A DNA stretch of 64,000 nucleotides from a virus (taxonomy: Duplodnaviria; Caudoviricetes), in the IMG/VR virus record IMGVR_UViG_3300021400_001615, positions 32,001 to 96,000 of that record. One strand, given 5' to 3'. A model generated the notes under the pieces. The model made no database searches. It had not been told where the DNA came from and saw nothing but the letters and a program-made list of their open reading frames with translations. A program made the position numbers and the translations under genes. Shown here one piece after another: positions 1 through 64,000 of the stretch. Numbering within the stretch: position 1 is the first letter of the stretch; every line of letters begins with the position of its first letter.

Positions 1-286
1 CAAGCTGTTTGCAGTTGACATTATATATTTTTTCCATAATAGGTAGATGCCAGTTAAGACCATTCTTAGTACTCTTATCAGCAATCTGACCACAGTATGT
101 TCTGATCCCGACATAGCCGGTCGGCACGAACGAAAATGAGCAGGAAAACAACGCCACTACAACGCCAACCAACGTTAGAATTAACCACCACAATTTTTCC
201 GTTTGAAAAATCATAGCAGCACTAATGGCAATGATTGCCAAACCACCAATAAGAAACAAAACATTAACTAATCCCATAAATATCAT
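1..286 (-). CDS. SPFH/band 7/prohibitin-family membrane protein (5' part; runs off window)
   Basis: Manual translation: two hydrophobic segments, then SFVPTGYVGIRTYCGQI...GLNWHLPIMEKI; ATG at 286 with RBS. Confidence 0.7.
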   Translation of the reverse strand, partial: MIFMGLVNVLFLIGGLAIIAISAAMIFQTEKLWWLILTLVGVVVALFSCSFSFVPTGYVGIRTYCGQIADKSTKNGLNWHLPIMEKIYNVNCKQL

Positions 287-304
287 TCCTTTCTCTACTA
301 TTAA

Positions 305-1201
305 TTAAGCAACTGCTTCTCGTTTAATAACAGCAAACATATCACGCACATCATCCATTATTGGATGCATCTGATCTTCAGTACAAAGTGATGACATGCC
401 AAATTTTCCGTTTGTCAAATCTACAAACATGCTGCAAGTTCCCTCATCACCCATAAAAAACTGATCCCACTCTTCTGGTGAAAGAATTCGCTTTACATCT
501 AGCTGATCAATAGCCAGGTTATCAAATGACACTGCCTTAAAGTGATTGGGCAAGGTATCCAGCACATCATACAAGTATCTCTGACGAGCCTTTACAGTAA
601 GGTTTTCGCTGTTTTTGTAATCAATACCACGACCTTTGTCCTTGTATCCAAGAATAAGGATCTTTAAGTCATTATCCCTCAATGCTTCAATATCAGACGG
701 TCGCAGAATTCCGTTGATAGTATGGATAACAGCATTCGGATATTTCTTTACCTTGCTAATAAACTCTGATGTCGGATTTCTCAACGAGATGCCTAATCCT
801 TTAATTAATTCCCTATTAACCAGATCGGTAATCACATCTTCCTTGCGTTCAAAATGGATCTGGTTTACGGTCATGTTGGCAAAGATTTTGCGCCTCTTCA
901 ATTTCTCAAGGAAAGGAATCAGCTGCGGGTGGAGCAGTGAATTTCCATTGATAGCAATTTCCGTGTACGGATGCAGTGAATCTATGAATTTGACATTTGA
1001 CAAATCTGCTTCTGGACCATCTGGTGTTGCGTTATCATAACAATATTTGCAGCCACCATCACACCGTTTACCAATGGAAATATCAATGTTCTCCGGAAAT
1101 TCCAGATCGAACTCATCATCCATTGTCATTCGTTCTTTTGTGCCATCATTAGAATCAATAATAACTACAGAATTTCCGTTCTTATATACATATTTAGGCA
1201 T
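305..1201 (-). CDS. Radical SAM protein
   Basis: CDGGCKYC (CxxxCxxC) motif; start moved to MPKY after the RBS. Confidence 0.85.
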   Translation of the reverse strand: MPKYVYKNGNSVVIIDSNDGTKERMTMDDEFDLEFPENIDISIGKRCDGGCKYCYDNATPDGPEADLSNVKFIDSLHPYTEIAINGNSLLHPQLIPFLEKLKRRKIFANMTVNQIHFERKEDVITDLVNRELIKGLGISLRNPTSEFISKVKKYPNAVIHTINGILRPSDIEALRDNDLKILILGYKDKGRGIDYKNSENLTVKARQRYLYDVLDTLPNHFKAVSFDNLAIDQLDVKRILSPEEWDQFFMGDEGTCSMFVDLTNGKFGMSSLCTEDQMHPIMDDVRDMFAVIKREAVA

Positions 1202-1218
1202 CTCGTTATCCTTTCTTT

Positions 1219-1626
1219 TTAGCCATCGTATCCATACTGACACATCACCACAATATTTTCACCACTGGGAGTGGTATAATAATTATCATCCATCTCAAGA
1301 TCGCTGTCCTTAAACCAATCATATTTAATGAAATCATACATTTCTTTTATAAATGCTTCTTCGGGATCGTCTTCGTCATTATAATTTTCATCAGGTTCAT
1401 ATCCCTTGAGTTTATAGAAGTGAAGAACTTCTTCTTTTGTATATAGCTGACCCTGTTTAGGTTTTTCGCTTTCGGGGAAATCTTTGAATGCATCATACCA
1501 TCCGGTTTTATAATAGTACAGATTTTCATTTTCCCATTTCTCGGCCTGTTCCTCAGTCATAATCACAATATTGTGAGTGGTGCTTGAGTTAGTTTCCCAC
1601 ACATTACGTCTAATTACTCTTCTCAT
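1219..1626 (-). CDS. Hypothetical protein, ETNSS-motif paralog 1
   Basis: N-terminus MRRVIRRNVWETNSSTTHNIVI. Confidence 0.8.
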   Translation of the reverse strand: MRRVIRRNVWETNSSTTHNIVIMTEEQAEKWENENLYYYKTGWYDAFKDFPESEKPKQGQLYTKEEVLHFYKLKGYEPDENYNDEDDPEEAFIKEMYDFIKYDWFKDSDLEMDDNYYTTPSGENIVVMCQYGYDG

Positions 1627-1637
1627 ACTTATCTCCT

Positions 1638-2087
1638 TTAATCATGGCTCATGTTTATGCCAGCGTATTTGTTAAAAATAAAATTGATAATACTATCATC
1701 GTCATAACAAGAACAGAATTTCGGCTCATACTCTGGAATAACCTGATGGTTAAGACTTGGCTCTACTTTCTTCATGATCCGAATTCCCTTTGCTCCAGTA
1801 TATGCGCAGAGACATTCTTCCAAACATTGATACTGATAAAAATCGCTTAGATCCACATCCCAATGATTTAAATAATATAACTCGGTTAACAGATATGATA
1901 GCTTTACTCTTTGATCGAAGGTTTCTATTCCAACATTATAGTCGCCAAAATCTCCGAAATCAGTAACAATGTAACCATCTTTATCAATTGGCAGATAGCT
2001 CTTTTCCAAACCTTCCTTAGCAATTACTAGCGAATGGACAGCGGAACTATTCGTTTCCCAAATATTACTTCTAATTACTCTTTTCAT
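1638..2087 (-). CDS. Hypothetical protein, ETNSS-motif paralog 2
   Basis: N-terminus MKRVIRSNIWETNSSAVHSLVI. Confidence 0.8.
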   Translation of the reverse strand: MKRVIRSNIWETNSSAVHSLVIAKEGLEKSYLPIDKDGYIVTDFGDFGDYNVGIETFDQRVKLSYLLTELYYLNHWDVDLSDFYQYQCLEECLCAYTGAKGIRIMKKVEPSLNHQVIPEYEPKFCSCYDDDSIINFIFNKYAGINMSHD

Positions 2088-2111
2088 TCTTATTTACCTT
2101 CCTTTCGCATT

Positions 2112-2906
2112 TCAAGATGGTCTTTTAACATTCCATTTATATGCATAATCCTCAAATGGACATTTTCCAATATATTCTATAAATTTAATTATATCTTCTT
2201 TGGCTCCTATTCGAATTGCATATCCAGTATCATCCATTTTTTCTTTATTCATTTTTTGCAATACAGCATTAAAATGTTTTAATTGTGGTAAAATAATATC
2301 TTCTAATTCTTTTTTATTAAAACCATTTGTATATAGCATCAGTCTTTGACTATTACAGTTTTTGTAATTTATTAAAGACCCATCACCCAAATACCAAACC
2401 TTACACATTAATGGTGTTAATTTTAAATCCGTTGGTATATGTTTTATTCCATCAAAATACCATTTATTATATTCTACTGTGAAAGTAGGAGAAGCAATAC
2501 TATTATATTCATATACTTCATAGAATTTATCAGTTCTTTTATCGTATCTTTTTCTATATTTAATATATTCATTAGAAGCATAATTTATAAAATGTTTACA
2601 AACATAATCAACATGCTGAAATGATTTTGACGAATATGAAAAATTAGCATTTACTGCTGGTTTTCTCATATAACCATCGCCCAATAATGCTCCTCTTAAT
2701 ACTTCATACATCTCATCCGTCATCTATATATATGTTTTTGATGTTATATGCCATCCTTGTTGTCTCGGAGAGATTTGATATTCTTTCATCTTCATAGAAA
2801 TCAATTCTTGAGAACATCCTAGTATTTCACCACATTCACGCTATGAATATCCACGATTAATATACAAATCAATAAGTGTTTCTTTTTCAATTTCAATTTT
2901 TCTCAT
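2112..2906 (-). CDS. Free-standing LAGLIDADG homing endonuclease with N-terminal HTH; two in-frame TAG codons
   Basis: GALLGDG and WYLGDGS motifs; frame extends from 2723 through TAGs (2724-2726, 2841-2843) to ATG 2906 with AGGAGG RBS. Confidence 0.8.
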
Positions 2907-2932
2907 TTTTTCCTCCTTTTATATTCTAATAA

Positions 2933-3664
2933 TTAATTATATTCTTCGATGATAAAATCTGTGTTAATAATGCCAGATGCTTTATATTTTTCCCAATCGC
3001 ATATTTCATCACCGTCAACAACAATAATGTATTTTTTATCAACGAGGAAATCCTTCAGTGTAATTCCCTTATCCTTAATAAAGTTTTTCAACATTCCGGC
3101 ACTCTGGTGATCAATGGTACCGATGTTCGGCATTTCCATATATTCTTCTTCATTGAAAATTGCCGGATGTTCTTTACCATTTTTATCTATATAACAATAT
3201 TCCGCTCTATTATTTTTTCTATCCCAACCACTATAGATCAGATCCTTATGCATAATATCATTTCCATCCTGGTCAAGATAAAGGTCTTCTTCTTTTGTAT
3301 CAATATCAAATCCTTTAAACCCAGGTATCATTTCATAAGCTATGGATTCGAATTCCTTATACCACTTATCCCACTCCGGATCGTCTTCATATAAATAGCC
3401 AAGATATTCACACATGGCATATTTAAGTTTATCTTCGAATGACATTAGTAATCTAAATGGATATCTGCCATAACCCTCATAGATATCACACAACCTCAGC
3501 TTCCCTTTGTTGCTCAAATATACGCAATCCATTCTGTCGCAATCATCATTTGTATTCCAAACCAGCTTATCTGGATCTACTTTCCGTTTATCCTTAGTAA
3601 CAACTATCGAATGAGCAGAACTCGAATTACTTTCCCAGATACCATTTCTAACAACATATTTCAT
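2933..3664 (-). CDS. Hypothetical protein, ETNSS-motif paralog 3
   Basis: N-terminus MKYVVRNGIWESNSSSAHSIVV; later IDHQS motif. Confidence 0.8.
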   Translation of the reverse strand: MKYVVRNGIWESNSSSAHSIVVTKDKRKVDPDKLVWNTNDDCDRMDCVYLSNKGKLRLCDIYEGYGRYPFRLLMSFEDKLKYAMCEYLGYLYEDDPEWDKWYKEFESIAYEMIPGFKGFDIDTKEEDLYLDQDGNDIMHKDLIYSGWDRKNNRAEYCYIDKNGKEHPAIFNEEEYMEMPNIGTIDHQSAGMLKNFIKDKGITLKDFLVDKKYIIVVDGDEICDWEKYKASGIINTDFIIEEYN

Positions 3665-3902
3665 GCAATCACCCCATGCTTTCGCTTTAATTATTTAATC
3701 TTTGATCTATTGTTTTAATTAGTCTATCTTGGAAATCCGATTCCCTTTTTATGTCGCGTAATGTGCCAACCAAAAACCATCCGCCAACAACAATAACAAA
3801 TAGTACGCCAACCATTATTTCCACCTCTCTGAAATCCAGTTTTTAAAGTACATAACTGAATATATAAGTGTTACTGAAAACAAAATGAATTTAAAGCCGG
3901 CA

Positions 3903-4124
3903 CTATCGGCGATCAGATAGATAACTGATACGAGAATAATCATTGCCAATACGATCATTTCTATTAATTCGTCTTTTCTCTTCCAGAAATTCAAACGGAT
4001 CCCTCCAATTTACATAATCATAGCTGCCACATTCCGGGCATTTAAACAACACATGCCAATTAAACTTTCCATTTGTCCAACCACACCTGGCACATTTACA
4101 GAATCCTATAACCAAAGATTTCAT
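3903..4124 (-). CDS. Small Zn-ribbon protein
   Basis: CARC...CPEC; downstream of a TTGACA promoter at about 4185. Confidence 0.5.
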   Translation of the reverse strand: MKSLVIGFCKCARCGWTNGKFNWHVLFKCPECGSYDYVNWRDPFEFLEEKRRINRNDRIGNDYSRISYLSDRR

Positions 4125-4237
4125 TTGATATACCGCCTTAATTTATTTTTAGATATAATATAAATCAAGTTTTCGCTTATGTCAAGTTTAATTATTTATT
4201 TTTTAAATAGCCGATACTCAATTGTATCGGTAAAACA

Positions 4238-4504
4238 TCATGCCGTTAATTCTATGAGATAGTTTTCGTTTTCTATTATATACATTTCGCTGTCGTCATC
4301 ATATGTAATTAATCCATCCAAGCTAATTTCGAAGATATCATTTCCGCTACATATAACGATTTCATCGGCACCATCTTCGCAATGATCCGGTATCACAGTA
4401 ACGCTTATACCGTTCTTCATTTCGCTACCAAATGAGAAATCCATAATAATTGCCGTACCATTTTCCGCTGCCATAAACACATCTTTGATAAGTTTTTCTC
4501 TCAT
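4238..4504 (-). CDS. Small acidic hypothetical protein, possibly SOS-regulated
   Basis: ORF with AGGAG RBS; upstream promoter carries a LexA-type box. Confidence 0.65.
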   Translation of the reverse strand: MREKLIKDVFMAAENGTAIIMDFSFGSEMKNGISVTVIPDHCEDGADEIVICSGNDIFEISLDGLITYDDDSEMYIIENENYLIELTA

Positions 4505-4545
4505 TATGCAATCTCCTTTTGACAAATAATTGCCGAATTAAGTGA

Positions 4546-4651
4546 TTGCAAATAATCAATGCTATTGTTATAATGCAATTACAGAATTCGACTTTTTGGT
4601 TTGGTTTGAATTTTGTAATCAGGCTAGGTGTTGCTGCGCCTAGCCTTTATT
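4546..4651 (+). ncRNA. Putative ~70-nt antisense sRNA with its promoter and terminator
   Basis: TTGCAA(4546)-17 bp-TGnTATAAT(4569); hairpin, then AGGCTAGGTG/CGCCTAGCCT stem plus TTATT. Confidence 0.5.
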
Positions 4652-4663
4652 CATGCAACGACC

Positions 4664-4677
4664 AGAACATTTGTTCG
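4664..4677. promoter_or_regulatory. LexA/DinR SOS box
   Basis: AGAACATTTGTTCG matches Firmicute GAAC-N4-GTTC; just downstream of a minus-strand TGnTACAGT -10. Confidence 0.65.
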
Positions 4678-4744
4678 ACCGTTATTACTGTACCATATTA
4701 ATAACAAAATTACAACAGAAGATATTCACTAGTTATCAACATCA

Positions 4745-5671
4745 TTATTCACATCCATACATATCTCTTATTAATACACCATAAGTATTAAGATAGGTAA
4801 TTGCATTTTGAATTTTGCCATATCTTTTTTCGTGTTTGCTTCTGTGTTTTATTATTGCATCCTCAACCGTAATGGATTTATTATTAGCAATTTCACTTAT
4901 ATACCACATCCTTCCCGATTCGGACAACGCCTTAAATGTAAGTGAAGGCATGCCCAAGTAATCACCGCAAGTATGAAGTCTTTTACCTATGATCACCGTG
5001 TTATTTGCCCTGGTACAATTTCTTTTTATATTTCTAATAACACGATCACCATCAGTATATTCGTATTCATATGCCTTTTGATTTGCTGTTAAAGAATACC
5101 GGCTCGTTTCCTCAACAGCAACATTTATAATATGTTTCAGATCGTTAGAAATTATAATGCTGCTACCGTTGCACAATATCAATCTGTTTCCGTCTTGTAT
5201 GTCACTTAATTTTACATTGTACATACAGTTATCTTTAATTGGTATTCCCTCGAATGCCCCAAGCATTAAAAACCTGTCAGCATAATTTGGGATTTCGCTT
5301 ATAGAAGACATTAATTCCTCTTTTGTAAATAAGTTCTTGCGCAGCGCATTTAAATTTACGCACTTACATAGCATTAAGGAATTGATTTCTTCGTAATGGT
5401 TTTGGTTGTCAGATACCATTCCGTTAGAAATACACCAGTTTGTGTACATGGATAAATAATTATGGATTATTATCAGAGTCTGTATGTTTGGTGTACTGTA
5501 ATACTTATAGAAGGTTATTATCTCGTCAGAATTCCATTCGCATAGATCTCGCCCATAATCTTTTTCAAACGGTTCGGCCAATGTAAACATATCATTTATG
5601 TTGTTTGATATTGTGGCTCTTTCCATTTTCTCTTTCAAAAACTGAGCTTTCCGTTCTCTATTAAACATCAT
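4745..5671 (-). CDS. MrpR/YopR-like repressor (degenerate tyrosine-recombinase fold)
   Basis: MFNRERKxxFL N-terminus, size, and position after YopP/YopQ-like genes as in SPbeta. Confidence 0.55.
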   Translation of the reverse strand: MMFNRERKAQFLKEKMERATISNNINDMFTLAEPFEKDYGRDLCEWNSDEIITFYKYYSTPNIQTLIIIHNYLSMYTNWCISNGMVSDNQNHYEEINSLMLCKCVNLNALRKNLFTKEELMSSISEIPNYADRFLMLGAFEGIPIKDNCMYNVKLSDIQDGNRLILCNGSSIIISNDLKHIINVAVEETSRYSLTANQKAYEYEYTDGDRVIRNIKRNCTRANNTVIIGKRLHTCGDYLGMPSLTFKALSESGRMWYISEIANNKSITVEDAIIKHRSKHEKRYGKIQNAITYLNTYGVLIRDMYGCE

Positions 5672-6912
5672 CCCACCTCCTTTATCTTATTCATTATTAC
5701 ATTTACGCCCTTCTTGCGTATCATGCCGGAACTCTGCACCCTCAACAAGCTTGACTCTTCTTTTGAAAGATTGTTGAATATATTAATAATAGTATTACAA
5801 TACTTTTCTCTTGGAATATCAGAAGCAAACGTGCATATTGTTATAAACAATAATTCTTCGCTGTATTTGCCAAGGAACAATTCATTCTGCTCTGTAATTA
5901 AATTAAAATCACCAACGAGCTTATTTTTAATTTTGATTACATGGGCCATTTCCTCTTCTTTCTTCACTTTACGATCAACAAAGAAATAAGAAATCAGTTT
6001 ACCCAATACTGCATCATTAATCTTGGCATCGTTTCTTCCAATCATGCCCTGGATATTACACCCGGGATCATTATTGATTCTTTGTATAATTTTGTTTGGG
6101 ATAGAGTTTGTATTATACGAATCCGAAACAACTTTTTTCATTGGCGTTTTTTGATCTTGCTGGAATATAAAACTGTTTGCCTTTGAATTGCTGAAATTAA
6201 CCACTCTCAGTTCCATTGGGTAATCGAACTGTGGATCAAAATCATATATTTGAGACATTGCTATATATCTGTGATAACCATCATCCAGGTTAAACATATT
6301 TTTAGGAAGTGAAGTAATAGTAAGAATGTTATTGTCGAAATAGAATTCGGAACCGTCGGGCATATTCAGTGTAATTGGATCTGGAATATATGTTCCGTTT
6401 TCCATTGCATTTTTAATTTCTTTTACATTTTTCTTGCTTATGAATGGCTTGTAGATTTCAATATCACCGGATTTCATTTTCCGAAATGCTCTCTGTTCGC
6501 CTTCTTCATAGTTGATCAATCTAGCTTTCTTGAATTTCATTAATTCCTTTACGGATGTTTTGCCTATCCATTGATCAGAAGAGATTTGCACCATATCCTT
6601 TAATACTATCGGAAAATCAATCTTTTCTTCTACAAACTTTTCGTTTGATAAATATTCGATTTCGCTATCAGTAAAGTACTTTTTTAAACATTTTGGATCT
6701 ATACAATAGACAACACAGAATACTTCAAATGTAGTAAATTCGCTTACGTCCTTTTTAAAAGATATCATTTCCTCGGCAACATTAATAGGAAGATTAAACT
6801 TCTTATACACACTATCATAGACCGATCTACAATCAGAGCGTTTTGTCATCCTCTTGAATAATGTTTCCGCATAGGAATTAAGCTGCTCTCTGCTTTTTTC
6901 ACCGTATAACAT
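5668..6912 (-). CDS. YopQ-like protein with ParB/DndB-type DGxHR motif
   Basis: LDDGYHR motif; synteny. Confidence 0.6.
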   Translation of the reverse strand: MLYGEKSREQLNSYAETLFKRMTKRSDCRSVYDSVYKKFNLPINVAEEMISFKKDVSEFTTFEVFCVVYCIDPKCLKKYFTDSEIEYLSNEKFVEEKIDFPIVLKDMVQISSDQWIGKTSVKELMKFKKARLINYEEGEQRAFRKMKSGDIEIYKPFISKKNVKEIKNAMENGTYIPDPITLNMPDGSEFYFDNNILTITSLPKNMFNLDDGYHRYIAMSQIYDFDPQFDYPMELRVVNFSNSKANSFIFQQDQKTPMKKVVSDSYNTNSIPNKIIQRINNDPGCNIQGMIGRNDAKINDAVLGKLISYFFVDRKVKKEEEMAHVIKIKNKLVGDFNLITEQNELFLGKYSEELLFITICTFASDIPREKYCNTIINIFNNLSKEESSLLRVQSSGMIRKKGVNVIMNKIKEVG

Positions 6913-6972
6913 AGCTATTAAACCTCCTTTCCTTTAATTTAGCACATAAAACTTTATATTGCAAATAATACA

Positions 6973-7953
6973 TCAGATAATCATCTTACCGATAATATCC
7001 GCAGCCTTTTTAGATGCCTTTTCTTTTTGACCTCTAATATATAACCCAGTAGTTTTCGGGTCTGCGTGACCGGCACATTCCTGAGCCAAATAAAGATCCC
7101 CGGTGTCCTCGTACAAGTTTGTAATAAATGTTCCACGCATTTTATGCGGCGTAATGTTTTTTTCTTTAATTACGACTCCGTAAGATTTAACAATGTTATA
7201 AATAGTTCGCGTTGTCATTCTCCTTTTTCTATCCGAAACAAACAATGCAGTCTCGTTGTCACCGACTATTTCTTTTCTTACAGACAGCCAGTCTTTAATG
7301 TAATTCAATGTTTGCTCTGATACATACACCGACCTGGAAAGATCTCCCTTTTCCAAAACGGTTATTGAACGAGATTTCATATTAATGTTATTAATATCAA
7401 GCTTATATAAGGCTGAACATCTTATTCCAGTATTTAAAAATATTGTTATAATGGCGAGATCTCTTATTTTCCACTTGTTCTCTTTATTACTTGATTTGAC
7501 ATTATTAATAAACGTAACGATCTCATCTTTTGTCATGTAACCCTTTTCTCGCTTATCTCTCGTGGTCTGCCTTTCTTTAAATTTTGGTCTCTTAACCGAT
7601 TGCATATAATCTTCATTACAAACTCCATCTGCCTTTAAAAACGACGAGAATTTTTTAAGGGCAGAATACACATCTATTCTATACGACGAAGATTTCTGTT
7701 TTAAAGTTGACATATATTTTGTATAATTGCCAAGTTTAATTTTTGAAATATCGTCAAGCTGAACATTGTTTAAAAAATTGATAACACATCCGAGATAATT
7801 ATAAGACGCAGAATAAGACGTATCAGATAACATGAAATAATAAAAATCTTCAAGGTATGGCTTGTCATTATTATCAGCAATTCTCTTCTTGGCCGATTTT
7901 TCAAAATCGTTATTATAAACTTCAATACCTGTCATTGTAACACCTCCGTTCAT
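6973..7953 (-). CDS. Tyrosine recombinase (YopP-like)
   Basis: TGIRCSAL, TPHKMR, AGH, TTGLY catalytic motifs. Confidence 0.9.
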   Translation of the reverse strand: MNGGVTMTGIEVYNNDFEKSAKKRIADNNDKPYLEDFYYFMLSDTSYSASYNYLGCVINFLNNVQLDDISKIKLGNYTKYMSTLKQKSSSYRIDVYSALKKFSSFLKADGVCNEDYMQSVKRPKFKERQTTRDKREKGYMTKDEIVTFINNVKSSNKENKWKIRDLAIITIFLNTGIRCSALYKLDINNINMKSRSITVLEKGDLSRSVYVSEQTLNYIKDWLSVRKEIVGDNETALFVSDRKRRMTTRTIYNIVKSYGVVIKEKNITPHKMRGTFITNLYEDTGDLYLAQECAGHADPKTTGLYIRGQKEKASKKAADIIGKMII

Positions 7954-8177
7954 TATATTCCTCTTATATTTTCTATGATCTCATCAAGGCTGTCAATTGC
8001 ATCCTGTAACATATCTATCGCTTCTTCTGATTGTTCTGCCATTTCTGAGGCTAAAAGGTTTTCTGGTATATTATCATAATAATCTTGTTCTTCGAATAAT
8101 ATGTCTTCGATTTTTGATTTAATTTCTTCCGTTAAAACTGTGACATCCGATATGGCTTTTCTTCTCTGCTTATTCAT
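7953..8177 (-). CDS. Hypothetical protein
   Basis: ORF with RBS in operon. Confidence 0.7.
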   Translation of the reverse strand: MNKQRRKAISDVTVLTEEIKSKIEDILFEEQDYYDNIPENLLASEMAEQSEEAIDMLQDAIDSLDEIIENIRGI

Positions 8178-8194
8178 AATAATCCTCCATGGTA

Positions 8195-8698
8195 TTAAGG
8201 CATATAATGTTTAGCTTCCTCGTCTGTTAAATATCTGCCATCTGTTATTGAAAGAAATGGACTTATTTTACTTTCCATATTATAATATGCAAGATGATGT
8301 TTTCCGTTTATCCACATTAATTTGAATGGCTTTCCCGTTTCATTTTCAACCGGAAGCTTACATATTTTGCCATACATTTTCCACTGTGGAAAGTATTCGT
8401 AATGAAAATATTTGTCGTTATTTTTTAATTCAAGATTATCTTTTTTAGTTTTATCGGCAGTGATATTCTCATATACGCGACCAGTTTTTACACCCTGAAT
8501 TTTCAACATACCGCAATCATTGGCCATGATACATATCTCATCAGTTAATGTTGATCGCATCTTGCCATTTGCGTCATAATAATAGTTCTTGCATTCTGAC
8601 TGTGCAGCCTGTTTGCTTTCCATTGTTGTATTACTTTTCTTGATTTCATCAACACCAACAACACCACCTAACAAAAGTGTAATCAAAGTGCCAAACAA
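8195..8698 (-). CDS. Hypothetical protein with N-terminal hydrophobic segment
   Basis: ORF track; GGAGG RBS. Confidence 0.65.
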   Translation of the reverse strand: MFGTLITLLLGGVVGVDEIKKSNTTMESKQAAQSECKNYYYDANGKMRSTLTDEICIMANDCGMLKIQGVKTGRVYENITADKTKKDNLELKNNDKYFHYEYFPQWKMYGKICKLPVENETGKPFKLMWINGKHHLAYYNMESKISPFLSITDGRYLTDEEAKHYMP

Positions 8699-8713
8699 GT
8701 GAGCTTTCCTCCT

Positions 8714-8923
8714 TTACATGTAAATGACTTCGCCGTTCTCTTTTACAAAGTGATCTCGTTTACTTATTTCCTCAAATTTCCGGTCTGCCTTGCAATATGG
8801 ACACCAGATATCTTTTATGTGTCCCCTCTCCCTGTGGCTCCCATGATTTCTCATGATCGGAAAAGTACCACCGCATTCGGGGCAAATCAACATTGATAAA
8901 TCCATGAACCGCTGCTTCCTCAT
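8714..8923 (-). CDS. Small Zn-ribbon protein
   Basis: CPEC...GHIKDIWCPYC. Confidence 0.7.
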   Translation of the reverse strand: MRKQRFMDLSMLICPECGGTFPIMRNHGSHRERGHIKDIWCPYCKADRKFEEISKRDHFVKENGEVIYM

Positions 8924-8995
8924 TATATCACACCTCCGTCTTGTTTAATATACGTATCATAGAATTCATTATTTGTCAAGTACTTAATTATTTAT

Positions 8996-9304
8996 TTATG
9001 ATAATTTCCATGTTATTTCTTCCCACCCAAAACTGTCACAATAATACCAATACCAATAATCTTTACCATCATCCTTTAAGGCAATAACATCTGAAACAGA
9101 AAGCGAATGTCCACGGAAATCATTCGGATGATTAATATTGAATTCTTCCCAGAGATTAGCGAGAATGTATTTCTTTTCTCTTTCGCCGGAATACACTTCT
9201 TTATAATCGTCAATCGAGAATCCATACTTCTCAGCCTCATCCCACCCTCTGAATGCGTAAGCAGTTTTTCTTATGTCTTTCAGCTGATAAATTTTGAATT
9301 TCAT
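8996..9304 (-). CDS. YodL-like domain protein
   Basis: IYQLK...FNINHPNDFRGHSLSVSDVI. Confidence 0.75.
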   Translation of the reverse strand: MKFKIYQLKDIRKTAYAFRGWDEAEKYGFSIDDYKEVYSGEREKKYILANLWEEFNINHPNDFRGHSLSVSDVIALKDDGKDYWYWYYCDSFGWEEITWKLS

Positions 9305-9320
9305 CGTATCTCCTCCTTAA

Positions 9321-9839
9321 TTATTTAATTCTCTCAAGATCTCCGTGACATATACTACAACGCCAATTATCGGGATGTTTAACCACTTGACACATCCTGA
9401 ACTTGCCAGTCTCCACGCCGCATTTTTTGCAGCGAAGAATGTACTTGGGAACAACATAATCCGCTGCAACAGAATTGCTTACTCCTTTGTCTTCCCTACT
9501 ATCAATTCTTTTAATATTATACCCAAGTTCTCTTTTTACCTTTTCAGCCCGAAGCTGCCATCCATTGCCATGGTTAAAACAACCTGGACAAGTATGAAGG
9601 ATCTCATGGATTATAGTATTCTGCAATGCTTCAAGTGGGACCCTTTCATCCAGAAGAACCTCGGATATATTAATAGAATAGGTAGTGGGAATAGCATACC
9701 CCCTTCTCTCAATGTGGCACTGACCCCAGCGCCGTTTCGCTCTGGTATTCACCGTAACCTTAATAATTTTTCCATAGTCAATACCAATTTCATCCATCAT
9801 AACAATACAATTCTGAAAAACTTTCTGAAGATCTCTCAT
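9321..9839 (-). CDS. SprT-like zinc metalloprotease
   Basis: HEILH plus C-terminal CxxC...CxxC. Confidence 0.8.
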   Translation of the reverse strand: MRDLQKVFQNCIVMMDEIGIDYGKIIKVTVNTRAKRRWGQCHIERRGYAIPTTYSINISEVLLDERVPLEALQNTIIHEILHTCPGCFNHGNGWQLRAEKVKRELGYNIKRIDSREDKGVSNSVAADYVVPKYILRCKKCGVETGKFRMCQVVKHPDNWRCSICHGDLERIK

Positions 9840-9852
9840 TTAATCAACCCCC

Positions 9853-10038
9853 TTATTTAGATTTAAATGCCAGTGACATCAATTTCTTATGCGCTCTCTC
9901 ATACAACACTTCTTCGCTTTCGTTGCCAATCATGCTATCATTAACACTTCTGATAATAATCTGCGGATCAACAAGAAAATCTCTAGCCAGGGAACTAATT
10001 TCCTTTTTCCATTTAACGCTCTTCTTTCTTGTACTCAT
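9853..10038 (-). CDS. Hypothetical protein
   Basis: ORF with RBS in operon. Confidence 0.55.
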   Translation of the reverse strand: MSTRKKSVKWKKEISSLARDFLVDPQIIIRSVNDSMIGNESEEVLYERAHKKLMSLAFKSK

Positions 10039-10224
10039 TTAATTATCCCCCTTAATTTCATCAAGTTCATAATCATGCAACTCTTTGTTTGTAAGTTTCC
10101 TTGAATAAACAATAACATCATAATACTTGCCAGTCATATCATCTTCTCTTCTAACGAGTCCGTTCTTTGGCTGGCATCCTGGCGAAAATCCCCGGAGACG
10201 CATTCCATATTTGTATTCATTCAT
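10039..10224 (-). CDS. DarA C-terminal-like small protein (possible anti-restriction)
   Basis: YGMRLRGFSPGCQPK...Y.RKL...E..DYEL. Confidence 0.55.
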   Translation of the reverse strand: MNEYKYGMRLRGFSPGCQPKNGLVRREDDMTGKYYDVIVYSRKLTNKELHDYELDEIKGDN

Positions 10225-10239
10225 ACGTTTTCCTCCTTA

Positions 10240-10596
10240 TCAGATATTTCTAATCACAATTCCATTTGCATCTACTTCAACCGGTTCGCATCGTTCGGGG
10301 TTTCTTAATATATAACCCCACTTAACGAAACCCCTCATATCATATTTACTATATGGTCTGACTCGATGGCGCAGATAATCAAAAGTAAACTGCGTGTATG
10401 TACTATACATAATCTCCGCTACTATATCTACATAGCCAACGAGTTTTGCCTTTCCACAACCAGTACGAATAATTCCGACTCTCTGACCAACAAGCGATCT
10501 AAGTGTTGGCTTTTCTCTTGTTTCCACGGTTTTCATTCCATCAAGAATCAAATTCGTAAATGGTGTTTCATTGTCATTAATATTAATTGCTTTCAT
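10240..10596 (-). CDS. ASCH-domain protein
   Basis: ILDGMKTVETR (GxKxxExR) motif. Confidence 0.75.
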   Translation of the reverse strand: MKAININDNETPFTNLILDGMKTVETREKPTLRSLVGQRVGIIRTGCGKAKLVGYVDIVAEIMYSTYTQFTFDYLRHRVRPYSKYDMRGFVKWGYILRNPERCEPVEVDANGIVIRNI

Positions 10597-13500
10597 TCAA
10601 ACTTCTCCCAGTAATCATCTTTCATACGGTTTCTGATCTTAGCCTTTGCAGCCTTTTCCGTTTTGCAACCGGCTACCGAAAAATCACAAGTTCCAATGAT
10701 TTGTTTATTGCCTCTCCACAGACCATAACCCTCATCATCTGTGTGATAGTTTTTCCATTTTGTATATCTATAGGTCACATTTACCGGTGTCTTTTCTTTT
10801 GTGAAGAAATTCTCATAATACGTCAAGTATTTTTCTCCGTATTTCATTTGCGCTCTCCTCTCATAAAGCTTCTTTTATTAGTTACTAAATGCTATTGTCG
10901 CACCATAAGTTCCAAGACAATCCGTTCTTTTGAAAATTTCACTTAATAACGCAAAGTCAACATCTTCAACTGTATATGTAGTAAGATCATGAATATCTTC
11001 TTCAATCTCTTCATCATAATCACCAAGCTGAAGATTTGCTTCTACTGCTTTACGAATTGCTTCTAAATTCGTGTCAGCCTCAACAAGAAACTGTGTGAGA
11101 TCGTCTTCCCATGTTACTAATTTAAGTGTCATCATATCACTTCCTCTCATAAAGCTTGATTTTTATTTGTTGACCACTGACCATGTATTCCCGCCGTGAT
11201 CCATGTACAAGCATCTTCCAGATTCCGTTTTGTTAATCACTGCATCAGGATCTTTATGACTGAGATCAAGCGTGTACTTCAGTTTCATCATTGCTTCATA
11301 AGCAGTTTTTGCTCCAAATCCCCAAGTTGCTCCCGTGTCAAGGTTTGTTACATAAATCATATTTTTATCTCCCTTCATCAAACGTGATTCTTATTCTTCA
11401 ATTTCAAGGACAATTTGTGGATATTCTCTGCCGTATCTTCTTACTGTATCAATAAAAATTGTTTCAACTCGCCGATTCCCATATTTCTCTACCAGCTCAT
11501 CTTCAGTTTCTGTTATCACGTCATCTTTCGCCGTATCGAATACAACAACTATGTCTGCATTTTCTGAAGTGTAATACTGTACTTTCCATTCTTCATCAAT
11601 ACCAATATTTTCAAGAAATTCTTTAAGCATCATAGACGACATCTCCCTTCACAAAACGTGTATTTTATTCATCTTCATCTGTTTCTTCAACATCGACCTC
11701 ATCATAATGAGTATCAGCGACTGGGTATCTAGCGTCTCGGCAAAAAAGTTTATAAGCTTTATCTTCCGCTTCGTTCTCGTCTTCTGCGTTTACACAATAT
11801 TCCATATACTTTGTAAATGTAACAATATAATTTGCCATTTGTTCTCCCTTCATCAAGCGTGATTTTCATTTAATCCCATTTCTAATTATATTCAATATTT
11901 CTTTTCTATATCTTTCATAATACATATCCAGATAATATTCCATTTCTTCATCATTTTTAACTAACTCAGTCAGCTTGTACATTTTGTCATGGTTTATAAA
12001 ATGACATGAACTTACATACCATTCATTATCATCAACATTGAATCCATAACAAAATTCCATGAATATATCTTCTTTTGGTATTCTGAAATAATCATTTACA
12101 GATACACAACCACCCATATCCAGTTCCGCAATAACATCAATTTTAGTGAGCAATTCAGATTCCGTCTTGATGTTGAATAACTCAATACCAAGTGATTCTA
12201 AATGTGAATCACAATGATGATATCCATATTTAACCATCCCATCTTTAATAATTCCCACATAAGATCTTGTTGACATATAATCCTCTCCCTTCATCAAACG
12301 TGTCTTTTATCAAAAGTCTCTCAGCTGATACTTGTCTTTCACGATATATTCCTCAATATTAATATCAACAATTGATTTAACTCTTGCTTTCTTAATTGCC
12401 TGTTCAACTGTTTCCGCTTTTATCTTTTTTGTTTTATATGTGTTACCAACAACGTAATCAATAATGTATGTTTTCATGTCATCATCTCCTTTCATAAGGT
12501 TAACTTATTGCTTCAGCTTTTAACTTACAATCAATCAACGTGTTCTCGTGATATAAACCTCTATAGTAATCATCAACATTCCTATCATGCAGTCGCCAAT
12601 GATCACCATAAACCCTGTCCCATGTTTTTAATATATAAAATCTGCCATCTTCGCTTTCATATTCGCCGGGTTCTATCCGTTTCCATTTGATCATTTAATC
12701 ATCTCCTTTTCCCACAACTTTGGCCAATTCTCATACAGGTCAGAATCTACTCTATGCCTATCATCTGCATAAGCCCAAAGGCTTGCAACTGTTCTGCCAG
12801 TTTCCTTTTCCCATCCTTCCGTATACCAGCCACTATATATAAAATCACCATATTTCTCAATAACCTCTTCAATGTTCATATACGGGAGTCTGACCTGTGT
12901 TCTGCATGTAGTTCCTTTTTCTTTCCATACATCAAAAATCAACATTACTTTATATTTATTACTGCCAGAAAATTTTTCTTTGAGACTTTCCATTGCATCG
13001 TCTCCCTTCATAAAAGCTGTTTTTCATCTGTTCGGGACATATCCGTTTCGTCTGCATTCTGCTTCACACTCTTTTCTTGTTTTCCCGCTTGCTACATAAT
13101 TGTCCCAACAATCTTTTGCGATCCATCTGTAGGTGTACTCAAGTCCGAAATAACCGGTTCTGTACTTCTCAAGGTATGCTCTCGGTTTCCGTCTTTTCAT
13201 GTTATCACCTCCTTGCTCCATCAAGAATTTCAGTTACCTTACGCTGGCATTCCTGATAAGTTCCAGTGAATGTGTATCCATTAGTGCATCTAAGTGTATA
13301 CGTTCCGTCTTTGTTGGGTTCAATTACCATGTTTTATCTCCCTTCTTTAAAACTCATCCATATGTATCTCATCAATACATACCGGATCATCACCATCATC
13401 AATGACCGCAATGTATGCCTCTGGATCACCAAGATTCAAAGCCATTTTCTTTGCCTTATCCAGATCGTGGCTGCCGTAACCCCAATCATTGTCATCCCTG

Positions 13501-13991
13501 TTTCGCATTACTGCGTACCAAAGTTTCATTTACATTTTCTCCCTTCTTTAATTAATCAACATATTATACAGTGCATCTCTGCACTCTTCATCGGTGAGTT
13601 CCCTTATCTGATCCCGACCGTACACAAAATCACCAGATTTATTATGGACGGTGTAATCATACGTGCCGTTATCATAGCAGTATATTTCACTTATTACACC
13701 GATTTCACCGTAAACATTGGTGTCGTAGCAACCGTCCGGCATGTCAACAATTACCTTTACTAATGAGCCAAGTAACATAAGCTATTCTCCTCTCATCAAA
13801 CCTATCTTTCATTAGTCTTCTCTTGCACAGATTGTGTAAATTTCTGCATCAAGAATTACTTCACCAGTGTCCATATCCTCAAGTGCAATATTTGCGGGAT
13901 TATCAACATCTCCGTAAATAGCAATCTCAACCTTATGGCCGAAATGTTCTTTCAGAATATTCCACAGCAGTTCGTTCATTTTCTTATCCAT
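10593..13991 (-). CDS. Run of small hypothetical genes: 10593-10847, 10878-11135, 11163-11360, 11391-11642, 11665-11838, 11866-12276, 12310-12477, 12500-12694, 12691-12993, 13024-13200, 13347-13529, 13548-13778, 13812-13991
   Basis: Tandem ORFs each with a GGAG-type RBS; starts corrected to the ATG after the RBS. Confidence 0.7.
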
Positions 13992-14725
13992 ATCTTGTGT
14001 TTCCTTTCTTGTTTAATCACAACATGTTGTGCTTATACCACTCATGAAATAACCGTTTTATATTAAATCCATTCGTCCATTTCAAAAACGTTATCTGCGA
14101 GATAGTCATCTTCCGAGACTTCCGAAGCATTGACTTCTCTTACCATCGTCTCCAGGTCATCTTTTGTCCACATATCTGCCGGAACAAAAATCAACTCGTG
14201 GATCGAAGACGGCAGGATGTAATATGTTCCAATTTTCTGTTCCATTGCTTTCAGAAATTCTTCACAGTACAGAAGTCCACCGCCATACATCTTGCAATCA
14301 AGAGTTGCGACGTTCATTGGATCGCCGCTGAATTTGAAATTTTCAAGAGTCTCACCTTCAGAGAATAACAAGGACATCATAGAACCAAGCCTTACTCTGC
14401 GCATCATATTAGCCTTCGCTTTATAGATCTGTTCTGGCGTTACGTTCCCAAGGAAAGCAATCTTTCCATCCAGATCGTAGGCAACATAGAAATAGATTCC
14501 GTTCTTGACGGCAATCGGTTTTATTCTGCTGTCCTTGCGGTTCTTATAGCTTCTAGCAACAATGACAAGCACGTCATCAGTTGCGTTGTTCACTTCATTT
14601 ACCAGTTCATTGTACATTGGATCTTTCTCTGTAAGGTTCATGATTTTGTTTACCATATCTTGTATCTCCTTTCATTATAAACCACAATATCTTGTGTTAT
14701 ATTTCCCTATGAAATCGTTGTTTTA
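10862..14725 (-). repeat. Dispersed intergenic repeat, consensus TRAAA-N6-YTTNA-TG-AAGGGAG, about 12 copies
   Basis: Copies near 10862, 11148, 11376, 11650, 11851, 12292, 12493 (partial), 13009, 13219, 13794, 14043, 14708, each between a stop codon and the next gene. Confidence 0.8.
14063..14656 (-). CDS. DUF5688-like protein
   Basis: YYILPSSIHELIFVP...MVREVN...LADNVF. Confidence 0.7.
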   Translation of the reverse strand: MVNKIMNLTEKDPMYNELVNEVNNATDDVLVIVARSYKNRKDSRIKPIAVKNGIYFYVAYDLDGKIAFLGNVTPEQIYKAKANMMRRVRLGSMMSLLFSEGETLENFKFSGDPMNVATLDCKMYGGGLLYCEEFLKAMEQKIGTYYILPSSIHELIFVPADMWTKDDLETMVREVNASEVSEDDYLADNVFEMDEWI

Positions 14726-16395
14726 TTTTATATATAGTTTTACGAATCTTTCAAATGCTCTCTCCGCTTTTGTATAGTCAAGAGTTAAATGCGACATATG
14801 TGTAACATGATCTTTTCCGCATACTTCTTCGTATACTAATGCCCTAAATCCCCTTCCGTTTTCATAACCAACCACAGCATATCTTCCGTTTTTACCCTCG
14901 CAAACTCTTTTATACATAAGACTCGTCATGTTATCACCTCATTAAACTGCATATCCCTGTTTCCTCGCTTCCTCGAGCATTGCTTCTTCACGATCATCTT
15001 CTGTCATATCTTCGTAGGCAATGTTGTGTTTTTCACAATATCCCTCAAAACGTATCTTGTTATAAATCTCTTTCATTTCTTCAATGGTTAATGATCCAAC
15101 ATATCTGTTTAATTCTGAATACGGTAATCTCAGCAAATCATCAAAAACAGCAAACACAACTCTCTTTTCTCTTTCTGTGAGTTTCATATAATGCCTCCTT
15201 CTATTAATTAGCTATGATAATCAAGTGTCGCCCCAATATAAAACTTATCCCCGTTTTTTACTCTTCTCATGAAGTCATCAAACGTTTCCGTACCGGCATA
15301 CTCCCCGTTGTCATCTACATAAAACCCGAATCTATCTCTGTATGCTGTTTCAAGACGGTACATCTTAAGGCTGAAATCGTTTGCATCAGTGCAAAAATCT
15401 TCGAATGTTGACAACAGAATATCCTTTGCCGCTTTGGTAAAATTAGAGAAGCGTTTTTCAAAATATTTTCTCTGATCTTTGATTGTAAAGCAATCTCCGT
15501 TGAAATCGGCAACACCATCCAGGCTCTTTTTGAGCCATTCAATATCATCATCTCTGTCGGTTTCGTCGCTTACATAATCGGCGATTTCCCCAATAAAGCC
15601 GGTGTCGTAGTAATCAGCTTCGCTGATGTAATCATCCTCGTTAATCGGATTGCTGCTAATCTGAAAAATTCTGCTATGCATATTGTTCTCCCTTTCTCTA
15701 TCATTCAGACTCTATAGTATTCTTTAAGAACCTCGTCAATGGTTGCCTTGCTTTGCCTACGAAAACCGCCACGAGGTGTCCCGACTGGATTAATAACTCC
15801 GTTATCCCACACCATACGCTGTCGCCACATATAGTGACGATCAGCGGTGTGTTTGACATCAATGTACTTATGCTCGTTTCTTTTGTTACGATAGGTTCTG
15901 ATCACTTTTTACCTCTTTCTTTAATTTTGTAATCGCCAAGTATAAGCGACATTTTATTTACGCCCATCCTATATGGCGATGACATACGCAGTGACAAATT
16001 TCCGTTTACGTGTGGCTGAACTTCTACGAGCAACCATCTTGGATATTCCTTTATGATCTTGATCGGCAACCACACATTTTCCCAGACTGCATGCGGCGGA
16101 TCGCTCCACTTGAGCAGCATCTCTTTGCCTTCGTAGCCATAATTCTTATATTGTAATGTTTTAAATTTACTGAGCCACTTCTGTGTTTCTGTCATACGCA
16201 TTTACCTTTCTATTAATCTACAATTATATATGGCGGGGTCGCCGAGGGCTTTTTACTGTCCTCGGCCTCCGCATATTCAAGGAACTCTTCCCAGAGTCCC
16301 TTTGATTTAATGAATTCTTCGCCGTAGTTTACCGCCAAACGATGATGACGTTTTGTCTTACGCTCTTCTTCAAGATAATCTGAAATATTCATCAT
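14723..16395 (-). CDS. Small hypothetical genes: 14723-14929, 14942-15187, 15208-15681, 15705-15905, 15902-16201, 16213-16395
   Basis: Tandem ORFs with RBSs. Confidence 0.7.
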
Positions 16396-16409
16396 ATTAT
16401 TATCCCCTC

Positions 16410-17441
16410 TTAAGCGGCCTTGGCCAGCTTATAACCAAGGTCGATCAGCTTTGCCTTACCAATGTTGTTATCATTGGCGACCGACATGAACAGCTTCTGA
16501 TTATAGTTCTTCGTTTTCCTGTGCAGATCAGTATGAGTAGCATAATCACTGATTGCATTCCAAAGACGGAACTGATTGTGATCGAGGTGCTGAAGATCCG
16601 GTGCGTCAAAATACCTTGCGGTCAGATCGTTCCTTACCGCAATGATATCACGCTGGAGCGTTTCGATCTTTTCGAGATTCTTAAACTTCTCGCTTGTGTT
16701 GATCGGCACGATCTTCTTAAGCGTCTCGATCTTGGCCAGCTTCGGTGCTGTTTCCTGCACCACGATCTGGTCGAGGATCTGGATTGCTCTCTCCTCGGTG
16801 ATCTTTGCCCTCTTCATGGTGTCAATTTCCTTTCCGAGAGCTTCCATATAAGCCTGTCCGTTGCGAAGCGTCTGGATTGCTTCGTCTACGTGAGACTTAA
16901 CATTTGTGGTGTGACGGTAAGACCAGCTTCTCTTTGCACCGGACAGAGAAGCATTCAGCGTATTCTGGCATACAACACGGATCGGGGAAATAGCCGCACG
17001 AATTGCTCCACCGCCACCGTGGGTGTTTGTCAGGATGTAATAATCCTGAATGAATTCCTCAGCGAATGTAGTTCCCTCGGTCATGGCACACAGCCATGTC
17101 ACTCTGCCTTTGTCCAGAGAACCGGCAGTTTCGATCTTTGCACCAAGGCCGATCATTTCCTTACTAAGATCGAACAGTTCCTGATTCTGGAAAGGCACGT
17201 ATGTTTCCTTTACAAAGCCGTAATGCTGACCATCTGTTACACGACGAATCTCATATTCGTCATCAAGATTACGCACAGTTCCGTCTGCCAGAAGCTGCAC
17301 GGCCTGGACCTTTTCCACATCCCATTCAAGACCGGCTGCCTTGATAGCTGCGTCATATGTGGGATAATCCTCAAGGATGATGCCCTGTCCATGCCACGGG
17401 ATTTCTCTTACACTGAACATGTTTTCTACATTTGCTGCCAT
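16410..17441 (-). CDS. DUF932-family protein
   Basis: MAANVENMFSVREIPWHGQG...AGLEWDV...ETAGSL...PIRVVCQNTL. Confidence 0.85.
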   Translation of the reverse strand: MAANVENMFSVREIPWHGQGIILEDYPTYDAAIKAAGLEWDVEKVQAVQLLADGTVRNLDDEYEIRRVTDGQHYGFVKETYVPFQNQELFDLSKEMIGLGAKIETAGSLDKGRVTWLCAMTEGTTFAEEFIQDYYILTNTHGGGGAIRAAISPIRVVCQNTLNASLSGAKRSWSYRHTTNVKSHVDEAIQTLRNGQAYMEALGKEIDTMKRAKITEERAIQILDQIVVQETAPKLAKIETLKKIVPINTSEKFKNLEKIETLQRDIIAVRNDLTARYFDAPDLQHLDHNQFRLWNAISDYATHTDLHRKTKNYNQKLFMSVANDNNIGKAKLIDLGYKLAKAA

Positions 17442-17497
17442 AGTATTATCTCCTTTTCTTTTATGATTGATTTAATTATGTTGTTCACTATTAATAG

Positions 17498-17648
17498 CGC
17501 ACTCAAGATTCGTGGAACATTTCTATATCGGTTTCATCTCTTGCCTTCTGCCACCGGGCAACGGCCCCCGCAGATAGGCGGCGGGCCTTGCCGGGTAATC
17601 GAAGGCAAGCGTAAATTGAAATCCCTTGTGCGATTTCGCTGTTCTGCG
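17498..17648 (-). ncRNA. RT-associated structured RNA unit 4
   Basis: Same flank motifs and closing stem as units 1-3; hairpin 17540-17609. Confidence 0.75.
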
Positions 17649-17657
17649 ATTTAATTA

Positions 17658-18587
17658 TTAACGATAGATCTCGTTCATTCTCTTGTTGAAATCAAAGTCG
17701 TTGTCGTCAATGACTTCTTTCATGAATGCGAACAGCTTGTATCCCTCGCCGATGTACTCCTTTCTCTTCTCCTCCAGATATTCCTCAGAGTCGGCAAGAG
17801 ACAGGCGAATCTTTGTACCCATGAAATTGAAAACAATGCGCACACCGTGGAACCGGATCAGGTTCTGGAGTGTGTAGTAAGCACCAGCGCCTTTGAATGC
17901 GTTGTTCCAAGCGCCGCTCTTTGCAGTATCACGAGGCAGCCTGATCATTTCGCTCATGAAACTTCTCATGATCGTTTCGAGAACTCTATAGTTCTTCGCA
18001 TGCTGCGCTTCAACAGCATACTCGTAGAACTTCGGGGTAAGCTTCCCTTTGATCTCGTTGAGCCAATAGCACCTACCGGCCACCTTGACGTATGCCCTTT
18101 TATTCTTGATCTGGAACGGGCGAGAATAAGCATACTTCTCAAGCTTCTGAGCATAATCATAAATTGTCTGAGCCACAGTAAGCGGCGTGAAGAAAGACTT
18201 CCTGATCTCAAAATCCTCGCCGCCATCCTTTTCCATTTTGGCAAGTGCGTGGATCTCATTCAACATCATCTTGAACTGGTAATCATATCCGTACCAATCA
18301 TTCAATGCCGCATTGAAACCTTCCCGGCCATCATGAGCCTTATAGTTAAGCATTTTAAACATCTGAGCCATTACCCACCGGCGGAAGAGACGGTTATTGT
18401 TAACATAGCCATCTTCCGTGATCTTCTTTTCCATTTCATCCATGAAAACCGGTGTGCCGTCCTCGCTGATCGACAGCGTGATCTTGGAGCCGGGCTTGAG
18501 ACCCTCCGGAAGAGACAGGCTGAAATACTTTGTGGTGTTGATGTTATTGTTGTTGAGAGTTTCTTTTCTGTTATTGTATTTACGCAT
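17658..18587 (-). CDS. Unknown ~309-aa protein, candidate RT accessory protein
   Basis: Between RNA units 3 and 4; motifs LFRRWVMAQMF and FKGAGAYYTLQNLIRFH. Confidence 0.8.
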   Translation of the reverse strand: MRKYNNRKETLNNNNINTTKYFSLSLPEGLKPGSKITLSISEDGTPVFMDEMEKKITEDGYVNNNRLFRRWVMAQMFKMLNYKAHDGREGFNAALNDWYGYDYQFKMMLNEIHALAKMEKDGGEDFEIRKSFFTPLTVAQTIYDYAQKLEKYAYSRPFQIKNKRAYVKVAGRCYWLNEIKGKLTPKFYEYAVEAQHAKNYRVLETIMRSFMSEMIRLPRDTAKSGAWNNAFKGAGAYYTLQNLIRFHGVRIVFNFMGTKIRLSLADSEEYLEEKRKEYIGEGYKLFAFMKEVIDDNDFDFNKRMNEIYR

Positions 18588-18620
18588 AACGATTTCTCCT
18601 TTTCTATTAATCAATTTCTA

Positions 18621-18983
18621 TTAATCAATCCAGTCTCTGAGAATAACGAGGTCGGGATCATTACCCTTCCAGAACCATTTACCTTTCATCACTTTGGTGT
18701 CCCATTTAAGGATACCGGAAACAATCATGCTGAGGACATATAACTCCAACTCCTTTCTCGCCTCATATCTGTTTGCACCGCATACAAGCTGTGCATCGGT
18801 TAATTTGTCTGCCGGTAACGCATAGAAGTATGTCTTGCGGTCATCATTTTCCGTTGGTATGGAATACTTGTATATAGCATACAAGCGTTCGATTTCCGCT
18901 AAACATTCCTCAAGTGTCACCCTTTGAACATTACATTCAAATGGAATTCCATTTACCGTCCTTTCTTTAAAGTTAATTTTCAT
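18621..18983 (-). CDS. Unknown ~120-aa protein, candidate RT accessory protein
   Basis: GGAGG RBS directly after unit 3; motifs YKYSIP and WFWKGNDPDLVILRDWI. Confidence 0.8.
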   Translation of the reverse strand: MKINFKERTVNGIPFECNVQRVTLEECLAEIERLYAIYKYSIPTENDDRKTYFYALPADKLTDAQLVCGANRYEARKELELYVLSMIVSGILKWDTKVMKGKWFWKGNDPDLVILRDWID

Positions 18984-18998
18984 TTTATCCTCCATTTA

Positions 18999-19190
18999 TG
19001 GTACTCAAATATCACGATGTGTTTCTATAATAGTCTCATATTTACAGTTGTGATCCTGAATCCTGGAGGCGCAGGTAACCCGTCAAGTTTCCGACAGAAA
19101 ATTTACGGGTTAGCAGCGCCTCCTGGATTCAGGAGAACCTGTAAATTAAAATTGATACCCTTGTACCAATCTGCGTCACATTCCGCTTGA
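18999..19190 (-). ncRNA. RT-associated structured RNA unit 3
   Basis: Closing stem 18999/19168; long hairpin about 19041-19145. Confidence 0.8.
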
Positions 19191-19191
19191 A

Positions 19192-19372
19192 GAAATACTC
19201 ATTTGCCTTTATGCATTTCTTTATTTTTTTCATGTATGAGCTTATAAGTGCCGGATGAGGACGACCGACGCGGTTATTGATAGATTAGCGCGCCGGTCGT
19301 CGGAAATCCGATGCACCTTGGAAGCCCAACTAAAGCGTGGCAACATTGTATTTCTATGGTTGCATTCCCTTG
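19192..19372 (-). ncRNA. RT-associated structured RNA unit 2
   Basis: Closing stem 19192/19354; hairpin about 19238-19327. Confidence 0.75.
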
Positions 19373-19548
19373 TATACTCAAACCATCGGCATGTCTCTGT
19401 AATTGCTACATATCATGCAGCAGGAAGGATCCAGCAGCAGTCCTGGAGAATTGGGATACTGATTATCCAGGACGGAAGCTGGATCCTCGTATGCTGCATC
19501 ATTAAATGGATATGGTTCTTGTATATCATTTCCCGTCATGCTCCGGGT
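19373..19548 (-). ncRNA. RT-associated structured RNA unit 1
   Basis: Closing stem 19373/19525; hairpin about 19415-19499; begins just after the RT stop. Confidence 0.8.
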
Positions 19549-19553
19549 TTACC

Positions 19554-20804
19554 TTATAACATCCGAACTAACGTGTTGTACACCGCTCGGTCTGTCACCA
19601 ATGCATTTCTCGCCTCCGTCAATGACATATAACCTTTGATTTCTTTCGGCGTTTTCTGCCGGTTTGCCTTGACATTCTTCCCGGTTCCTCGCAGAACCGT
19701 TTTGTTTGGAAGATTATTAGCACTACCAAGGCCACCGATTTCCTTTTTGCCGGTCATCATTGCCCGAAGAGCATCCATCACGAAGTTGTTTAACTCATTG
19801 ATGTCCTCTTCTACATTGATCACGCCGAGAATGTTGGTTGCCCAACTGTATTCACCATCGCCGACATACAAGAAATTGTTAACAGAATTAAGAGCAGATC
19901 TAAAGGATCTTTTTCCCTTGATCGTTCTATCTTCAATTTCCTTCTGGAATTTTTTGACCCTAGACTTCGACAGCGTGATCATATCTCCCTTGATATTGTA
20001 ACCAAGAAATTTGAACCACCTGTCTGCATACAGATCCTCAACCTTTTTCGGATTGAGTTTCATCTGCATTTTTGCCAGATCTGCCTTTAATATTTCCATT
20101 GCTTTGTCAGCGTCTTCGCCGATGAAGATCATATCATCTGAGTAGCGGACATAATATCCGTTTAACTTACTCAGCTTGTCATCGGTCTCGTACAGCATGA
20201 CATCTGCCAGAAAAGCGGCAACTGCGCAGCCCTGTTTGAGTGATGCGTAATGATTAATCAGATTTCCGTCTATGTCGAAGCACAGATCAGAGTGATAATA
20301 TTTACGCAACACATCGATCACAGGGTCATCGCCGAGACGATCAAACACAGCGTCGATGAATCTAATTGGTACACTGTCGAAGTATTTGCTCAGATCTGCT
20401 TTCCATCCGAGTTTACCTTCGACGCTTTTTGCTTCTTCTACCAATCTATTCACTACCTTGCCGGTTCCAATTCCTTTCTGGTATGAAGTACACGTCCGGT
20501 GTATCATCTCCGGATACATATCAAAAAGGATATCATTGACAACGCTGAGGAAGATCCGGTCGAATGGTTCATTTACATAAACCGTTCGAAAATCCCCGTT
20601 TTCCTTTGGGATCCTAGCTTCATGCGGCGGTGCGATCTCGAATTCACCGGCACGAATTGCTTTGTAAATAGCAAGCCGGGTTTCCGGCGAACACATCTGG
20701 CGCAACTGTGTTTTGCTTATCCCTTTGACCACGCCGGAAGAAATCGCTCTCTCCCAACGTTCCGGATTGAATAGCTGATAAAGAATACTATCAATTATAA
20801 CCAT
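19554..20804 (-). CDS. Reverse transcriptase (unknown-group type)
   Basis: IPKENGDFR, KADLSKYFDSV, LKQG, YVRYSDD, FLGY motifs in order; no fused nuclease or Cas1. Confidence 0.95.
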   Translation of the reverse strand: MVIIDSILYQLFNPERWERAISSGVVKGISKTQLRQMCSPETRLAIYKAIRAGEFEIAPPHEARIPKENGDFRTVYVNEPFDRIFLSVVNDILFDMYPEMIHRTCTSYQKGIGTGKVVNRLVEEAKSVEGKLGWKADLSKYFDSVPIRFIDAVFDRLGDDPVIDVLRKYYHSDLCFDIDGNLINHYASLKQGCAVAAFLADVMLYETDDKLSKLNGYYVRYSDDMIFIGEDADKAMEILKADLAKMQMKLNPKKVEDLYADRWFKFLGYNIKGDMITLSKSRVKKFQKEIEDRTIKGKRSFRSALNSVNNFLYVGDGEYSWATNILGVINVEEDINELNNFVMDALRAMMTGKKEIGGLGSANNLPNKTVLRGTGKNVKANRQKTPKEIKGYMSLTEARNALVTDRAVYNTLVRML

Positions 20805-20926
20805 ATTCTTTTTTCACCTCGTTTAATTTGTTAACAGCATCGAAATAGTTCTCAAAGAACCATACTTTGTAGCCGTAATATACATACCACTGTTCGAGAA
20901 GATCTACGTATTTGATTCCCATCAGA

Positions 20927-22592
20927 TCACCTCCGGTAGCCGAGGATTTTCTCGGCTTCATCTCTCACTGCCATACGCTCCCTTAAAGGAAGCTTGTAGT
21001 AATCCGGGTTGATCTCAAGGCATTTCTGCCGGAAGATCTCCGTTGTGCGGTCATATTCCTTCATGTTGTTCCGGGTTACGTCTTCCCTTACGTTGTATAC
21101 CCATTTCGGATACCATTTAGTAGCCATACTCGTCATCCTCCTCTTCTTCGTCAATCCCGAAGTATCTCATCTCTCTTTCGTCGAGATCAATGTCTTGATC
21201 TTCGAGGAATTCCTCAAGTTCGCCATTGTCGTACATCCATGCGATTGCCTTTTCAGCGATCTCTTTCAGTTTTTCTGCGCTCATTTTTACTACCTCGCTT
21301 TCCTTTAATTATTTATTAGCATAATCTAAAGTTGTTGTCAATAGATTATACTCACAAATAGACACACGACCGAAGTCGCATGCCTAATCTGAGTACAATC
21401 ACCGTCAAGCAGTAGCACCGGCAGCGAATTTCGCCTCGTCGCCGATTACCGGGAGCAGACGCTTTTCTGTATAGGAGATCATCTGGATTTCCCTATTCAA
21501 AATGCCCCGGTAATTATCATCCAGTGCAGCAAGAACCTTCACTGTTGTCTGATCATACTTGCCGAGGAACTTTTTCAGTTCCCTTTTGACAGTATCGTTG
21601 TTTCCGTGCAGGATCAGCATATGGGCAACCAGTTCCATGCGGAACCGAGTAATTCCATAACCTTTGCACCATGCCGGGCAAGCAAGGAGAACCTCAAGGA
21701 CACTCCGGAAAGTATCTCCGTTGTCATTCGTTGTATAGATAATATACTTGGCAAAATCGACATTAGTGATTGCAAGGTTTTTGGCCTTGCCGTCACCCCA
21801 CTTTGACACATTCACATTCATTTCCTTTGTGACTGTGTCAAATACTTTGGATACCCATTCCGGGAAAACCGGCTTTTTGCCGACATGACCGGCAATAGAA
21901 TACTCATAGGGCGAGATCAGGTTGTCCCATTTAGCTTCCATGATTCTCACTTTGTTATCGGCCTCTTTGACTGCCGCGATCACATCATCAAGACCATAAA
22001 GCTTAACCATTTCCATCATTGCCTTCATATTGTTATTGTTCATCATAATAACTACCACCTTTCTTTTATTTGTTTTAATTTAGTCTTTGAGAATTAATAG
22101 CAGAGAAATATGTTATGCAACCTCTCTTCGCTGAGGAATTACGCCATGCCGGAGGCAGATCTCGTCTACCTCATTGTCTGCAAGAATCCGGTTTACCTTA
22201 AGCTCCTTGGAGATAATCCAAGGGTCTTTCTGTTTCGAATTCGTGCGGAAGTAGTACCAACCGTCGAGCAGTTCCCTTGAACCACGCCGGTCTGTGACCG
22301 TAAGCTGATCGCCACGGACTTCGCATTCACACCATACAGTGTCCTTGCGCTGAACCAGGGTGCCATCGGCTTCCCTTTTGCCAATCCAGTCGGTGACCGG
22401 AATTTCGGTACTATGGAAACCGGGACGCAATGCCAGTTTGCCGCCACACCCGGAAGCCTTGACGTGGGTTTCGTCTACCTTTTCTCCGACAGCGGCAGTC
22501 AGCCATTCACCAAGAGGGATTTCCCTCTTGGCTTCTACATACAGCGGATATAACTTTCCGTTTTTTACACGGAATAGTTTGTATGTGAGCAA
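20927..22592 (-). CDS. Hypothetical genes: 20927-21154, 21405-22058, 22113-22592
   Basis: ORF track; RBSs. Confidence 0.7.
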
Positions 22593-22609
22593 ATCATGTC
22601 CTCCTTTAA

Positions 22610-23320
22610 TTAATGCTCGTCAGCATAGCTGCTCTCACCGTATGGGCAACCTCTTCCGGTTTCCTTGCAGATGTCGCAGTTTCCGGGACACTTGTGCATC
22701 TTGGGAGCTTCCTCTCCCTTGAACCTCACGGCGAACACCGGGAAGTTATACGGATTCGGGAACGGTACTACTATATAACTGCCATCTTCAAGCTGCACTT
22801 TCCACTCCGAGAACATAATGGAGAGATTCGACGGGAGATTTTCCTTTCCGTTCTTGTCACACCAAGCATTTACGATCTCGTACATCTTGGTATACGTCCA
22901 GAACCGGAACTTCGGGAATTCCCGGGCAATATGTACCATCTCCTCGAAGTATTCCGCATCGAGGATTTCCCCGGCAACATGCCACCGGAAAAACAGGTTT
23001 TTCTTCCGGTGTTTACATGCCTTGCGGATCTCCGCAAAGTACCTTTCCCTGTCGTGCCGAGCAAGGATCGTGTTGCGGACACGGGCATCAATCACGTTCT
23101 TGTACTGAATGCAAGCCTTGATGTCGTAGCAAATTTCCTTGCAGTGCTTGCAGTTGCCGCAAGTCATCACCGGCATAAGGGACACGTTAAGGACACGTCC
23201 GATCTTCCGGTTTCCTTTGGAAATGGAGATCTTTACAGCGCCGAGTCCTTTCTCACGGTACATAGCCGTGAGTTTTACTGCGTTATCAATAACCTTTTTA
23301 ATTGTTTCCGGTTTGTACAT
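22610..23320 (-). CDS. Phage Gp88-like protein
   Basis: GNxKIG, TCxxC..C...CY, FRWHVAGEI, WTYTK, C-terminal CPG.C..C. Confidence 0.65.
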   Translation of the reverse strand: MYKPETIKKVIDNAVKLTAMYREKGLGAVKISISKGNRKIGRVLNVSLMPVMTCGNCKHCKEICYDIKACIQYKNVIDARVRNTILARHDRERYFAEIRKACKHRKKNLFFRWHVAGEILDAEYFEEMVHIAREFPKFRFWTYTKMYEIVNAWCDKNGKENLPSNLSIMFSEWKVQLEDGSYIVVPFPNPYNFPVFAVRFKGEEAPKMHKCPGNCDICKETGRGCPYGESSYADEH

Positions 23321-23339
23321 AATATACTCCTTTAATTAT

Positions 23340-26291
23340 TTAATTCTCAAATAATTCTCTCCACATCTCGGCATATTCCTTTTCCGTTGCAAAAAGGAAG
23401 TATACGCCACCGATGTTTCCCATATACCCGGATGCAACCGGGTATCCTTTCATTTCCATTTTTTACTACCTACCTTTCCAACCGGATGATCACCACACCG
23501 TCTTCCGGGCTAAACACGGTGGACGTAGTTGTAGTAATCGAATAGTACCGGTTTCCTTTGACTTCCTTTGTGCGGCACTCTGCCTTGCGGATGTAGTGCA
23601 GAATATCGTGCAATACTTCCGGATCATCCGGCACATCATATCCGGCATTAATCAGCCCTTTGACAATATCCCGGGCGAGCGACTCCGTTTTCCTCTGCCT
23701 TTCTGTAGCAAAGAACACGTCTTTGCCTTTGAAAAAGAACGTAAATCCTTTCATTTCTTTTCCTCCTTTTGTTAAATTCATGGTTACAATAATGCCCACA
23801 AAAGACTCAATTTCCCTTGTGGACACAATCTAATCATGAATTATTTATTGTTCTTCCATTCTTCAATGGCAGCATAAATATCGCTTGTCCATACTTCCAT
23901 TTAATCATCTCCTTTCATTACAAATTTATTGACTTCCGGGCTTCCGACCAAACATAGTTCACAGTATATGCCGGAATTCCCCTCACGACTTCCGCCGGGA
24001 GATTTTCCTTGTTATCACCGTACACAGACAGTAATTCGCATGCGGTGACAAACAATTTTCGTAATATGGGATCGTATTCAAATGCCTTTGGCCAGGCTCT
24101 CATAATTTCACCCCCTTTTTTCCCTCATCACAAACTGGATGAAGTCTTCGACCTGCCCTGTCTGCCGGAGAAACTTTGCGGCATAATCCGCAATCATATT
24201 CTCAATCTCGGAAAGATTTAATCCCGCCCACGGGTCTTCTGGTTCCTCATTGTAGAAGAGAATAATCTCTTCTACATAGTCATCCGGCTCCGGCATGACA
24301 ACTTCCTCTTCCGGACGCAGGTTTTTTCCGGCACGGCGGTTCTTCCGGGTGTACGCCTTAGCGCCTTTGCTATACTCACGGAACCCGGTATCATGCACGT
24401 TGCCGTGCTTATCGATGAAATCAAAGGAATACTCAGCCTTCTCCTGCATCCGTCTCTTTGCACGTCGAGTCGCCTTGCGGCGGTCTGCACGGTTGCCTGA
24501 TCGCCGAGTTCCTCTGTATTCCAGTTCATCCGCCGGATCCTCAAACATTTCTCCAACCGTCTTGATTTTAAACATAGTTTTCCTCCTGTTTAATTATTTT
24601 CTTCGATGATAGTATCGTTGTCGATGACATAGTATTCGATCCATTCTATATCATCATAACTGCCCGGCACGTACAGTGCATATGTACACACTATTTCTCC
24701 GGGATTGATAAACTCCGGATAGTGAATATAATCATACTCACTATCTGTGTTTATAATTTGCCCATTCCCATCAGCATCCAAGCACACGCCTATGATGCGC
24801 TCGGCAATTCGGGCGTTGCCAACAAGTTGCGCCATTGTAAGATCATCGGTATCTACAAAGGTGATACCGTCAATTCCACAGCGTTCGGCAAAGTCCTCCT
24901 CCAGTTCAAGACCGGAGGAATAATCTTCGTACCAGTCACCGGATAACTCAGCTGCCGGGATCGGCGACACGAAACAAAGTGCCGCCATTGCTACCGCTCC
25001 GGTGAGAACGGTAGCGGCAAAAATCTTGTCGTTACTCTTCATACTCATCCTCCTCCCAGTCTTCGTCTATAGAAAGTAATTCTACATCCTGCCCGAATTT
25101 GGTCCAGACAGTACCGGCATTATACGCCAGACCGTCTTCTGTGAATTCCTGACGGACAATGTACGCATCGCCGCCGGTATTCTCCGCAAGGAAAGCTTCT
25201 GCAATCCTTCTGAGAATATCCTCGTTGTTGGCAATCTCTGTACGACTCACGCCGCAATAATTGCCATCTGACAGGCCCTCCCTGTCATAGGTGCCGCCGG
25301 AAGCATGCTGACGGCGTTGATAAACTCTGAGATATTGCCAGTGCCAGCCTTAAACATGTCAAACGCCATGCCAACTTCGCCGAGAACCTGTACCCGACGA
25401 TGATGGATCCTGGCGTGAGAGTCGGCGATTGCCATGTTTACGGAGTCTGGCAGAATGCCAGCTATCCCGTTGGAAATAGCTTCGATGTTGGCAAGCTCCA
25501 CACGGTTCTTGCCATCAATTTTGCGTGCTTTAGCCGTCTTGATTTGGACGGGCGTTCTTGTCAGGCTCATGATATCCTCCAGTACCCACTATCAGCCGGA
25601 ACTTTCCCGTTGTCCGCCACCCACGACGTGGACGTTGTGGTTTTCGGGTGGCATGGGGGAAGGCTTACGCCTTCTTATTCCCCTTTTTCGCCTTGGGAGC
25701 ATATTTCTCAGCCATGATGGGCGGGACCTGCTGCTTTTTGATAGTTCCGGCGTTGACCATAGCTTCATAGGTCTTCATGAAGACCATCTTGTAGCAGTTA
25801 TTGCCGTTGAAACTAGTCACGCAGGAACCCTCGGTGCGGACGAACTTCTTAACATCACCACGCTCACCGGCGGCATTCAGAATCTCCGGCACAAGGTAGC
25901 TACCGTCAACGTCGAGATTATAGGCGTTGAACCAGTCGATGATTGCATCCTCAGCAGTTTTGCCAGCCTTGCCCTTTGCAAAGTCCGCAAGAGCTTTTTT
26001 TAGGGTCTTGTCAGCTTCGGTCGGCGCATAGGTGGCTTCAGCTTTGATCTGATCCTTGCGCTCTTTGTCGAGCTGGGCAATCCGAGCTTCAAACGTGGTG
26101 CGCATCATGGGAATATTGTCCTCAAGACAGGAACCCCTCAGTTTTTCGAGTGCGGCAATGCCCGTTTCAATCTCTTCCTGCTCAGCCTTGAACTTGAGAT
26201 TGATTTCAGAACGCCACACAAAGCATCTCATAAAGTCAACAACCGCAACCGCAAGTTTCTTGTCACCCTTGAACCAGTCAATCCTCTTCAT
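23340..26291 (-). CDS. Earliest leftward hypothetical genes: 23340-23459, 23470-23826, 23918-24103, 24108-24575, 24590-25048, 25032-25250, 25247-25570, 25665-26291
   Basis: Tandem ORFs; 23470-23826 ends in TAG overlapping the RBS of the next 39-aa ORF. Confidence 0.7.
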
Positions 26292-26886
26292 AAGTAACCT
26301 CTTTCTCCCCTAGTAACACCCATGGGGGCCGGGCATTTAATTATTTGCTTGCGCTACTCTCATTTTCTCAGCCGGGCTTGTAACCGTCCTAGGCATGATT
26401 ATCGCTTTAGCTGTGGGCTCACCGGGCGCTTCGGTCACCCGGTACTAGAGCGCTACCTCTAGTCTTTCCGGTTTTTTTAAGAGACCGAAAACTCCCTCCC
26501 ACCAGTAGACACCCCTCTTGCTAGTGGGTAAGTGGTCGATTAATCCTCCGGCTGGTTCGGTTTATTCCCTACGTTCTTCCGGGTTGCGCTCCCCCTGCCC
26601 CTGCGGCATTATCCGCTCGTTATCTAGGGCAAGGCGCTATATAGACACCACCTTTATGTATAATCCGGCTTCACTTTTTGCCGTACTTTTTCCGGGGACA
26701 TGGCTTCTACCCGGTTACTGTCGTATTTTTAGCCCATTTCGCCCATTTTTCCCATAATTACAGAATGAGCTAAACTGTGTGCGTCACCACCTTTGAAATA
26801 ATACCAGTCGATAAGTTTCATAGCCCCCCTGAGAGGGTCGCCCCAATCGGTAGCCCCTGAGAGCCGTTCCGTTTGGAACTGTCACC

Positions 26887-26932
26887 ATTAAAGCACATAA
26901 AAACTGAATGTCAAATTGCCAAACAAGTGTTC
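26887..26932 (-). promoter_or_regulatory. Sigma-A-type leftward promoter with adjacent LexA-type box
   Basis: TTGACA (26914-26909), TGcTTTAAT; GAACACTTGTTT at 26932-26921. Confidence 0.55.
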
Positions 26933-27631
26933 TTCAAAATGTCGTTTTTCCCCGTACTTTCGGCACTTTTCCACAAATTATAGTTTATAGAAAAGTCACA
27001 TAATGAGCATGTGACCCGGGTATTTATAGCGAAAACGCGCCAGAAAAAAACGTTTTCGCCTAGAGCTACTCCATCCCCACACCACTAAAAATTTTTGCAC
27101 ATCCTCGCTCACCAATTCCCCAACTAAACCCCGCCCCACCACACAAAATCCGGCAATCGAGGAAAGCATCGCAGCAAAATCCCATCCACAAATACAAAAT
27201 ATATTTAACATCCCAGATACCCTCCCGGGGTATTTCCAGCCAAACACTACTTCGCCATATATAAACCCCCTTTACAAAACGAAATACACGCCATCCAAAG
27301 TGGCCGCCAAAAATCTTGGCGCGTACATAAACGTAAATCGGCCACGCTATCAAAATGTAGTAGCGTATAATTCCGCCCAATAACCTTCCATGCCCATAAA
27401 TTTTCCGCTACCCAATTCACCACACTTTTCCTCGCTATTAATAAAAATCATAGCCTAGATTATTTCATAACATATATTTTGAGTTATCCTTCATTTAATT
27501 AATAGATTTAGTATTATATTTTGTTAATTGGATGGGATGCGAAGCGTCGCAGACAATTAACTCGCAAGCCCCAAGAGTGGGGCGCTCCTGAAGCGAAGCG
27601 AAAGGATGCGAAAGGGGTTGATCTCTTTATG

Positions 27632-27680
27632 TTGACATTCTCTAAAATGTTTGATATCTTCTCAATTAAATAATTAATCA
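27632..27680 (+). promoter_or_regulatory. Rightward sigma-A-type promoter followed by TAAATAATTAA motif
   Basis: TTGACA 27632, TGaTATCTT -10. Confidence 0.55.
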
Positions 27681-27706
27681 TTAATAGCAGAGAAAGGGGT
27701 ACGCTT

Positions 27707-28258
27707 ATGGCAATCCTGCAAAATCCTATGTCATTAGTAAATACTGATACCGGAGAGATCCTGGATGAATTTCATATTGGTGATAAACTATCAATACAAA
27801 GATCTGAGCAGATGGATTATGTTAAAACACATATACAGAATTTCAATTCCGACAAATCATTTATTAAAATATATGATGACGTTGTTCCACTGCTTGAAAA
27901 ATACCTGACAAATCCAGAATTCAAATTTGCAATCATTCTCAGTCCGCATGTTTCATATGAAGACTGTGTAATCAGGGAAACTACTAACCGCAAAAGTAAA
28001 ATATTAACTATAGCTGATATTGCCGAAATACATGGTTATAAATATGATTATGCTAAAAAAATAATGGCCTCATTAAAACATAAGGGTGTAATTGGTAAAC
28101 ATGACACCGGCAGCATCATCCCAGATGTCAATGACAACAAAATAGCTTATACAGTAAATCCCTATATTTATTTCCGTGGCAATAATATAAACAAGACAAT
28201 ATATTCATTTTATGAAAGCAGCGGATGGCGAGAATTACTCTCTGGCAAAAATAATTGA
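27707..28258 (+). CDS. RepL-like/HTH DNA-binding protein
   Basis: HTH-like segment and C-terminal YTVNPYIYFRG. Confidence 0.55.
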   Translation: MAILQNPMSLVNTDTGEILDEFHIGDKLSIQRSEQMDYVKTHIQNFNSDKSFIKIYDDVVPLLEKYLTNPEFKFAIILSPHVSYEDCVIRETTNRKSKILTIADIAEIHGYKYDYAKKIMASLKHKGVIGKHDTGSIIPDVNDNKIAYTVNPYIYFRGNNINKTIYSFYESSGWRELLSGKNN

Positions 28259-28546
28259 AAATTTCCTCCCACTACGTTCATAAGAATAAGAGGGAATCCC
28301 CTCCGAAAAAATGCCATTTCACCATTAATTTTTCAGCGTTATATTGAGGTCACTGGGGGGGACTATTTGTCCCTTTTTTTGCCAAAAAGGGGGTCATATA
28401 GTAACTGCACTACTTTAACGTGTTAAAGTGTTAAGGGAATTAATAGTCCCTAAAGGGAATTTTTTGGCAACCTCTTGACAAACTTTCCCGCTGATGATAG
28501 TATGATAATGTACCTTTAATTATTTAATTTAGAAAGGAGATTTACA

Positions 28547-29749
28547 ATGCAAGTCCCACAGAAGACGCAGGAACAGGTTGCACGGGAAGTTGTCCCATTT
28601 TATGGTGACCAGCTTATTGCAATTAAAGACAATGACGGTGAAATTTGGGCGGTTATGAACGACATCCTTCGCAACATAGGATTTGCCGACCAGAAAGTTA
28701 ATGATCAGCGCCGCAGTTTGGTAAATGATATTGTAATCAGTAAGTGGGTGAAAATTTTCACCCTCCCCTACCAGGGTACTTTTCGGGAAACAAACTGTAT
28801 TAATAGAAGGGCCATTCCACTTGCCCTCGCCAAAATTTCAATTACGCCAACCATGCGGCGTGACCAGCCAGAACTGGTTTCTAAGCTGATCAGGTACCAG
28901 GAAGAATGTGCCGATGTCTTATACAATCATTTTATGAATAAAAACAATCAGGATATGCCGATTACCAGAGAAGAACTCTCCCTCTTCTTAATGGAAACGA
29001 CAAGACTACTGCATCAGCATATTGACTGGATTGAAAAAAGAGACAAAGAGCGTGATGCTTCTATTAATAATATGGTAGATGTCATTAAAATGTTGGCATC
29101 AAACAGAACCGAGCCTTCAACAACTCAGATTCCAAAATTGAGCGCTTTGGACAGAATCAAGTTGGGTTCTGAAGAAGATAAAATTGATCAGCGTAAATGG
29201 CTGCAAGATGTTTGGGCAAACGTTCGCAAGGTCGCCGAAAGAACCGGTTGGAGTACTACAAATGTTTTCAAGAAGGTATATGCAATAATGGACGAGAATG
29301 GCGCGGATACACTCGGCAAATACAAAGTTTATCATTCCAAAACCGGGAAGTCTAAGATTAACATGTGTGCAGAAAACGCATTCCTCCGCAATGATTTTAA
29401 GAAAAGTCTTCTTAAATTAATTAAGGATATTTTCCCGGAAATATATGGAGAAAAGCCGACATCAAAAACTTCAGCAACGAAAAAAATTTCGCCCTCAAGA
29501 AAAATGCTTATGGTCCCGGCGAATGTAAAAGAATTAATTAAAGAATATTCTACTGCTAATAATATCTCTTATACTAAGGCTCAGTTTGAGATTTATGGCA
29601 AGATTGAAAAAGCGAAAAAAGTAAAGATTAATAATCTCGCCATGGCATACGCAAAATCCAACGGATATTCCAACTGCTCAATTGGGTATTATGTTTCTAT
29701 TAATAATGAAATGATGAAACTTTTGAAAAATATAGTTAGGGGTAAATAA
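28547..29749 (+). CDS. Phage antirepressor-like protein (P22 AR N-terminal domain)
   Basis: VPFYGDQLIA...LAKIS...KLIRYQEECADVLYNHF. Confidence 0.75.
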   Translation: MQVPQKTQEQVAREVVPFYGDQLIAIKDNDGEIWAVMNDILRNIGFADQKVNDQRRSLVNDIVISKWVKIFTLPYQGTFRETNCINRRAIPLALAKISITPTMRRDQPELVSKLIRYQEECADVLYNHFMNKNNQDMPITREELSLFLMETTRLLHQHIDWIEKRDKERDASINNMVDVIKMLASNRTEPSTTQIPKLSALDRIKLGSEEDKIDQRKWLQDVWANVRKVAERTGWSTTNVFKKVYAIMDENGADTLGKYKVYHSKTGKSKINMCAENAFLRNDFKKSLLKLIKDIFPEIYGEKPTSKTSATKKISPSRKMLMVPANVKELIKEYSTANNISYTKAQFEIYGKIEKAKKVKINNLAMAYAKSNGYSNCSIGYYVSINNEMMKLLKNIVRGK

Positions 29750-29750
29750 T

Positions 29751-30509
29751 ATGAGCAAATACTATATTTCTAATAATATTCGATTTATACAGGGTCTTGG
29801 CAACTTAATGGATAATCCTACATCTGCCACTCATATGCAGCACAATGACGCGCAAAGGTATATTAGCATGCATCCGGATCATATGATGGTTAGAGTTGGA
29901 AAGAAACGTAGATATATTATTTCTACAAATCAGAAGTATGTCGGCAAAAATGGCGAAATAGTCAACAATATGTCTTCTGCTATTAATTTCGGCTCCCAGG
30001 ATGAGGCATTTTCTTATATTGATAATAATAGCGAAATCTGTGCTAAACTTGGCGATGCGTTTGTAATAGACGAAAATTTCAAAAAGATTCATAGAGAAAA
30101 AACAGTCAAACCGCAGCAGCCAAAGAAAAGCGCTAACGAGAATTCTGCGCAAAGAATTATATTTTCAAAGCAAACACGGCAGACAGTCTTGACTAACTAT
30201 AATTACACATGCCCAATTTGCGGCAAAACACTTTCTGCCGGAGACGTAACAATTGATCATATAGTTCCGCTTTCCAGAGGTGGCACAAATAGCTTGGATA
30301 ATTTAAGGCCAGTTCACTCTATGTGTAACCATATGAAAAACAATTGTACAGATGATGAATTCTACGGCGGAGTTGCTGACATTGCATGTAATTATTTGTA
30401 TAATTCGCCGCAATCAGAAATGGCAATGCGTATTATACGCAGTATGGTCAGGGGGACAATTCAAAATAAACCCGACTATTTTGGCGCTAATAATATTAGA
30501 GGGGTGTGA
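29751..30509 (+). CDS. HNH endonuclease
   Basis: CPICG...TIDHIVPLSRGGTN...NL...CNHMK. Confidence 0.9.
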   Translation: MSKYYISNNIRFIQGLGNLMDNPTSATHMQHNDAQRYISMHPDHMMVRVGKKRRYIISTNQKYVGKNGEIVNNMSSAINFGSQDEAFSYIDNNSEICAKLGDAFVIDENFKKIHREKTVKPQQPKKSANENSAQRIIFSKQTRQTVLTNYNYTCPICGKTLSAGDVTIDHIVPLSRGGTNSLDNLRPVHSMCNHMKNNCTDDEFYGGVADIACNYLYNSPQSEMAMRIIRSMVRGTIQNKPDYFGANNIRGV

Positions 30510-30515
30510 TGTGTA

Positions 30516-33227
30516 TTGGGTCAGTATGGCTGGAAAATAAAAAACTTTAAAGCTGCGACAGTATATGGCAAAAATATAGGCATACGTGACAGGTATGACT
30601 ATACAGATGCCATGCTGCATCATTCGTTATTTACGGCGTGGCTTAAAAAAAATGGAATGACTACTGATAAGAATGATGAGTCTACCAGAGATATAATCTG
30701 TATGGATTTTCAATTTGGTCTGCGCAGTTATAGGGAAGAGGTAAACCATTTAAAGCAGATGAGAAAAGATGCTGATGGTAATCCGGAAAAACTGGCCGTA
30801 ATTGATATGCTTGATAAAAAGGTAGAGGCTAATAAGAGTCTGTACAAAAAATTAAGCAAAGATGATATACGGAAGATTTTTTATGAGAATGGTGTTCCTA
30901 TTACATATTCTTATACTAATAAAAAAACAAATGAGACGGTTAGCGAAACCATCCATTATAAAATGCTTTACCGTAATCCTTCCAAAGCTAAACAGGGAAG
31001 TTGTATGTTTATAAGGGAAGAGTTATATGATAAAGCATATGATTGGTTAACAATGGGGATAGGTGAACGTTTGCCGGATCATAATGCAAAAATTGTGGAA
31101 ATATCTGCATATGCACCACTCTCCACTTCTGCTATTGAGGGAACTGTACATATTCCGGTAAAAGATGTGCTTATTCTTAATGACCAAGATAGTTTCTTTA
31201 GAACAATTGCAGATATTGTTCGTGCTGAAGATTACCAAATTATGTTTCGCGGAAAAACTAAAACAAGGAAGCGTTGCACTGTACACAGAGAAGAAACTGA
31301 TGTAAAAAATACTTTATGGGATGGTATGGCTTTAATCGAAACCTCAATAATGCCCGACTGGTGCAACGGAATGGCCTTGTTAAGAAATCATTTTTTCAAG
31401 GCTTGTGCATTTCGGAGTAAAATACAAAAATTCTTATCAGATTATTGTTATGAACATAATATAGATTATGATACATATACAATTAGAGATATGTTTGGAA
31501 AAAAACATCTAGCCAAAGATATCAAAATGATTACCACGGATAATGCTATTAAATGGAAAAAGTTTACCGATTTAATAGGAGGCACTCTTCCGAAGGCGTA
31601 TAAATATTGGTGTAAAAGAGTTAAAGAAGATGGATCAATTTGGGGCATAGTAAAAACCGATCACCAATCAAAGCTTGGCAATGTACAGCAGATGTCTTAT
31701 CAGATGATTAATACTCTCCCATGTTCCAAAGAAGACATTGCCGAGATAGCTAAAACAAGTGTTGATTATGTCACTTTACTCCGCAATAATGATGATGAGT
31801 TCGAAAAATATTTGCGCAAAAACGCAAACATTATAAATCACTATGATATGTTAGCCGACATGAGAGACTGGAACAGCGATTTTAATAAAAGTCATATGTG
31901 GAAAGTTGATAAGTCAGATATTATTAATGCGTATGTGGCAAAATTGCGCAAGGGAAAAATTACCGTCAACGGTGATAATCTAACTGTTTGCGGTAATCCA
32001 TACGCATTGTTGCTATATACTGTTGGGCAACCGTGGGAAGAAGATCCAACATTAAAGCCTGATGACGGTGTTATACAAATATATACTAAAAGGTTTGATG
32101 ACGGCGAGTATTTGTGTGGTATACGAAATCCGCATAATAGTGCTAATAATATAGGTTATTTTAAGAACGTTAAACATCCATTAATGGAAAAATATTTCGA
32201 TTTTAGCAATAATATTATGGCTGTTAATTGTATTCATACTGATGTTCAGGCTAGAATGAATGGAGAGGATTTTGATTCCGATTTTAATTTTGTTACTAAT
32301 CAGCCACAAATGGTTGAAGCTGCCCGTATAGCATATAGAGACTATCCAACGGTTGTCAATGAAATTGGTGAAAGCGGAATGTCTTATGATAATACGATGG
32401 CCGAATATGCCCGTATGGATTCTGCAATGCAAAGTGCGCAGAAAGCTATTGGCGGCTCCAGTGATACTGCCCAGCTTGCGCAGACTTATTATTGGACTAA
32501 AGTTAATAAAAAGGAGTTTGACGATGACTGCAAACAGTATTACGAAAATACGGTTATACTTGCCGTCTGTGCGCAATTGGCCATTGATGGATGCAAACGT
32601 GTGTTCGAGGTAAATGTTAACAATGATATTGCCAGGATACGTTCGCAGCCATGCATGAAAATGAAAAAAGATTACCCCGCTTTTATGAAATGGACCAAGG
32701 AAATTCCGGTAACAAAGAATGGCAAAGATAGGTCTTATGCGGAAATTAAAAAGGACAAAGATAAACTAAAGGAAAGAATAAACGAGAATCTTCAATGTCC
32801 TATGAATTGGTTACAAGATTGTTTTGATAAGCTGCAAGGAATTGATAAAAAAAGTGGCATTAAAACGATGTCATTTTTCATTAAGATTGAAGAAAAAAAA
32901 CCGAATAATCGTCAAATGTCAAGAATTCGTAAATTAGTCGAGGAATATGACTATTTTATTAAAAGCCATTTAGACTATTTTGATACTTCAGATGGTTTTG
33001 AATTGTTGGTTAATTATCATAATAACCTTATGGAAAATATAAAGTTGAGACCGATTGGTCATCAAACAATGAATAGATTAATTGAGGCTTCACTTGGTTT
33101 ACTTGGCAGAGGTATAAGATATAAGAAAGCTACAAAATTTACAAGAAAAATGCTAAACGTGCTATATCAATATGATCATGAAAAATTTCTAAAAAATTTT
33201 GTCAAAAAATCGCAAATATTTAATTAA
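30516..33227 (+). CDS. YonO-like single-subunit RNA polymerase
   Basis: RNPH...MNGEDFDSD catalytic loop, LAIDGCK; followed by HU as in SPbeta. Confidence 0.8.
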   Translation: MGQYGWKIKNFKAATVYGKNIGIRDRYDYTDAMLHHSLFTAWLKKNGMTTDKNDESTRDIICMDFQFGLRSYREEVNHLKQMRKDADGNPEKLAVIDMLDKKVEANKSLYKKLSKDDIRKIFYENGVPITYSYTNKKTNETVSETIHYKMLYRNPSKAKQGSCMFIREELYDKAYDWLTMGIGERLPDHNAKIVEISAYAPLSTSAIEGTVHIPVKDVLILNDQDSFFRTIADIVRAEDYQIMFRGKTKTRKRCTVHREETDVKNTLWDGMALIETSIMPDWCNGMALLRNHFFKACAFRSKIQKFLSDYCYEHNIDYDTYTIRDMFGKKHLAKDIKMITTDNAIKWKKFTDLIGGTLPKAYKYWCKRVKEDGSIWGIVKTDHQSKLGNVQQMSYQMINTLPCSKEDIAEIAKTSVDYVTLLRNNDDEFEKYLRKNANIINHYDMLADMRDWNSDFNKSHMWKVDKSDIINAYVAKLRKGKITVNGDNLTVCGNPYALLLYTVGQPWEEDPTLKPDDGVIQIYTKRFDDGEYLCGIRNPHNSANNIGYFKNVKHPLMEKYFDFSNNIMAVNCIHTDVQARMNGEDFDSDFNFVTNQPQMVEAARIAYRDYPTVVNEIGESGMSYDNTMAEYARMDSAMQSAQKAIGGSSDTAQLAQTYYWTKVNKKEFDDDCKQYYENTVILAVCAQLAIDGCKRVFEVNVNNDIARIRSQPCMKMKKDYPAFMKWTKEIPVTKNGKDRSYAEIKKDKDKLKERINENLQCPMNWLQDCFDKLQGIDKKSGIKTMSFFIKIEEKKPNNRQMSRIRKLVEEYDYFIKSHLDYFDTSDGFELLVNYHNNLMENIKLRPIGHQTMNRLIEASLGLLGRGIRYKKATKFTRKMLNVLYQYDHEKFLKNFVKKSQIFN

Positions 33228-33463
33228 AACTACTGACTTTTTTTAAAATCAATGTGCTTCAAAGAACTAAAATCTAGTGTTTAAATAGCGATTAATTCCT
33301 AAAGTCTTATATGAGGGAATTACATGTTCTCTCTACCGCTATTGCCGAGTGCGGTATATATAAATATGGATTCATGAATGCTTTGTACCTTCTGGGTGTT
33401 ATATAGGTTAAACATCCATTTTTCTACAAAAACATTTTAAGGATATAAAAGGAGATTATTATT

Positions 33464-33781
33464 ATGACGAAAAAGGATTTTATTGTAAAAGTTACAGCCG
33501 ATGCTAATAAAATTATGCAAGAGGACGATACTAAAGCTAAAGTTACGCAGAAGATTGCTGCTGCTGTAATTGATAGTGCATTTGAAGCCATTATTGATGG
33601 TATGAAGAATGGACAAAGGGTTATTCCGCATAGCGGCTTCATTTTTAGCTCCGTATGGAAAGAAGCGCATGTGGCAAAAAATAATTTATTTGGCGGTGGC
33701 GAGGTCGAAGTTCCCGGCAAATACATTCCCAAGATTAAGTTTGGTCCACACGTTAAAGAAGGTATTAACTCCGAAGATTGA
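33464..33781 (+). CDS. HU/IHF-like DNA-binding protein
   Basis: MTKKDF...NLFGGGEVEVPGKYIPKIKFG. Confidence 0.8.
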   Translation: MTKKDFIVKVTADANKIMQEDDTKAKVTQKIAAAVIDSAFEAIIDGMKNGQRVIPHSGFIFSSVWKEAHVAKNNLFGGGEVEVPGKYIPKIKFGPHVKEGINSED

Positions 33782-33852
33782 TTCATATACTTTTTTATTA
33801 TTCTAAATTCTTATTTCCTCCTCTCCCATTTCAAAATAGAATTTAGTTTTAT

Positions 33853-33880
33853 GCCGGTAGCTATAATGCTACCGGTTTTT
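33853..33880 (+). terminator. Rho-independent terminator
   Basis: GCCGGTAGC/GCTACCGGT stem plus T tract. Confidence 0.7.
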
Positions 33881-33886
33881 ATTTAT

Positions 33887-33958
33887 AGAGTATGTGGTGT
33901 AACAGTAACACGCCGATTTTGGGAGTCGGAGTATCCCGGGCGGCACGGGCATATTCTA
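33887..33958 (+). tRNA. tRNA-Pro(UGG)-like, non-canonical T arm
   Basis: AGAGTATG/CATATTCT acceptor, GTGT/ACAC D stem, CCGAT-TTTGGGA-GTCGG, T loop GGCGGCA. Confidence 0.65.
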
Positions 33959-34005
33959 CTTGTGAATAATTTAATATTATTTTCAAAATATACTTATTAA
34001 AGGGG

Positions 34006-34203
34006 TTGAAATTATTGATTGCAATTTCTAGAGAAGAAGCTCGTATGATCAGAGAAGCTGGCAGAGGCGAAGATGTTCATATGAGTTCAAGAAGTAAAAA
34101 ATCTCGTGGAAAGAGATATTTTCTTACAGAGTCATATAAAAGTATGAAGCTGCTAAATGATTATAGAAATGAAAGAACTTCTGAAGTACACGAGAGGAGT
34201 TGA
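34006..34203 (+). CDS. Small basic hypothetical protein
   Basis: ORF with RBS. Confidence 0.6.
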   Translation: MKLLIAISREEARMIREAGRGEDVHMSSRSKKSRGKRYFLTESYKSMKLLNDYRNERTSEVHERS

Positions 34204-34209
34204 TATTAA

Positions 34210-35025
34210 TTGGGTCATGAATTCTATAAAGGTTATAAAGAAATAACCGGAAATACTTATGAAATAAATGAGTACATGGAGAACATCAATACGTCCATTT
34301 GGTATCCAAATGAGTATTTGATTATTAACAATATTGATGATGGAAGTACAAAAGAAATGCGCTGGGATGGAAACAGTTTTGTTCCATTAAGACTTCCAAA
34401 TTCTAAATTTATAAAAGGAAAGAATGCTCTGCAAAGATGCGCTCTTGATATGCTTAATAATAAGGATATTACTATTTGTGTAATACTTGGTACTTATGGC
34501 AGCGGAAAATCTTACCTTCTTACTAGAATGGCCGATTACTGTGTTAGGGAAAAAGGATGGCAATCCAAGATTTGTTTTATTCGTGAACCTTGGGGTGAAG
34601 GTCGTGAAGAGGGTTATTTAAAGGGGGATTTTTCGCAGAAGAATGAAATATGGACTCTTCCGATTAAACAGCAATTTGATGGTCAAGAGTATGAGGTTGA
34701 CCGAATGCAGGATCAGGGTCTCATTGAATTTAATATTCCTACTTATATGAAAGGGACCACCTATCCATATACCGTCATGGTCATCGATGAAGCGGAAGAT
34801 CTGACGGAAAAACAGATAAGACTTATTGGCACTAGAATAGGCGAGGGAGGAAGAACGTTCTGGGATGGCGATTATAGACAATCGCTGTTGGATGATTCTT
34901 ATGATAATCCTCTCTTAAAAATGTGTAATGAATTTAAAGGTTCAAAGCTATTTGGAGTTATCACTCTTGAAGAAGATGTTAGAAGCGAAACCAGTAGGTT
35001 ATTCGCTAATTTATTTAATGATTAA
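34210..35025 (+). CDS. phoH: PhoH-family ATPase
   Basis: GTYGSGKS, MKGTT, VIDEAE, GTRIGEG, GDYRQ, RS motifs. Confidence 0.9.
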   Translation: MGHEFYKGYKEITGNTYEINEYMENINTSIWYPNEYLIINNIDDGSTKEMRWDGNSFVPLRLPNSKFIKGKNALQRCALDMLNNKDITICVILGTYGSGKSYLLTRMADYCVREKGWQSKICFIREPWGEGREEGYLKGDFSQKNEIWTLPIKQQFDGQEYEVDRMQDQGLIEFNIPTYMKGTTYPYTVMVIDEAEDLTEKQIRLIGTRIGEGGRTFWDGDYRQSLLDDSYDNPLLKMCNEFKGSKLFGVITLEEDVRSETSRLFANLFND

Positions 35026-35038
35026 AAGGAGAAAAGAT

Positions 35039-35368
35039 ATGGAGATTCGCACATTAAAAAATGAAAACAAAGTAACAAATGCAGCCAATGTAAAGGGCAA
35101 GGTTATTCGTAAAGCACAAATTGCCCGGCAGTTAGTACAGCGTGGTCAGAGAATTATTGATATTAAGGCTGATAGAAATGATCCGGATGGCAAAAGATCA
35201 GTTTATGTATTTGAAGATAATGATGAATTTCAGAATGTGTTTTCATCTATTATTGAGGAAAACAAAAGAAACAGAGAGAATTCGGACATTGCCACGTTGA
35301 AAAGACAGGCTGAGGAAATGAGAAAGCAGATTGATGCACTTACAAAAAATGTAGACGAAAAGGAGTGA
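35039..35368 (+). CDS. Hypothetical protein (DUF5659-like)
   Basis: IARQLVQRG.RIIDIK...SVYVFE; start at MEIR after AGGAG. Confidence 0.6.
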   Translation: MEIRTLKNENKVTNAANVKGKVIRKAQIARQLVQRGQRIIDIKADRNDPDGKRSVYVFEDNDEFQNVFSSIIEENKRNRENSDIATLKRQAEEMRKQIDALTKNVDEKE

Positions 35369-35374
35369 TAGCTT

Positions 35375-36004
35375 ATGCAATTACTTGAACTACCCGTTAT
35401 TGAGAATATAAAATCCGATGGCTATCTTACGCCAGAGGAATATACATATTGGAAAGCAAGAGAAAGTAGAACTTTTATGATTGATTATGAAATTGACGAA
35501 GACTACTCTCTCATCGAATTAAGTAAAATTATCATTCAAATGAATATGGATGAAATGAATATACCAAAGGAAGAATTAAAGCCGATTTACATTTGGGTTC
35601 ATAGCTTTGGCGGTGATATGCAGCAGCAAAGATTTTTTTCTGATCTATTAATTTCAAGCCGCATCCCTATTGTCACAATTGCTATGGGCGCAGCCATGTC
35701 TGCTGGATTTTTAATTTTCCTGGCTGGTCATAAACGCTATGCTTTTCCACATTCCAAGTTATTGGTTCATGATGGATATGCCGGATTTGAGGGAACTGCA
35801 TCTGAGATGGAGGAATTTCAGAAAAATTACAAGAAAATGATTTCTGAAATGAAGGAATATGTACTTTCCAGAACCACGATAGATGAAAAGACATTTAAAA
35901 AATATCAAAATAAAGATTGGTATTTAACCTCCGAAGAATTATTGAAGTTTCATGTTGTTGATAAACTAATTGATAATATTGAGGATATTTTTAGTGGGGA
36001 ATAA
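35375..36004 (+). CDS. ClpP-like protease
   Basis: HSFGG, AMSAG, LVH, DWYLT. Confidence 0.85.
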   Translation: MQLLELPVIENIKSDGYLTPEEYTYWKARESRTFMIDYEIDEDYSLIELSKIIIQMNMDEMNIPKEELKPIYIWVHSFGGDMQQQRFFSDLLISSRIPIVTIAMGAAMSAGFLIFLAGHKRYAFPHSKLLVHDGYAGFEGTASEMEEFQKNYKKMISEMKEYVLSRTTIDEKTFKKYQNKDWYLTSEELLKFHVVDKLIDNIEDIFSGE

Positions 36005-36083
36005 TTTTCCCCACATTTTAATTATATAAAAAACATCTCGTGCATTTGTAAGAGTTAAATGGTTAATAAAAGGAGAAAATAAT

Positions 36084-36305
36084 ATGGCTAAAAATTATAC
36101 ATACAATAGAGTTTTGACTGATAAGTTTAATATTAAAGGTGTTCTTTCCGAGGACTGCAAAACTATTACCTATGTAAATGGTGATAAGGAAGAACTGCAA
36201 ATTGATGTAGCTAAATGTTTCGAACCGTTTAAGGGCGAGGAAATTACTCTTGTTATTACTGTTAAGCAGGATCAGGATCTTTCGGATGAATTTGAGGAGG
36301 AATGA
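36084..36305 (+). CDS. YonK-like small protein
   Basis: Size and synteny before the metallophosphoesterase. Confidence 0.5.
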   Translation: MAKNYTYNRVLTDKFNIKGVLSEDCKTITYVNGDKEELQIDVAKCFEPFKGEEITLVITVKQDQDLSDEFEEE

Positions 36306-36306
36306 T

Positions 36307-37512
36307 ATGGCCTCTGTAAATCTTAACAAAAGACCCGATGAATCTGAGCTTGGTTATATTAATAGGATAGGTAACTATAAGGTTTCCGGTATTATTGATA
36401 TGACCTGGACGGAATTGGCGGACTTATTTAATAAAAATTTACGTGAACCCGGCGAATGGTGGACTGAGTCTGCATATAGAAAGAAGTTCGCAAACATGCG
36501 ACGCTTCAAAGAGGAATTTGCCGGTGACACTACTGATATTAATGAAATTGATGAGCTTAAAGAACTTAAACGTGAGTTAGAAAAAGAGAAAGTCAAAGTT
36601 CGTGACGAGCGCAATGAATACCGCAAGCTGATCCGTGACGAGGCTAGGAAGGAGTCTTATCAGGATCAGTTTATTCGTTCCATTGAAGAAACAGCAGGAA
36701 AATACGCTCTTGATAATACTGTTAAATATCACATTCATACTGTTTCGGATAATGATATGATTATTTGTTTAACGGATATACATGCCGGTATAGAGGTCCA
36801 TAATTTCTGGAATAATTATGATAAAGATATACTTAAAGAACGTTTACAGCATTATCTTTCTAGAATACATGAAATTAGAGAAAGACATAAAGCTCAGAAT
36901 GCTTACCTTGTTATCTCTGAACTTTTGTCTGGTATAATTCATCCAACTCTTCGTATTCAAAATAACCAGGATCTTATAGATCAATTTTTAATGATCACAG
37001 ATTATCTTTGCGATTTCATTAAAGATCTGAGTACAGAATTTAATAATGTAAACGTGTATGTTGCTCCCGGAAATCATAGCAGAATAAATCCAAAGAAGGA
37101 TCAAGATCTTGCTCACGAAAATATGGATAATTTGGTTATTCCTTTTTTAAAAGCGAGATTGCAAAATTATTCCAATGTAAAATGCTGGGATAATCTTATA
37201 GAACAATCTATGGCTGTTTTTAACGTTAGGAAATTGACGGTTGTTGCTGTACATGGTGACAGGGATTCTTTTTCTTCCGTAGCTGATAATGTAAGTAAGA
37301 TGTTGGGTGCGAAGGTTGATTTGGTGATTACTGGTCATAAGCATACCAACAGAATGATGACAGATTCTGACGTGAAGGTTGTTCAAAGTGGGTGCTTATC
37401 TGGAAGTGATGAGTTTGCTATTAATAATAGGCTTAGGAACAGGCCGGAACAGGTTGTTTGCATTATATCTGAAGCAGAGGGACTTGATTGTATTTATGAT
37501 ATTAAGTTTTAA
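36307..37512 (+). CDS. Metallophosphoesterase (YonJ-like)
   Basis: TDIH, GNH, HGD, GHKH motifs. Confidence 0.85.
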   Translation: MASVNLNKRPDESELGYINRIGNYKVSGIIDMTWTELADLFNKNLREPGEWWTESAYRKKFANMRRFKEEFAGDTTDINEIDELKELKRELEKEKVKVRDERNEYRKLIRDEARKESYQDQFIRSIEETAGKYALDNTVKYHIHTVSDNDMIICLTDIHAGIEVHNFWNNYDKDILKERLQHYLSRIHEIRERHKAQNAYLVISELLSGIIHPTLRIQNNQDLIDQFLMITDYLCDFIKDLSTEFNNVNVYVAPGNHSRINPKKDQDLAHENMDNLVIPFLKARLQNYSNVKCWDNLIEQSMAVFNVRKLTVVAVHGDRDSFSSVADNVSKMLGAKVDLVITGHKHTNRMMTDSDVKVVQSGCLSGSDEFAINNRLRNRPEQVVCIISEAEGLDCIYDIKF

Positions 37513-37524
37513 AGGAGAAAAAGG

Positions 37525-38091
37525 ATGAATAAAATTATTATTAATGATGGCAATGATCTTGCCCGTGAGATTTTAGGATATTTATCCGATCATGAATGTA
37601 TTGATGATTTTGGTGTTGTTGCTGATTATTATACTATTTGTGATTTATTAAATGGACTTATTAAGGATGATAATAATTGTTATAATGCAGTTTCTGTCGA
37701 TCTTCATGATCCAGAATATGATAATTATGATGACGCATATTATCTTGAGGGTAATGTGAATACACAAGAGATATACGTTGGAAAGATGATTTGTGAGGGT
37801 CATGATGATTTTTTAATTATAATGGGCGATGTTATATTCATCGATCATATATATCTGGATCAGTATATGGAGTCGAAAAATTCTTCAAAGAATTTAAAAG
37901 TATTTGCTTATGCTGATGATGAATATGATCACGCTGATTATGCACCATGTTTTTGTTGGAAAGACGAAGATCACAAGGGGTTTTCATTTTGTGTTGATAA
38001 TGATCATGATCATGTAAGAATTAAATATGAAGGTACTAAGACGCTTACTACTGATGAAGCTTATAAGATTATTGATAGTTATTTTGATTAA
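37525..38091 (+). CDS. Acidic hypothetical protein
   Basis: ORF with RBS. Confidence 0.7.
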   Translation: MNKIIINDGNDLAREILGYLSDHECIDDFGVVADYYTICDLLNGLIKDDNNCYNAVSVDLHDPEYDNYDDAYYLEGNVNTQEIYVGKMICEGHDDFLIIMGDVIFIDHIYLDQYMESKNSSKNLKVFAYADDEYDHADYAPCFCWKDEDHKGFSFCVDNDHDHVRIKYEGTKTLTTDEAYKIIDSYFD

Positions 38092-38149
38092 GCGTTCGGG
38101 ATGGGTACTTGTCCCCTGTTTTTTATAAATGTAGATTATAATGTCTACA

Positions 38150-38207
38150 GTCGATGTGGCTAATGGAGTCGTGTTTTATACATGTGGTTCGAATCCGCAC
38201 ATCGGCT
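38150..38207 (+). ncRNA. Minimal tRNA-like element with no full anticodon arm
   Basis: GTCGATG/CATCGGC acceptor; canonical TGTGG-TTCGAAT-CCGCA T arm. Confidence 0.55.
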
Positions 38208-38249
38208 TTATGCGTCAATCGCAAAAATGATTAAAAGGATGGTGAAATT

Positions 38250-39308
38250 ATGATTAGGTTAAAACCCGCTTTATCCGAGGAAGAGATTAGAAAAACTGGC
38301 GTTGCAGAAGTGCGTAAAGCCTATAACAATCTCGCAAAAGATTATAATCGTATACTTGATGGTAAGCTTTGCTATTGTCATAAATGCAATGAGTTTCGAA
38401 ACGCCGATGCTTTTTATTCGAATAAGAATTATGCAAGCGGAGCCTTTCCAATATGCAAAAAATGTTTAATGGAAATGGCTTGCGACTATGATAAAAAAAC
38501 AAATCAGTATACGGATAATCGTGAAAAAACTATGGAAGTGTTAAAAATGATGGATCTTCCATATATAGATTCATTATATCAATCCGCTCTTACTTCTACT
38601 AATGAGGACATTCAGGACAAGCACAGAAGTACTGCGTGGAGTCAGTATATAGTAATGATAAAAAGTTTGTTTCAATATAAAGATAAGAAATGGAAAGACT
38701 CAGAACTTCCGGTGGATTATTTGGATAAAGATGAAGAAGAAATAAATGAAAATTCCAGAATGCTTAAACAAGCAAAGAAGCGTTTTGGTGATGGTTATAC
38801 TAATTCCGATCTTTTGTTTCTAGAAACCGAATATAGAGATTGGATAAAACGTTATGCCTGTGAAAATAAAGCGCAGGAAATATTGTTCAAGAGGATTTGT
38901 TTTAAGGAGCTTGAGATAGATAAGGCGCAAAAATCAGGCAGAGACACAAAGGAATTGGATAAAACCTTGCAGGATTTGATGGGCAGTATGTCTTTGAAGC
39001 CAAATCAAAATAATTCAAATGCTCTTACAGAGGCAAAGACATTTGGCCAGTTAATTCAAAAATGGGAAAACGAAAAACCTATTCCTGAGCCAGAAGGCGA
39101 TTTTAAGGACGTTGATAAAATCGGCGTTTATCTTGATGTATTTTTTAAAGGTCATCTATCTAAGATGATGGGATTAAAAAATGCTTTCACGCCTTTATAT
39201 GATAGGTTTATGAAAAAGTATACGGTCAATAAGCCGCAGTATGATGAGGATTCCGATTCTGAAGCGTTATTTGACCAGATTTTTGGTACGAATTTGGATG
39301 ACGCATAA
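38250..39308 (+). CDS. Zn-finger protein preceding terminase (possible small subunit)
   Basis: CHKC...ICKKC; its stop overlaps the terminase ATG. Confidence 0.65.
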   Translation: MIRLKPALSEEEIRKTGVAEVRKAYNNLAKDYNRILDGKLCYCHKCNEFRNADAFYSNKNYASGAFPICKKCLMEMACDYDKKTNQYTDNREKTMEVLKMMDLPYIDSLYQSALTSTNEDIQDKHRSTAWSQYIVMIKSLFQYKDKKWKDSELPVDYLDKDEEEINENSRMLKQAKKRFGDGYTNSDLLFLETEYRDWIKRYACENKAQEILFKRICFKELEIDKAQKSGRDTKELDKTLQDLMGSMSLKPNQNNSNALTEAKTFGQLIQKWENEKPIPEPEGDFKDVDKIGVYLDVFFKGHLSKMMGLKNAFTPLYDRFMKKYTVNKPQYDEDSDSEALFDQIFGTNLDDA

Positions 39309-41059
39309 TGGCTGAAATAAAAAAAACTGTTCGTGAAATTGCTCAGGATAAAGAACAGAAAATAATGGAAACCGTTGCCTGGAGAGCTTCTTATTATAGA
39401 GCTAATCCACAAAGATATGTTGAAGAGGTTCTTGGTATTCACTTGAAGTTATTTCAGAAAATCCTTATATGGGCAATGATGTAGTATCACTATTTTATGT
39501 TTATTGCTGCTCGAGGAATGTCAAAAACATGGTTAACAGCATTGTTTTGTGTTGTAAGATGCATATTATATCCCGGTAGCAAAATAGTTGTATGCGCCGG
39601 TACATTAAAATAGGCCAATGGTGTTCTATTAAAAATACAAGATGAATTTATGAAACAATCGTCCATTTTGTGTAGTGAAATTGAGAGGTGTAATATTTCA
39701 TAGAATGAGGCGATTATCATGTTTAAAAATGGCTCTTGGATAACTACGAGGACAAGTACAGATAATGCTCGTGGTGCCAGGGCAAATATAATAGTTGTCG
39801 ATGAATTCCGGATGGTTGATGAGACAATTTTGAATATGGTTATAAGAAAATTCTTAACAAGTCCCAGACAGCCGAATTACTTAAATAAGCCTCAATATGC
39901 TCATTTACAAGAAAGAAATAAAGAAATATATATGTCTAGTGCATATTTTAAGTCTTCTTGGGCATGGAAAAAATTACAGGCTTATGTATTAAATTTCTTT
40001 GATGATACAAAAAAATATTTTGTCTGTGGATTGCCGTATCAATTAAGCATTAAAGAGGGACTACTATCTCGTGAGCAAATTAGAGATGAAATGAGCGAGT
40101 CAGACTTTAATGAACTTGCTTTTATTATGGAAATGGAAGCAATTTGGTTTGGTGATACGGGTGACAATTTATTCAGGTTTGAAGAAATAAATAAATGCAG
40201 AAAGATAAAGAATGCTTTATTACCTCTAAAGTTTTACAATGACAAAATAAAGGTTCCAGATTCGCTGCAAACCGAAAAGCGCATATTATCTGTTGACGTT
40301 GCTTTAATGGGATCGTCAAAGAAGAAAAAAAATGATGCTTCTGCACTATATATTAATAGTGCGATTTAGTCAGATAATGTAACATATCATTCTAACATTA
40401 TATATGGGGAAACTTTTGAGGGGTTAACAACTGATGAACTTGGAATTATTGTTATGAGATATTTTTATAAATACAAATGTACAGACTTGGTACTTGATAG
40501 TAACGGACTGGGCCTTGGTGTCGCCGATTTCATTTGTAAGGACCAATATGACTCAGAGACCGGTGAAACATACAAAGCCATATGTTGTTGTAATGATGAT
40601 GATATGGCGGCAAGGTGTAAAGTTAAAGATGCTGTAAAAGCAATGTGGTCAGTCAAGGCAACAAGCAACTTTAATAATGAAGTTTGTGTATTATTAAGGA
40701 CTGGAATACAAAATGGAAAAATTAGCTTTTTGGTTTCAGAGGAAGATTGCGATGAAAGTATATCCAAGATTTATAAATAGTATTCTAAATTAAGTCCAAC
40801 AGATCGAACTTATATCAAAATGCCGTATTTGCAAACAACAATGGCTGAGTATGAATTAATTAAGTTAGATCATGAGGTTAGAAATGGTAATATTAAAGTT
40901 AAAGAACAATCCGGTATGAGAAAAGACCGCTACTCTTCTATTGCTTATAATTATTGGTGTGCTTGTCAACTTGAGTTGAAACTGCGGCCAAAACAGAATG
41001 ATAATAATTTGGTGAACTATTTGCCAATTCGTCCGGCAAAAAGGTTCAGATCTATTTGA
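39308..41059 (+). CDS. Terminase large subunit, 583 aa, five in-frame TAG
   Basis: ARGMSKT, GTLK*AN, ARGAR, VVDEF, SVDVA, KDRYS in one frame; TAG at 39482, 39611, 39701, 40367, 40778. Confidence 0.92.
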
Positions 41060-41073
41060 GGGGGTGTTTGCCA

Positions 41074-42594
41074 ATGGCAAATTCAAAAACGGTGTCTGCG
41101 GCTACACCGAGTGGTGACGAAAAAAGAAAAATATTAAAGAAATATTCTGATGAGTATTTAATGAAACGTTTTGCAGATTCCGAGGAAGCATTTAAGCGTC
41201 TGAGGGATTTTACTAAAAATTCAACTAGAAATGTTGGTACGTTTGATAAAGAAGTATTACGTGGTTATTTTCAAAATATAATTAGTAATGAGGCAAGGTT
41301 GAGAAATCTTTCCTGGTATTTATTTTACAGGTCTCAGGTATATGCAAGGCTTGTATTATTCTTTAGTAACATGTTTGTTTTATATGCAAGATCTATTATT
41401 CCAAATTATGATTTAACTAAAGAAAATAACCCAAAAAAGGTTTTAAAATCTTTTCAGGAAACAGTCGATGAAGTTGATAAGATGAGACTACAGCATGAAT
41501 TCTATCCAATATTTGTAACTAATTTCATTCAAGATGTTAGTTATAATGTATGGATTGAAGATGATGACGGCGTTTTTTGTTTTCCGTGGCCAGCAGATTC
41601 CGCCAGGATAACGGGGAAATATAGTGAAACGGGTGAATTTGCATATGCTGTTGATGCTACATATCTTAGAAGTCATCAAGAGTTAATAGAATATTTCCCC
41701 GAACCTTTTGAGGAAATATATAGACAGTATGAATCAACTGGTGAAAAATGGCAGCCTATGCCAGAGGAATTTAGTTTATGTACTAAATATAGAAGCGAGG
41801 ATATTGAAACTTGTCTTGGGCCATTAATGCCTATGGCTAATAGTCTTATTAACTTACTGGATCTTGAAGATATTCAGGCGGTTGCTGCCGAGCAGGAAAT
41901 ATATAAATTGATTTGGTATGAACTGGAGACACTTGACGGTACTGATACGCCAGATGATTGGAAGATAGACCCCTCTCTTGCGGTTGATTATTTTAATAAA
42001 ATGGTAGATGAGGCAATTCCGCCGAATATGTCTGCTGCAATTGTTCCCGGAAAATTGAATGAAATATCTTTCCCCGACAGTGCTGCTTCTGACACAACAA
42101 AAGTTGCAAAAGCAACTGAAACCGTATTGAATACCGCCGGTGGTGCTGAAGTATTGAATGGTTCTACTATTAATAATACATATGCCTTTAAGCTTGCAAC
42201 GCAAGTTAATACGGAATATGCTATCTCTTCTCTTCTGCCACAGGTACAAAGCTGGGTTAATCACAGGCTAAAGCTGTTATTGAGCGATCCTTGTAAGGTT
42301 AAGTTCTTCCCGGTAAGTGTGTACACTCTTCCCGATTATAAGGAGCAACTACTTACTGCTGCTCAAAACGGGTTCCCGTCAATATTGGCTTATGGCGCTT
42401 GCAATGGATATTCGGAGAAAGATACTCTTGCCTTAAATAATCTTGAGGCCAATATACTTGGATTAACCAATATTTTCAAACCACTTTCCACATCATATAC
42501 TCAATCTACAAATGACGTTGGAAGACCCAAAACGCCCGATGATGAATTAACTGATTCTGGTGATAGAACCAGGGATACAGCCGCCCCGGAATGA
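41074..42594 (+). CDS. Portal protein
   Basis: ~506 aa after terminase; C-terminal PLSTSYT...GRP. Confidence 0.75.
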   Translation: MANSKTVSAATPSGDEKRKILKKYSDEYLMKRFADSEEAFKRLRDFTKNSTRNVGTFDKEVLRGYFQNIISNEARLRNLSWYLFYRSQVYARLVLFFSNMFVLYARSIIPNYDLTKENNPKKVLKSFQETVDEVDKMRLQHEFYPIFVTNFIQDVSYNVWIEDDDGVFCFPWPADSARITGKYSETGEFAYAVDATYLRSHQELIEYFPEPFEEIYRQYESTGEKWQPMPEEFSLCTKYRSEDIETCLGPLMPMANSLINLLDLEDIQAVAAEQEIYKLIWYELETLDGTDTPDDWKIDPSLAVDYFNKMVDEAIPPNMSAAIVPGKLNEISFPDSAASDTTKVAKATETVLNTAGGAEVLNGSTINNTYAFKLATQVNTEYAISSLLPQVQSWVNHRLKLLLSDPCKVKFFPVSVYTLPDYKEQLLTAAQNGFPSILAYGACNGYSEKDTLALNNLEANILGLTNIFKPLSTSYTQSTNDVGRPKTPDDELTDSGDRTRDTAAPE

Positions 42595-42607
42595 TAGAGG
42601 TGAGAAA

Positions 42608-42784
42608 GTGAAGAATAAATTTATTAAAACAACAGATAAGGATACCGCAGATATTCTCCGAGAAGCTGGCTTTATTGAAGTTGGTAAAGAGGGGAATAAA
42701 TGGGTTTTTATTAATAATGATAAAATACAATTTTCAATGGATGAAATGAAGGATGTTCATATTACTGACATCCTTCATTTTTAA
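42608..42784 (+). CDS. Small conserved head-region protein
   Basis: FIKTTDKDTADILREAGF. Confidence 0.6.
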   Translation: MKNKFIKTTDKDTADILREAGFIEVGKEGNKWVFINNDKIQFSMDEMKDVHITDILHF

Positions 42785-42833
42785 TTAGTCTCCTCTCGGA
42801 GAAATTTTGAAGAAAGGAGGAATATAAAGAAAA

Positions 42834-44492
42834 ATGCATAAAAAGTTATTGACGATTGATGATCTTGTAAAATTCTGCGACTAGAACAATTTTGCAAAAT
42901 TTAGTTCTAAGGAATCTGGTTATCAAATTTGCATATAGACACCGGCAAAATTTGAAATGAGTAGCTCTGATGATCCAACTATGTTTTATGGAAATGTCTT
43001 AGTAATGCATTCTGGTAATAACAGGAATGGATCCTCTTTGACTGAAGATGCGGCGAAGAAGGCAATCAAAAATCTTGCTTATAAACCGGTATTGGCTAAT
43101 TTTTGCGAAATTGATGGTGTAAAGGATTTTACTAGTCATGATTTTGATATAGACGAGAATGGCGAATATGTTTATTACGAAAAGCAAATTGGCTGTTTTA
43201 CTGCTGATAAGGCTTATATGGAACAGGATAGTAATCATAGCGACCGTATGAATGTATTTGCAAAGGTTGCCATTCCCCGTGAATATACAGATGCAGCCGA
43301 AATAATTGAGAGAAAAAACGGCACAAAGGTATCTGTTGAGCTTGCCGTTAATGAACTATCTTATTCTGCTAAAGATCACGTTCTTTTACTTGAAGACGTT
43401 GATGTAATGGGTCTTACTTGTCTTGGAGTTAATCCAGACACCGGGGATCCCGTAAACGAGGGAATGGAGGGCGCTCATATCCAGATTGAGGATTTTAGTG
43501 CCGAAAATAATTCTCTTGTTTTTAATGCAGAGATTATTAATTCGATTGCTGATGCTGTTGCAAAACGGCTTAGTGATAAAAACGATAACCAAAGAAAGGA
43601 GGACGAAACAGTGGATTTCGAAGAAAAAAACGAAGAAGTTGTTGAAGAAACAGAGGTAATGTCTGAAGAAGTTGAAACCACTGAAGAGGAAGTTCGTGAG
43701 GTTGATACCGAGACATCTGAAGAGGTTGTTGATGATACTACTGAAGAAGTCGCTGATGAAACTCCTGAAGTGGTTGATAGTTTTGCCGATGATGATCCGG
43801 TCGATAATACGGATGATAATACGGATGAAAACACGGATGATAATACGGATGACGAAGAAGTTGTAATTGATGATGACACTTTACCGCCAACATATAAAAA
43901 GGTTGTTAATGGTATGGAGTTTGAATTATCTCTTTCCGACATTCAGAATGCTATGTATGATCTTGTCAATTCTACATATGCTGAATCTGATAACGATTAT
44001 TATGTGTGTGAAATTTATCAGGATTCTAAAAGCGTTGTAATGATTGGAATGTGGTCTGGTAAGGCATTCAAACAAAACTACAAAGTCCGCAATGATGTTT
44101 ATAGTCTTGTTGGTGACAGGGTTCCTGTAAGGGCTTCCTGGCTAACTGCCGACGAAGAGGCAGAACTTGACAGAATGAGAAGCAACTACTCTTCTGTCGT
44201 TGATAAGCTGGCTAAGTATGAATCCGAACCACAGAAAATGGACATTTTAAATTCCGATGACTATTCTCAGGTTGCAAACAGTAATGAGTTTATTGCACTT
44301 AAAGATGTTGATAAACATTTTGATATGACAATTGATGAGGTGCGTAGTGCAGCCGACAGTATTCTTCTTTCATATGCAAAAGGCAATAAGATTGATTTTG
44401 CTGAAAATGAAAAGAAACGTGATGGCGGCCTGAAACTGTTTGCTTCTAAGGATAAAAAGAAACCCGGTAGATACGGCAATTTATTTAAATGA
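42834..44492 (+). CDS. Prohead protease/scaffold (YonD-like), two TAG
   Basis: ATG 42834 with AGGAGG; TAG at 42882 and 42936; H.G.NRNGS, VSVEL, acidic scaffold region. Confidence 0.75.
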
Positions 44493-44555
44493 TATTAATT
44501 GACGCTTGAGATTTGTGTTATAAATCAATAATTACAAGAAAGGAGAATAAGTATT

Positions 44556-45035
44556 ATGGCTTATGGAAAAATTAATATGACAAAGCATGCCATTTGTTTC
44601 CCGTCTAAAGTTCTTGCTGGAAACATGGGCGCTCATATTTTTAACGTAACACTTTCCACGGCTGCTGATAATGGCAACATTATTGGTCGTGGTGCATGGA
44701 ATTCTTTTGACAATTATGCAGAGGCTGCTTGCCCGAACGGATTTGCCGCAAAGATTGTTGATAAAGCTGCGAACGGACATTGGTATGTAGAGGTTACCGC
44801 TGTTCCTAGCACTGGCGAAGCTTTACTTGTTTACAATTCGCCGATTATCCCTTACGAATCTCCTCGTGAGCTTGCTGATCTTTCCAACTTCTGGAATGAC
44901 AAAGATGAGGTAGTAAAGGCTTATACTCTTACTGTCGGTGATATCTTTGAAGTATCCGATGAAGCGTTTACTGGTACGCCAGTAAAAGGTAAAGCTCTTA
45001 CTGTTGCTAGTAAAAAGCTTGTTGTTGGTGCTTAA
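44556..45035 (+). CDS. Capsid decoration/stabilising protein (putative)
   Basis: Between scaffold and MCP; DNG motif. Confidence 0.6.
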   Translation: MAYGKINMTKHAICFPSKVLAGNMGAHIFNVTLSTAADNGNIIGRGAWNSFDNYAEAACPNGFAAKIVDKAANGHWYVEVTAVPSTGEALLVYNSPIIPYESPRELADLSNFWNDKDEVVKAYTLTVGDIFEVSDEAFTGTPVKGKALTVASKKLVVGA

Positions 45036-45060
45036 TTTTTGAAGAAAGGAGGGAAATGAT

Positions 45061-46188
45061 ATGAAGAAATTTAATTTTTCTACGCATGTTAATAATGTGT
45101 TTTCTGAAATGGAAACCAATTATGATGAAGTAAGAAATCTGATGTTTGATCTTGCCATGGGAAATGAGATTTTTGATGGTGATCGTGTAGTGCCGAAGGC
45201 AGAGGCCGAAGCAAAGCTGCGTACTGTTTGCTAGAAAATCTTTGGGGTAACCGCCGATTCTTCTAAGCGTGAGCTTAAGAGAGCGTATAGAGAGCATGGC
45301 CGCGAATTCTTCGACATCATTGAAGAGGTTGTTGATGTGGTTATTAATAACGGCCTTAAGGACAATGAGTTCTTCAATCAATTTGTGGACTATAGAAATC
45401 TTGCCCTTGGTGATGCTTATGAGTTTTATAGTGAAGACGACGTAATTCTGTCTATTGCTGAAGTTGGTGTATCTCATCATGATTACATCCTTCAGAGACT
45501 TGGTAAGGGTCAGACAACGACCATTCCGTACAAGAGATATGGTGCTGCTGTTGGTGCTGATATCAACATGTACATGATCGGTCGTGAGGATTGGACGACA
45601 CTTTGTAATGCGATTGCTAAGGCTTTTGCAATTCAGATTCAGCAGGAAATCTATGGCGAAATGCTTTCTGCCGCCAATGCAATTCCGGCTGCTATTAGAA
45701 ATGGTTTTGTTGGCAGTGGCGCTCTGAGTTCTACAACCAAGGACGATTTCGACAAGATTATTGAAAATGTTGAGACGGCTAATGAGTCTTCTGTTGTTAT
45801 TCTTGGAACAAAGACTGCCCTTAAGAAACTGAATGCACTGTCTGATGTCAACTGGAGAGCGCAGTCTCTTAAAGAGGATGTTTCTCACAGTGGACGTATG
45901 GGAGATTATGAGGGTACTGTTCTTATGGAGCTTCCTCAGAGATTCACCAGCAAGACTGATCTTACACCGCTCATTGATAACACTAAACTGTGGATTCTTC
46001 CTGCCAGCCAGACTGATAAGTTCATTAAGATGGTAGATGTCGGGGAAACCGAAATCGATGAAATCACCGAGAAGGGTGAGGAGCATGGTCGTTGGGATGA
46101 TATCATGAAGTACGAAGTACAGCGTTCTTATGGTATTGCTACAATGCTTGGACGTTACTTCGGACAGTGGACTCTGCCCACAGCGTAA
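45061..46188 (+). CDS. Major capsid protein, 375 aa, one TAG (45232)
   Basis: ATG 45061 in frame with ORF 45337; biased codons; size and position. Confidence 0.8.
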
Positions 46189-46224
46189 TTGTTAATTATA
46201 TAAGGAATAAAAGGAGAAATAATA

Positions 46225-46812
46225 ATGGCTACAACAACTACTAGAAAAAAGACAACTACAAAAACGGCTGCTCCGAAAACCGAGACACAGAAAACTGTGC
46301 CTAGTCAGGACAGTGTAGATAAAGTTGTCAAAGAAGAGCCGAAGAAAGAAAAGAGGGTTTTTAGTCCAGACGATGGCGTTGTTTGTCGTTCTGTCACCCA
46401 GGGTGGACTTTATATGGAGGGACCAAAGACTAAAATGCACTATGAATGGGTTCAGTATGGTGATGTGACCGAGGTCGAATATGCAGACCTTGCCGCTCTT
46501 GTACGTGTAAAATCCCAATATGTATTTGGTCCATGGTTTATGATAGATGATGATGATTTTGTTGAAGAATTTCAGCAGTTAAAGAAGTTCTATACTGATA
46601 ATTATTCTTTGAGTGATCTTGAAAAGATTTTAACATATCCGGTTGATGATATGATGAATGAAATTAGATCTCTTCCAAAGACGGCCATTGAATCTATTAA
46701 AGTATTAGCCGCTTCTTCTATAACGGATGGCGACCTTGACAGTGTGGCAAAAATTAAAGCTCTCGACGATTTCTTTGGCACGAAACTTAGTATTCTTGCT
46801 GAATTTAAGTAA
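46225..46812 (+). CDS. Hypothetical virion-region protein
   Basis: ORF with RBS. Confidence 0.7.
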   Translation: MATTTTRKKTTTKTAAPKTETQKTVPSQDSVDKVVKEEPKKEKRVFSPDDGVVCRSVTQGGLYMEGPKTKMHYEWVQYGDVTEVEYADLAALVRVKSQYVFGPWFMIDDDDFVEEFQQLKKFYTDNYSLSDLEKILTYPVDDMMNEIRSLPKTAIESIKVLAASSITDGDLDSVAKIKALDDFFGTKLSILAEFK

Positions 46813-46830
46813 TTACACGGAGGTGATTAA

Positions 46831-47289
46831 ATGACCTCTGAATATGAAGATATCTATTCTCGTTTTTATGAACGAGTTGAAGATTATAATATTGTTGGAT
46901 TGAAAGAAAGATTAGTTAAATAGATGATGAATGGATGGATAAGATCAACGTTATCAAAGCCGTATATTAGGCGGCTTTTTGATACGTTGACTATAGATGA
47001 AGATTTGGAAGAATTAGATTATGAAATGAAATTACCGACTACGGATGATGCTGATCAAGATTTTGTAGAGGAAATGATTGCGTTGGGTATGGTCGTAGAA
47101 TGGGTAAAACCAAAATATTTTACGACGCTAAATACTTCTCAGCTATTTACAAATAGTGAACAGAAGTTTTATAGCCAAGCTAATCATATGTCTGAGCTAA
47201 AGGACATGTATCACAGAGCAAAGAATGATCTTCGTAAACACATCCGTGATCGTGGATACATTAATAATACCTATCTGGTCACAACATGA
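46831..47289 (+). CDS. Head-tail adaptor (putative), one TAG (46921)
   Basis: MTSEYEDIYSRF...FYSQANH; GGAGG RBS. Confidence 0.7.
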
Positions 47290-47618
47290 AAACCAGGTAT
47301 GGCTATTATTCTTCCAATTAGATTAAATCAATTAAGTATCTCATTCGTAAATCCATATTTTTCTTACTTCTTTATGTTGATCCACAAACGAAAGACGAAT
47401 ATCCAAATATTAATGTTGGAGATGCCTTTCGTAGCTTATAGTACAGGCTTTCTGGTTTAAACAGTATATTAAACGAGCCTGTGGAAATTGTTGAAACAAT
47501 GATTTTGTTAGAATCTGCACTTGCAGAATACGAGAGTGAATGTTTTGATTGGTTGAAATACAGAAAGCTCATCCTCGACGCTGGGGCAAAGATAATGCAG
47601 ATAAAGGAGTGTGATTAA
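47286..47618 (+). CDS. Hypothetical 110-aa protein, two TAG; absent from ORF track
   Basis: Open with TAG read as sense; fills the gap between flanking genes. Confidence 0.7.
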
Positions 47619-47619
47619 T

Positions 47620-50600
47620 ATGGCACTTTCTTTTAGAGATTTTAAAAATATGCATGGTATTAGTACTCCCGGAAGAGCAAGAAAAATGTAGAGTGATGTG
47701 ATTATGTTGAATACATGGTGGCAAGATATATAGGCGTAGAATGCTTATATTTATGATTATTACCATGATCAGCTATCTGACGAAGCCCGTCAGTTAAATG
47801 ATCTTCATCCATAGGATGATCCTTATAAAACAGTATTGCCAATTAAGTTTATTCGACATGCTAAATAGACATATGATAAAGACCAGGTAACTTTTTGGTT
47901 ACAAATGTAGCCGGGGCAAGAATGTAATTTAGATTATTATAATGAAATGTTTCGTGATCGTTATGATGCATTATTCCCTATTGGCCTTTTCGTGGATATA
48001 ATGCATGAAGATGGAACATATAATAAATGGCTTATTGTTGATAAGGCTAATTATAATGGGAATCAGTTTCCCACTTTTGAAATATTAAGATGTGATTTTG
48101 TAGCACAGTGGATTTATAACGGACACAAATATTAGTGTCCCGCCGTTTTAAGAAGTCAGAATTCGTAGATTGTGCGCTTCATAAAGGAAACTTTATGTCG
48201 AAAGTTCTCTAATTGCGGGAAACCCCTTAGAGCCAACATGCTAAAGCGGAAGAATGAAATAGGTCTAAACGTAAAAGCTATAAAAAGTTGTTGGATTGGG
48301 CAACCAACGCAGCGAAGTCCTGAACAGGGATGTGTTCAACGAGCAAAGTAAGACAAGTGTCTGAAAACGGGAACCACCTAAATCTATAAAGACATGGTGT
48401 TGATATGCTCTAACCTTATATGAAAATATAAGAAAATTATTTTATATGTTTGATAAGTGTTGCGATTATTATAATATATATAATTTTTCTACTGATTAAC
48501 GACCAGTAGATCATTTCCTGATAATTCTGGCCTCTGGTTGGACTTTAAAATTTAGAGCGTAGAGGATAAAAGCTTGTCCCTTATATCAGTAATGATATAA
48601 GAAAACTCCTTGAATTGCTGGAAATCCCTTAGAGCCGATATACCACAACATGACGTTGCGATTACGTGAGTGTGATGGTTAAAAAACATATTGGATTGGG
48701 TAATCAGCAGCCAAGCCCTGATGAGGGGAAGGTTCAACGACTATGTGACGCAAGTGCGTTCTGCGAGGAGGATCTCTTGGAGATTATGATATAGTCTGAA
48801 CTTTATGCGAAAGCATAAGAAAAATTGTTTATGTCGATTTGATAAAAGGATAGGACAGCGGGTTGCAAACCGTTTTATATTACCATAATAGTATAATTAC
48901 TATCTTTTTATATATATATATTACTTTTATGGAGGTAATTTATGGGTAAAAAATTGGTATTATCTACAGAAGAAAAAGAACTTATTGTATCAATGTATAA
49001 AAATGGAAGTAAGTTATCTGATATAGAAAATGCGATAGGTCATTGCGACAAATACATTTATGAAACATTAAATGAGTATGGCATTGAAAAAAATAGAAAA
49101 ACAAAACCAATTTCTTCGGAACAGCTTCAATTAATAATTGATTGTCATAGAGATGGTTTATCATATGAACAAATATCAGAGAAATTAGATAATTATATCT
49201 CATCTACTAGGGTATATGAGATATTAAAAGAAAATGGGGAAACTAACTCATTCTCAATTGATAAAGTTAATTCCATTATAGATTTTCAAAGTAAAGATAA
49301 TCATAGAAAATATTATTTTGATGAACATCTGCTTGATGTTGTTAACACTCCGGATAAGGCGTATTGTATTGGTTTGTTTATGGCAGACGGGTGCAATCAG
49401 TTAGATAAAAGTTATTTTTCTATTGTGTTACAAGCAAGAGATAGAGATATTCTCGACAAAATTAGCATAATGTTCTAGTCTGATTACCCGTTACATTTTC
49501 GTGATTCATCTAAATATGATTATATGGCGCAAGATGTATATACTATTCGTTGGAATTCAAAATATTTTTGTAAGAAATTAAATGAACTGGGAATTGTACC
49601 GAATAAGAGTCTTATATTAGAGTTTCCATACTGGTTGGATAGACATTTGATTCCATATTTGATTAAAGGCTACATAGATGGGGATGGATGGATAAATACA
49701 AATCAAATTGGATTTATGAGTACAGAAAAGTTTTGTATTGGTGTACAAGAATATTTAAATTCAATAGGTATATCTTCGTATATAATGGATATGAAAAGAC
49801 ATTATAGCAACCAGACAAAAGAGTTGCTTATAAGTGGCAGAAACAATATATGGCCATTAGCCAGAATAATGTTTTCACATGGAAATCTATACTTAAACCG
49901 AAAATATCAAAAATATATTGATTATAAGTTTATTGATATAAACAATTCTTTATTGAATTAACGACTCAATAGAGTAACATATTTGTAGCAGAAATTTGCT
50001 GTCCCGATGAACCGTGATACAGAAACACTATTTTATAATATTCGTATGATCATAGATTCTAAAGTAGAGACCGAGAAACGTGCATGGCTCATTTCAAAGG
50101 TAAATCGTATATCACCGAATGGTATATGTCGTGTCACATTAACTCAGGATACATATGATCAACATACTGATTATATAGAAAAAGATGAAGACGGTAATAT
50201 TATTGGAATGTGGGCAAATTACTTTAAGAGTAATGTAGAACCAACGCCGGTGGAAATTCAGGATGATACAGTACCACACTACTCTTCCATCACATCTAAA
50301 ATTACTTGCTCTGGCAAACCGCAATTTAAAATTGGTGGCTCAGCTAAAACATTCACAGTTACCTATTACGATTCTAATAATGAAGAACTATATGACCATA
50401 GCGTTGGCAATTGGTCGTTAACTATTGATAACGAATTGGTTGCGTCAGATGTCGTTTCTATTGAAGAAGTTGCTGATTCTTCAAATAAGATTAAGATTAA
50501 ATTTCTTGGTGACGATTCGTATATAGGCAAAGTATTAACTATAACTAATACTTCGGATGATGTAGTTTCATCTCTTGAAGTTGAAATTATTGCACTTTGA
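47620..50600 (+). CDS. Neck/head-closure-like protein, 402 aa: join(47620-48166, 48521-48567, 49986-50600)
   Basis: Removing two group I introns gives an open frame ...VLRSQNS-Y-NSGLWLDFKI*SVED-*QKFAVPMNRDTE...; several TAG. Confidence 0.8.
48167..48520 (+). mobile_element. Group I intron (no ORF)
   Basis: P AATTGCGGGAA, Q AACGCAGC, R GTTCAACGAGCA, S GATATGCTC; exon ends in T, intron ends in G. Confidence 0.85.
48568..49985 (+). mobile_element. Group I intron carrying a homing endonuclease
   Basis: P AATTGCTGGAA, Q AATCAGCAGC, R GTTCAACGACTA, S GATATAGTCT; T and G boundaries restore the frame. Confidence 0.9.
48942..49961 (+). CDS. Intron-encoded LAGLIDADG endonuclease, 339 aa, one TAG (49476)
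   Basis: IGLFMADG and IKGYIDGDG motifs; two track ORFs join in frame. Confidence 0.88.
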
Positions 50601-50615
50601 TTGGGGGTATGAATT

Positions 50616-51188
50616 ATGGAACTAACTTAGGATCAGATTCAAACCCTCCGTGATTTAAAAAAAAGGGTGGATTCTGATGACATCCATTATAAAGAAATTA
50701 TCAAACGTAATCTCATAAATAACGATTTAATCATTTATTTGTTAAATAATAAAGATCTTGAGAATATCGGGGCAGATCCGAGCGACTATCTCGGTGTTAA
50801 TATATTACCTTATTATTTAATCCATCCGACGCAACATAACGTTTAGAATTTTATATGTTATGATGTTGGATTTCGTGAGCTTGAACGCTATAATTCTAAA
50901 ATTAAGTTTTTACAAATAACTTTTAACATTTTGTGTGAGGAAAAAAATAATATTGAGAAAAAAACTGGTATAGCGAGACATGATTTAATTGGTGCTTTGA
51001 TATTGGATATATTCAATTGGAGTAACTTATTTGGTGAGCAAATTCATTGTGTGTCTGATGTGCCTGGAGTTACAGATAATGATTATTCTACTCGCACTAT
51101 TATATTTGAACAACGTACAGATAATAATTTAGCAAAAACTCGAAATGGTACGCCAATAATTATACCGAGGACTATTGATGCCTCGTAA
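50616..51188 (+). CDS. Tail-completion/terminator-like protein, two TAG
   Basis: ATG 50616 in frame with ORF 50931; RHDLI motif. Confidence 0.65.
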
Positions 51189-51963
51189 TCCTAAAATTGA
51201 GTTTGATTTGTTACAAATGTATTTTGGGGAGCCGTATGTAATTGATTTGCCAGATGCACTTGGAAAGGTTACTGTATACTCCCCCACTATTGGTGACATT
51301 ATCGAGATTGGTGAGAAAAATTTTTATAAAACGTTAAATATTTTTATTTGTAATACTACTCAGTACCGTGTTGTTTTATGGGATCTTGGAATTGATTGGA
51401 ATACATATAGTGATTTCGAACTGTTCATAAATTTATTACCGGAGGCTGATCCAACTGCTTCCAAATTATTATTTGGCGATTTAGATTTTAGTAAGTTTGT
51501 TCCGATTTGGCGGAAGAAAACTATAGACGATGATCCTGAACTTGTACTTTGGGATGAAGAAGATGAAGTAGAAATTAATTATAATGTCTACAATCATTTT
51601 GCTTAGTATATAAGAACTATGTTTAATACTTTTCCAGAAGAAAAGATTACATAGGATAACACCTTAAAAAGCTGGTATATTACGAAAGATAAACGGGCTA
51701 TAGAAAATAAGAAAAAGCTTGCCGAAAAGGGCAAAGATGAATCATATAGTATTCAAACTCTTATTTCTTCATGTATTAATCATCCAGGTTTTAAGTATGG
51801 ACTGAAAGATTTAAAAAAGGTTGGTGTTGCTGAATTTTATGATTCTGTTAAGCGCCTTCAGGTTTATGAACAAAGTACGGCATTGATGAAAGGTATGTAT
51901 TCTGGTTTTATTGACGGTTCTAAAATTAAGCCAACGGATTATAATTTTATGAGAGAAATTTGA
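51178..51963 (+). CDS. Tail-region hypothetical protein, two TAG
   Basis: Frame continues past TAG 51604 to TGA 51961; NHPGFKY, FYDSVKRLQ, GMYSGFID. Confidence 0.75.
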
Positions 51964-52064
51964 TAATAATTATTGTTGTATATTCATATTTTTAGTATAA
52001 AAAATTGAGTCGGCGAATTCCTGCTCTTTTATTTTATAAATTTTCAAGAAAGGAGATTATTACT

Positions 52065-53347
52065 ATGGCTTTTAAACTTGGTAATCATTATATTGACGAA
52101 ATTCTTTATGGCGTAGCTGAGAAAAATGGCAACATTGAGTACGCTCTTGACTAGCTGAGTTCTGCTTCTATCGAGATCAGTGCCGAATCTACGGATATCA
52201 CTGATAAGAAGGGGAATATCATCCGTACAACATATCGTTCGAAGACTGGTACATTTACTGCGACGAACGCTCTGCTTCATCCTGCGGCTATTAATGCTCA
52301 GTCTGGTAGCCCGATTAAATACGCATCTGCTGGTGAGGGCGGCGCTATTGTAATGCCTAAGATCATGGTTGCTGCTGCTGGCGAGGAAGTCACCATTGGT
52401 GAATATACTCAGGGTAGCGTTCGTGTAATTGGTCTGTTTGGTAATGGCGCTAATGATGTTGCGCTTGATGCTGAGGCCGTTGCTGCTGCTATTACTGGTA
52501 CTGGTGCAAACACCAAACTTCAGCTTCCGAAGACCGATGGTGGCCCCACTCAGTATCTTGTTAAGTTCGAAAGAAGCGTCACCTCTGGTGCTATGCTTCA
52601 GAATACTACTGCTGTAAGCTCCGATCTGGTTAAGCTTACCCTGTTCTGTGCAATGGGCGATCCTTGTGAAGATTCTCTTCGTCCTTGCTATGTAGTAATT
52701 CCGAGATTTGCTGCCGATCCTTCCATGACCATCTCTCTTGATGCTGAGACTCAGGAAGTTGACTTCAGCGGTAACCTCAACGTGGATTATTGCGCAGGAA
52801 CTTCCAGTTTATATTACATTTATCAATATATTTGCATTTTTAATCGTTGTTTTCAGACAATTGATTAACAATACGGATGGTAAGCATATAGGGAAACTTG
52901 TATGTAATAGTGATTTTCACTGAATTAAGAAACTGAATTGCTGGGACATCCTAAAGACAATAGAACTACAACATAATGATGAAATATGCATAAGTGTGAA
53001 TGTTGCGAAAGCGGAAAAAATCTATTGTATGACATATGGTTAAATCCTAAGTGTTGTTAAAAATGGATAATCAGCAGCCAAGCTTTGAATAGAAGAAGGT
53101 TCAACGACTATCCCTCTTGAGGGGAGTAGGTCATAAGCGTTTGATGACCGAAGTGGTTTCGCCTAACCCGCAGCAATGCGGTATGGATAAGATATAGTCT
53201 GTGCTTACATGAAAATGTAAGAAGTTCTTTGGAGAACTGTATGAAGAGTAGCGTCTTCGTATGAACATATATTTAAAATAAGAAATTATTTTAAATTATA
53301 AGTATCCCGATGAAGATCTTGTTATTAGTGGCACCTCTGTTGCCTAA
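52065..53347 (+). CDS. Major tail (tube) protein, 267 aa: join(52065-52823, 53303-53347), one TAG
   Basis: MAFKLG...YALD*LSSASIEISAESTDITDKKG; spliced end LYYIY-YPDEDLVISGTSVA. Confidence 0.8.
52824..53302 (+). mobile_element. Group I intron (no ORF)
   Basis: P GAATTGCTGGGA, Q AATCAGCAGCC, R GTTCAACGACTA, S AAGATATAGTCT. Confidence 0.88.
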
Positions 53348-53512
53348 TTTAACAAAACGATTTTTAGAAGATAATTTTAGCGCTCCACAACATTTAAATT
53401 GTGGGGCGCATTTCAAAATAAATAGGTTGGTGTCATGAGCCAACTGACAAGAGAGGGAACACCTACCCTCTCTTTTATTTTGTCGAATTTAGGTGATTCA
53501 TTAAGAGGTGAA

Positions 53513-54679
53513 ATGAATATGAAAAAAAGTTTTGAGCAATTTTGCAAAGATACGAACAATTATGATTTATTAAATTTGTGGGATAGCGAATTAAACAAAA
53601 CAGATCCTAAATCTGTAAGTTATAGCACAACTAAAAAATATTGGTTTATGTGTCCAAATGGCTTACATGAATCGAGACAGATTTGTGTTGGTAATGTTAC
53701 AAATGGATATAAAACAAGAGGTTGTTATTGCATATGCCATGCGTGTAACTCTATAGGCCAATATATTATAAATAAATATGGTAAGAAGTACTTAGATGCA
53801 ATTTGGTCTAATAAAAATCAGAAATCATATTATGACATAGATAAATCAAGTGCAACCAAGATATGGCTTAAGTGCATAAATGATGATACTCACGATGATT
53901 ATGATGTGACCGCCAATAATTATTCTAGTGGTCATCAGAAATGTCCGTATTGCACCGGTCAGCGAACGTGTTTAACTAATTCGTTTGGTTATAAACATCC
54001 AGAATATGTTGGCGTATGGTCTGATAAAAATTCGTTTAGCCCTTTTGAGCGTTCATATGGCAGTAAGGATTATGCGTGGTTCAAATGTGAGAATGGTATA
54101 CATAATGAATACAAAAAACGCATTAGAGATATAAATTATACAAAGTATATCTGTCCGGAATGTGCAAAGGAAAAGGCTATTAGTAATATACCAAGGGGCG
54201 AGGACTCTCCGCAATGGAGAGGCGGCATTTTAAAGGATAGTCAAAGAATTAGGAATTCTAAAGAATATTCTGAATGGAGGATAAATGTATTTAAAAAGGA
54301 TTGGTTTACTTGTCAATGCTGTGGTGTCGGAAATAATATACAGGCACATCATATAAAACCATTTTCGCAGTATGAAGAATCACGATTAGAAATAAGGAAC
54401 GGTATGTGTCTGTGTGAATTGTGTCATCAAAGTAAGAAAGCTAATTCTTTCCATAATATTTATGGTACTCATAATAATACTCCATCTCAGCTTGAGGAAT
54501 ATATTAATAACAGGCGCAAACAGCTTGGTATTAATATACCGTTTTCTTTAGATTCTTATTTATCTGGTAACATATTAAAACCGGGTGATGTAACTATCAA
54601 TGAAGAAATTCCCTGGATTTTTGATACAATAAGTATCAACGATCTTAAATTTGAAAATAACAGTGATATAGCTGTTTGA
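53513..54679 (+). CDS. Free-standing Zn-finger/HNH homing endonuclease
   Basis: Repeated W.KC..H...CPYC units; CQCCG...AHHIKP...NG.CLC..CH. Confidence 0.8.
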   Translation: MNMKKSFEQFCKDTNNYDLLNLWDSELNKTDPKSVSYSTTKKYWFMCPNGLHESRQICVGNVTNGYKTRGCYCICHACNSIGQYIINKYGKKYLDAIWSNKNQKSYYDIDKSSATKIWLKCINDDTHDDYDVTANNYSSGHQKCPYCTGQRTCLTNSFGYKHPEYVGVWSDKNSFSPFERSYGSKDYAWFKCENGIHNEYKKRIRDINYTKYICPECAKEKAISNIPRGEDSPQWRGGILKDSQRIRNSKEYSEWRINVFKKDWFTCQCCGVGNNIQAHHIKPFSQYEESRLEIRNGMCLCELCHQSKKANSFHNIYGTHNNTPSQLEEYINNRRKQLGINIPFSLDSYLSGNILKPGDVTINEEIPWIFDTISINDLKFENNSDIAV

Positions 54680-54725
54680 TATAGATATGGCAAATATTGT
54701 TTTAAAATATTAAAGGAGGCCCATT

Positions 54726-55151
54726 ATGCAAAAATCAAAAGAAAGAACATGTCTTATGTGTGGAACCAAGTATCAATGGTGTATTCATTGTAAAGATACC
54801 AGGCCGGATGAGGGCTGGCGTTTTCTTTATCATGACGAGAAGTGCAGAGACATGAGTGAAATATGGTATGCATATAGAGGTAAAGAGATTTCAAAGGCTG
54901 AAGCCAAAGAAAAAATGAGTGCGTTGAAGCCGAATATTGATGATGTATTGAAATATACTTCTATTGCGGCTAAAGAAATTAGAGAAATTTTCGATGTTCC
55001 AGAAGAGCAGGAAGTAGTTGAAAATGAAATTACTAATCATGAAGAAAGCAATGATGTTGTCGAAGACGCTGAGGTTGCAAAAGAAGATAATTTTGCGCAA
55101 CATACAGTAAAACATTTTGATAATAAGCATGATTATAGAAAGAAAAAATAA
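54726..55151 (+). CDS. Hypothetical Cys-motif protein
   Basis: CLMCG..Y.WC..C. Confidence 0.7.
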   Translation: MQKSKERTCLMCGTKYQWCIHCKDTRPDEGWRFLYHDEKCRDMSEIWYAYRGKEISKAEAKEKMSALKPNIDDVLKYTSIAAKEIREIFDVPEEQEVVENEITNHEESNDVVEDAEVAKEDNFAQHTVKHFDNKHDYRKKK

Positions 55152-55199
55152 TTGTGAATTTGATTAAAAAATACTTAGCGATTGAAAATATCGTAATAC

Positions 55200-55236
55200 G
55201 GGGTAGCCAATTCACAATTTGGTTACCCCATTTTTT
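55200..55236 (+). terminator. Rho-independent terminator
   Basis: GGGGTAGCCAA/TTGGTTACCCC stem plus T tract. Confidence 0.7.
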
Positions 55237-55245
55237 ACGTTTTAT

Positions 55246-55549
55246 AGCCCCTTAGCATAATTTGGTAATGCACCGGTCTCTTAGCTTAATTTGGACACCT
55301 AGATACGAAAGGTCTAGTGTGAATTGTGCCTAATTCGACGAAACTCTCATATGAGACAACGACGAGCTAAATCAAAATATATTTTTGTAAATGTGTAGAG
55401 ACTATATAGCACACATCTAAGTCCTATCGGATATGATGAAGAAATAGTCCAGACCACAACGCATATGCGGCTATGGTGACATAGAGTGGTAAGAAAACCG
55501 TGATATCCCTCTGAAGGAGGTTATCTGGGTTCAAATCCCAGGGGGGCTG
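55246..55549 (+). tRNA. Amber suppressor tRNA(CUA): join(55246-55281, 55494-55549)
   Basis: AGCCCCT/GGGGGCT acceptor, GCAT/ATGC D stem, spliced loop CTCT|AAA, CTGGG-TTCAAAT-CCCAG T arm. Confidence 0.85.
55282..55493 (+). mobile_element. Compact group I intron (212 nt) in the tRNA anticodon
   Basis: IGS TTTGGA, P AATTCGACGAA, Q AACGACGAGC, R GTAGAGACTA, S AAGAAATAGTCC, terminal G 55493. Confidence 0.85.
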
Positions 55550-55623
55550 CTATGAATACAAGATAATAAAAATGGAGCGATTGTTTTTATTCTTGTAAAA
55601 AAAAATAAAAGGAGATAAAAGGT

Positions 55624-56111
55624 ATGAAAGATTATTATAAAAATACTCGCAAGTGTATTGACGAATATAACTATGTTTAGGAAAAAATGGCAAATAGTCC
55701 ACATGTTACCGACGAGGTAGAGGATGAATTCGTCCAAAATTTTTGCATCCATTTTGCACATGCACTCATTAAGGATACCGGATTTGGTCAAACATCTCGC
55801 GATGAATTGGAAAGAATTGCCGACATTATTAATGATGTAATTAGATAAGGAGAAAATGTATGGCTGATGAATTCTGGAAAAGAAGTCCGGTAACTGGACG
55901 AAAATATAATTATTTTAGCAAGGATATTGTTCACTTGGTTAATTTGGCCTAGTGCGATTATTATATGAATGAATGTGGCGTTATGCCATTGGATATTATG
56001 CTTACGGACGATAGAAAGAATCCCGGCAAGAAAATAGTACTCTTCTGTTTTTCTAAGGAAGAGACACGGGATGCTTATTAGTCCTGGTGTGAAAGAGAAC
56101 ATGACAGATAA
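55624..56111 (+). CDS. Two small recoded hypothetical genes: 55624-55848 and 55860-56111
   Basis: Open only with TAG as sense; each has an RBS. Confidence 0.6.
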
Positions 56112-56121
56112 GGGGGTAAAT

Positions 56122-56628
56122 ATGAAAGAAATTACTATTATTCCTAATTTAAATCATTTTCTTAATGATGGCATTACAGAAGTTCCAACATTTTATACTT
56201 TTAATAAGATTAATGAAGATCATATTTAGAACGTTAAAAATTTAATGTCAATTATTTCTGGCGATTTAAGTGCCAGATCACAATATCACGATTATACAAA
56301 AGTTAGAGAACCGCATAAAACCGATTTTTACAATGCTGTTTATGAGAAAATTAAAAATGGTATTCCAATAGATGAAAGTGATTGGGCGAAGGATCATTAT
56401 GAACTTGAGCGCCATCATTTAAACAAACATGTTCCATCGGATGTTGATTTAATTGATGTGTTGGAATATGTTATTGATTCTATTGTTTCTAATGTTGAAC
56501 AACTCGGTATAAAAGGTAATGTTACAATTAGCAATCAGGATCTAATGAATGCATTGCGCAATACGGTTAGTAAAATCAGTGATATGATAAAAATACCGGA
56601 AGAAAACGATGAAAACAAAGGTGATTAA
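56122..56628 (+). CDS. DUF5662-like protein, one TAG
   Basis: HDYTK...HYELERHH. Confidence 0.6.
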
Positions 56629-56629
56629 T

Positions 56630-57661
56630 ATGGGTAGAAAAACAGTCTATAACAACATTACATCGCCCCAGTTAATATCTTAGGTATTACCAGAGAACAA
56701 ACAACTTGGCGAGGATTTTATTGAATATTTGCAGTCAATTGATCGTTCTCCGAGTACTATCAATCAGTATAAATCAGATCTCTCTATTTTCTGGGTATGG
56801 AATCTACAAAACAATAATAATAAACCGTTTATCAAAATTACGAAACGTGAGTTTGCCAGGTTCCAAAATTATTGTTTAAATACCTGGGGTTGGAGTTCTA
56901 ATAGAATTCGTAGAGTAAAATCTGTAATATCTTCCATGAGTAACTTTATAGAAAACATATTGGATGAGGAAGAAGAATTTGAGGGGTATCGTGCGGTAAT
57001 TCGAAAGATAGAATCGCCGGTTAAAGAAGAAGTTCGTGAGAAAACAATTTTTGAACCGGAAGAACTTCAAAGGCTTTTGGATCATTTAGTTGATCAAAAG
57101 AAATACATGCAAGCGTGTATACTCGCTCTAGCAATGTATTCCGGTAGACGTAAAGCGGAGTTGCCGAGATTTAAAGTCTCTTATTTTGACGATGAGAATG
57201 TCTTTCTTGGATCCTTATATAAAACGCCAGAAAAGGTAAAGACAAAGGGTCGTGGTTCCAGGGGTAAAATGTTAAACTTATATGTATTAAAGAAAGAATT
57301 TGATCCGTACCTCAAGCTCTGGTTAGATTACAGGAAAGAAAATGGAATTGAAAGTGAGTGGCTATTTCCAGCTGCCGATGATCCAGCTAATCATATTAAG
57401 TCAGAAAATCTTGATAATTGGGTTAATACCTATACGAAATTTTTAGGTAAGCCATTTTACTGGCATAGTCTTCGTCATATGTTTTGCACCCAATGTTTAA
57501 AGAAGAACCTTCCTTCTTCCGTTGTCCAGGAAATTATTGGTTGGGAATCTGCCGATATGGTTAATCTTTATAATGATACAACTACAGAAGAAACGCTTGC
57601 CCAGTATTTTGATGAAAATGGTATAAAGGATGTTAAATCAACAAATCTTTCAGAAATTTAA
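56630..57661 (+). CDS. Tyrosine recombinase, one TAG at codon 18
   Basis: SGRRKAEL, KTKGRG, HSLRH, IIGW, NLY. Confidence 0.88.
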
Positions 57662-57743
57662 TTATTAATGATGTGTTTTAGAAAAAGCCGTTAAGAGAAA
57701 TCTTGACGGCATTTTTTTAGTCTTAGTTTAAGGAGAAAAAGGA

Positions 57744-58184
57744 ATGGAATATAAATTGGTTATGGATAAATAGGTTATTGATGAATACTGTGACTACTAT
57801 TTTAGCATTCATACTCGCGCTTGGAAAAAACCAATAGAACGCCCTTTACATCCGAGTTTAAATACGTGGATGATTTTGCCAAGAGTTCAAATGAACACAT
57901 TAAAACAGAAATGGAAAGACTTTGGTGTTTGGTGGATTAAAAAACTTGGATATGATGGGCTAATGTTGGATAAGTTTGCTGCTGAAGTAACCGTATATAT
58001 GCCGTCCAGAAGAAGATTTGATTTAGATAATCATTGTAATGAAAAGTTTTTATGGGATGCTTTTATTGAAGCGGGTTTCATAGTTGATGACGATTGTGAT
58101 CATCTTACTTCTCTCTTGCTTAAAGGTGGATATGACAAGGAGAATCCGAGAACAGAAATTATAATAAGGACGGTGGATAATTAA
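57744..58184 (+). CDS. RusA-like Holliday junction resolvase, one TAG
   Basis: PSLN, RRRFDLDN, DAF..AG...DDD, NPRTEI. Confidence 0.75.
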
Positions 58185-58260
58185 AACATAATGAAGATAG
58201 TAATAAAAACGTGTTGAAAATTGTTTGTAGTTAATAGTACATGAATTGGGGATGATTTAA

Positions 58261-58671
58261 TTGGGATATGTTTATTATAACCCCAATCCCATGGGGCGTT
58301 TGTCGAGTGGTGATTGCACTGTAAGAGCATTGAGTGTTGCTTTGGGGTTCTATGGTGATTGGATGAAAACATATGCTTTGCTTTGTGCCGAGGGCGCATA
58401 GCATTGTGAAATGCCATCGGCCAATGAAGTATGGGGAAGTTTATTATTAAAGAACGGATATGAAGAACACAGTTTGTTACAGAGATGCAAAGACTGCTAT
58501 ACGCTTGCCGATTTTTGCAAGGATCATAAAGATGGTGAGTACGTTGTTGGTACTGGTTAGCATACTGTGTATTGTAGAAATGGTGACTATATGGATTCGT
58601 GGGATTCTGGCGATGTAATCCCAACATATTATTTCAAAAAGGTAAATAAGGAGGAAATTAAAGATGAATAA
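58261..58671 (+). CDS. Papain-like Cys-His-Asp protein (putative), two TAG
   Basis: YYNPNP...GDCTVRA...HTV...DSWDS. Confidence 0.65.
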
Positions 58672-59266
58672 TTTCAATGATTATACGACAACTTATCAAC
58701 CAATGGGGCAATCCAATATGTATATTCCACCAACTCAGGCGGCCACACCGGTTTATCCCAAAAACTGGCAACAATATTATCAACAGCCTATGACTAATAA
58801 TATGATTTATCAGTCTTAGATGTAGCCGATGAATAATCCAATGGTATGGGTTCAGGGTGAAGCTGGTGCGAAATCTTATCAGCTTCCTAATAATACTACT
58901 CTTCCGCTTTGGGATAGTGAGCAGCAAACCATCTACATTAAGACGGTTGATTAGAACGGCAAACCGACTATGACAATATTAGATTATGTGGATAGGAATG
59001 CGCCAGCTGCCAGCAATGATACTGATAAGGTTGCACAGGTTGAGTATGCTACCAAGGAACAAGTTGATGGTTTGAGTAACCAGTTTTCCGCTATTAGTGA
59101 GAAACTTAATATGATGAGTGAATATGTTACGAGAGACCAATTCGACGATTTGAACGATCATATTAAAGATCTCGGTGGCCAGATAAATGATATTGAAGAT
59201 AGAATTACTAGTTTTGGCAAACCTCAGTCTGGTAACAACTATAATAATAAGAGGGGGAATAAATAA
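58664..59266 (+). CDS. Gln/Asn/Pro-rich hypothetical protein, three TAG
   Basis: WVQGEAGAKSY...LWDSEQQTIYIK; in frame with ORF 58970. Confidence 0.75.
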
Positions 59267-59547
59267 TGCCAAATTCTTTATTTAATAAATTTGGGCCAGC
59301 TAATTATTAGCGCCAGAATTCTGGTAATAATATTTTGCAACAGTTGGCATAGATTAAAAATAATCCGGGCGCAATATTGGAGATTATGTTGCAAAACGGA
59401 AAAATAAATCGTTAGCAGTATAATGATTTATAGCAGTACAGGAATAATCCTGAAATGATTTGTAAGTATTTGATCAACAATGGTAAGGCTAACGAAATTA
59501 ATCAAGCCGAACATATTGTTGGTCAGATGGGTAATTTTAACGGTTGA
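59266..59547 (+). CDS. Small Gln/Asn-rich protein, four TAG
   Basis: Start overlaps the previous stop; open with TAG as sense. Confidence 0.65.
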
Positions 59548-59649
59548 TATAAAATAAAACGTTGTTGATGTCTAATTATAAATTCTATTTTGTGATATTA
59601 ACAAATTAATTATGATTTATTTGTTTTTTTACAAAGGAGGTTTTTAATT

Positions 59650-60384
59650 ATGGCACTTACAGAAAACTTAAGCGCTGCTGATCTTGCGGCTGTACTCGGA
59701 AATAACAATGGTGATTTTGGTGGTAATGGTGCATGGTGGTTACTCATTCTTCTTATTTTTGCTAATAATGGATGGGGTAATGGCAATGGCTTTGGTGGTA
59801 ATGGTGGATATATGCCGCCGTATGCGACCGCCAACGATGTATAGAGTGGCTTTGATCAGGCTGCGCTTATTTCTGGGATTAACGGTATCACTACTGCTCT
59901 CTCTAATGGCTTTGCCAATTCTGAGATTTCCCGTACAAATATGCTTTCTAATTTAACAAATCAACTGAATAATTCTGCCATGGCGTAGCAGCAATGCTGC
60001 TGCAATACTCAGGCGGCTATCAAGGACGTTCAGTATACTGTGGCTACAGAGGCTTGCGCCGACCGTGCTGCCGTTACTGACGCTCTGAGGGATGTTATTG
60101 CCGCTAATAATGCAAGTACTCAGCGTATTCTCGATCAGATGTGTTCTGATAAGATCGATGCTAAGAACGAACAGATTGCCGCTCTTCAGCAGCAGTTAAC
60201 TATGGCGCAGCTTGCTGCTTCTCAAAATGCTCAGACTGCTGCAATTCTTGCCAATAATGATGCCCAGACTGCCGCTCTTGAACAGTATTTATCTCCTGTT
60301 CCCCGCCCGGCATATGTTGTTCAGAATCCTAATTGCTGTGGTAATTATTTTACAAGCTCTTGCGGATGTGGAATGAATGCTTGA
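59650..60384 (+). CDS. Gly/Cys-rich membrane-anchored protein (spore-coat-like), two TAG
   Basis: GAWWLLILLIF, DV*SGFDQ, MA*QQCCC, PAYVVQNPNCC. Confidence 0.75.
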
Positions 60385-60399
60385 TTGGAGGTGGCATAA

Positions 60400-60870
60400 A
60401 TGGCTGAATATAGTGCAAACGCTGTTCAGACAGTAAATCCTGGCGAGACCATTGTTTTCACAGAAACGCCTGTGCCTTGTACTCGTGGATTTGTTCGTCA
60501 CCGTGAAGATACCGGGAACTTTCTTCTTTCTGGTTATGTACCAGGCGTAAATCGTGGATGTTGTTGTAATCGTGTAAATTCTGCGAATTATCTTGTTGAC
60601 TTTGGTGCAAATATTGCCATTCCAACTGGTGGAACAGCCGGGGCAATATCTGTCGCCATACAAATTGATGGTTCTACCATCTCCTCTTCCACTATGACGG
60701 TTACACCGGCTGCTGCGGAAGAGTTTTTTAATGTTTCCAGAGCTGTTAATGCGCAAATTTGGCGAGGTTGTTGCGAAACGATTTCTGTGAAGAATGTTAG
60801 TGATCAGCCTATATTGGTGTAGAATGCTAACATAATAATTACTCGTCCAGATTTGTTTGTGAGTCGATAA
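60400..60870 (+). CDS. BclA C-terminal-like beta-rich protein, one TAG
   Basis: VQTVNPGETIVF...FGANIA...ILV*NANIII. Confidence 0.65.
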
Positions 60871-60889
60871 GAAAAGGAGGAGTATTAAA

Positions 60890-61324
60890 ATGCGAGAATT
60901 TGATAACATCAAAGATATGGTGTATTGTGAAATTGATGAAATATCTCATCAGGGGAAACTCGACATGAATACTGTTAAGGTTCTTGGAGAGTTGGTTGAT
61001 ATTCTTAAGGATATTGGCTCCGTTGAGATGTTTGAAGAGGGTGTTCAGATACAAGATGAGGGATATTCATTGTCTAATGGATATAGCCGTAATGGAGGTT
61101 ATTCTCAAAGAAGTATGCCCATTTATTACAACGATGGTAGTAATAGCTATCGTGGTGGTAGGGGAATGAATAATGGCGGATATTCACGCAGAGGTCGTGG
61201 GTATAGCTATGATGATGGAAAAGGTTACATGATTGAAAAGCTTAATGGTTTAATGATGGAAGCAACTGATCAACATGATAAAGATGCCATACAGCGTCTT
61301 ATTGACCAGTTTGCGTCTAAGTAA
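60890..61324 (+). CDS. Hypothetical protein with Gly/Tyr/Arg-rich segment
   Basis: GYSR repeats. Confidence 0.7.
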   Translation: MREFDNIKDMVYCEIDEISHQGKLDMNTVKVLGELVDILKDIGSVEMFEEGVQIQDEGYSLSNGYSRNGGYSQRSMPIYYNDGSNSYRGGRGMNNGGYSRRGRGYSYDDGKGYMIEKLNGLMMEATDQHDKDAIQRLIDQFASK

Positions 61325-61377
61325 TTTTTGTTGAGAGTTTATGATTTAGATATGAACTACGTTTTATTTATATATAC

Positions 61378-61408
61378 TGGGGATCGGGAAACTGATCCCC
61401 ATTTTTTT
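61378..61408 (+). terminator. Rho-independent terminator
   Basis: TGGGGATCGG-GAAA-CTGATCCCCA plus T tract. Confidence 0.75.
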
Positions 61409-61425
61409 GTAAAGGAGAATAAGGT

Positions 61426-61977
61426 ATGTCTAAGAAAATTTCTGCTTTTTTAGCTGAATATAAAACAAAGAAAACTATTGAAGAAAAAGATGAATGTGTA
61501 AAAAAATATATGAATAATAACTATGTTCCATATGATAAGAAAGCTGATGTCGCGAATGCGATTGCAGACACTGCTTATCATCGGGTTGAGATAGATAAAG
61601 ATGGCAACGAACGTAAAGTGCTTCATGTCGATTCTATTGCAAGATATATGTTGACATGTATGTCCGTTGTTGATTTATATACGAATATAGAACGTCAGAG
61701 AATTGGCGGTAATATGCTTGATGATTTTAATGCATTGATGAGTGTTGGTGCATTGGATTTGATTATTAAAAATTTGGACCCGTCTGAGCTTAAAGAATTT
61801 AAAATGGTTGTTCAGATGGCATGTGATGATCTTATGACAAATGAATATGAAAATCATGCGTTTATTTCTAAACAGGTTGAGAGATTTGGCAAATTAGTTG
61901 GAAACTTTATTTCCCCACTCCTCTCCCAGTTAGATATGAGTAAGGTTGAAGAAATACTTGGTAAATTCAATTCTTAA
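61426..61977 (+). CDS. Hypothetical protein (possible tail chaperone)
   Basis: ORF with RBS upstream of the tape-measure-like gene. Confidence 0.65.
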   Translation: MSKKISAFLAEYKTKKTIEEKDECVKKYMNNNYVPYDKKADVANAIADTAYHRVEIDKDGNERKVLHVDSIARYMLTCMSVVDLYTNIERQRIGGNMLDDFNALMSVGALDLIIKNLDPSELKEFKMVVQMACDDLMTNEYENHAFISKQVERFGKLVGNFISPLLSQLDMSKVEEILGKFNS

Positions 61978-62082
61978 TCTCTTATTATGATTAAGTATTG
62001 TTAGCATCTCAAGTATTTAAATCATATCATGTTGCAGTATGGGTGTTAATAATATTTTTTTGTAAAAAGGGGATGAATAATT

Positions 62083-62583
62083 ATGGACGCTTCTAATATA
62101 GATGAAATGGTTAATTAGGCTGTAAAAGAGGTTAAAGCCAGAGTTCTTGGTGTTGCCGATAAGATAGGTTATGATTTGGTCGAGGCAATCTAGATTAAGT
62201 ATGATCATTGTGTTGATGCATTTTATAAGAGTTTTACGCCTGCGTATTATGATAGAACATATAATACATACTCCGCTTCAGATGGTGAGCATGGCGTAAG
62301 TTCTCTTTTTGATGTCCAAGATAGCGGTGATACAATATATATAACTGCTGGTATAACATTGGATTCAAATAGACTCTAGCCATGGTATGATGATCCGACG
62401 GATTATGTATTTAGTCGTACCTGGGAAAGAGGTATACATGGCACAATTGAAACTGGTGGTCAAATGGGTGAACCACCAAAAGCAATGATGGATAAATGGT
62501 TTAAAGACTTTCAAAGTTCTGGACATAGAATAATTGTAAATAAGCATTTAGCTTCTATAGGTCTTGGTTCAAGGCGTAGATAA
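62083..62583 (+). CDS. Hypothetical 166-aa protein, three TAG; absent from ORF track
   Basis: FYKSFTPAYYDRT...GIHG. Confidence 0.7.
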
Positions 62584-62589
62584 TTAAAG

Positions 62590-64000
62590 GTGGTGAAAAT
62601 AGTGGGTTTAGTAAATGAATTTAAGATAACTGTACCAATAGAGGTTGATACAAAACGAATGCGTTCCGATCTCAAAAGTCAGTTTACGCATATTAAAGAA
62701 GAATATGAGGGAGAGTTCATAAAAATAAGAATTACCGGTGATGAAAAGGATCTGGAGAAAATCAAACAGCAAATATCTCAAATGAATTCTAAAGATATTC
62801 CAAAAATAAAATTGGATATAGATCGTGCAAATTTTGATAAACACTTAAAAGATCTGGAAAATTCGGCGGGTAAATCTTCTAAGTAGATAGCGGATACTTT
62901 TAAAAGGAATATTGCGACGGGTTTTGAACCTTTAAGCATAGGCGATTTAATTAAGAAACAATTTGGTAATTCGAAAAGGTATTCTGGTACGGCAGCAAAA
63001 GAAACAATTGCAGCAATGGCACAACCGCTTTCTACGCCGCTTCCTGATGATGCAAGTTACATGGACATTGTAAGGAGGGCTGAGGCGTATGAACAGCTGG
63101 CAGCTGCCATAAAAGACGTACAATAGAATCACCCTAAAGATTTTAAGAAGCTTGGTATTGATCAAAATGAAGTCCAGGCTTCAATAGACCAGTTTTATCA
63201 ATAGATTGGCGCTAGAATTTCAAATGAGGCAAATCGCACTGATTTTATATCTCAAATATAGGCATCATTTGTTACATTGAGTTAGAACCTTGCCACGATG
63301 ATGCAATCTATTATTGATGATGTTAAAGCAAAAATAGGTGGTGGAACTGGAACCGGTACAGGAAGTGGAACCGGTTCTGGTGATGGATCTGGGACTGGTT
63401 CCGGTACGGGTGGTGGAACTGGTGCTGGTTCTGTAGAAATTCCCGGGGGATTTTAGTCGGACGAAATAAATGAATTGGATAATTAGATCGATAAATTGGC
63501 GCAAGATATAGAAAATGCAAAACAAAGATTGTAGGAATTACAAAATACGGGAAAGGATGCCAAAGCTTACGATATTAGGCAAATGATGAATGGTCTGTAC
63601 AAAGAAATTGACACTATATTGCAAGACCCCAATACAGATCCAGATGAAGCAGATAGAAAAGCTGAAGAATTAAAAAAGAGAATGCTAGATTTGTATGCTA
63701 CATATCAAAAGGTTGGTGGAAGCGATGGCGATTTAAATGAGACCATGTGGGAAGAAATGTATGACTGGATTGATGAGTATGGTGACGGCAAAGCAATCAA
63801 AGGGTTAAAAGTTGTAGATGAGGCTGCAATTGCTAATCAATAGTCCCTAATTCAAGGTCTTATTTCTACCCTCGATGCACTAAAAGCGAAACGGGAAGAG
63901 TTATTAAAGCAGCCATAGCCGTCGTCAACATAGCAAACCGGTTAGACTGGTTCTTCACCATCAAGTTCCGGTGATTAGTCTGGCACTCAATAGACTGGCG
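62590..64000 (+). CDS. Tape-measure-like protein, 5' part, about 14 TAG
   Basis: One frame with no TAA or TGA to the window end; coiled-coil character, Gly/Thr linker. Confidence 0.65.

Follow-up and report, generated by a model that had tools for sequence, protein, structure and literature searches.

The window analysed here, a stretch of 64,000 nucleotides, comes from a gut/rumen-type phage with a genome of 160,883 bp. It contains an array of small genes that follow each other with intergenic regions of just 16-37 nt (Table 1). Every gene between 10.6 and 17.4 kb lies on the minus strand, and therefore the motif found at the gene junctions is to be read on that strand as well. The genes separated by junction copies are ORFans, with no paralogues among them. 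Apart from gene 14063-14656, which encodes the DUF5688 protein, searches of the cassette proteins against PHROGs and Pfam gave weak or below-cut-off matches only. Nor did a nucleotide search of the array against GenBank phages or an Rfam search of the region 10.0-15.5 kb return any match. The protein of one cassette (c11, 136 aa) was found in the ESM Atlas only among viral hypothetical proteins, and a search of bacterial genomes revealed no relative of it that would point to a host.

Table 1. Positions in the window of the array genes and of the junction copies between them
Feature	Position	Strand	Evidence or remark
Array of 15 small, mutually unrelated genes (41-197 aa)	10593..14656	(-)	Pfam: DUF5688 alone above curated cut-off
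Array genes, first eight	10593-10847, 10878-11135, 11163-11360, 11391-11627, 11665-11838, 11866-12276, 12310-12477, 12500-12694	(-)	
Array genes, last seven	12691-12993, 13024-13200, 13205-13330, 13347-13529, 13548-13778, 13812-13991, 14063-14656	(-)	
Junction copy TAATAAAAGAAGCTTTATGAGAGGAGA, upstream of gene 10593-10847	10854..10880	(-)	Leave-one-out 17.7 bits
Junction copy, upstream of gene 10878-11135	11140..11166	(-)	Leave-one-out 23.8 bits
Junction copy, exact 18-mer core, upstream of gene 11163-11360	11368..11394	(-)	Core scan and weight matrix
Junction copy, GTGA variant, upstream of gene 11391-11627	11642..11668	(-)	Core scan and weight matrix
Junction copy, upstream of gene 11665-11838	11843..11869	(-)	3' homology boundary of cassette c11 in G001, G002 and G003
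Junction copy, exact core, upstream of gene 11866-12276	12284..12310	(-)	5' homology boundary of cassette c11
Weak junction copy GTTAACCTTATGAAAGGAGA, upstream of gene 12310-12477	12485..12511	(-)	6.7 bits; shared-cassette boundary in G001 and G004
Junction copy, upstream of gene 12691-12993	13001..13027	(-)	Core scan and weight matrix
Second junction type, without left half, TTAATTAAAGAAGGGAGA	13531..13547	(-)	3' homology boundary of cassette 13548-13778
Junction copy, upstream of gene 13548-13778	13786..13812	(-)	Extra gene inserted at the joint in G001 and G003
Long junction variant, upstream of gene 13812-13991	13992..14062	(-)	38-nt insert with TATAAG and palindrome CACAACATGTTGTG
Long junction variant, upstream of gene 14063-14656 (DUF5688)	14657..14722	(-)	38-nt insert with TATAAC and palindrome CACAAGATATTGTG

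Form and distribution of the junction motif

The junction is an element of about 27 nt on the minus strand, present between 10.85 and 14.72 kb of the window, and reads stop-AAAA-N6-TTTG-ATGA-AGGGAGA-N4-9-ATG. With its variants included it becomes T(A/G)A-AAA-N6-TTT(G/T)-ATGA(A/G)(G/A)GGAGA, the ATG following 4-9 nt further on, and the consensus over distinct copies is ATAAAA-N6-TTTGATGAAGGGAGA. We found 11 copies in the window (eight strong, one weak and two long variants), close to the 'about 12' of a preliminary description of this DNA, and all of them are in gene orientation. According to the same description, the left arm supplies the stop codon of the upstream gene and the right side runs into the next ribosome-binding site. 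Indeed, the upstream stop codon is fixed 15 nt before ATGA in 25 of 33 distinct copies (eight sequences), and what follows on the right is the next gene's Shine-Dalgarno (SD) site, with the SD at +2 to +9 and the start most commonly at +18. Compared with the canonical AGGAGG, its GGGAG core is a wobble variant. The AAAA, CA, TTT and ATG positions carry 1.2-2.0 bits each, and pairing with 16S rRNA does not account for their conservation; both points count against a translational role. The N6 spacer, in turn, is variable even between copies of one array (GACACG, ATCACG, AACAGC, GATAGG and others), and perfect identity between copies within the genome does not exceed 19 nt, reaching at least 12 nt in only 4 of 36 pairs. 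Over 63 junctions, the distance from TTT to GGAG ranges from 2 to 8 nt, giving a long form, TTTGATGAAGGGAG, and a short form, TTTGAARGGAG. Both long variants of the window are short junctions with a 38-nt insert placed exactly at the seam between TTT and GAAGGGAG.

The 18-mer core, allowing up to three mismatches, occurs five times in the window as opposed to 0.06 times expected from shuffled sequences. A weight matrix applied to the whole genome at a threshold of at least 14 bits gave 12 hits on the minus strand and two on the plus strand, compared with 1.4 hits on both strands together in simulated genomes. Nine of the hits fall at window positions 10864-13796; thus, within the 160.9-kb genome the motif is nearly restricted to the array. 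Leave-one-out scores are 17.7-34.3 bits for eight copies and 6.7 bits for the weak one (at 12495). An SD of the GAAGGGAG type precedes 6 of 13 array genes but none of 190 genes elsewhere.

The inverted arms around a 6-8 bp spacer noticed in the preliminary description do exist, but in the consensus only (ATRAAA-N6-TTTNAT), where each arm has 6 nt, of which five are complementary and one is a fixed mismatch. Variation in one arm is not compensated in its partner, and the pair -14/-1 is of Watson-Crick type in just 7 of 33 copies. On neither strand did a structure emerge: as RNA, the junction copies had minimum free energies of 0 to -3.8 kcal/mol and z-scores of -1.2 to +1.4. As single-stranded DNA, nine copies folded at 0 to -1.9 kcal/mol, and most were no more stable than shuffled sequences. 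Taken together, the RNA and DNA folds and the pair counts rule out a hairpin, so that only the layout of the arms stands, and neither covariation nor a fold goes with it. A promoter or terminator within the motif is likewise ruled out by a site scan: 27 promoter-like sites were found as opposed to 27.8 expected, none coincident with the short motif, and terminator-like sites showed no excess. A TATAAG/TATAAC box is confined to the two long variants.

Single-gene exchange between related phages

The same junction occurs in two metagenome contigs and in five phages related to this one. When viral and metagenome contigs were scanned for exact patterns, matches were few, and two of these (L020 and L021) look like chance, being in unrelated contigs. 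The flanking DUF932 protein, used as a query, led only to distant phages with about 35% identity, of no use for breakpoints. Cassettes that the phages have in common are 88-96% identical at the nucleotide level, while their syntenic recombinase genes share only 31-48% identity at the protein level. Of the 34 homology ends seen between distant phages, 27 are no more than 18 nt away from a motif anchor; most 5' ends are at -4 or between -16 and -18, and 3' ends occupy +1 to +10. The tail variant is inherited with the upstream gene, the SD and its spacer with the downstream gene. Since the left arm and the N6 spacer stay with the upstream gene, crossovers lie to the right of the spacer and not within it. 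Gene order is shuffled, too: cassette c29 follows c11 in the window and precedes it in G002. In the close pair G001/G003, whole-gene indels or replacements occur at 13 joints, all of them at a stop codon, an SD or a start, and junctions without the left half serve equally well as indel boundaries. Finally, identical tail variants are found beside different genes in six phages.

These comparisons confirm that single genes are gained, lost and reordered at the junction, which is cassette behaviour. The suggestion that the array is cassette-like is therefore well founded, with single genes shared, homology ending within the junction and order shuffled, and the proposed check in relatives gave the expected picture, as gain and loss break at the motif both in the distant phages and in G001/G003. 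The variable TTT-GGAG length and the 38-nt insert at the seam are signs of imprecise joints rather than of conservative site-specific exchange. Viable events that keep both neighbouring genes are confined to the 16-37 nt of intergenic DNA, and alignments run through any shared SD; consequently, crossovers cannot be placed to the nucleotide, nor can it be proved here whether homology or selection positions them.

Possible roles of the junction

The window encodes a tandem trio of recombinase-like genes at 4745-7953 (4745-5671, 5668-6912 and 6973-7953). The trio is co-directional with the array and lies 2.6 kb downstream of the last motif (about 7.5 kb away in G005); it is syntenic in G001, G002, G003 and G005. 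As stated in the preliminary description, there are two tyrosine recombinases in the window: the products of 6973-7953 and of 56630-57661 (with TAG read as Gln) are bona fide Phage_integrase proteins. However, 6973-7953 scores only 45.9 bits against the integron integrase model TIGR02249, whose cut-off is 265 bits, and its best NCBIfam matches are Xer-type models, all below their cut-offs; for 5668-6912 and 4745-5671 no NCBIfam match was found. Inverted repeats flanking the trio, as in a mobile trio element, were sought and none was convincing.

We think that the junction is probably a translation linker that sits between cistrons and is portable, and that the short identity among its copies directs recombination through microhomology. 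The linker would operate within an early, leftward polycistronic operon and consist of two portions. The 3' 'tail', a stop codon in TAAAA context followed by a 6-nt variable filler and a U-run, would belong to the upstream gene, and the 5' 'head', made of (AT)GAAGGGAGA (an 8-nt extended SD), a 4-9-nt spacer and the ATG, to the downstream gene. Being unstructured, such a linker could ensure translation of any ORFan dropped into the array. At the same time, its 14-27 nt, nearly alike in many cassettes, could act as a (micro)homology patch when phages co-infect a cell or replicate, the candidate processes being strand annealing, template switching and relaxed homologous recombination. The seam of exchange would lie between ...TTT and GAAGGGAG, and single genes would be added, deleted, replaced or reordered without scars. 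Both the translational role and an exchange guided by homology rather than targeted by an enzyme are what we infer from these patterns. That the GAAGGGAG-type SD is peculiar to the array means that the linker spreads with the cassettes and is not the general ribosome site of the phage.

As to the recombination genes of this phage, a protein of AAA_24, a Sak4-like annealing family, is encoded at G000:27077-27673, and an SbcD-like exonuclease at 36250-37512 of the window; we count both in support of the linker and microhomology. Against microhomology we count the identity of at most 19 nt between copies, which is at or below the requirement of RecA-type recombination, and the absence from the genome of the RecA, RecT, ERF and Rad52 families that were searched for.

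The preliminary description named a regulator-binding or RNA-processing site as the alternative. In this case, a dedicated phage regulator would recognize the motif in RNA or DNA, be it a translational repressor, an endoribonuclease at early-gene ribosome sites or a DNA-binding protein, and exchange would be a by-product of the motif's conservation. T4 RegA and RegB provide models for such a repressor and endoribonuclease. The idea, although unlikely in our opinion, would explain why AAAA, CA, TTT and ATG are conserved (at 1.2-2.0 bits each) beyond SD pairing and why the GAAGGGAG form of the ribosome site is found in the array alone. It is also in line with the single orientation in an early non-structural arm, reminiscent of the start-associated sequences (SAS) of Cluster K mycobacteriophages, which have been proposed to bind a factor (PMC3203893). 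However, we identified no candidate regulator, RNA structure and an Rfam family are both absent, and a sequence-specific binder could hardly accommodate differences of up to 6 nt in the TTT-GGAG length. Moreover, such a regulator would be compatible with the linker explanation and not exclusive of it. At the other extreme, there may be no special element, only look-alike ribosome sites and AT-rich intergenic DNA in which illegitimate recombination is followed by selection against gene-breaking events. In G001/G003, many indels do end at an SD or start of the ordinary kind where the full motif is missing, and the intergenic regions are so short that viable joints must fall there. Yet the motif is far above chance and array-confined, its tail is in fixed register to the stop codon and the SD, its SD variant is not found with any of the other 190 genes, six phages have the same tail variants beside different genes and the joints are scar-free, without gene remnants, all of which makes this explanation highly improbable.

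The integron-like mechanism put forward in the preliminary description fares no better. Here, the motif would be a minimal attC-like site that each cassette carries at its 3' end and on which tyrosine recombinases act (the trio 4745-7953 or 56630-57661), and the array would be an integron-like platform. Cassettes are indeed exchanged one at a time and, as with attC, the tail moves with the upstream gene; the recombinase-like trio is syntenic downstream of the array, two bona fide Phage_integrase proteins are at hand, and homologous recombination would have only short stretches of exact identity between copies to work with. Nevertheless, we consider such a platform very unlikely. The arms have at most 6 nt and show neither compensatory change nor a single-stranded DNA or RNA hairpin; the spacer differs among copies and crossovers map outside it; the joint length varies, with a 38-nt insert at the seam; and tail-less junctions delimit indels in G001/G003 just as well. 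As for the recombinases, they are Xer-like and far below the integron-integrase cut-off, and the trio, co-directional and 2.6-7.5 kb off, is not adjacent and divergent with attI and a promoter. In addition, the motif is always accompanied by the start of a downstream gene. In a more specific form of the idea, the conserved, syntenic trio would capture and excise single early genes at the 16-nt tail (stop-AAAA-N6-TTTG), which would thus be attC-like, though minimal and non-folding. We give this idea little credence, but, were it true, the phage would carry an analogue of an integron in which the site is of a new kind.

Whatever the mechanism, the array displays a single-gene trade of small early genes among large gut/rumen-type phages that are otherwise only 30-50% identical in protein. 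In other phages, small early genes of this kind serve host takeover or counter-defence. If the linker explanation holds, a linker of less than 30 nt, doubling as a ribosome site, suffices for this trade. The linker also offers a simple sequence handle by which the pool of mobile accessory genes in these phages can be traced, and a compact test system for asking whether microhomology alone provides scar-free exchange and whether the linker has a regulatory function of its own.

Relation to known systems

Integrons share with the array promoterless single-gene cassettes in one orientation that are gained and lost at a repeated site and, as in attC, the element is at the 3' end of the cassette with the exchange point near its right end. 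However, attC is an imperfect palindrome of 57-141 bp that folds as single-stranded DNA, whereas the junction element has 16-27 nt, does not fold and is fused to a ribosome site. Nor is an IntI-type integrase present, and no divergent integrase accompanied by attI and a cassette promoter lies next to the array. The tyrosine-recombinase core sites (dif, lox and att) have inverted arms of about 9-13 bp that flank an overlap of 6-8 bp, which is identical in partner sites and contains the crossover. In contrast, the junction has arms of 6 nt and a variable spacer, and exchange occurs to the right of it.

Nothing relevant emerged when the literature was searched for mosaic boundaries located at SD sites, and the closest parallels were found in two other kinds of repeated phage elements. 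The SAS of Cluster K mycobacteriophages (Pope et al. 2011, PMC3203893) have the consensus GGGATAGGAGCCC, and the ESAS have 17-bp inverted repeats. SAS and the junction are both conserved asymmetric motifs in one orientation, with an SD core a few nucleotides (3-8 nt in SAS) before the start; both occur in the non-structural arm only, ahead of genes of different families, and include the upstream stop codon (in SAS, sometimes). On the other hand, their sequences differ, inverted repeats of the ESAS type are absent from the junction, and in the portion of the source considered here (PMC3203893) SAS are not reported as a gene-exchange joint. The other parallel is the PeSL (promoter-early stem-loop) cassettes of T4-type phages, each composed of a sigma-70-type promoter and a stable stem-loop terminator (Arbiol et al. 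2010, PMC2839356; Comeau et al. 2014, PMC4122927). PeSLs have been proposed to be homology patches that act without a dedicated recombinase, and excised mini-circles, the product of exchange between elements, have been shown (PMC2839356; PMC4122927). As in our array, short repeated elements flank ORFans in a hyperplastic early region, and insertions, deletions, replacements and reordering between relatives break at these elements. Unlike PeSLs, the junction has no stem-loop and, in its short form, no sigma-70-like promoter; it measures about 27-30 nt, extends from stop codon to ribosome site and lies inside one polycistronic unit. Thus, with no sign of an integron-like enzyme, the array is a smaller form of a gene-shuffling design already known from T4-like phages.

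A probable linker between small genes

The source record is a complete virus genome of 160,883 bp with direct terminal repeats; the window covers its bases 32001-96000 and has a G+C content of 37%. Every gene leftward of about 26.3 kb in the window lies on the minus strand, and therefore the motif at the junctions of the 15 small genes forming the array (10593-14656) is read on that strand. It runs from the upstream stop codon within AT(A/G)AAA through six variable bases, TTT(G/T), ATGA(A/G)(G/A)GGAGA and 4-9 further bases to the start codon. Its 18-mer core occurs five times with at most three mismatches (0.06 expected), while a weight matrix at a threshold of at least 14 bits finds 12 minus-strand and 2 plus-strand sites in the whole genome, compared with 1.4 on both strands together in simulated first-order genomes. 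Nine of these sites fall at 10864-13796; in leave-one-out scoring eight copies are retained at 17.7-34.3 bits and the copy at 12495 is weak (6.7 bits). Together with two long variants carrying a 38-nt insert, the nine short copies make 11, in agreement with the roughly 12 of the preliminary description. Proteins encoded between the copies show no mutual relatedness, and in PHROG and Pfam the DUF5688 protein is the only array protein with a match above the curated cut-off. The array's neighbours on both flanks make up an accessory set typical of an early or 'leading' region.

Annotated features of the window
Feature	Position	Strand	Remark
Trio member	4745-5671	minus	MrpR-type core-binding domain; PHROG annotated integrase
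Trio member	5668-6912	minus	PHROG of unknown function as sole match; no Pfam or NCBIfam
Trio member	6973-7953	minus	Phage_integrase protein
YodL-like gene	8996-9304	minus	array flank
SprT-like gene	9321-9839	minus	array flank
Weakly ASCH-like gene	10240-10596	minus	array flank
Long junction variant	13992-14062	minus	38-nt insert
DUF5688 protein	14063-14656	minus	Pfam match above cut-off
Long junction variant	14657-14722	minus	38-nt insert
DUF932 gene	16410-17441	minus	array flank
HNH endonuclease	29751-30509	plus	rightward early/middle block
PhoH-like protein	34210-35025	plus	rightward early/middle block
SbcD/Mre11-like exonuclease	36250-37512	plus	rightward early/middle block

The ribosome-site form GAAGGGAG precedes 6 of the 13 array genes at 10593-14000 but none of the 190 other genes of the genome, whose ribosome sites are AGGAG, GAGG or AAGGAGG. 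This distribution speaks against the linker being just the ordinary ribosome site of the phage; either it travels along with the cassettes or some specific factor recognises it.

The inverted arms that had been taken for the layout of a recombinase core site turned out to be a consensus effect. Among 33 different copies, drawn from eight sequences, five of the six position pairs in ATRAAA-N6-TTTNAT are complementary only through the conservation of both arms. The left one consists of a stop codon and an A-run; the right one combines a U-run with an ATG and precedes the 8-nt stretch GAAGGGAG, which by our own pairing is able to base-pair with the usual 16S rRNA 3' end, with one G-U wobble. The sixth pair, -14/-1, is Watson-Crick in only 7 of the 33 copies, and deviation of one arm from the consensus is never compensated by the other. 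The copies fold no better than shuffled sequences, either as RNA (0 to -3.8 kcal/mol, z -1.2 to +1.4) or as the complementary single-stranded DNA (0 to -1.9 kcal/mol). An Rfam search of the motif region gave no match, and promoter-like or terminator-like sites are not in excess.

In 20 of the 33 copies from the window and its relatives, a spacing of 15 or 18 nt puts the motif's own ATG in the reading frame of the gene's true start; some out-of-frame ones open a mini-ORF of 4-6 codons that terminates at the true start or close to it. In public gene calls the 11866-12276 family starts at the motif, giving 142 rather than 136 aa. This register may reflect only a preferred 8-nt spacing between Shine-Dalgarno sequence and start.

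Cassette exchange and the position of the seam

Five related phage records in a viral contig collection (G001-G005) and two short metagenome contigs (L026 and L027) all have the junction, with 5 or 6 copies per phage record and 4 per contig (at least 14 bits), always gene-oriented and never reversed. The backbone of these phages is distant: proteins of the recombinase-like trio are 31-48% identical, and DNA matches are mostly either missing or at 65-75% identity. Individual array genes, on the other hand, are shared at 88-96% nucleotide identity. Homology between distant phages ends within 18 nt of the motif anchor in 27 of 34 cases. Gene order is also shuffled, as 11665-11838 follows 11866-12276 in the window and precedes it in G002, where 13024-13200 and 10593-10847 adjoin each other. 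In the close pair G001/G003 (83-96% identical), whole genes are inserted or replaced at 13 joints; every joint coincides with a stop, a ribosome site or a start codon, and about five coincide with the full motif. Gain and loss therefore break at the motif, the outcome that the preliminary description had proposed to look for.

Relatives of the 136-aa cassette protein (50-73% identity) also occur in small-gene arrays of other phage contigs. The one at L030:5001-5408 lies beside a FokI-cleavage-domain protein, an AcrVA2-like protein and a DNA methylase, in an array where the motif is missing and the intergenic regions are long and promoter-like; at L029:1241-1651 the motif is absent from the relative's gene and present at three neighbouring genes.

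The tail (stop-AAAA-N6-TTT) is kept with the upstream gene: TGAAAATCA(C/A)G follows 11866-12276 in the window, G001 and G002, with a different next gene in each, and AATAAAATACACG follows 11665-11838 in the window as in G002. Ribosome site, spacer and start are kept with the downstream gene. Shared segments have their 5' ends clustered at -4 (before TTTGATGA) and their 3' ends at +1 (after TTTGAT) or deeper in the ribosome site. This places the predicted seam after ...TTT and before GAAGGGAG, rightward of the formerly proposed 'spacer'. The TTT-to-GGAG stretch varies from 2 to 8 nt among 63 junctions of this architecture from nine sequences (long form TTTGATGAAGGGAG, short form TTTGAARGGAG). 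In both long variants the palindrome-bearing insert is located precisely at the seam, between ...TTT and GAARGGAG, and tail-less junctions in G001 and G003, consisting of the ribosome site only, are likewise indel boundaries. These three features speak against a conservative site-specific reaction.

Within the insert, a TATAAG or TATAAC box precedes the palindrome CACAACATGTTGTG or CACAAGATATTGTG; comparison sites are at L027:1672-1716 and L012:14762-14806. One possibility is that the insert acts as an internal promoter whose operator would bind a dimeric regulator. The region's best promoter-like site, TTGAAA-18-TAAAAT (14754-14725), is just upstream of one long variant.

How the cassettes may be exchanged

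We consider it reasonably probable that the element is a portable intercistronic translation linker, which would double as a homology patch for cassette exchange. One weak point is the short exact identity among copies within the genome, 19 nt at most and at least 12 nt in only 4 of 36 pairs. Another is that RecA, RecT, ERF and Rad52 homologues were not found in the genome, although it encodes the SbcD-like exonuclease and an AAA_24 protein (44.8 bits, above cut-off). The latter is a 321-aa open frame at G000:C1:27077-27673 of the source genome, some 4.3 kb ahead of the window; AAA_24 comprises the Sak4-type phage annealing proteins, which makes this one a candidate for recombination at short homologies. 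A third weak point is that intergenic regions in the array are just 16-37 nt long, so that selection by itself confines viable joints to them. A dedicated regulator site, compatible with the linker serving as a homology patch, is a rather unlikely alternative.

The site-specific, integron-like system of the preliminary description now appears highly improbable. Its two recombinases are indeed Phage_integrase proteins, that at 56630-57661 being intact when TAG is translated as Gln. However, in NCBIfam the recombinases match Xer-type models best, though below cut-off, and the score with the integron-integrase model is 45.9 bits, its cut-off being 265; the joints are variable and the seam lies outside the 'spacer'. 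The sole point for an enzyme-driven mechanism is the synteny of the trio downstream of the array in G001, G002, G003 and G005. These tandem, partly overlapping genes are co-directional with the array, 1-7.5 kb distant, and diverge like the backbone. Their layout resembles 'recombinase in trio' elements; no inverted repeats were found flanking them. Least probable is that no special element exists, a reading favoured by the shortness of the intergenic regions.

Relation to known systems

That genes in hyperplastic early regions are shuffled as modules at repeated regulatory motifs is already known. In T4-type phages, recombination between the repeated regulatory motifs termed PeSL elements shuffles ORFans and forms mini-circles (PMC2839356). 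The junctions described here are likewise a repeated motif at which genes are shuffled, but the linker has neither the promoter nor the stem-loop that define PeSL. A further similarity is to the start-associated sequences of Cluster K mycobacteriophages, motifs that include the ribosome site and precede unrelated non-structural genes in a single orientation (PMC3203893). What distinguishes the present case is a minimal stop-to-ribosome-site linker of less than 30 nt, with separable tail and head and without promoter or hairpin, in a group of 160-kb phages.

Follow-up and report, generated by a model that had tools for sequence, protein, structure and literature searches.

Gene content of the window

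The window analysed here is a stretch of 64,000 nucleotides (IMGVR_UViG_3300021400_001615:32001-96000) from a complete SPbeta-related, siphovirus-type phage genome of 160.9 kb (~161 kb), and positions are those of the window unless stated otherwise. Its left part holds a TAG-free gene for an MrpR-like (SPbeta master-repressor-like) protein with an MrpR N-terminal domain (4745-5671, minus strand), which adjoins an integrase gene (6973-7953, minus strand) in a lysogeny module compatible with the standard code. Upstream of the terminase gene, the plus-strand interval 27707-39308 contains 11 ORFs without a single in-frame TAG, seven ending in TAA and four in TGA; its content comprises antirepressor-like, HNH and HU-like genes, a gene for a 903-aa protein, tRNA-Pro, PhoH, ClpP and a metallophosphatase.

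The first recoded gene (39308-41059, plus strand, as are all other features at 39308-64000 described in this section) encodes the large terminase subunit TerL, with matches to Terminase_6N and TerL_ATPase. It contains five in-frame TAGs (codons 59, 102, 132, 354 and 491), ends in TGA, and its product is 44% identical to SPbeta YonF in an alignment that spans the TAGs. The portal protein gene follows (41056-42594; phrog_2739, 8e-75), with no TAG in 512 codons. A head-region protein without assigned family is encoded at 42834-44492, in a frame ending in TAA or TGA, and the N-terminal part carrying its two TAGs (codons 17 and 35) is kept in relatives, the alignment with one of them (L001) covering residues 1-552. 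The major capsid protein candidate (45061-46188, one TAG at codon 58) is recognised by 25-27% identity to proteins annotated as major capsid protein in the Bacillus phages Thrax4, Izhevsk and KoopaTroopa, and relatives 82-87% identical to it align from residue 1-2.

Next come three short genes or exons of the virion region, each with TAG, at 46831-48153 (46831-47289, 47286-47618 and 47611 to ~48150), the last with seven TAGs within ~180 codons. A late gene is then interrupted by an insert at 48154-49975, which consists of two group I intron cores (48154-48432 and 48557-48819; 60.7 and 100.9 bits) and a LAGLIDADG homing endonuclease gene (48942-49961; LAGLIDADG_3). The endonuclease gene itself has one in-frame TAG, which is crossed by its PHROG endonuclease match. 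The next exon of the split gene lies at 49983-50600, and in L001 the flanking exons are 55 nt apart and in one frame. This exon and the recoded virion-region genes after it (50616-51188, 51175-51963 and 51960-52868) have one or two TAGs each, with a match to phrog_2729 (virion structural protein).

A further group I intron core (52880-53221) is followed by an HNH endonuclease gene (53435-54679) and a 141-aa ORF (54726-55151), both TAG-free, then by the suppressor tRNA gene described below. A 127-aa ORF and a tyrosine integrase gene (Phage_integrase, 1e-20), both also TAG-free, lie inside the late block at 56245-57661, the integrase at 56729-57661 in its code-11 form. Recoded genes without assigned family, with one to four TAGs each and TAG-free ORFs between them, are found at 57744-58184, 58664-59266, 59266-59547, 59650-60384, 60400-60870 and 62083-62583. 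The window ends within a tape-measure-like giant frame (62590-64000, with 14 TAGs in these 470 codons), which in full has 4753 codons and 92 TAGs and ends with TAA at genome position 108851. Across the genome, at least three more group I introns are present in late genes besides that of the suppressor tRNA.

Pfam and PHROG searches left most of the small late genes without a function, and the labels protease/scaffold, neck, tail tube and resolvase given in the initial annotation found no Pfam or named PHROG match. The C-terminal part of a 2487-aa late protein, used as a query, gave no related loci. The minus-strand ORF 23347-23826, part of which (23470-23826) had been noted as apparently stopping at TAG, is an orphan with no homologues, and its sole database match is itself.

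Distribution of TAG across the genome

The recoded plus-strand block starts at the terminase start (39308) and extends past the window to ~119 kb in window terms. When greedy ORF coverage was compared genome-wide in 5-kb bins, reading TAG as sense raised the coverage of the late block from 0.55-0.9 to 0.84-1.00; this gain was specific to TAG, as reading TGA or TAA as sense gave none. Among 24,505 codons of the late block there are 228 in-frame TAGs and no in-frame TAA or TGA, and all of its ORFs terminate in TAA or TGA. Out of frame, TAA and TGA outnumber TAG by 2.6-2.8 to 1. In the late genes TAG makes up ~22% of glutamine codons.

It had been proposed that the late genes become continuous if TAG is read through, ending in TAA or TGA, and the fusions described above for TerL, 42834-44492, the capsid candidate and 62590-64000 agree with this. 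The five contexts offered as examples are all genuine in-frame TAGs: GTLK*AN is TerL codon 102, YALD*L lies in 51960-52868, DV*SGFDQ and MA*QQCCC both lie in 59650-60384, and LV*NANI lies in 60400-60870. The description of each gene as one continuous frame needs amending, since it holds for TerL, the capsid candidate and others, but some of the frames are exons parted by group I introns.

The ~20,700 early and middle codons (code-11 ORFs) contain no in-frame TAG, compared with 9.3 per 1000 in late genes, and no credible in-frame TAG was seen in the replication, lysogeny or middle genes. The reported freedom from TAG of the 27.7-39.3 kb region and the left arm is thus borne out for the code-11 forms, as is the bias towards virion genes, which appears in the binned coverage, in the per-gene counts and in the 228 late TAGs against none early. 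By function, the DnaE-like polymerase, DnaG, DnaB, RNR, the integrases and the MrpR-like repressor are TAG-free, and the recoding is concentrated in packaging and structural genes, such as TerL, the capsid candidate and the tape-measure-like gene. Judged from gene function, the recoded genes are probably expressed late. The boundary between the two sets falls within one row of co-directional genes, with no visible break in transcription at 39308.

The early genes do not simply follow a code in which TAG is stop. Only 4 of 127 stops of the replication, lysogeny and middle genes are TAG, compared with 42 of 152 in standard-code relatives, and so the earlier view that early genes do not use TAG as sense is right but incomplete: they avoid TAG both as a sense codon and as a stop, and TAG as stop is not their rule.

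A practical consequence is that annotation under the standard code shatters about half of the genome into fragments, including the terminase, capsid and tail genes. PHROG families covering only the N- or C-terminal half of a terminase may be such fragments in public databases.

Glutamine at TAG positions

The initial annotation considered TAG to be probably glutamine, and alignment with homologues supports this through both recoded and standard-code relatives. At TAG columns the close recoded relatives have Q 18 times, TAG 13, E 7 and K 4, with a log-likelihood of -83.6 for Q and -124.3 for the runner-up. The counts at TAG columns in standard-code relatives are 48 for Q, 24 for N and 18 for L, and the log-likelihood is -291 for Q against -370. 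The exchange is also visible at the codon level, where TAGs of the relatives stand opposite CAA (22) and CAG (16) in the present phage. At TerL codon 102 all six homologues compared, SPbeta YonF among them, have Q.

A suppressor tRNA gene split by a group I intron

The late block contains a gene for a TAG-reading tRNA at 55246-55549, in which a 212-nt group I intron cuts the anticodon between CU and A. A terminator-like hairpin with a T run (55200-55239) lies directly 5' of it. Exon 1 (55246-55281) supplies the acceptor strand, the D arm, the 5' strand of the anticodon stem and the loop bases CUCU, the last of which is U35. The intron (55282-55493; RF00028) has no ORF and ends in G. Exon 2 (55494-55549) begins with A36, completes the anticodon loop and stem (3' strand), and continues through the extra arm and T arm to the second acceptor strand and G73. 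As the split falls between U35 and A36, the unspliced gene has no CUA anticodon; when the exons are joined, ARAGORN finds a cloverleaf tRNA with anticodon cta.

The RF00028 match (55278-55469) scores 50.5 bits, barely above the gathering score of 50, and stands beside the other group I features present: a core fold, a U.G pair at the 5' splice site, the terminal G, a P10 and exons that form a cloverleaf. A predicted internal guide, UUUGGA, pairs with UCU of exon 1, which puts a U.G wobble at the 5' splice site, and with AAA of exon 2. The intron is of the self-splicing type and would be expected to splice itself. Another parse, with a 231-nt intron and the anticodon UAA, was proposed by a splice-site detector and is rejected because it separates the D and anticodon stems by 3 nt, places three G.U pairs in the stem and has no support from the relative.

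A relative retains the tRNA with compensatory substitutions at 1:72, 2:71, 6:67 and 7:66 as well as within the D stem, and the intron is conserved in one relative, the only one found when the exon 1/intron junction was searched as an exact pattern. Other tRNA(CUA) genes carry homologous introns in the identical position, and in three further recoded phages a tRNA with a different body is likewise split between CU and A.

Direct searches for a suppressor gave none, whether by ARAGORN with default and relaxed settings, by the Rfam tRNA model genome-wide or by a scan for NU-CUA-RN cloverleaves, because the intron hides the gene from standard finders. The decoding tRNA had also gone unseen in the initial annotation. 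Three other tRNA-like matches were set aside. An extra Rfam match at 33888-33957 (plus strand; RF00005, 36.7 bits), which default ARAGORN misses, is tRNA-Pro(UGG) with the anticodon loop UU-UGG-GA, and the weak matches at genome positions 29201-29274 and 29391-29439 have no CUA anticodon.

Charging, release factor and host

The body of the suppressor tRNA is class-II-like, with a long extra arm and G73, a combination that by textbook rules would point to Ser rather than Gln. The 23-nt extra arm includes the sequence CU-CUG-AA (55509-55515), a glutamine-type anticodon loop, and the relative has CU-UUG-AA there and, in the arm, G-C in place of C-G. Folded alone, the arm favours a 5-bp stem closed by a 3-nt loop over a 7-nt anticodon-like loop. 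Charging is most likely carried out by the host GlnRS, which the glutamine-type loop may help. The stronger proposal, that the host GlnRS (or a GluRS/amidotransferase route) accepts a reader of a stop codon by virtue of this spare arm, is tentative and on balance doubtful; if true, the arm would represent a tRNA identity device of a new kind. Neither an anticodon that depends on a group I intron nor a Gln-type loop on the extra arm was found for a suppressor tRNA in the literature searched.

The initial annotation had suggested looking for release factor or synthetase genes elsewhere in the genome; profile searches of the phage genome for RF-1, PCRF and the GlnRS/GluRS catalytic domains gave no match. 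The host is probably a rumen or gut member of the Lachnospiraceae, since a Lachnospiraceae rumen MAG includes a 90%-identical recoded contig, a link made by the binning of this 5.8-kb contig. The MAG carries prfA (RF1) and a GlnRS-type ORF.

Proposed explanation and alternatives

We put at roughly 0.88 the probability that this SPbeta-related phage has two coding regimes, with TAG-free early genes and late genes in which TAG is read as glutamine by the intron-split phage tRNA, likely charged by the host GlnRS. Early genes lack TAG and would therefore be translated correctly by host ribosomes whether TAG is stop or Gln, whereas completion of the packaging, head, tail and downstream genes would depend on a TAG-reading tRNA. 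That tRNA would be the phage-encoded one, its CUA anticodon arising only after intron removal; the host GlnRS would charge the spliced form, perhaps assisted by the loop on the extra arm, and RF1 would presumably be outcompeted during late translation. Outcompeting RF1 would matter greatly, because a single frame holds 92 TAGs, which implies near-complete suppression despite the host RF1. The explanation is in line with a published proposal in which recoding keeps lysogeny and early functions apart from the making of virions.

In-frame TAGs could formally stem from errors of sequencing or assembly that turn CAG into TAG, a possibility raised in the initial annotation, or from decay of the late genes into pseudogenes, and nothing beyond this formal possibility speaks for either. 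The probability is negligible, as contigs from seven other samples have in-frame TAGs in the same genes, some at other positions, frames of up to 4753 codons are interrupted by TAG alone and never by TAA or TGA, out-of-frame TAG is uniformly frequent between genome regions, and a matching suppressor tRNA is encoded. It is also very improbable that TAG is read as another amino acid (Ser, Leu or Tyr) or as pyrrolysine or Lys. Q is ahead by 40-80 log units in the likelihood comparison and invariant at TerL codon 102, and among 53 cells in well-aligned columns of close relatives S and L occur once each and Y not at all. Ser gains something from the tRNA-Ser-like layout of the ARAGORN model of the joined exons, with its long variable arm and G73, but the extra-arm loop is of the Gln anticodon type and changes from CUG to UUG in a relative. 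Pyrrolysine has in its favour the 'Pyl' label returned by ARAGORN, which is given to any cta anticodon, and the hallmarks of tRNA-Pyl, a short variable loop and a small D loop, are all absent, the extra arm having 23 nt and the D loop 9 nt with GG; UAG columns align with Q, not K.

Phage and host might instead both use code 15 throughout infection, with no switch and with the TAG-free early genes a coincidence of composition. The host is a probable assignment and the timing is deduced from gene function, which leaves some room for this view, but we give it hardly any weight: ~20,700 codons without TAG are hard to ascribe to composition when out-of-frame TAG is equally common everywhere, and the MAG with the near-identical contig has an intact RF1 gene. 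No bacterium is known to use TAG for Gln, in keeping with Borges et al. (10.1101/2021.08.26.457843). A different question is whether the intron is a purpose-built timer, regulated splicing of which gates late translation. The absence of CUA from the unspliced gene, the recurrence of the split site in other recoded phages and the strong terminator-like hairpin just before the gene would suit a timer. Against it, two close recoded relatives use intron-less tRNA(CUA) genes (G002, class-II-like, and G001, class I), so that the intron looks optional; the at least three further group I introns in late genes suggest ordinary spread of mobile introns; and group I tRNA introns generally self-splice constitutively. 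A timer is therefore unlikely.

Comparison with known systems

The initial description of the phage as SPbeta-like with a repressor module holds loosely. In common with SPbeta it has a TerL related to YonF, a YonE-type portal and a homologous capsid candidate, an MrpR-type repressor domain, a DnaE-like polymerase, a giant tape-measure-like gene and group I introns. Compared with Spbetavirus and other large temperate Firmicutes siphoviruses (phi3T, phiCD211, Lactococcus 949-like and Mammaliicoccus phages), protein identities to SPbeta-like proteins are only 22-44%, which makes it a distant relative outside the genus Spbetavirus. Those phages use the standard code, and the probable host here is of the Lachnospiraceae and not Bacillus.

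Recoding of TAG to Gln (code 15) in late genes is already established, as had been noted for gut phages, in phages of gut and rumen, including Lak, crAss-like and 'gemstone' clades (Borges et al., 10.1101/2021.08.26.457843; Yutin et al. 2021, PMC7886860). The present case extends it to a distant SPbeta relative with an MrpR-type repressor and several integrases. As in the code-15 phages, TAG aligns with Gln, structural genes are recoded while replication and integrase genes are spared, a suppressor tRNA is encoded, GC content is low, TAG stops are rare and the host is likely a standard-code member of the Firmicutes. The length and two-arm layout fit the description of 'Agate' phages (154 +/- 27 kb, bidirectional skew); some Lak and Agate phages have an RF2 gene, unlike this one. 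[quoted passage not shown] Intron-split suppressors are not described in the texts searched (10.1101/2021.08.26.457843; PMC7886860). They would explain part of the 60% of TAG-recoded phages with no suppressor found, and the present gene is a concrete example of why suppressor tRNAs escape detection in many recoded phages.

The phAss-1/'Phassvirus' gut phages also have TAG within ORFs, and in their genomes three suppressor tRNAs can be detected directly (Babkin et al. 2023, PMC10607447). Like phAss-1 (~136 kb), the present phage has TAG in many characteristic phage ORFs and a suppressor tRNA, but here the suppressor is hidden from direct detection.

Group I introns in tRNA anticodon loops are familiar from cyanobacterial tRNA-Leu(UAA), Azoarcus tRNA-Ile and Agrobacterium tRNA-Arg. 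The suppressor tRNA intron resembles such bacterial and plastid introns in being small, ORF-less, of group I and inside the anticodon loop. In it, too, the last U of the 5' exon pairs with a guide G, the intron closes with G, and the 3' exon takes part in a short P10. It differs from the classical tRNA introns in its host gene, a phage amber suppressor, and in the position of the split, between anticodon bases 35 and 36.

Recoding of the late genes

From 39,308 onward, where the terminase gene starts, the standard code gives a string of short fragments, which read-through of TAG joins into long fused frames that all terminate in TAA or TGA. This is what the initial annotation had described for the late genes, and the five peptide contexts it quoted, including GTLK*AN, are all found at in-frame TAGs. 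When coding density was compared by region (greedy ORF cover, genome-wide, in 5-kb bins), cover at genome 70-150 kb rose from 0.55-0.9 to 0.84-1.00 with TAG as sense, and no such rise was seen when TGA or TAA was read as sense. The recoded plus-strand block extends past the window edge, to ~119 kb in window coordinates (genome 71.3-151.1 kb), and its 24,505 codons include 228 in-frame TAG, 426 CAA and 391 CAG, with no in-frame TAA or TGA; out-of-frame TAA and TGA outnumber TAG 2.6-2.8-fold. The out-of-frame TAG frequency is equal in early and late regions (12-15 per 1000), which rules out gene decay or a regional C-to-T artefact as the source of the TAGs.

Some late ORFs carry no TAG, e.g. the portal gene at 41056-42594 (+), with none in 512 codons (~4.8 expected at the late-block rate), and the ORFs at 44556-45035, 46225-46812, 60890-61324 and 61426-61977. 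The large terminase subunit TerL (39308-41059) matches phrog_15503 in its N-terminal part and phrog_26582/phrog_24618 in its C-terminal part, all of 'unknown function'. These families fit the separate halves better than terminase families do, and may derive from public phage records in which recoded terminases were broken up by standard-code annotation.

The amino acid at TAG

Codons opposite each TAG were tallied in 26 related IMG/VR loci and one rumen-MAG contig, the cells of which are not independent as the loci are related. In close relatives, themselves recoded, well-aligned contexts gave Q 18, TAG 13, E 7, K 4, S 1, L 1 and Y 0 opposite our TAG, with Q the majority residue in 11 of 23 columns and a log-likelihood of -83.6 for Q against -124.3 for the next best. 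Distant, essentially standard-code relatives gave Q 48, N 24 and L 18 in such contexts (Q -291, next best -370). The reverse tally, of relatives' TAGs against our codons, was CAA 22, CAG 16 and TAG 15, and that for the 90%-identical MAG contig was CAA 3, CAG 3, TAG 3, AAA 1 and GAA 1. TerL codon 102, the TAG of GTLK*AN, is Q in SPbeta YonF, Lysinibacillus LC76P1, Mammaliicoccus phi6255, phiCD211 and two metagenomic homologues, and three TAGs of one relative fall on TerL columns with Q in all, or all but one, of the other aligned homologues. Every data set agrees, shared kinship notwithstanding, and the alignments point to glutamine, the residue that the initial annotation had thought probable.

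Avoidance of TAG in early genes

The genes at 27.7-39.3 kb and nearly all left-arm genes were said to be free of internal TAG, which holds, and one ORF was thought to stop at TAG. Under the standard code, stops are TAA 55, TGA 41 and TAG 4 in the left arm (100 ORFs), TAA 7, TGA 4 and TAG 0 in the plus block at 27.7-39.3 kb (11 ORFs), and TAA 6, TGA 10 and TAG 0 at the right end (16 ORFs; genome 151.1-160.9 kb, outside the window). TAG therefore ends 4 of 127 ORFs here versus 42 of 152 in standard-code relatives (Fisher p = 8e-9; a comparison across related loci with crude ORF calling). The early genes thus do not treat TAG as their stop; they keep clear of it altogether and can be read correctly under either code. 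In the few minus-strand TAG-stop candidates a TAA or TGA comes within 1-13 codons after; 23470-23826 (-), the example originally put forward, is an orphan ORF for which no homologues were found.

The switch from TAG-free to recoded genes falls exactly at the terminase start, within a co-directional row which upstream comprises antirepressor-like, HNH, HU-like, tRNA-Pro, PhoH, ClpP and phosphoesterase genes. The tRNA-Pro(UGG) at 33888-33957 (+) is missed by ARAGORN at default settings and detected by Rfam (36.7 bits); homologous genes also occur in two relative genomes (G001, G003).

A split suppressor tRNA

Direct scans found no CUA tRNA. An Rfam match to a group I intron spans 55278-55469 (50.5 bits, gathering score 50), and the flanking exons, 55246-55281 and 55494-55549 (+), joined in silico, fold into a cloverleaf identified by ARAGORN as tRNA(cta). 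The 3' end of exon 1 reads ...CCGGU-CUCU, the last intron base is G (55493) and exon 2 begins AAA-ACCGU; UUUGGA in the intron is complementary to UCU of exon 1, with a U.G wobble where the splice site falls, and to AAA of exon 2. A relative at 79% identity keeps the junction, and its acceptor pairs 1:72, 2:71, 6:67 and 7:66 and its D stem differ by compensatory changes. The conserved intron core is present in 27 IMG/VR loci, and in three of them (L051, L061, L063) it splits, also at CU|A, a tRNA body of another type, class I; the neighbourhoods of L051 and L063 are strongly TAG-recoded.

With A1-U72, G73 and an extra arm of 23 nt, the tRNA body would by textbook rules point to serine, an identity contradicted by the TAG-column alignments. 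The extra arm can form a small hairpin with the 7-nt loop CU-CUG-AA, and in the relative the loop is CU-UUG-AA and a C-G pair of the closing stem is replaced by G-C; CUG and UUG are both glutamine anticodons. The isolated arm prefers another fold, and a function for the Gln-type loop is what we would infer from two or three sequences.

Intron-less tRNA(CUA) genes are found, at different genome positions, in two close relatives whose portals are 77-85% identical. The one at G002:C1:55785-55875 is class-II-like, with UUGAA in its extra arm, and precedes both the terminase and, by ~5.8 kb, the portal gene; that at G001:C1:33888-33958 belongs to class I and has a C, which is unusual, at position 33. 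The late genes here contain three more group I intron cores, at 48154-48432, 48557-48819 and 52880-53221 (+; Rfam 60.7, 100.9 and 65.7 bits), two of them followed by homing endonuclease genes (LAGLIDADG, 48942-49961; HNH, 53435-54679). The exons on either side (47611 to ~48165; 49983-50600) have homologues only 55 nt apart, and in one frame, in one related locus (L001), which makes that locus an intron-less allele of the late gene split at 48154-49975. Given the intron-less tRNAs and the additional late introns, the suppressor-tRNA intron looks like an optional mobile passenger rather than a purpose-built timer.

A strong terminator-like hairpin precedes the tRNA gene, and the surrounding ORFs (HNH endonuclease, 141-aa ORF, 127-aa ORF and integrase) are TAG-free in their standard-code forms over ~990 codons, where ~9 would be expected at the late-gene rate, a post hoc observation. 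Outside the window, ~2.7 kb before its start, a tRNA cluster includes a tRNA-like sequence (genome 29200-29273 (-)) with an oversized anticodon loop (4-base 'ccat' at relaxed ARAGORN threshold; Rfam 20 bits) and no CUA anticodon.

Release factor, synthetase and host

A search of the whole genome, as proposed with the initial annotation, found no encoded release factor or GlnRS/GluRS-type domain. A recoded phage contig of 5.8 kb (L064; CACYCJ010000409.1), 90% identical in the portal, is binned in the rumen Lachnospiraceae MAG RUG11815, which has an intact prfA and a GlnRS-type ORF. The contig is possibly a host clue, or a binning artefact; as weak evidence, the MAG agrees with a standard-code host supplying GlnRS. 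The late block holds one 4753-codon frame with 92 TAGs, across which RF1 would have to be outcompeted.

Genome organisation and relatives

The 160,883-bp contig, of which the window takes up bases 32,001-96,000, is a single record, classed by its source database as a complete virus with direct terminal repeats; its last ~107 bases repeat the first ~107. The genes for replication and lysogeny (DnaE-like polymerase, PD-(D/E)XK nuclease, DnaG, DnaB, RecA-like ATPase, ribonucleotide reductase and tyrosine integrases) lie on a minus-strand arm, and the plus-strand arm runs from ~27.7 kb (window). The proposed repressor module is present as an MrpR-like protein in the minus-strand arm, with the N-terminal domain of the SPbeta master repressor MrpR. 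TerL is 44% identical to SPbeta YonF, and the nearest named relatives of the portal and capsid candidate are large Firmicutes siphoviruses, so the label 'SPbeta-like' seems fair as a distant relationship. GC content at 16000-28000, spanning the reverse-transcriptase region and several orphan ORFs, is 0.43-0.50 versus 0.31-0.39 elsewhere.

Comparison with known recoded phages

Between two minus-strand genes, 25582-25652 (-) matches an HDV-like ribozyme (RF02682 HDV-F-prausnitzii, 46.4 bits, gathering score 44). HDV-like 'theta' ribozymes have a reported link to the processing of tRNAs in recoded gut phages (PMC10879173), but no tRNA adjoins this match.

In the recoded phages of Borges et al. 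[quoted passage not shown] Yutin et al. (PMC7886860) made the same points for crAss-like phages and suggested undetectably divergent suppressors. The main pattern is alike here. The observation first made from the sequence is confirmed, its interpretation is supported, and late-gene TAG recoding is, as then stated for gut phages, an already known phenomenon, ordinary for phages of this kind. No description of intron-split suppressors or spare-anticodon arms was found in the literature examined, and the decoding tRNA is the one less ordinary detail of this phage.

Follow-up and report, generated by a model that had tools for sequence, protein, structure and literature searches.

A probable glutamine amber suppressor tRNA gene split inside its anticodon by a group I intron in a large SPbeta-like phage

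It is very probable that a phage of Bacillota carries a functional amber suppressor tRNA gene for glutamine that is split between anticodon positions 35 and 36 by a group I intron without an ORF, and that this intron is a mobile passenger tolerated by the gene. The gene lies on the plus strand of a 64,000-nucleotide stretch of DNA (hereafter the window), which spans bases 32001-96000 of an IMG/VR virus record; the record is complete at 160,883 bp and has direct terminal repeats. The window terminase is 44% identical to SPbeta YonF, and the portal and other PHROG matches fit a complete genome of a large SPbeta-like siphovirus of Bacillota. From sequence patterns we infer that the intron would splice by itself, that the tRNA would be charged with glutamine and that the intron would be a passenger. 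The features of the locus, in window coordinates, are the following.

55200..55239, plus strand: terminator-like hairpin of the intrinsic kind, with 11 pairs and a T run, 7 nt 5' of the tRNA
55246..55281, plus strand: tRNA 5' exon, with the 5' strand of the acceptor stem, the D arm, the 5' strand of the anticodon stem and loop positions C32 U33 C34 U35
55282..55493, plus strand: group I intron of 212 nt without an ORF, from Rfam RF00028, covariation and the MFE fold
55290..55299, plus strand: internal guide, UUU (P10 with AAA of the 3' exon) followed by GGACACC (P1 with exon GGUCUCU, 55275-55281)
55400..55404, plus strand: 5' strand of P7, GACUA, which pairs with UAGUC at 55445-55449 and forms a pseudoknot with P3
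55454..55493, plus strand: three-way P9 end, where CCAC/GUGG closes two hairpins (55460-69 and 55471-84) and is followed by UAAG
55494..55549, plus strand: tRNA 3' exon, with A36 A37 A38, the 3' strand of the anticodon stem, the variable and T arms and the 3' strand of the acceptor stem
55502..55524, plus strand: 23-nt variable arm with the inner stem UCC/GGA and the 7-nt loop CUCUGAA (55509-55515)
55624..55848, plus strand: ORF of 74 aa with one in-frame TAG, directly 3' of the split tRNA

The 5' exon consists of the acceptor strand AGCCCCU, the D arm, the anticodon stem strand CCGGU and CUCU, with the 3' end ...CCGGUCUCU. The 3' exon begins AAAACCGU and supplies AAA, the stem strand ACCG(U), the 23-nt variable arm, the T arm and the acceptor strand GGGGGCU; the discriminator is G55549 and CCA is not encoded. 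When U55281 is joined to A55494, the loop becomes CUCUAAA with the anticodon CUA in a 92-nt cloverleaf, whose anticodon stem has four pairs plus C.U, and ARAGORN reads the joined exons as a 93-nt tRNA with anticodon cta. Three independent constraints, namely the U.G wobble at the 5' splice site, the terminal G of the intron and the 7-nt anticodon loop, lead to one common junction.

An earlier note on this DNA had proposed two tRNA halves flanking a 212-nt group I intron, and the Rfam match, the covariation and the ARAGORN result on the joined exons bear this out. It had also expected standard finders to miss the gene. Default ARAGORN indeed reports no tRNA in the window, the same program miscalls the gene when introns are allowed, and the Rfam tRNA model reaches 13.5 bits, on the 3' half only. 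The call made by ARAGORN with introns, 'Leu aag', was rejected, since it relies on generic boundaries with neither the U.G pair nor the terminal G and is contradicted by the intronless homologues described below.

The Rfam group I model (Intron_gpI, RF00028) matches 55278-55469 in a local scan with a marginal score of 50.5 bits against a cut-off of 50 (E 9e-12), and a filtered scan of the whole window at the cut-off missed the intron. The Rfam alignment ends at G55469 because the first P9 hairpin is taken for the last one. We discarded this 3' end, as the 24 nt that make up P9b would remain and no tRNA would result. The terminal guanosine of the intron is G55493, in the 3' end ...GGUAAG. The guide UUUGGA, for which the earlier note had claimed pairing with exon UCU and with AAA of the 3' exon, was placed at 55290-55295, where it accounts for P1 and a possible P10. 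P1 is made up of U55281.G55293, C55280-G55294 and U55279-A55295 and reaches G55275-C55299 with one C.C mismatch, the guide strand GGACACC occupying 55293-99. The UUU at 55290-92 is able to pair with AAA at 55494-96 (P10), a pairing present only in the subclade of the window gene and its nearest relatives, L164 and the metagenome contig L278, which share the guide AAUUUGGACAC and the same long-arm tRNA. The P2 helix spans 55299-55317 with a GAAA loop, P3 pairs 55325-29 with 55409-13, and P4, P5, P6 and P8 were also assigned by hand. The MFE fold recovers P2, P4/P5, P8 and P9, with a weak MFE z-score of -1.55. The intron holds no ORF and no extra sensor domain.

The position of the junction is confirmed by contiguous homologues. 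A scan of viral contigs by 3' exon architecture, with ARAGORN, gave 37 contiguous tRNA(CUA) genes of 89-92 nt. In all 37, ...CGGUCUCUAAAACCGU... runs unbroken across the intron point and the anticodon arm is identical to that of the joined window sequence. The joined sequence CGGTCTCTAAAACCGT is uninterrupted in the intronless homologues, where the junction halves CACCGGTCTCT and AAAACCGT are contiguous. The join of T55281 to A55494 put forward earlier, with insertion at 35/36 and a CUA loop, is thereby confirmed; splicing at another position with a non-CUA anticodon had been named as the refuting case, and no shifted junction reproduces the sequence of the intronless homologues. The best intronless match (L226), on a contig of a Bacillota metagenome-assembled genome, is identical at 78 of 92 positions and throughout the junction region. 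A scan of the genome collection returned 47 matches, three of them real tRNAs (L226, L236 and L261) and all three intronless, and a metagenome scan returned 16 matches with two real tRNAs. Searches of the viral contigs with the exact exon sequences gave no matches.

What would such a tRNA decode? From 39.3 kb onward, TAG readthrough joins plus-strand fragments of the window, with five in-frame TAGs in the terminase and 14 in the last ORF of the window. At three of the five terminase sites the TAG stands on a glutamine column (Gln in 120/120, 118/120 and 107/120 homologues), and SPbeta YonF has Gln at one terminase TAG site. Because TAG may already have been translated as Gln in some of the database homologues, the codons were checked directly: tblastn with the standard code showed Gln more often than any other residue opposite the window TAGs in relatives, some of which keep TAG. 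The codon is also unevenly used as a terminus, since 28 of 68 ORFs of at least 150 aa on the plus strand end in TAG and only one of 56 does so on the minus strand.

According to ARAGORN and the Rfam tRNA model, the 160,883-bp genome encodes tRNAs for Thr(UGU), Gln(UUG), Met(CAU) and Leu(UAA), together with a degenerate Pro(UGG)-like element and two odd tRNA-like pieces; with the same two tools, no other CUA tRNA was found in the complete genome. The Pro-like element (33888-33957, plus strand), which scores 36.7 bits with the Rfam tRNA model, has a non-canonical T loop and is missed by ARAGORN, was rejected as a second suppressor because its loop is UUUGGGA and its anticodon UGG (Pro), not CUA. 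Elsewhere in the genome, two hairpins whose 7-nt loop contains CUA (NUCUAAN) proved not to be tRNAs. The odd pieces lie on the minus strand at genome positions 29201-29274 and 29321-29445, in a phage tRNA cluster 2.5-2.8 kb before the window; one of them resembles two half tRNAs enclosed by one acceptor stem and is called 'Phe aaa' with a 49-nt intron by ARAGORN. As the split gene is the only CUA tRNA of the phage, the suppressor cannot be made without splicing, and a need for the ribozyme at this step is thus supported.

Covariation supports the stems of the tRNA and the helices of the intron. Among 13 homologous CUA pre-tRNAs, 78.6% of cells are paired, against 38-43% with the partners slid, and 46 pairs show compensatory change, against 18-30. 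For the four closest split tRNAs the contrast is sharper (91.5% paired versus 32-41%; 32 compensatory pairs versus 2-7). Acceptor, D and T stems all covary: in the 13 homologues the first two are 96-97% paired with compensatory change in 7/7 and 4/4 pairs, and the T stem is 100% paired. Within the intron, helices P2, P3, P8, P9, P9a and P9b covary, with compensatory change in 5/5 pairs of P3 (13 homologues); in the four closest, P9, P9a and P9b are 100% paired and compensatory pairs in P9b number 5/5. P7 is invariant and 100% paired in 13/13, the J8/7 strand is likewise invariant, and pairing is lower in P4 and P6 (59-74%). At the 5' splice site CUCU (CTCT) is invariant in 13/13, U-G occupies the splice-site columns in 12/13, and the C-G pair is kept in 13/13.

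It is conceivable that the gene has decayed, the intron having lost the ability to splice and the suppressor coming from the host or elsewhere. The marginal Rfam score and the C.C mismatch in P1 would agree with such a loss, as would the A found in place of the terminal G in two family members (L101 and L122). However, all core helices are intact and show compensatory change relative to L278, L164 and L130, P7 and the J8/7 strand do not vary, and the terminase and structural genes depend on TAG readthrough in a genome that offers no alternative. Decay is accordingly a highly improbable account of the locus.

For the inserted amino acid, the codon evidence speaks for glutamine, and the acceptor end agrees with it. 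A weak or mismatched 1-72 pair together with G73 is the acceptor signature of GlnRS. The split tRNA has A1-U72, G2-C71 and G73, exactly as the phage's own tRNA-Gln(UUG); a Bacillota tRNA-Gln has U1-A72 and G73. In the intronless homologues the 1-72 pair is always weak or mismatched and position 73 is G. The Lak suppressor discussed below follows its own Lak tRNA-Gln, which it resembles in U1-A72 and A73. Judged by the codon positions, the suppressor would most likely be charged with glutamine.

A long variable arm with G73 is a hallmark of tRNA-Ser, and SerRS ignores the anticodon, supD being a suppressor of this sort. Since the split tRNA has both features and receives no isotype from ARAGORN, it might insert serine, or another amino acid of the long-arm class, instead of glutamine. 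Such an identity is very unlikely in view of the near-invariant Gln columns on which TAG stands, of the weak 1-72 pair, G2-C71 and G73 that match tRNA-Gln, and of the variable arm itself, whose 7-nt loop copies a Gln anticodon loop and is unlike the arms of tRNA-Ser. The loop mimics that of tRNA-Gln(CUG), with a U33-like U, CUG and AA. In 14 distinct homologues it reads CUCUGAA, CUUUGAA, UUUUGAA or UUCUGAA (that is, CUG or UUG), and the stems that present it differ with compensation (UCC/GGA, UGC/GCA, CUC/GAG, GCC/GGC, ACC/GGU and AUUCC/GGGGU). Carriers include L164, L278, L130, L226 and L178-L215. It is possible, if rather doubtful, that the variable-arm loop may act as a decoy Gln anticodon loop for glutamine charging; if functional, the mimic would be a new way to keep amino-acid identity after a change of anticodon.

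The split gene sits in the plus-strand late block, directly 3' of a strong terminator, and no convincing sigma-70-type promoter was found between the terminator-like hairpin and the tRNA. The small ORF on its 3' side has a counterpart adjoining the split tRNA of L164 (60% identity, tblastx), and tRNA, intron and ORF may travel together as one module. The entire tRNA-intron segment is absent from the syntenic relatives L005 and L006, and no copies of the tRNA or intron were found at 80 loci surrounding homologues of the neighbouring integrase. Both the intronless anticodon-arm motif and the intron core motif are missing from G001-G005, the closest relatives by integrase. The integrase gene is at window 56729-57661. 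Its relatives (L015-L082) lie mostly 100-300 nt from host tRNA genes for Tyr, Asn and Trp, one of them (L072) beside a host array of 16 tRNAs, and this proximity points to tRNA-gene attachment sites and a temperate lifestyle for the phage group. The split gene was considered as an attP remnant of a host tRNA and rejected as such, because it is complete and bears CUA in a complete genome with terminal repeats.

Further group I introns occur in late genes of the window. Three of them, at 48154-48432, 48557-48819 and 52880-53221 on the plus strand, score above the Rfam cut-off, and endonuclease-like ORFs are found near them at 48939-49961 and 53435-54679 (HNH). The intron at 52880 is also present in L006, there without the HNH gene.

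How widespread is the intron of the split tRNA? In blastn against GenBank phages it matched only Lak-B1, B3, B6 and B9, with 86 nt of the intron core aligned at 79.5% identity. The Lak-B gene has the 5' exon end ...GUAGA CUCU and, after the intron, AAA UCUAU..., which again produces CUA, in an ordinary short-arm tRNA; Lak-B1 (split gene at L083 1351-1675; MK250020, about 412025-412350) has 30 tRNAs and no CUA tRNA besides this one. In Lak-B2 (L087), B4, B5, B7 and B8 the locus is occupied by a GIY-YIG-like ORF that contains in-frame TAGs and by another tRNA(CUA), which is intronless and of a different kind; Lak-A1 (L088) has an intronless relative of the Lak-B1 tRNA(CUA).

A scan of IMG/VR with a core motif gave 80 further loci, in about 25 of which the intron lies inside a tRNA gene. 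Family junctions were set by the rule of a 5' exon U, a terminal G and a 7-nt loop, and the spliced products were then submitted to ARAGORN; alternative junctions from unconstrained splice-site prediction were spurious and gave way to these explicit, checked ones. ARAGORN folded 22/22 spliced products, of which 14 are CUA (about 11 lineages), four Leu(UAA), two Lys(UUU), one Ile(UAU) and one Arg(UCU), where the share of CUA hosts is biased and is no enrichment, since the scan motif was built from two CUA-hosted introns. Besides the Lak-B genomes, about ten viral contigs have a CUA tRNA split by this family. The terminal G is found in 20/22 decoded pre-tRNAs and in L278. In two split tRNA(CUA) genes, L101:750-1034:+ and L122:8891-9173:-, an A replaces it (...GUAGUACA, followed by AAC...); these introns may be splicing-defective or may use an unusual 3' splice site.

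The relationships among the introns do not track the identity of their host tRNAs. In the intron tree, one Leu-hosted intron and one Lys-hosted intron are sisters (100/100), and L130 has the tRNA type of the window but its intron belongs to the other clade. At loci with a split CUA gene, reading TAG as sense lifts long-ORF coverage by 0.2-0.6 in 14/16, with little effect of reading TGA as sense, and loci with split sense tRNAs show no such gain from TAG. At two loci with split Leu and Lys tRNAs, L100 and L121, it is TGA-as-sense that raises long-ORF coverage, from 0.54 to 0.83 and from 0.32 to 0.71, and these may be TGA-recoded phages.

How would the gene work? The precursor would be transcribed together with the plus-strand late genes and the intron would fold so that the guide GGA(CACC) pairs with exon (GGU)CUCU, placing U55281 in the U.G wobble. 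Guanosine would attack after U55281, and the freed exon would attack after G55493. Ligation would give the loop CUCUAAA and complete the 92-nt tRNA, which would still need 3' trimming and CCA addition before reading TAG as Gln in the terminase, structural and other late genes. The intron would be a mobile element that colonises many phage tRNA genes and not a device evolved for timing, its spread among these genes being tolerated because it splices. This status of passenger is drawn from presence/absence and tree patterns, which leave room for a secondary regulatory use in this phage.

The earlier note had gone further, proposing that splicing gates the tRNA needed to read TAG in late genes, so that the ribozyme could time the code switch and keep a prophage from suppressing host stops. 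The first half of the premise stands, as this is the only CUA tRNA and the late genes need TAG; gating itself is unsupported, and timing and protection of the lysogen find no backing in a family with 37 intronless genes, introns in sense tRNAs and related introns in different tRNAs. A splicing-gated switch would call for a slow or conditional ribozyme, responding to GTP, Mg or a late factor, so that the suppressor appears late and the lysogen spares host stops. Some observations are congenial to it. The anticodon is absent before splicing, the split tRNA is the only CUA tRNA in this phage as in Lak-B1, and early minus-strand genes avoid TAG, so that two coding regimes are kept apart; an analogous idea has been published for theta ribozymes beside suppressor tRNAs (PMC10879173). 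In the sample, however, homologues that share the anticodon arm but lack the intron outnumber split genes about tenfold, the same intron family inhabits sense tRNAs and related introns inhabit different tRNAs. The intron has neither an extra domain nor an ORF. The tRNA introns of Anabaena and Azoarcus readily self-splice, which also counts against gating. Finally, placement among late genes already gives timing, and the position in the plus-strand late block is a simpler explanation of it than splicing. A splicing-gated switch is thus quite unlikely. If it were true, self-splicing would set the change from code 11 to code 15, as an RNA-only late timer and a safety catch for the lysogen.

Alternatively, the intron may owe its persistence to protection of the gene: by splitting the conserved CUCUAAA site it could confer immunity to the homing endonucleases of rival phages (collaborative homing or exclusion), or it could keep the precursor hidden from host anticodon nucleases. 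The exchange in Lak-B2, where a GIY-YIG-like ORF and another intronless tRNA(CUA) occupy the locus, is typical of endonuclease-driven replacement, and the window is intron-rich and encodes an HNH endonuclease (53435-54679). Yet no endonuclease is linked to the intron of the split tRNA, and any protection of the RNA would be transient, because splicing gives the same mature tRNA as an intronless gene. A protective role is therefore unlikely, and a tolerated passenger remains the preferred reading.

Group I introns in the anticodon loop are familiar from bacteria and plastids, where those of subgroup IC3 occur in tRNA-Leu(UAA) of cyanobacteria and chloroplasts, in tRNA-fMet, in Azoarcus tRNA-Ile(CAU) and in Agrobacterium tRNA-Arg(CCU). 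The window intron is like them in being small and ORF-less, in lying in the anticodon loop and in having a short P1 and a 5' exon that ends in U. It differs from the tRNA-Leu(UAA) type in its point of insertion, which is not 34/35 but one nucleotide further, at 35/36 in CUCU^AAA. Unlike the bacterial and plastid hosts, the split gene is a stop-codon suppressor without a cellular counterpart and belongs to a phage, and the kinship shown is with phage Leu(UAA) introns: phage tRNA-Leu(UAA) genes with the classical CUU^AAAA (34/35) carry introns that share the core motif and fall in the same tree. According to a 2014 review (PMC3984707), the phage group I introns known by then were all in protein-coding genes.

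Phage suppressors that read TAG as Gln (code 15) have been described (Borges et al., 10.1101/2021.08.26.457843; Yutin et al., PMC7886860; Peters et al., PMC9523058). The present phage resembles those phages in having its own CUA tRNA, in using TAG mainly in late and structural genes and in a host presumed to use the standard code; their suppressor tRNAs, however, are contiguous genes. A second parallel is offered by theta (HDV-like) ribozymes, which lie beside phage tRNAs, one in five of them suppressors, and have been proposed to help in code switching (Kienbeck et al., PMC10879173). In both cases maturation of a phage suppressor tRNA depends on a ribozyme, but theta ribozymes cut the 3' trailer whereas the group I intron of the window is excised from inside the anticodon. 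No HDV-family match was found in 55000-55800 at E up to 10. The only one in the window, to the HDV-like ribozyme model RF02682, is at 25582-25652 on the minus strand (46.4 bits, cut-off 44) and adjoins no tRNA.

Insertions in phage tRNA genes were also noted in the Lak genomes by Devoto et al. (PMC6784885). Their 'enigmatic' introns interrupt Phe, Gly, Thr and Tyr tRNAs, are short (the Tyr example measures about 93 nt), were predicted with eukaryote settings and received no group I classification. The same genomes are concerned here, and the table of Devoto et al. (PMC6784885) lists no Sup-CTA for B1, B3, B6 and B9, which are the genomes in which a group I-split tRNA(CUA) was found in the present analysis. 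Full-text searches of the literature turned up no description of a phage suppressor tRNA that is interrupted by a group I intron.

The practical effect of the intron is that the suppressor becomes invisible to tRNA finders. Genomes in which TAG or TGA is clearly a sense codon and no suppressor is detectable have been reported repeatedly, with divergent tRNAs suggested as the reason (Yutin et al., PMC7886860; Zeta crAss paper, PMC12386605), and neither paper mentions intron-split genes as a cause. An anticodon split by an intron is a concrete cause in the cases described here. Because split suppressors were hidden in the window phage and in four Lak-B genomes, tRNA annotation and code calling in viromes need an intron-aware step. 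The idea that ribozymes control a code switch also becomes testable, by comparing wild-type with natural intronless alleles. Together with their relatives in other phages, these genes widen the range of group I tRNA introns to include phages and a new insertion point, with introns that move among tRNA species.
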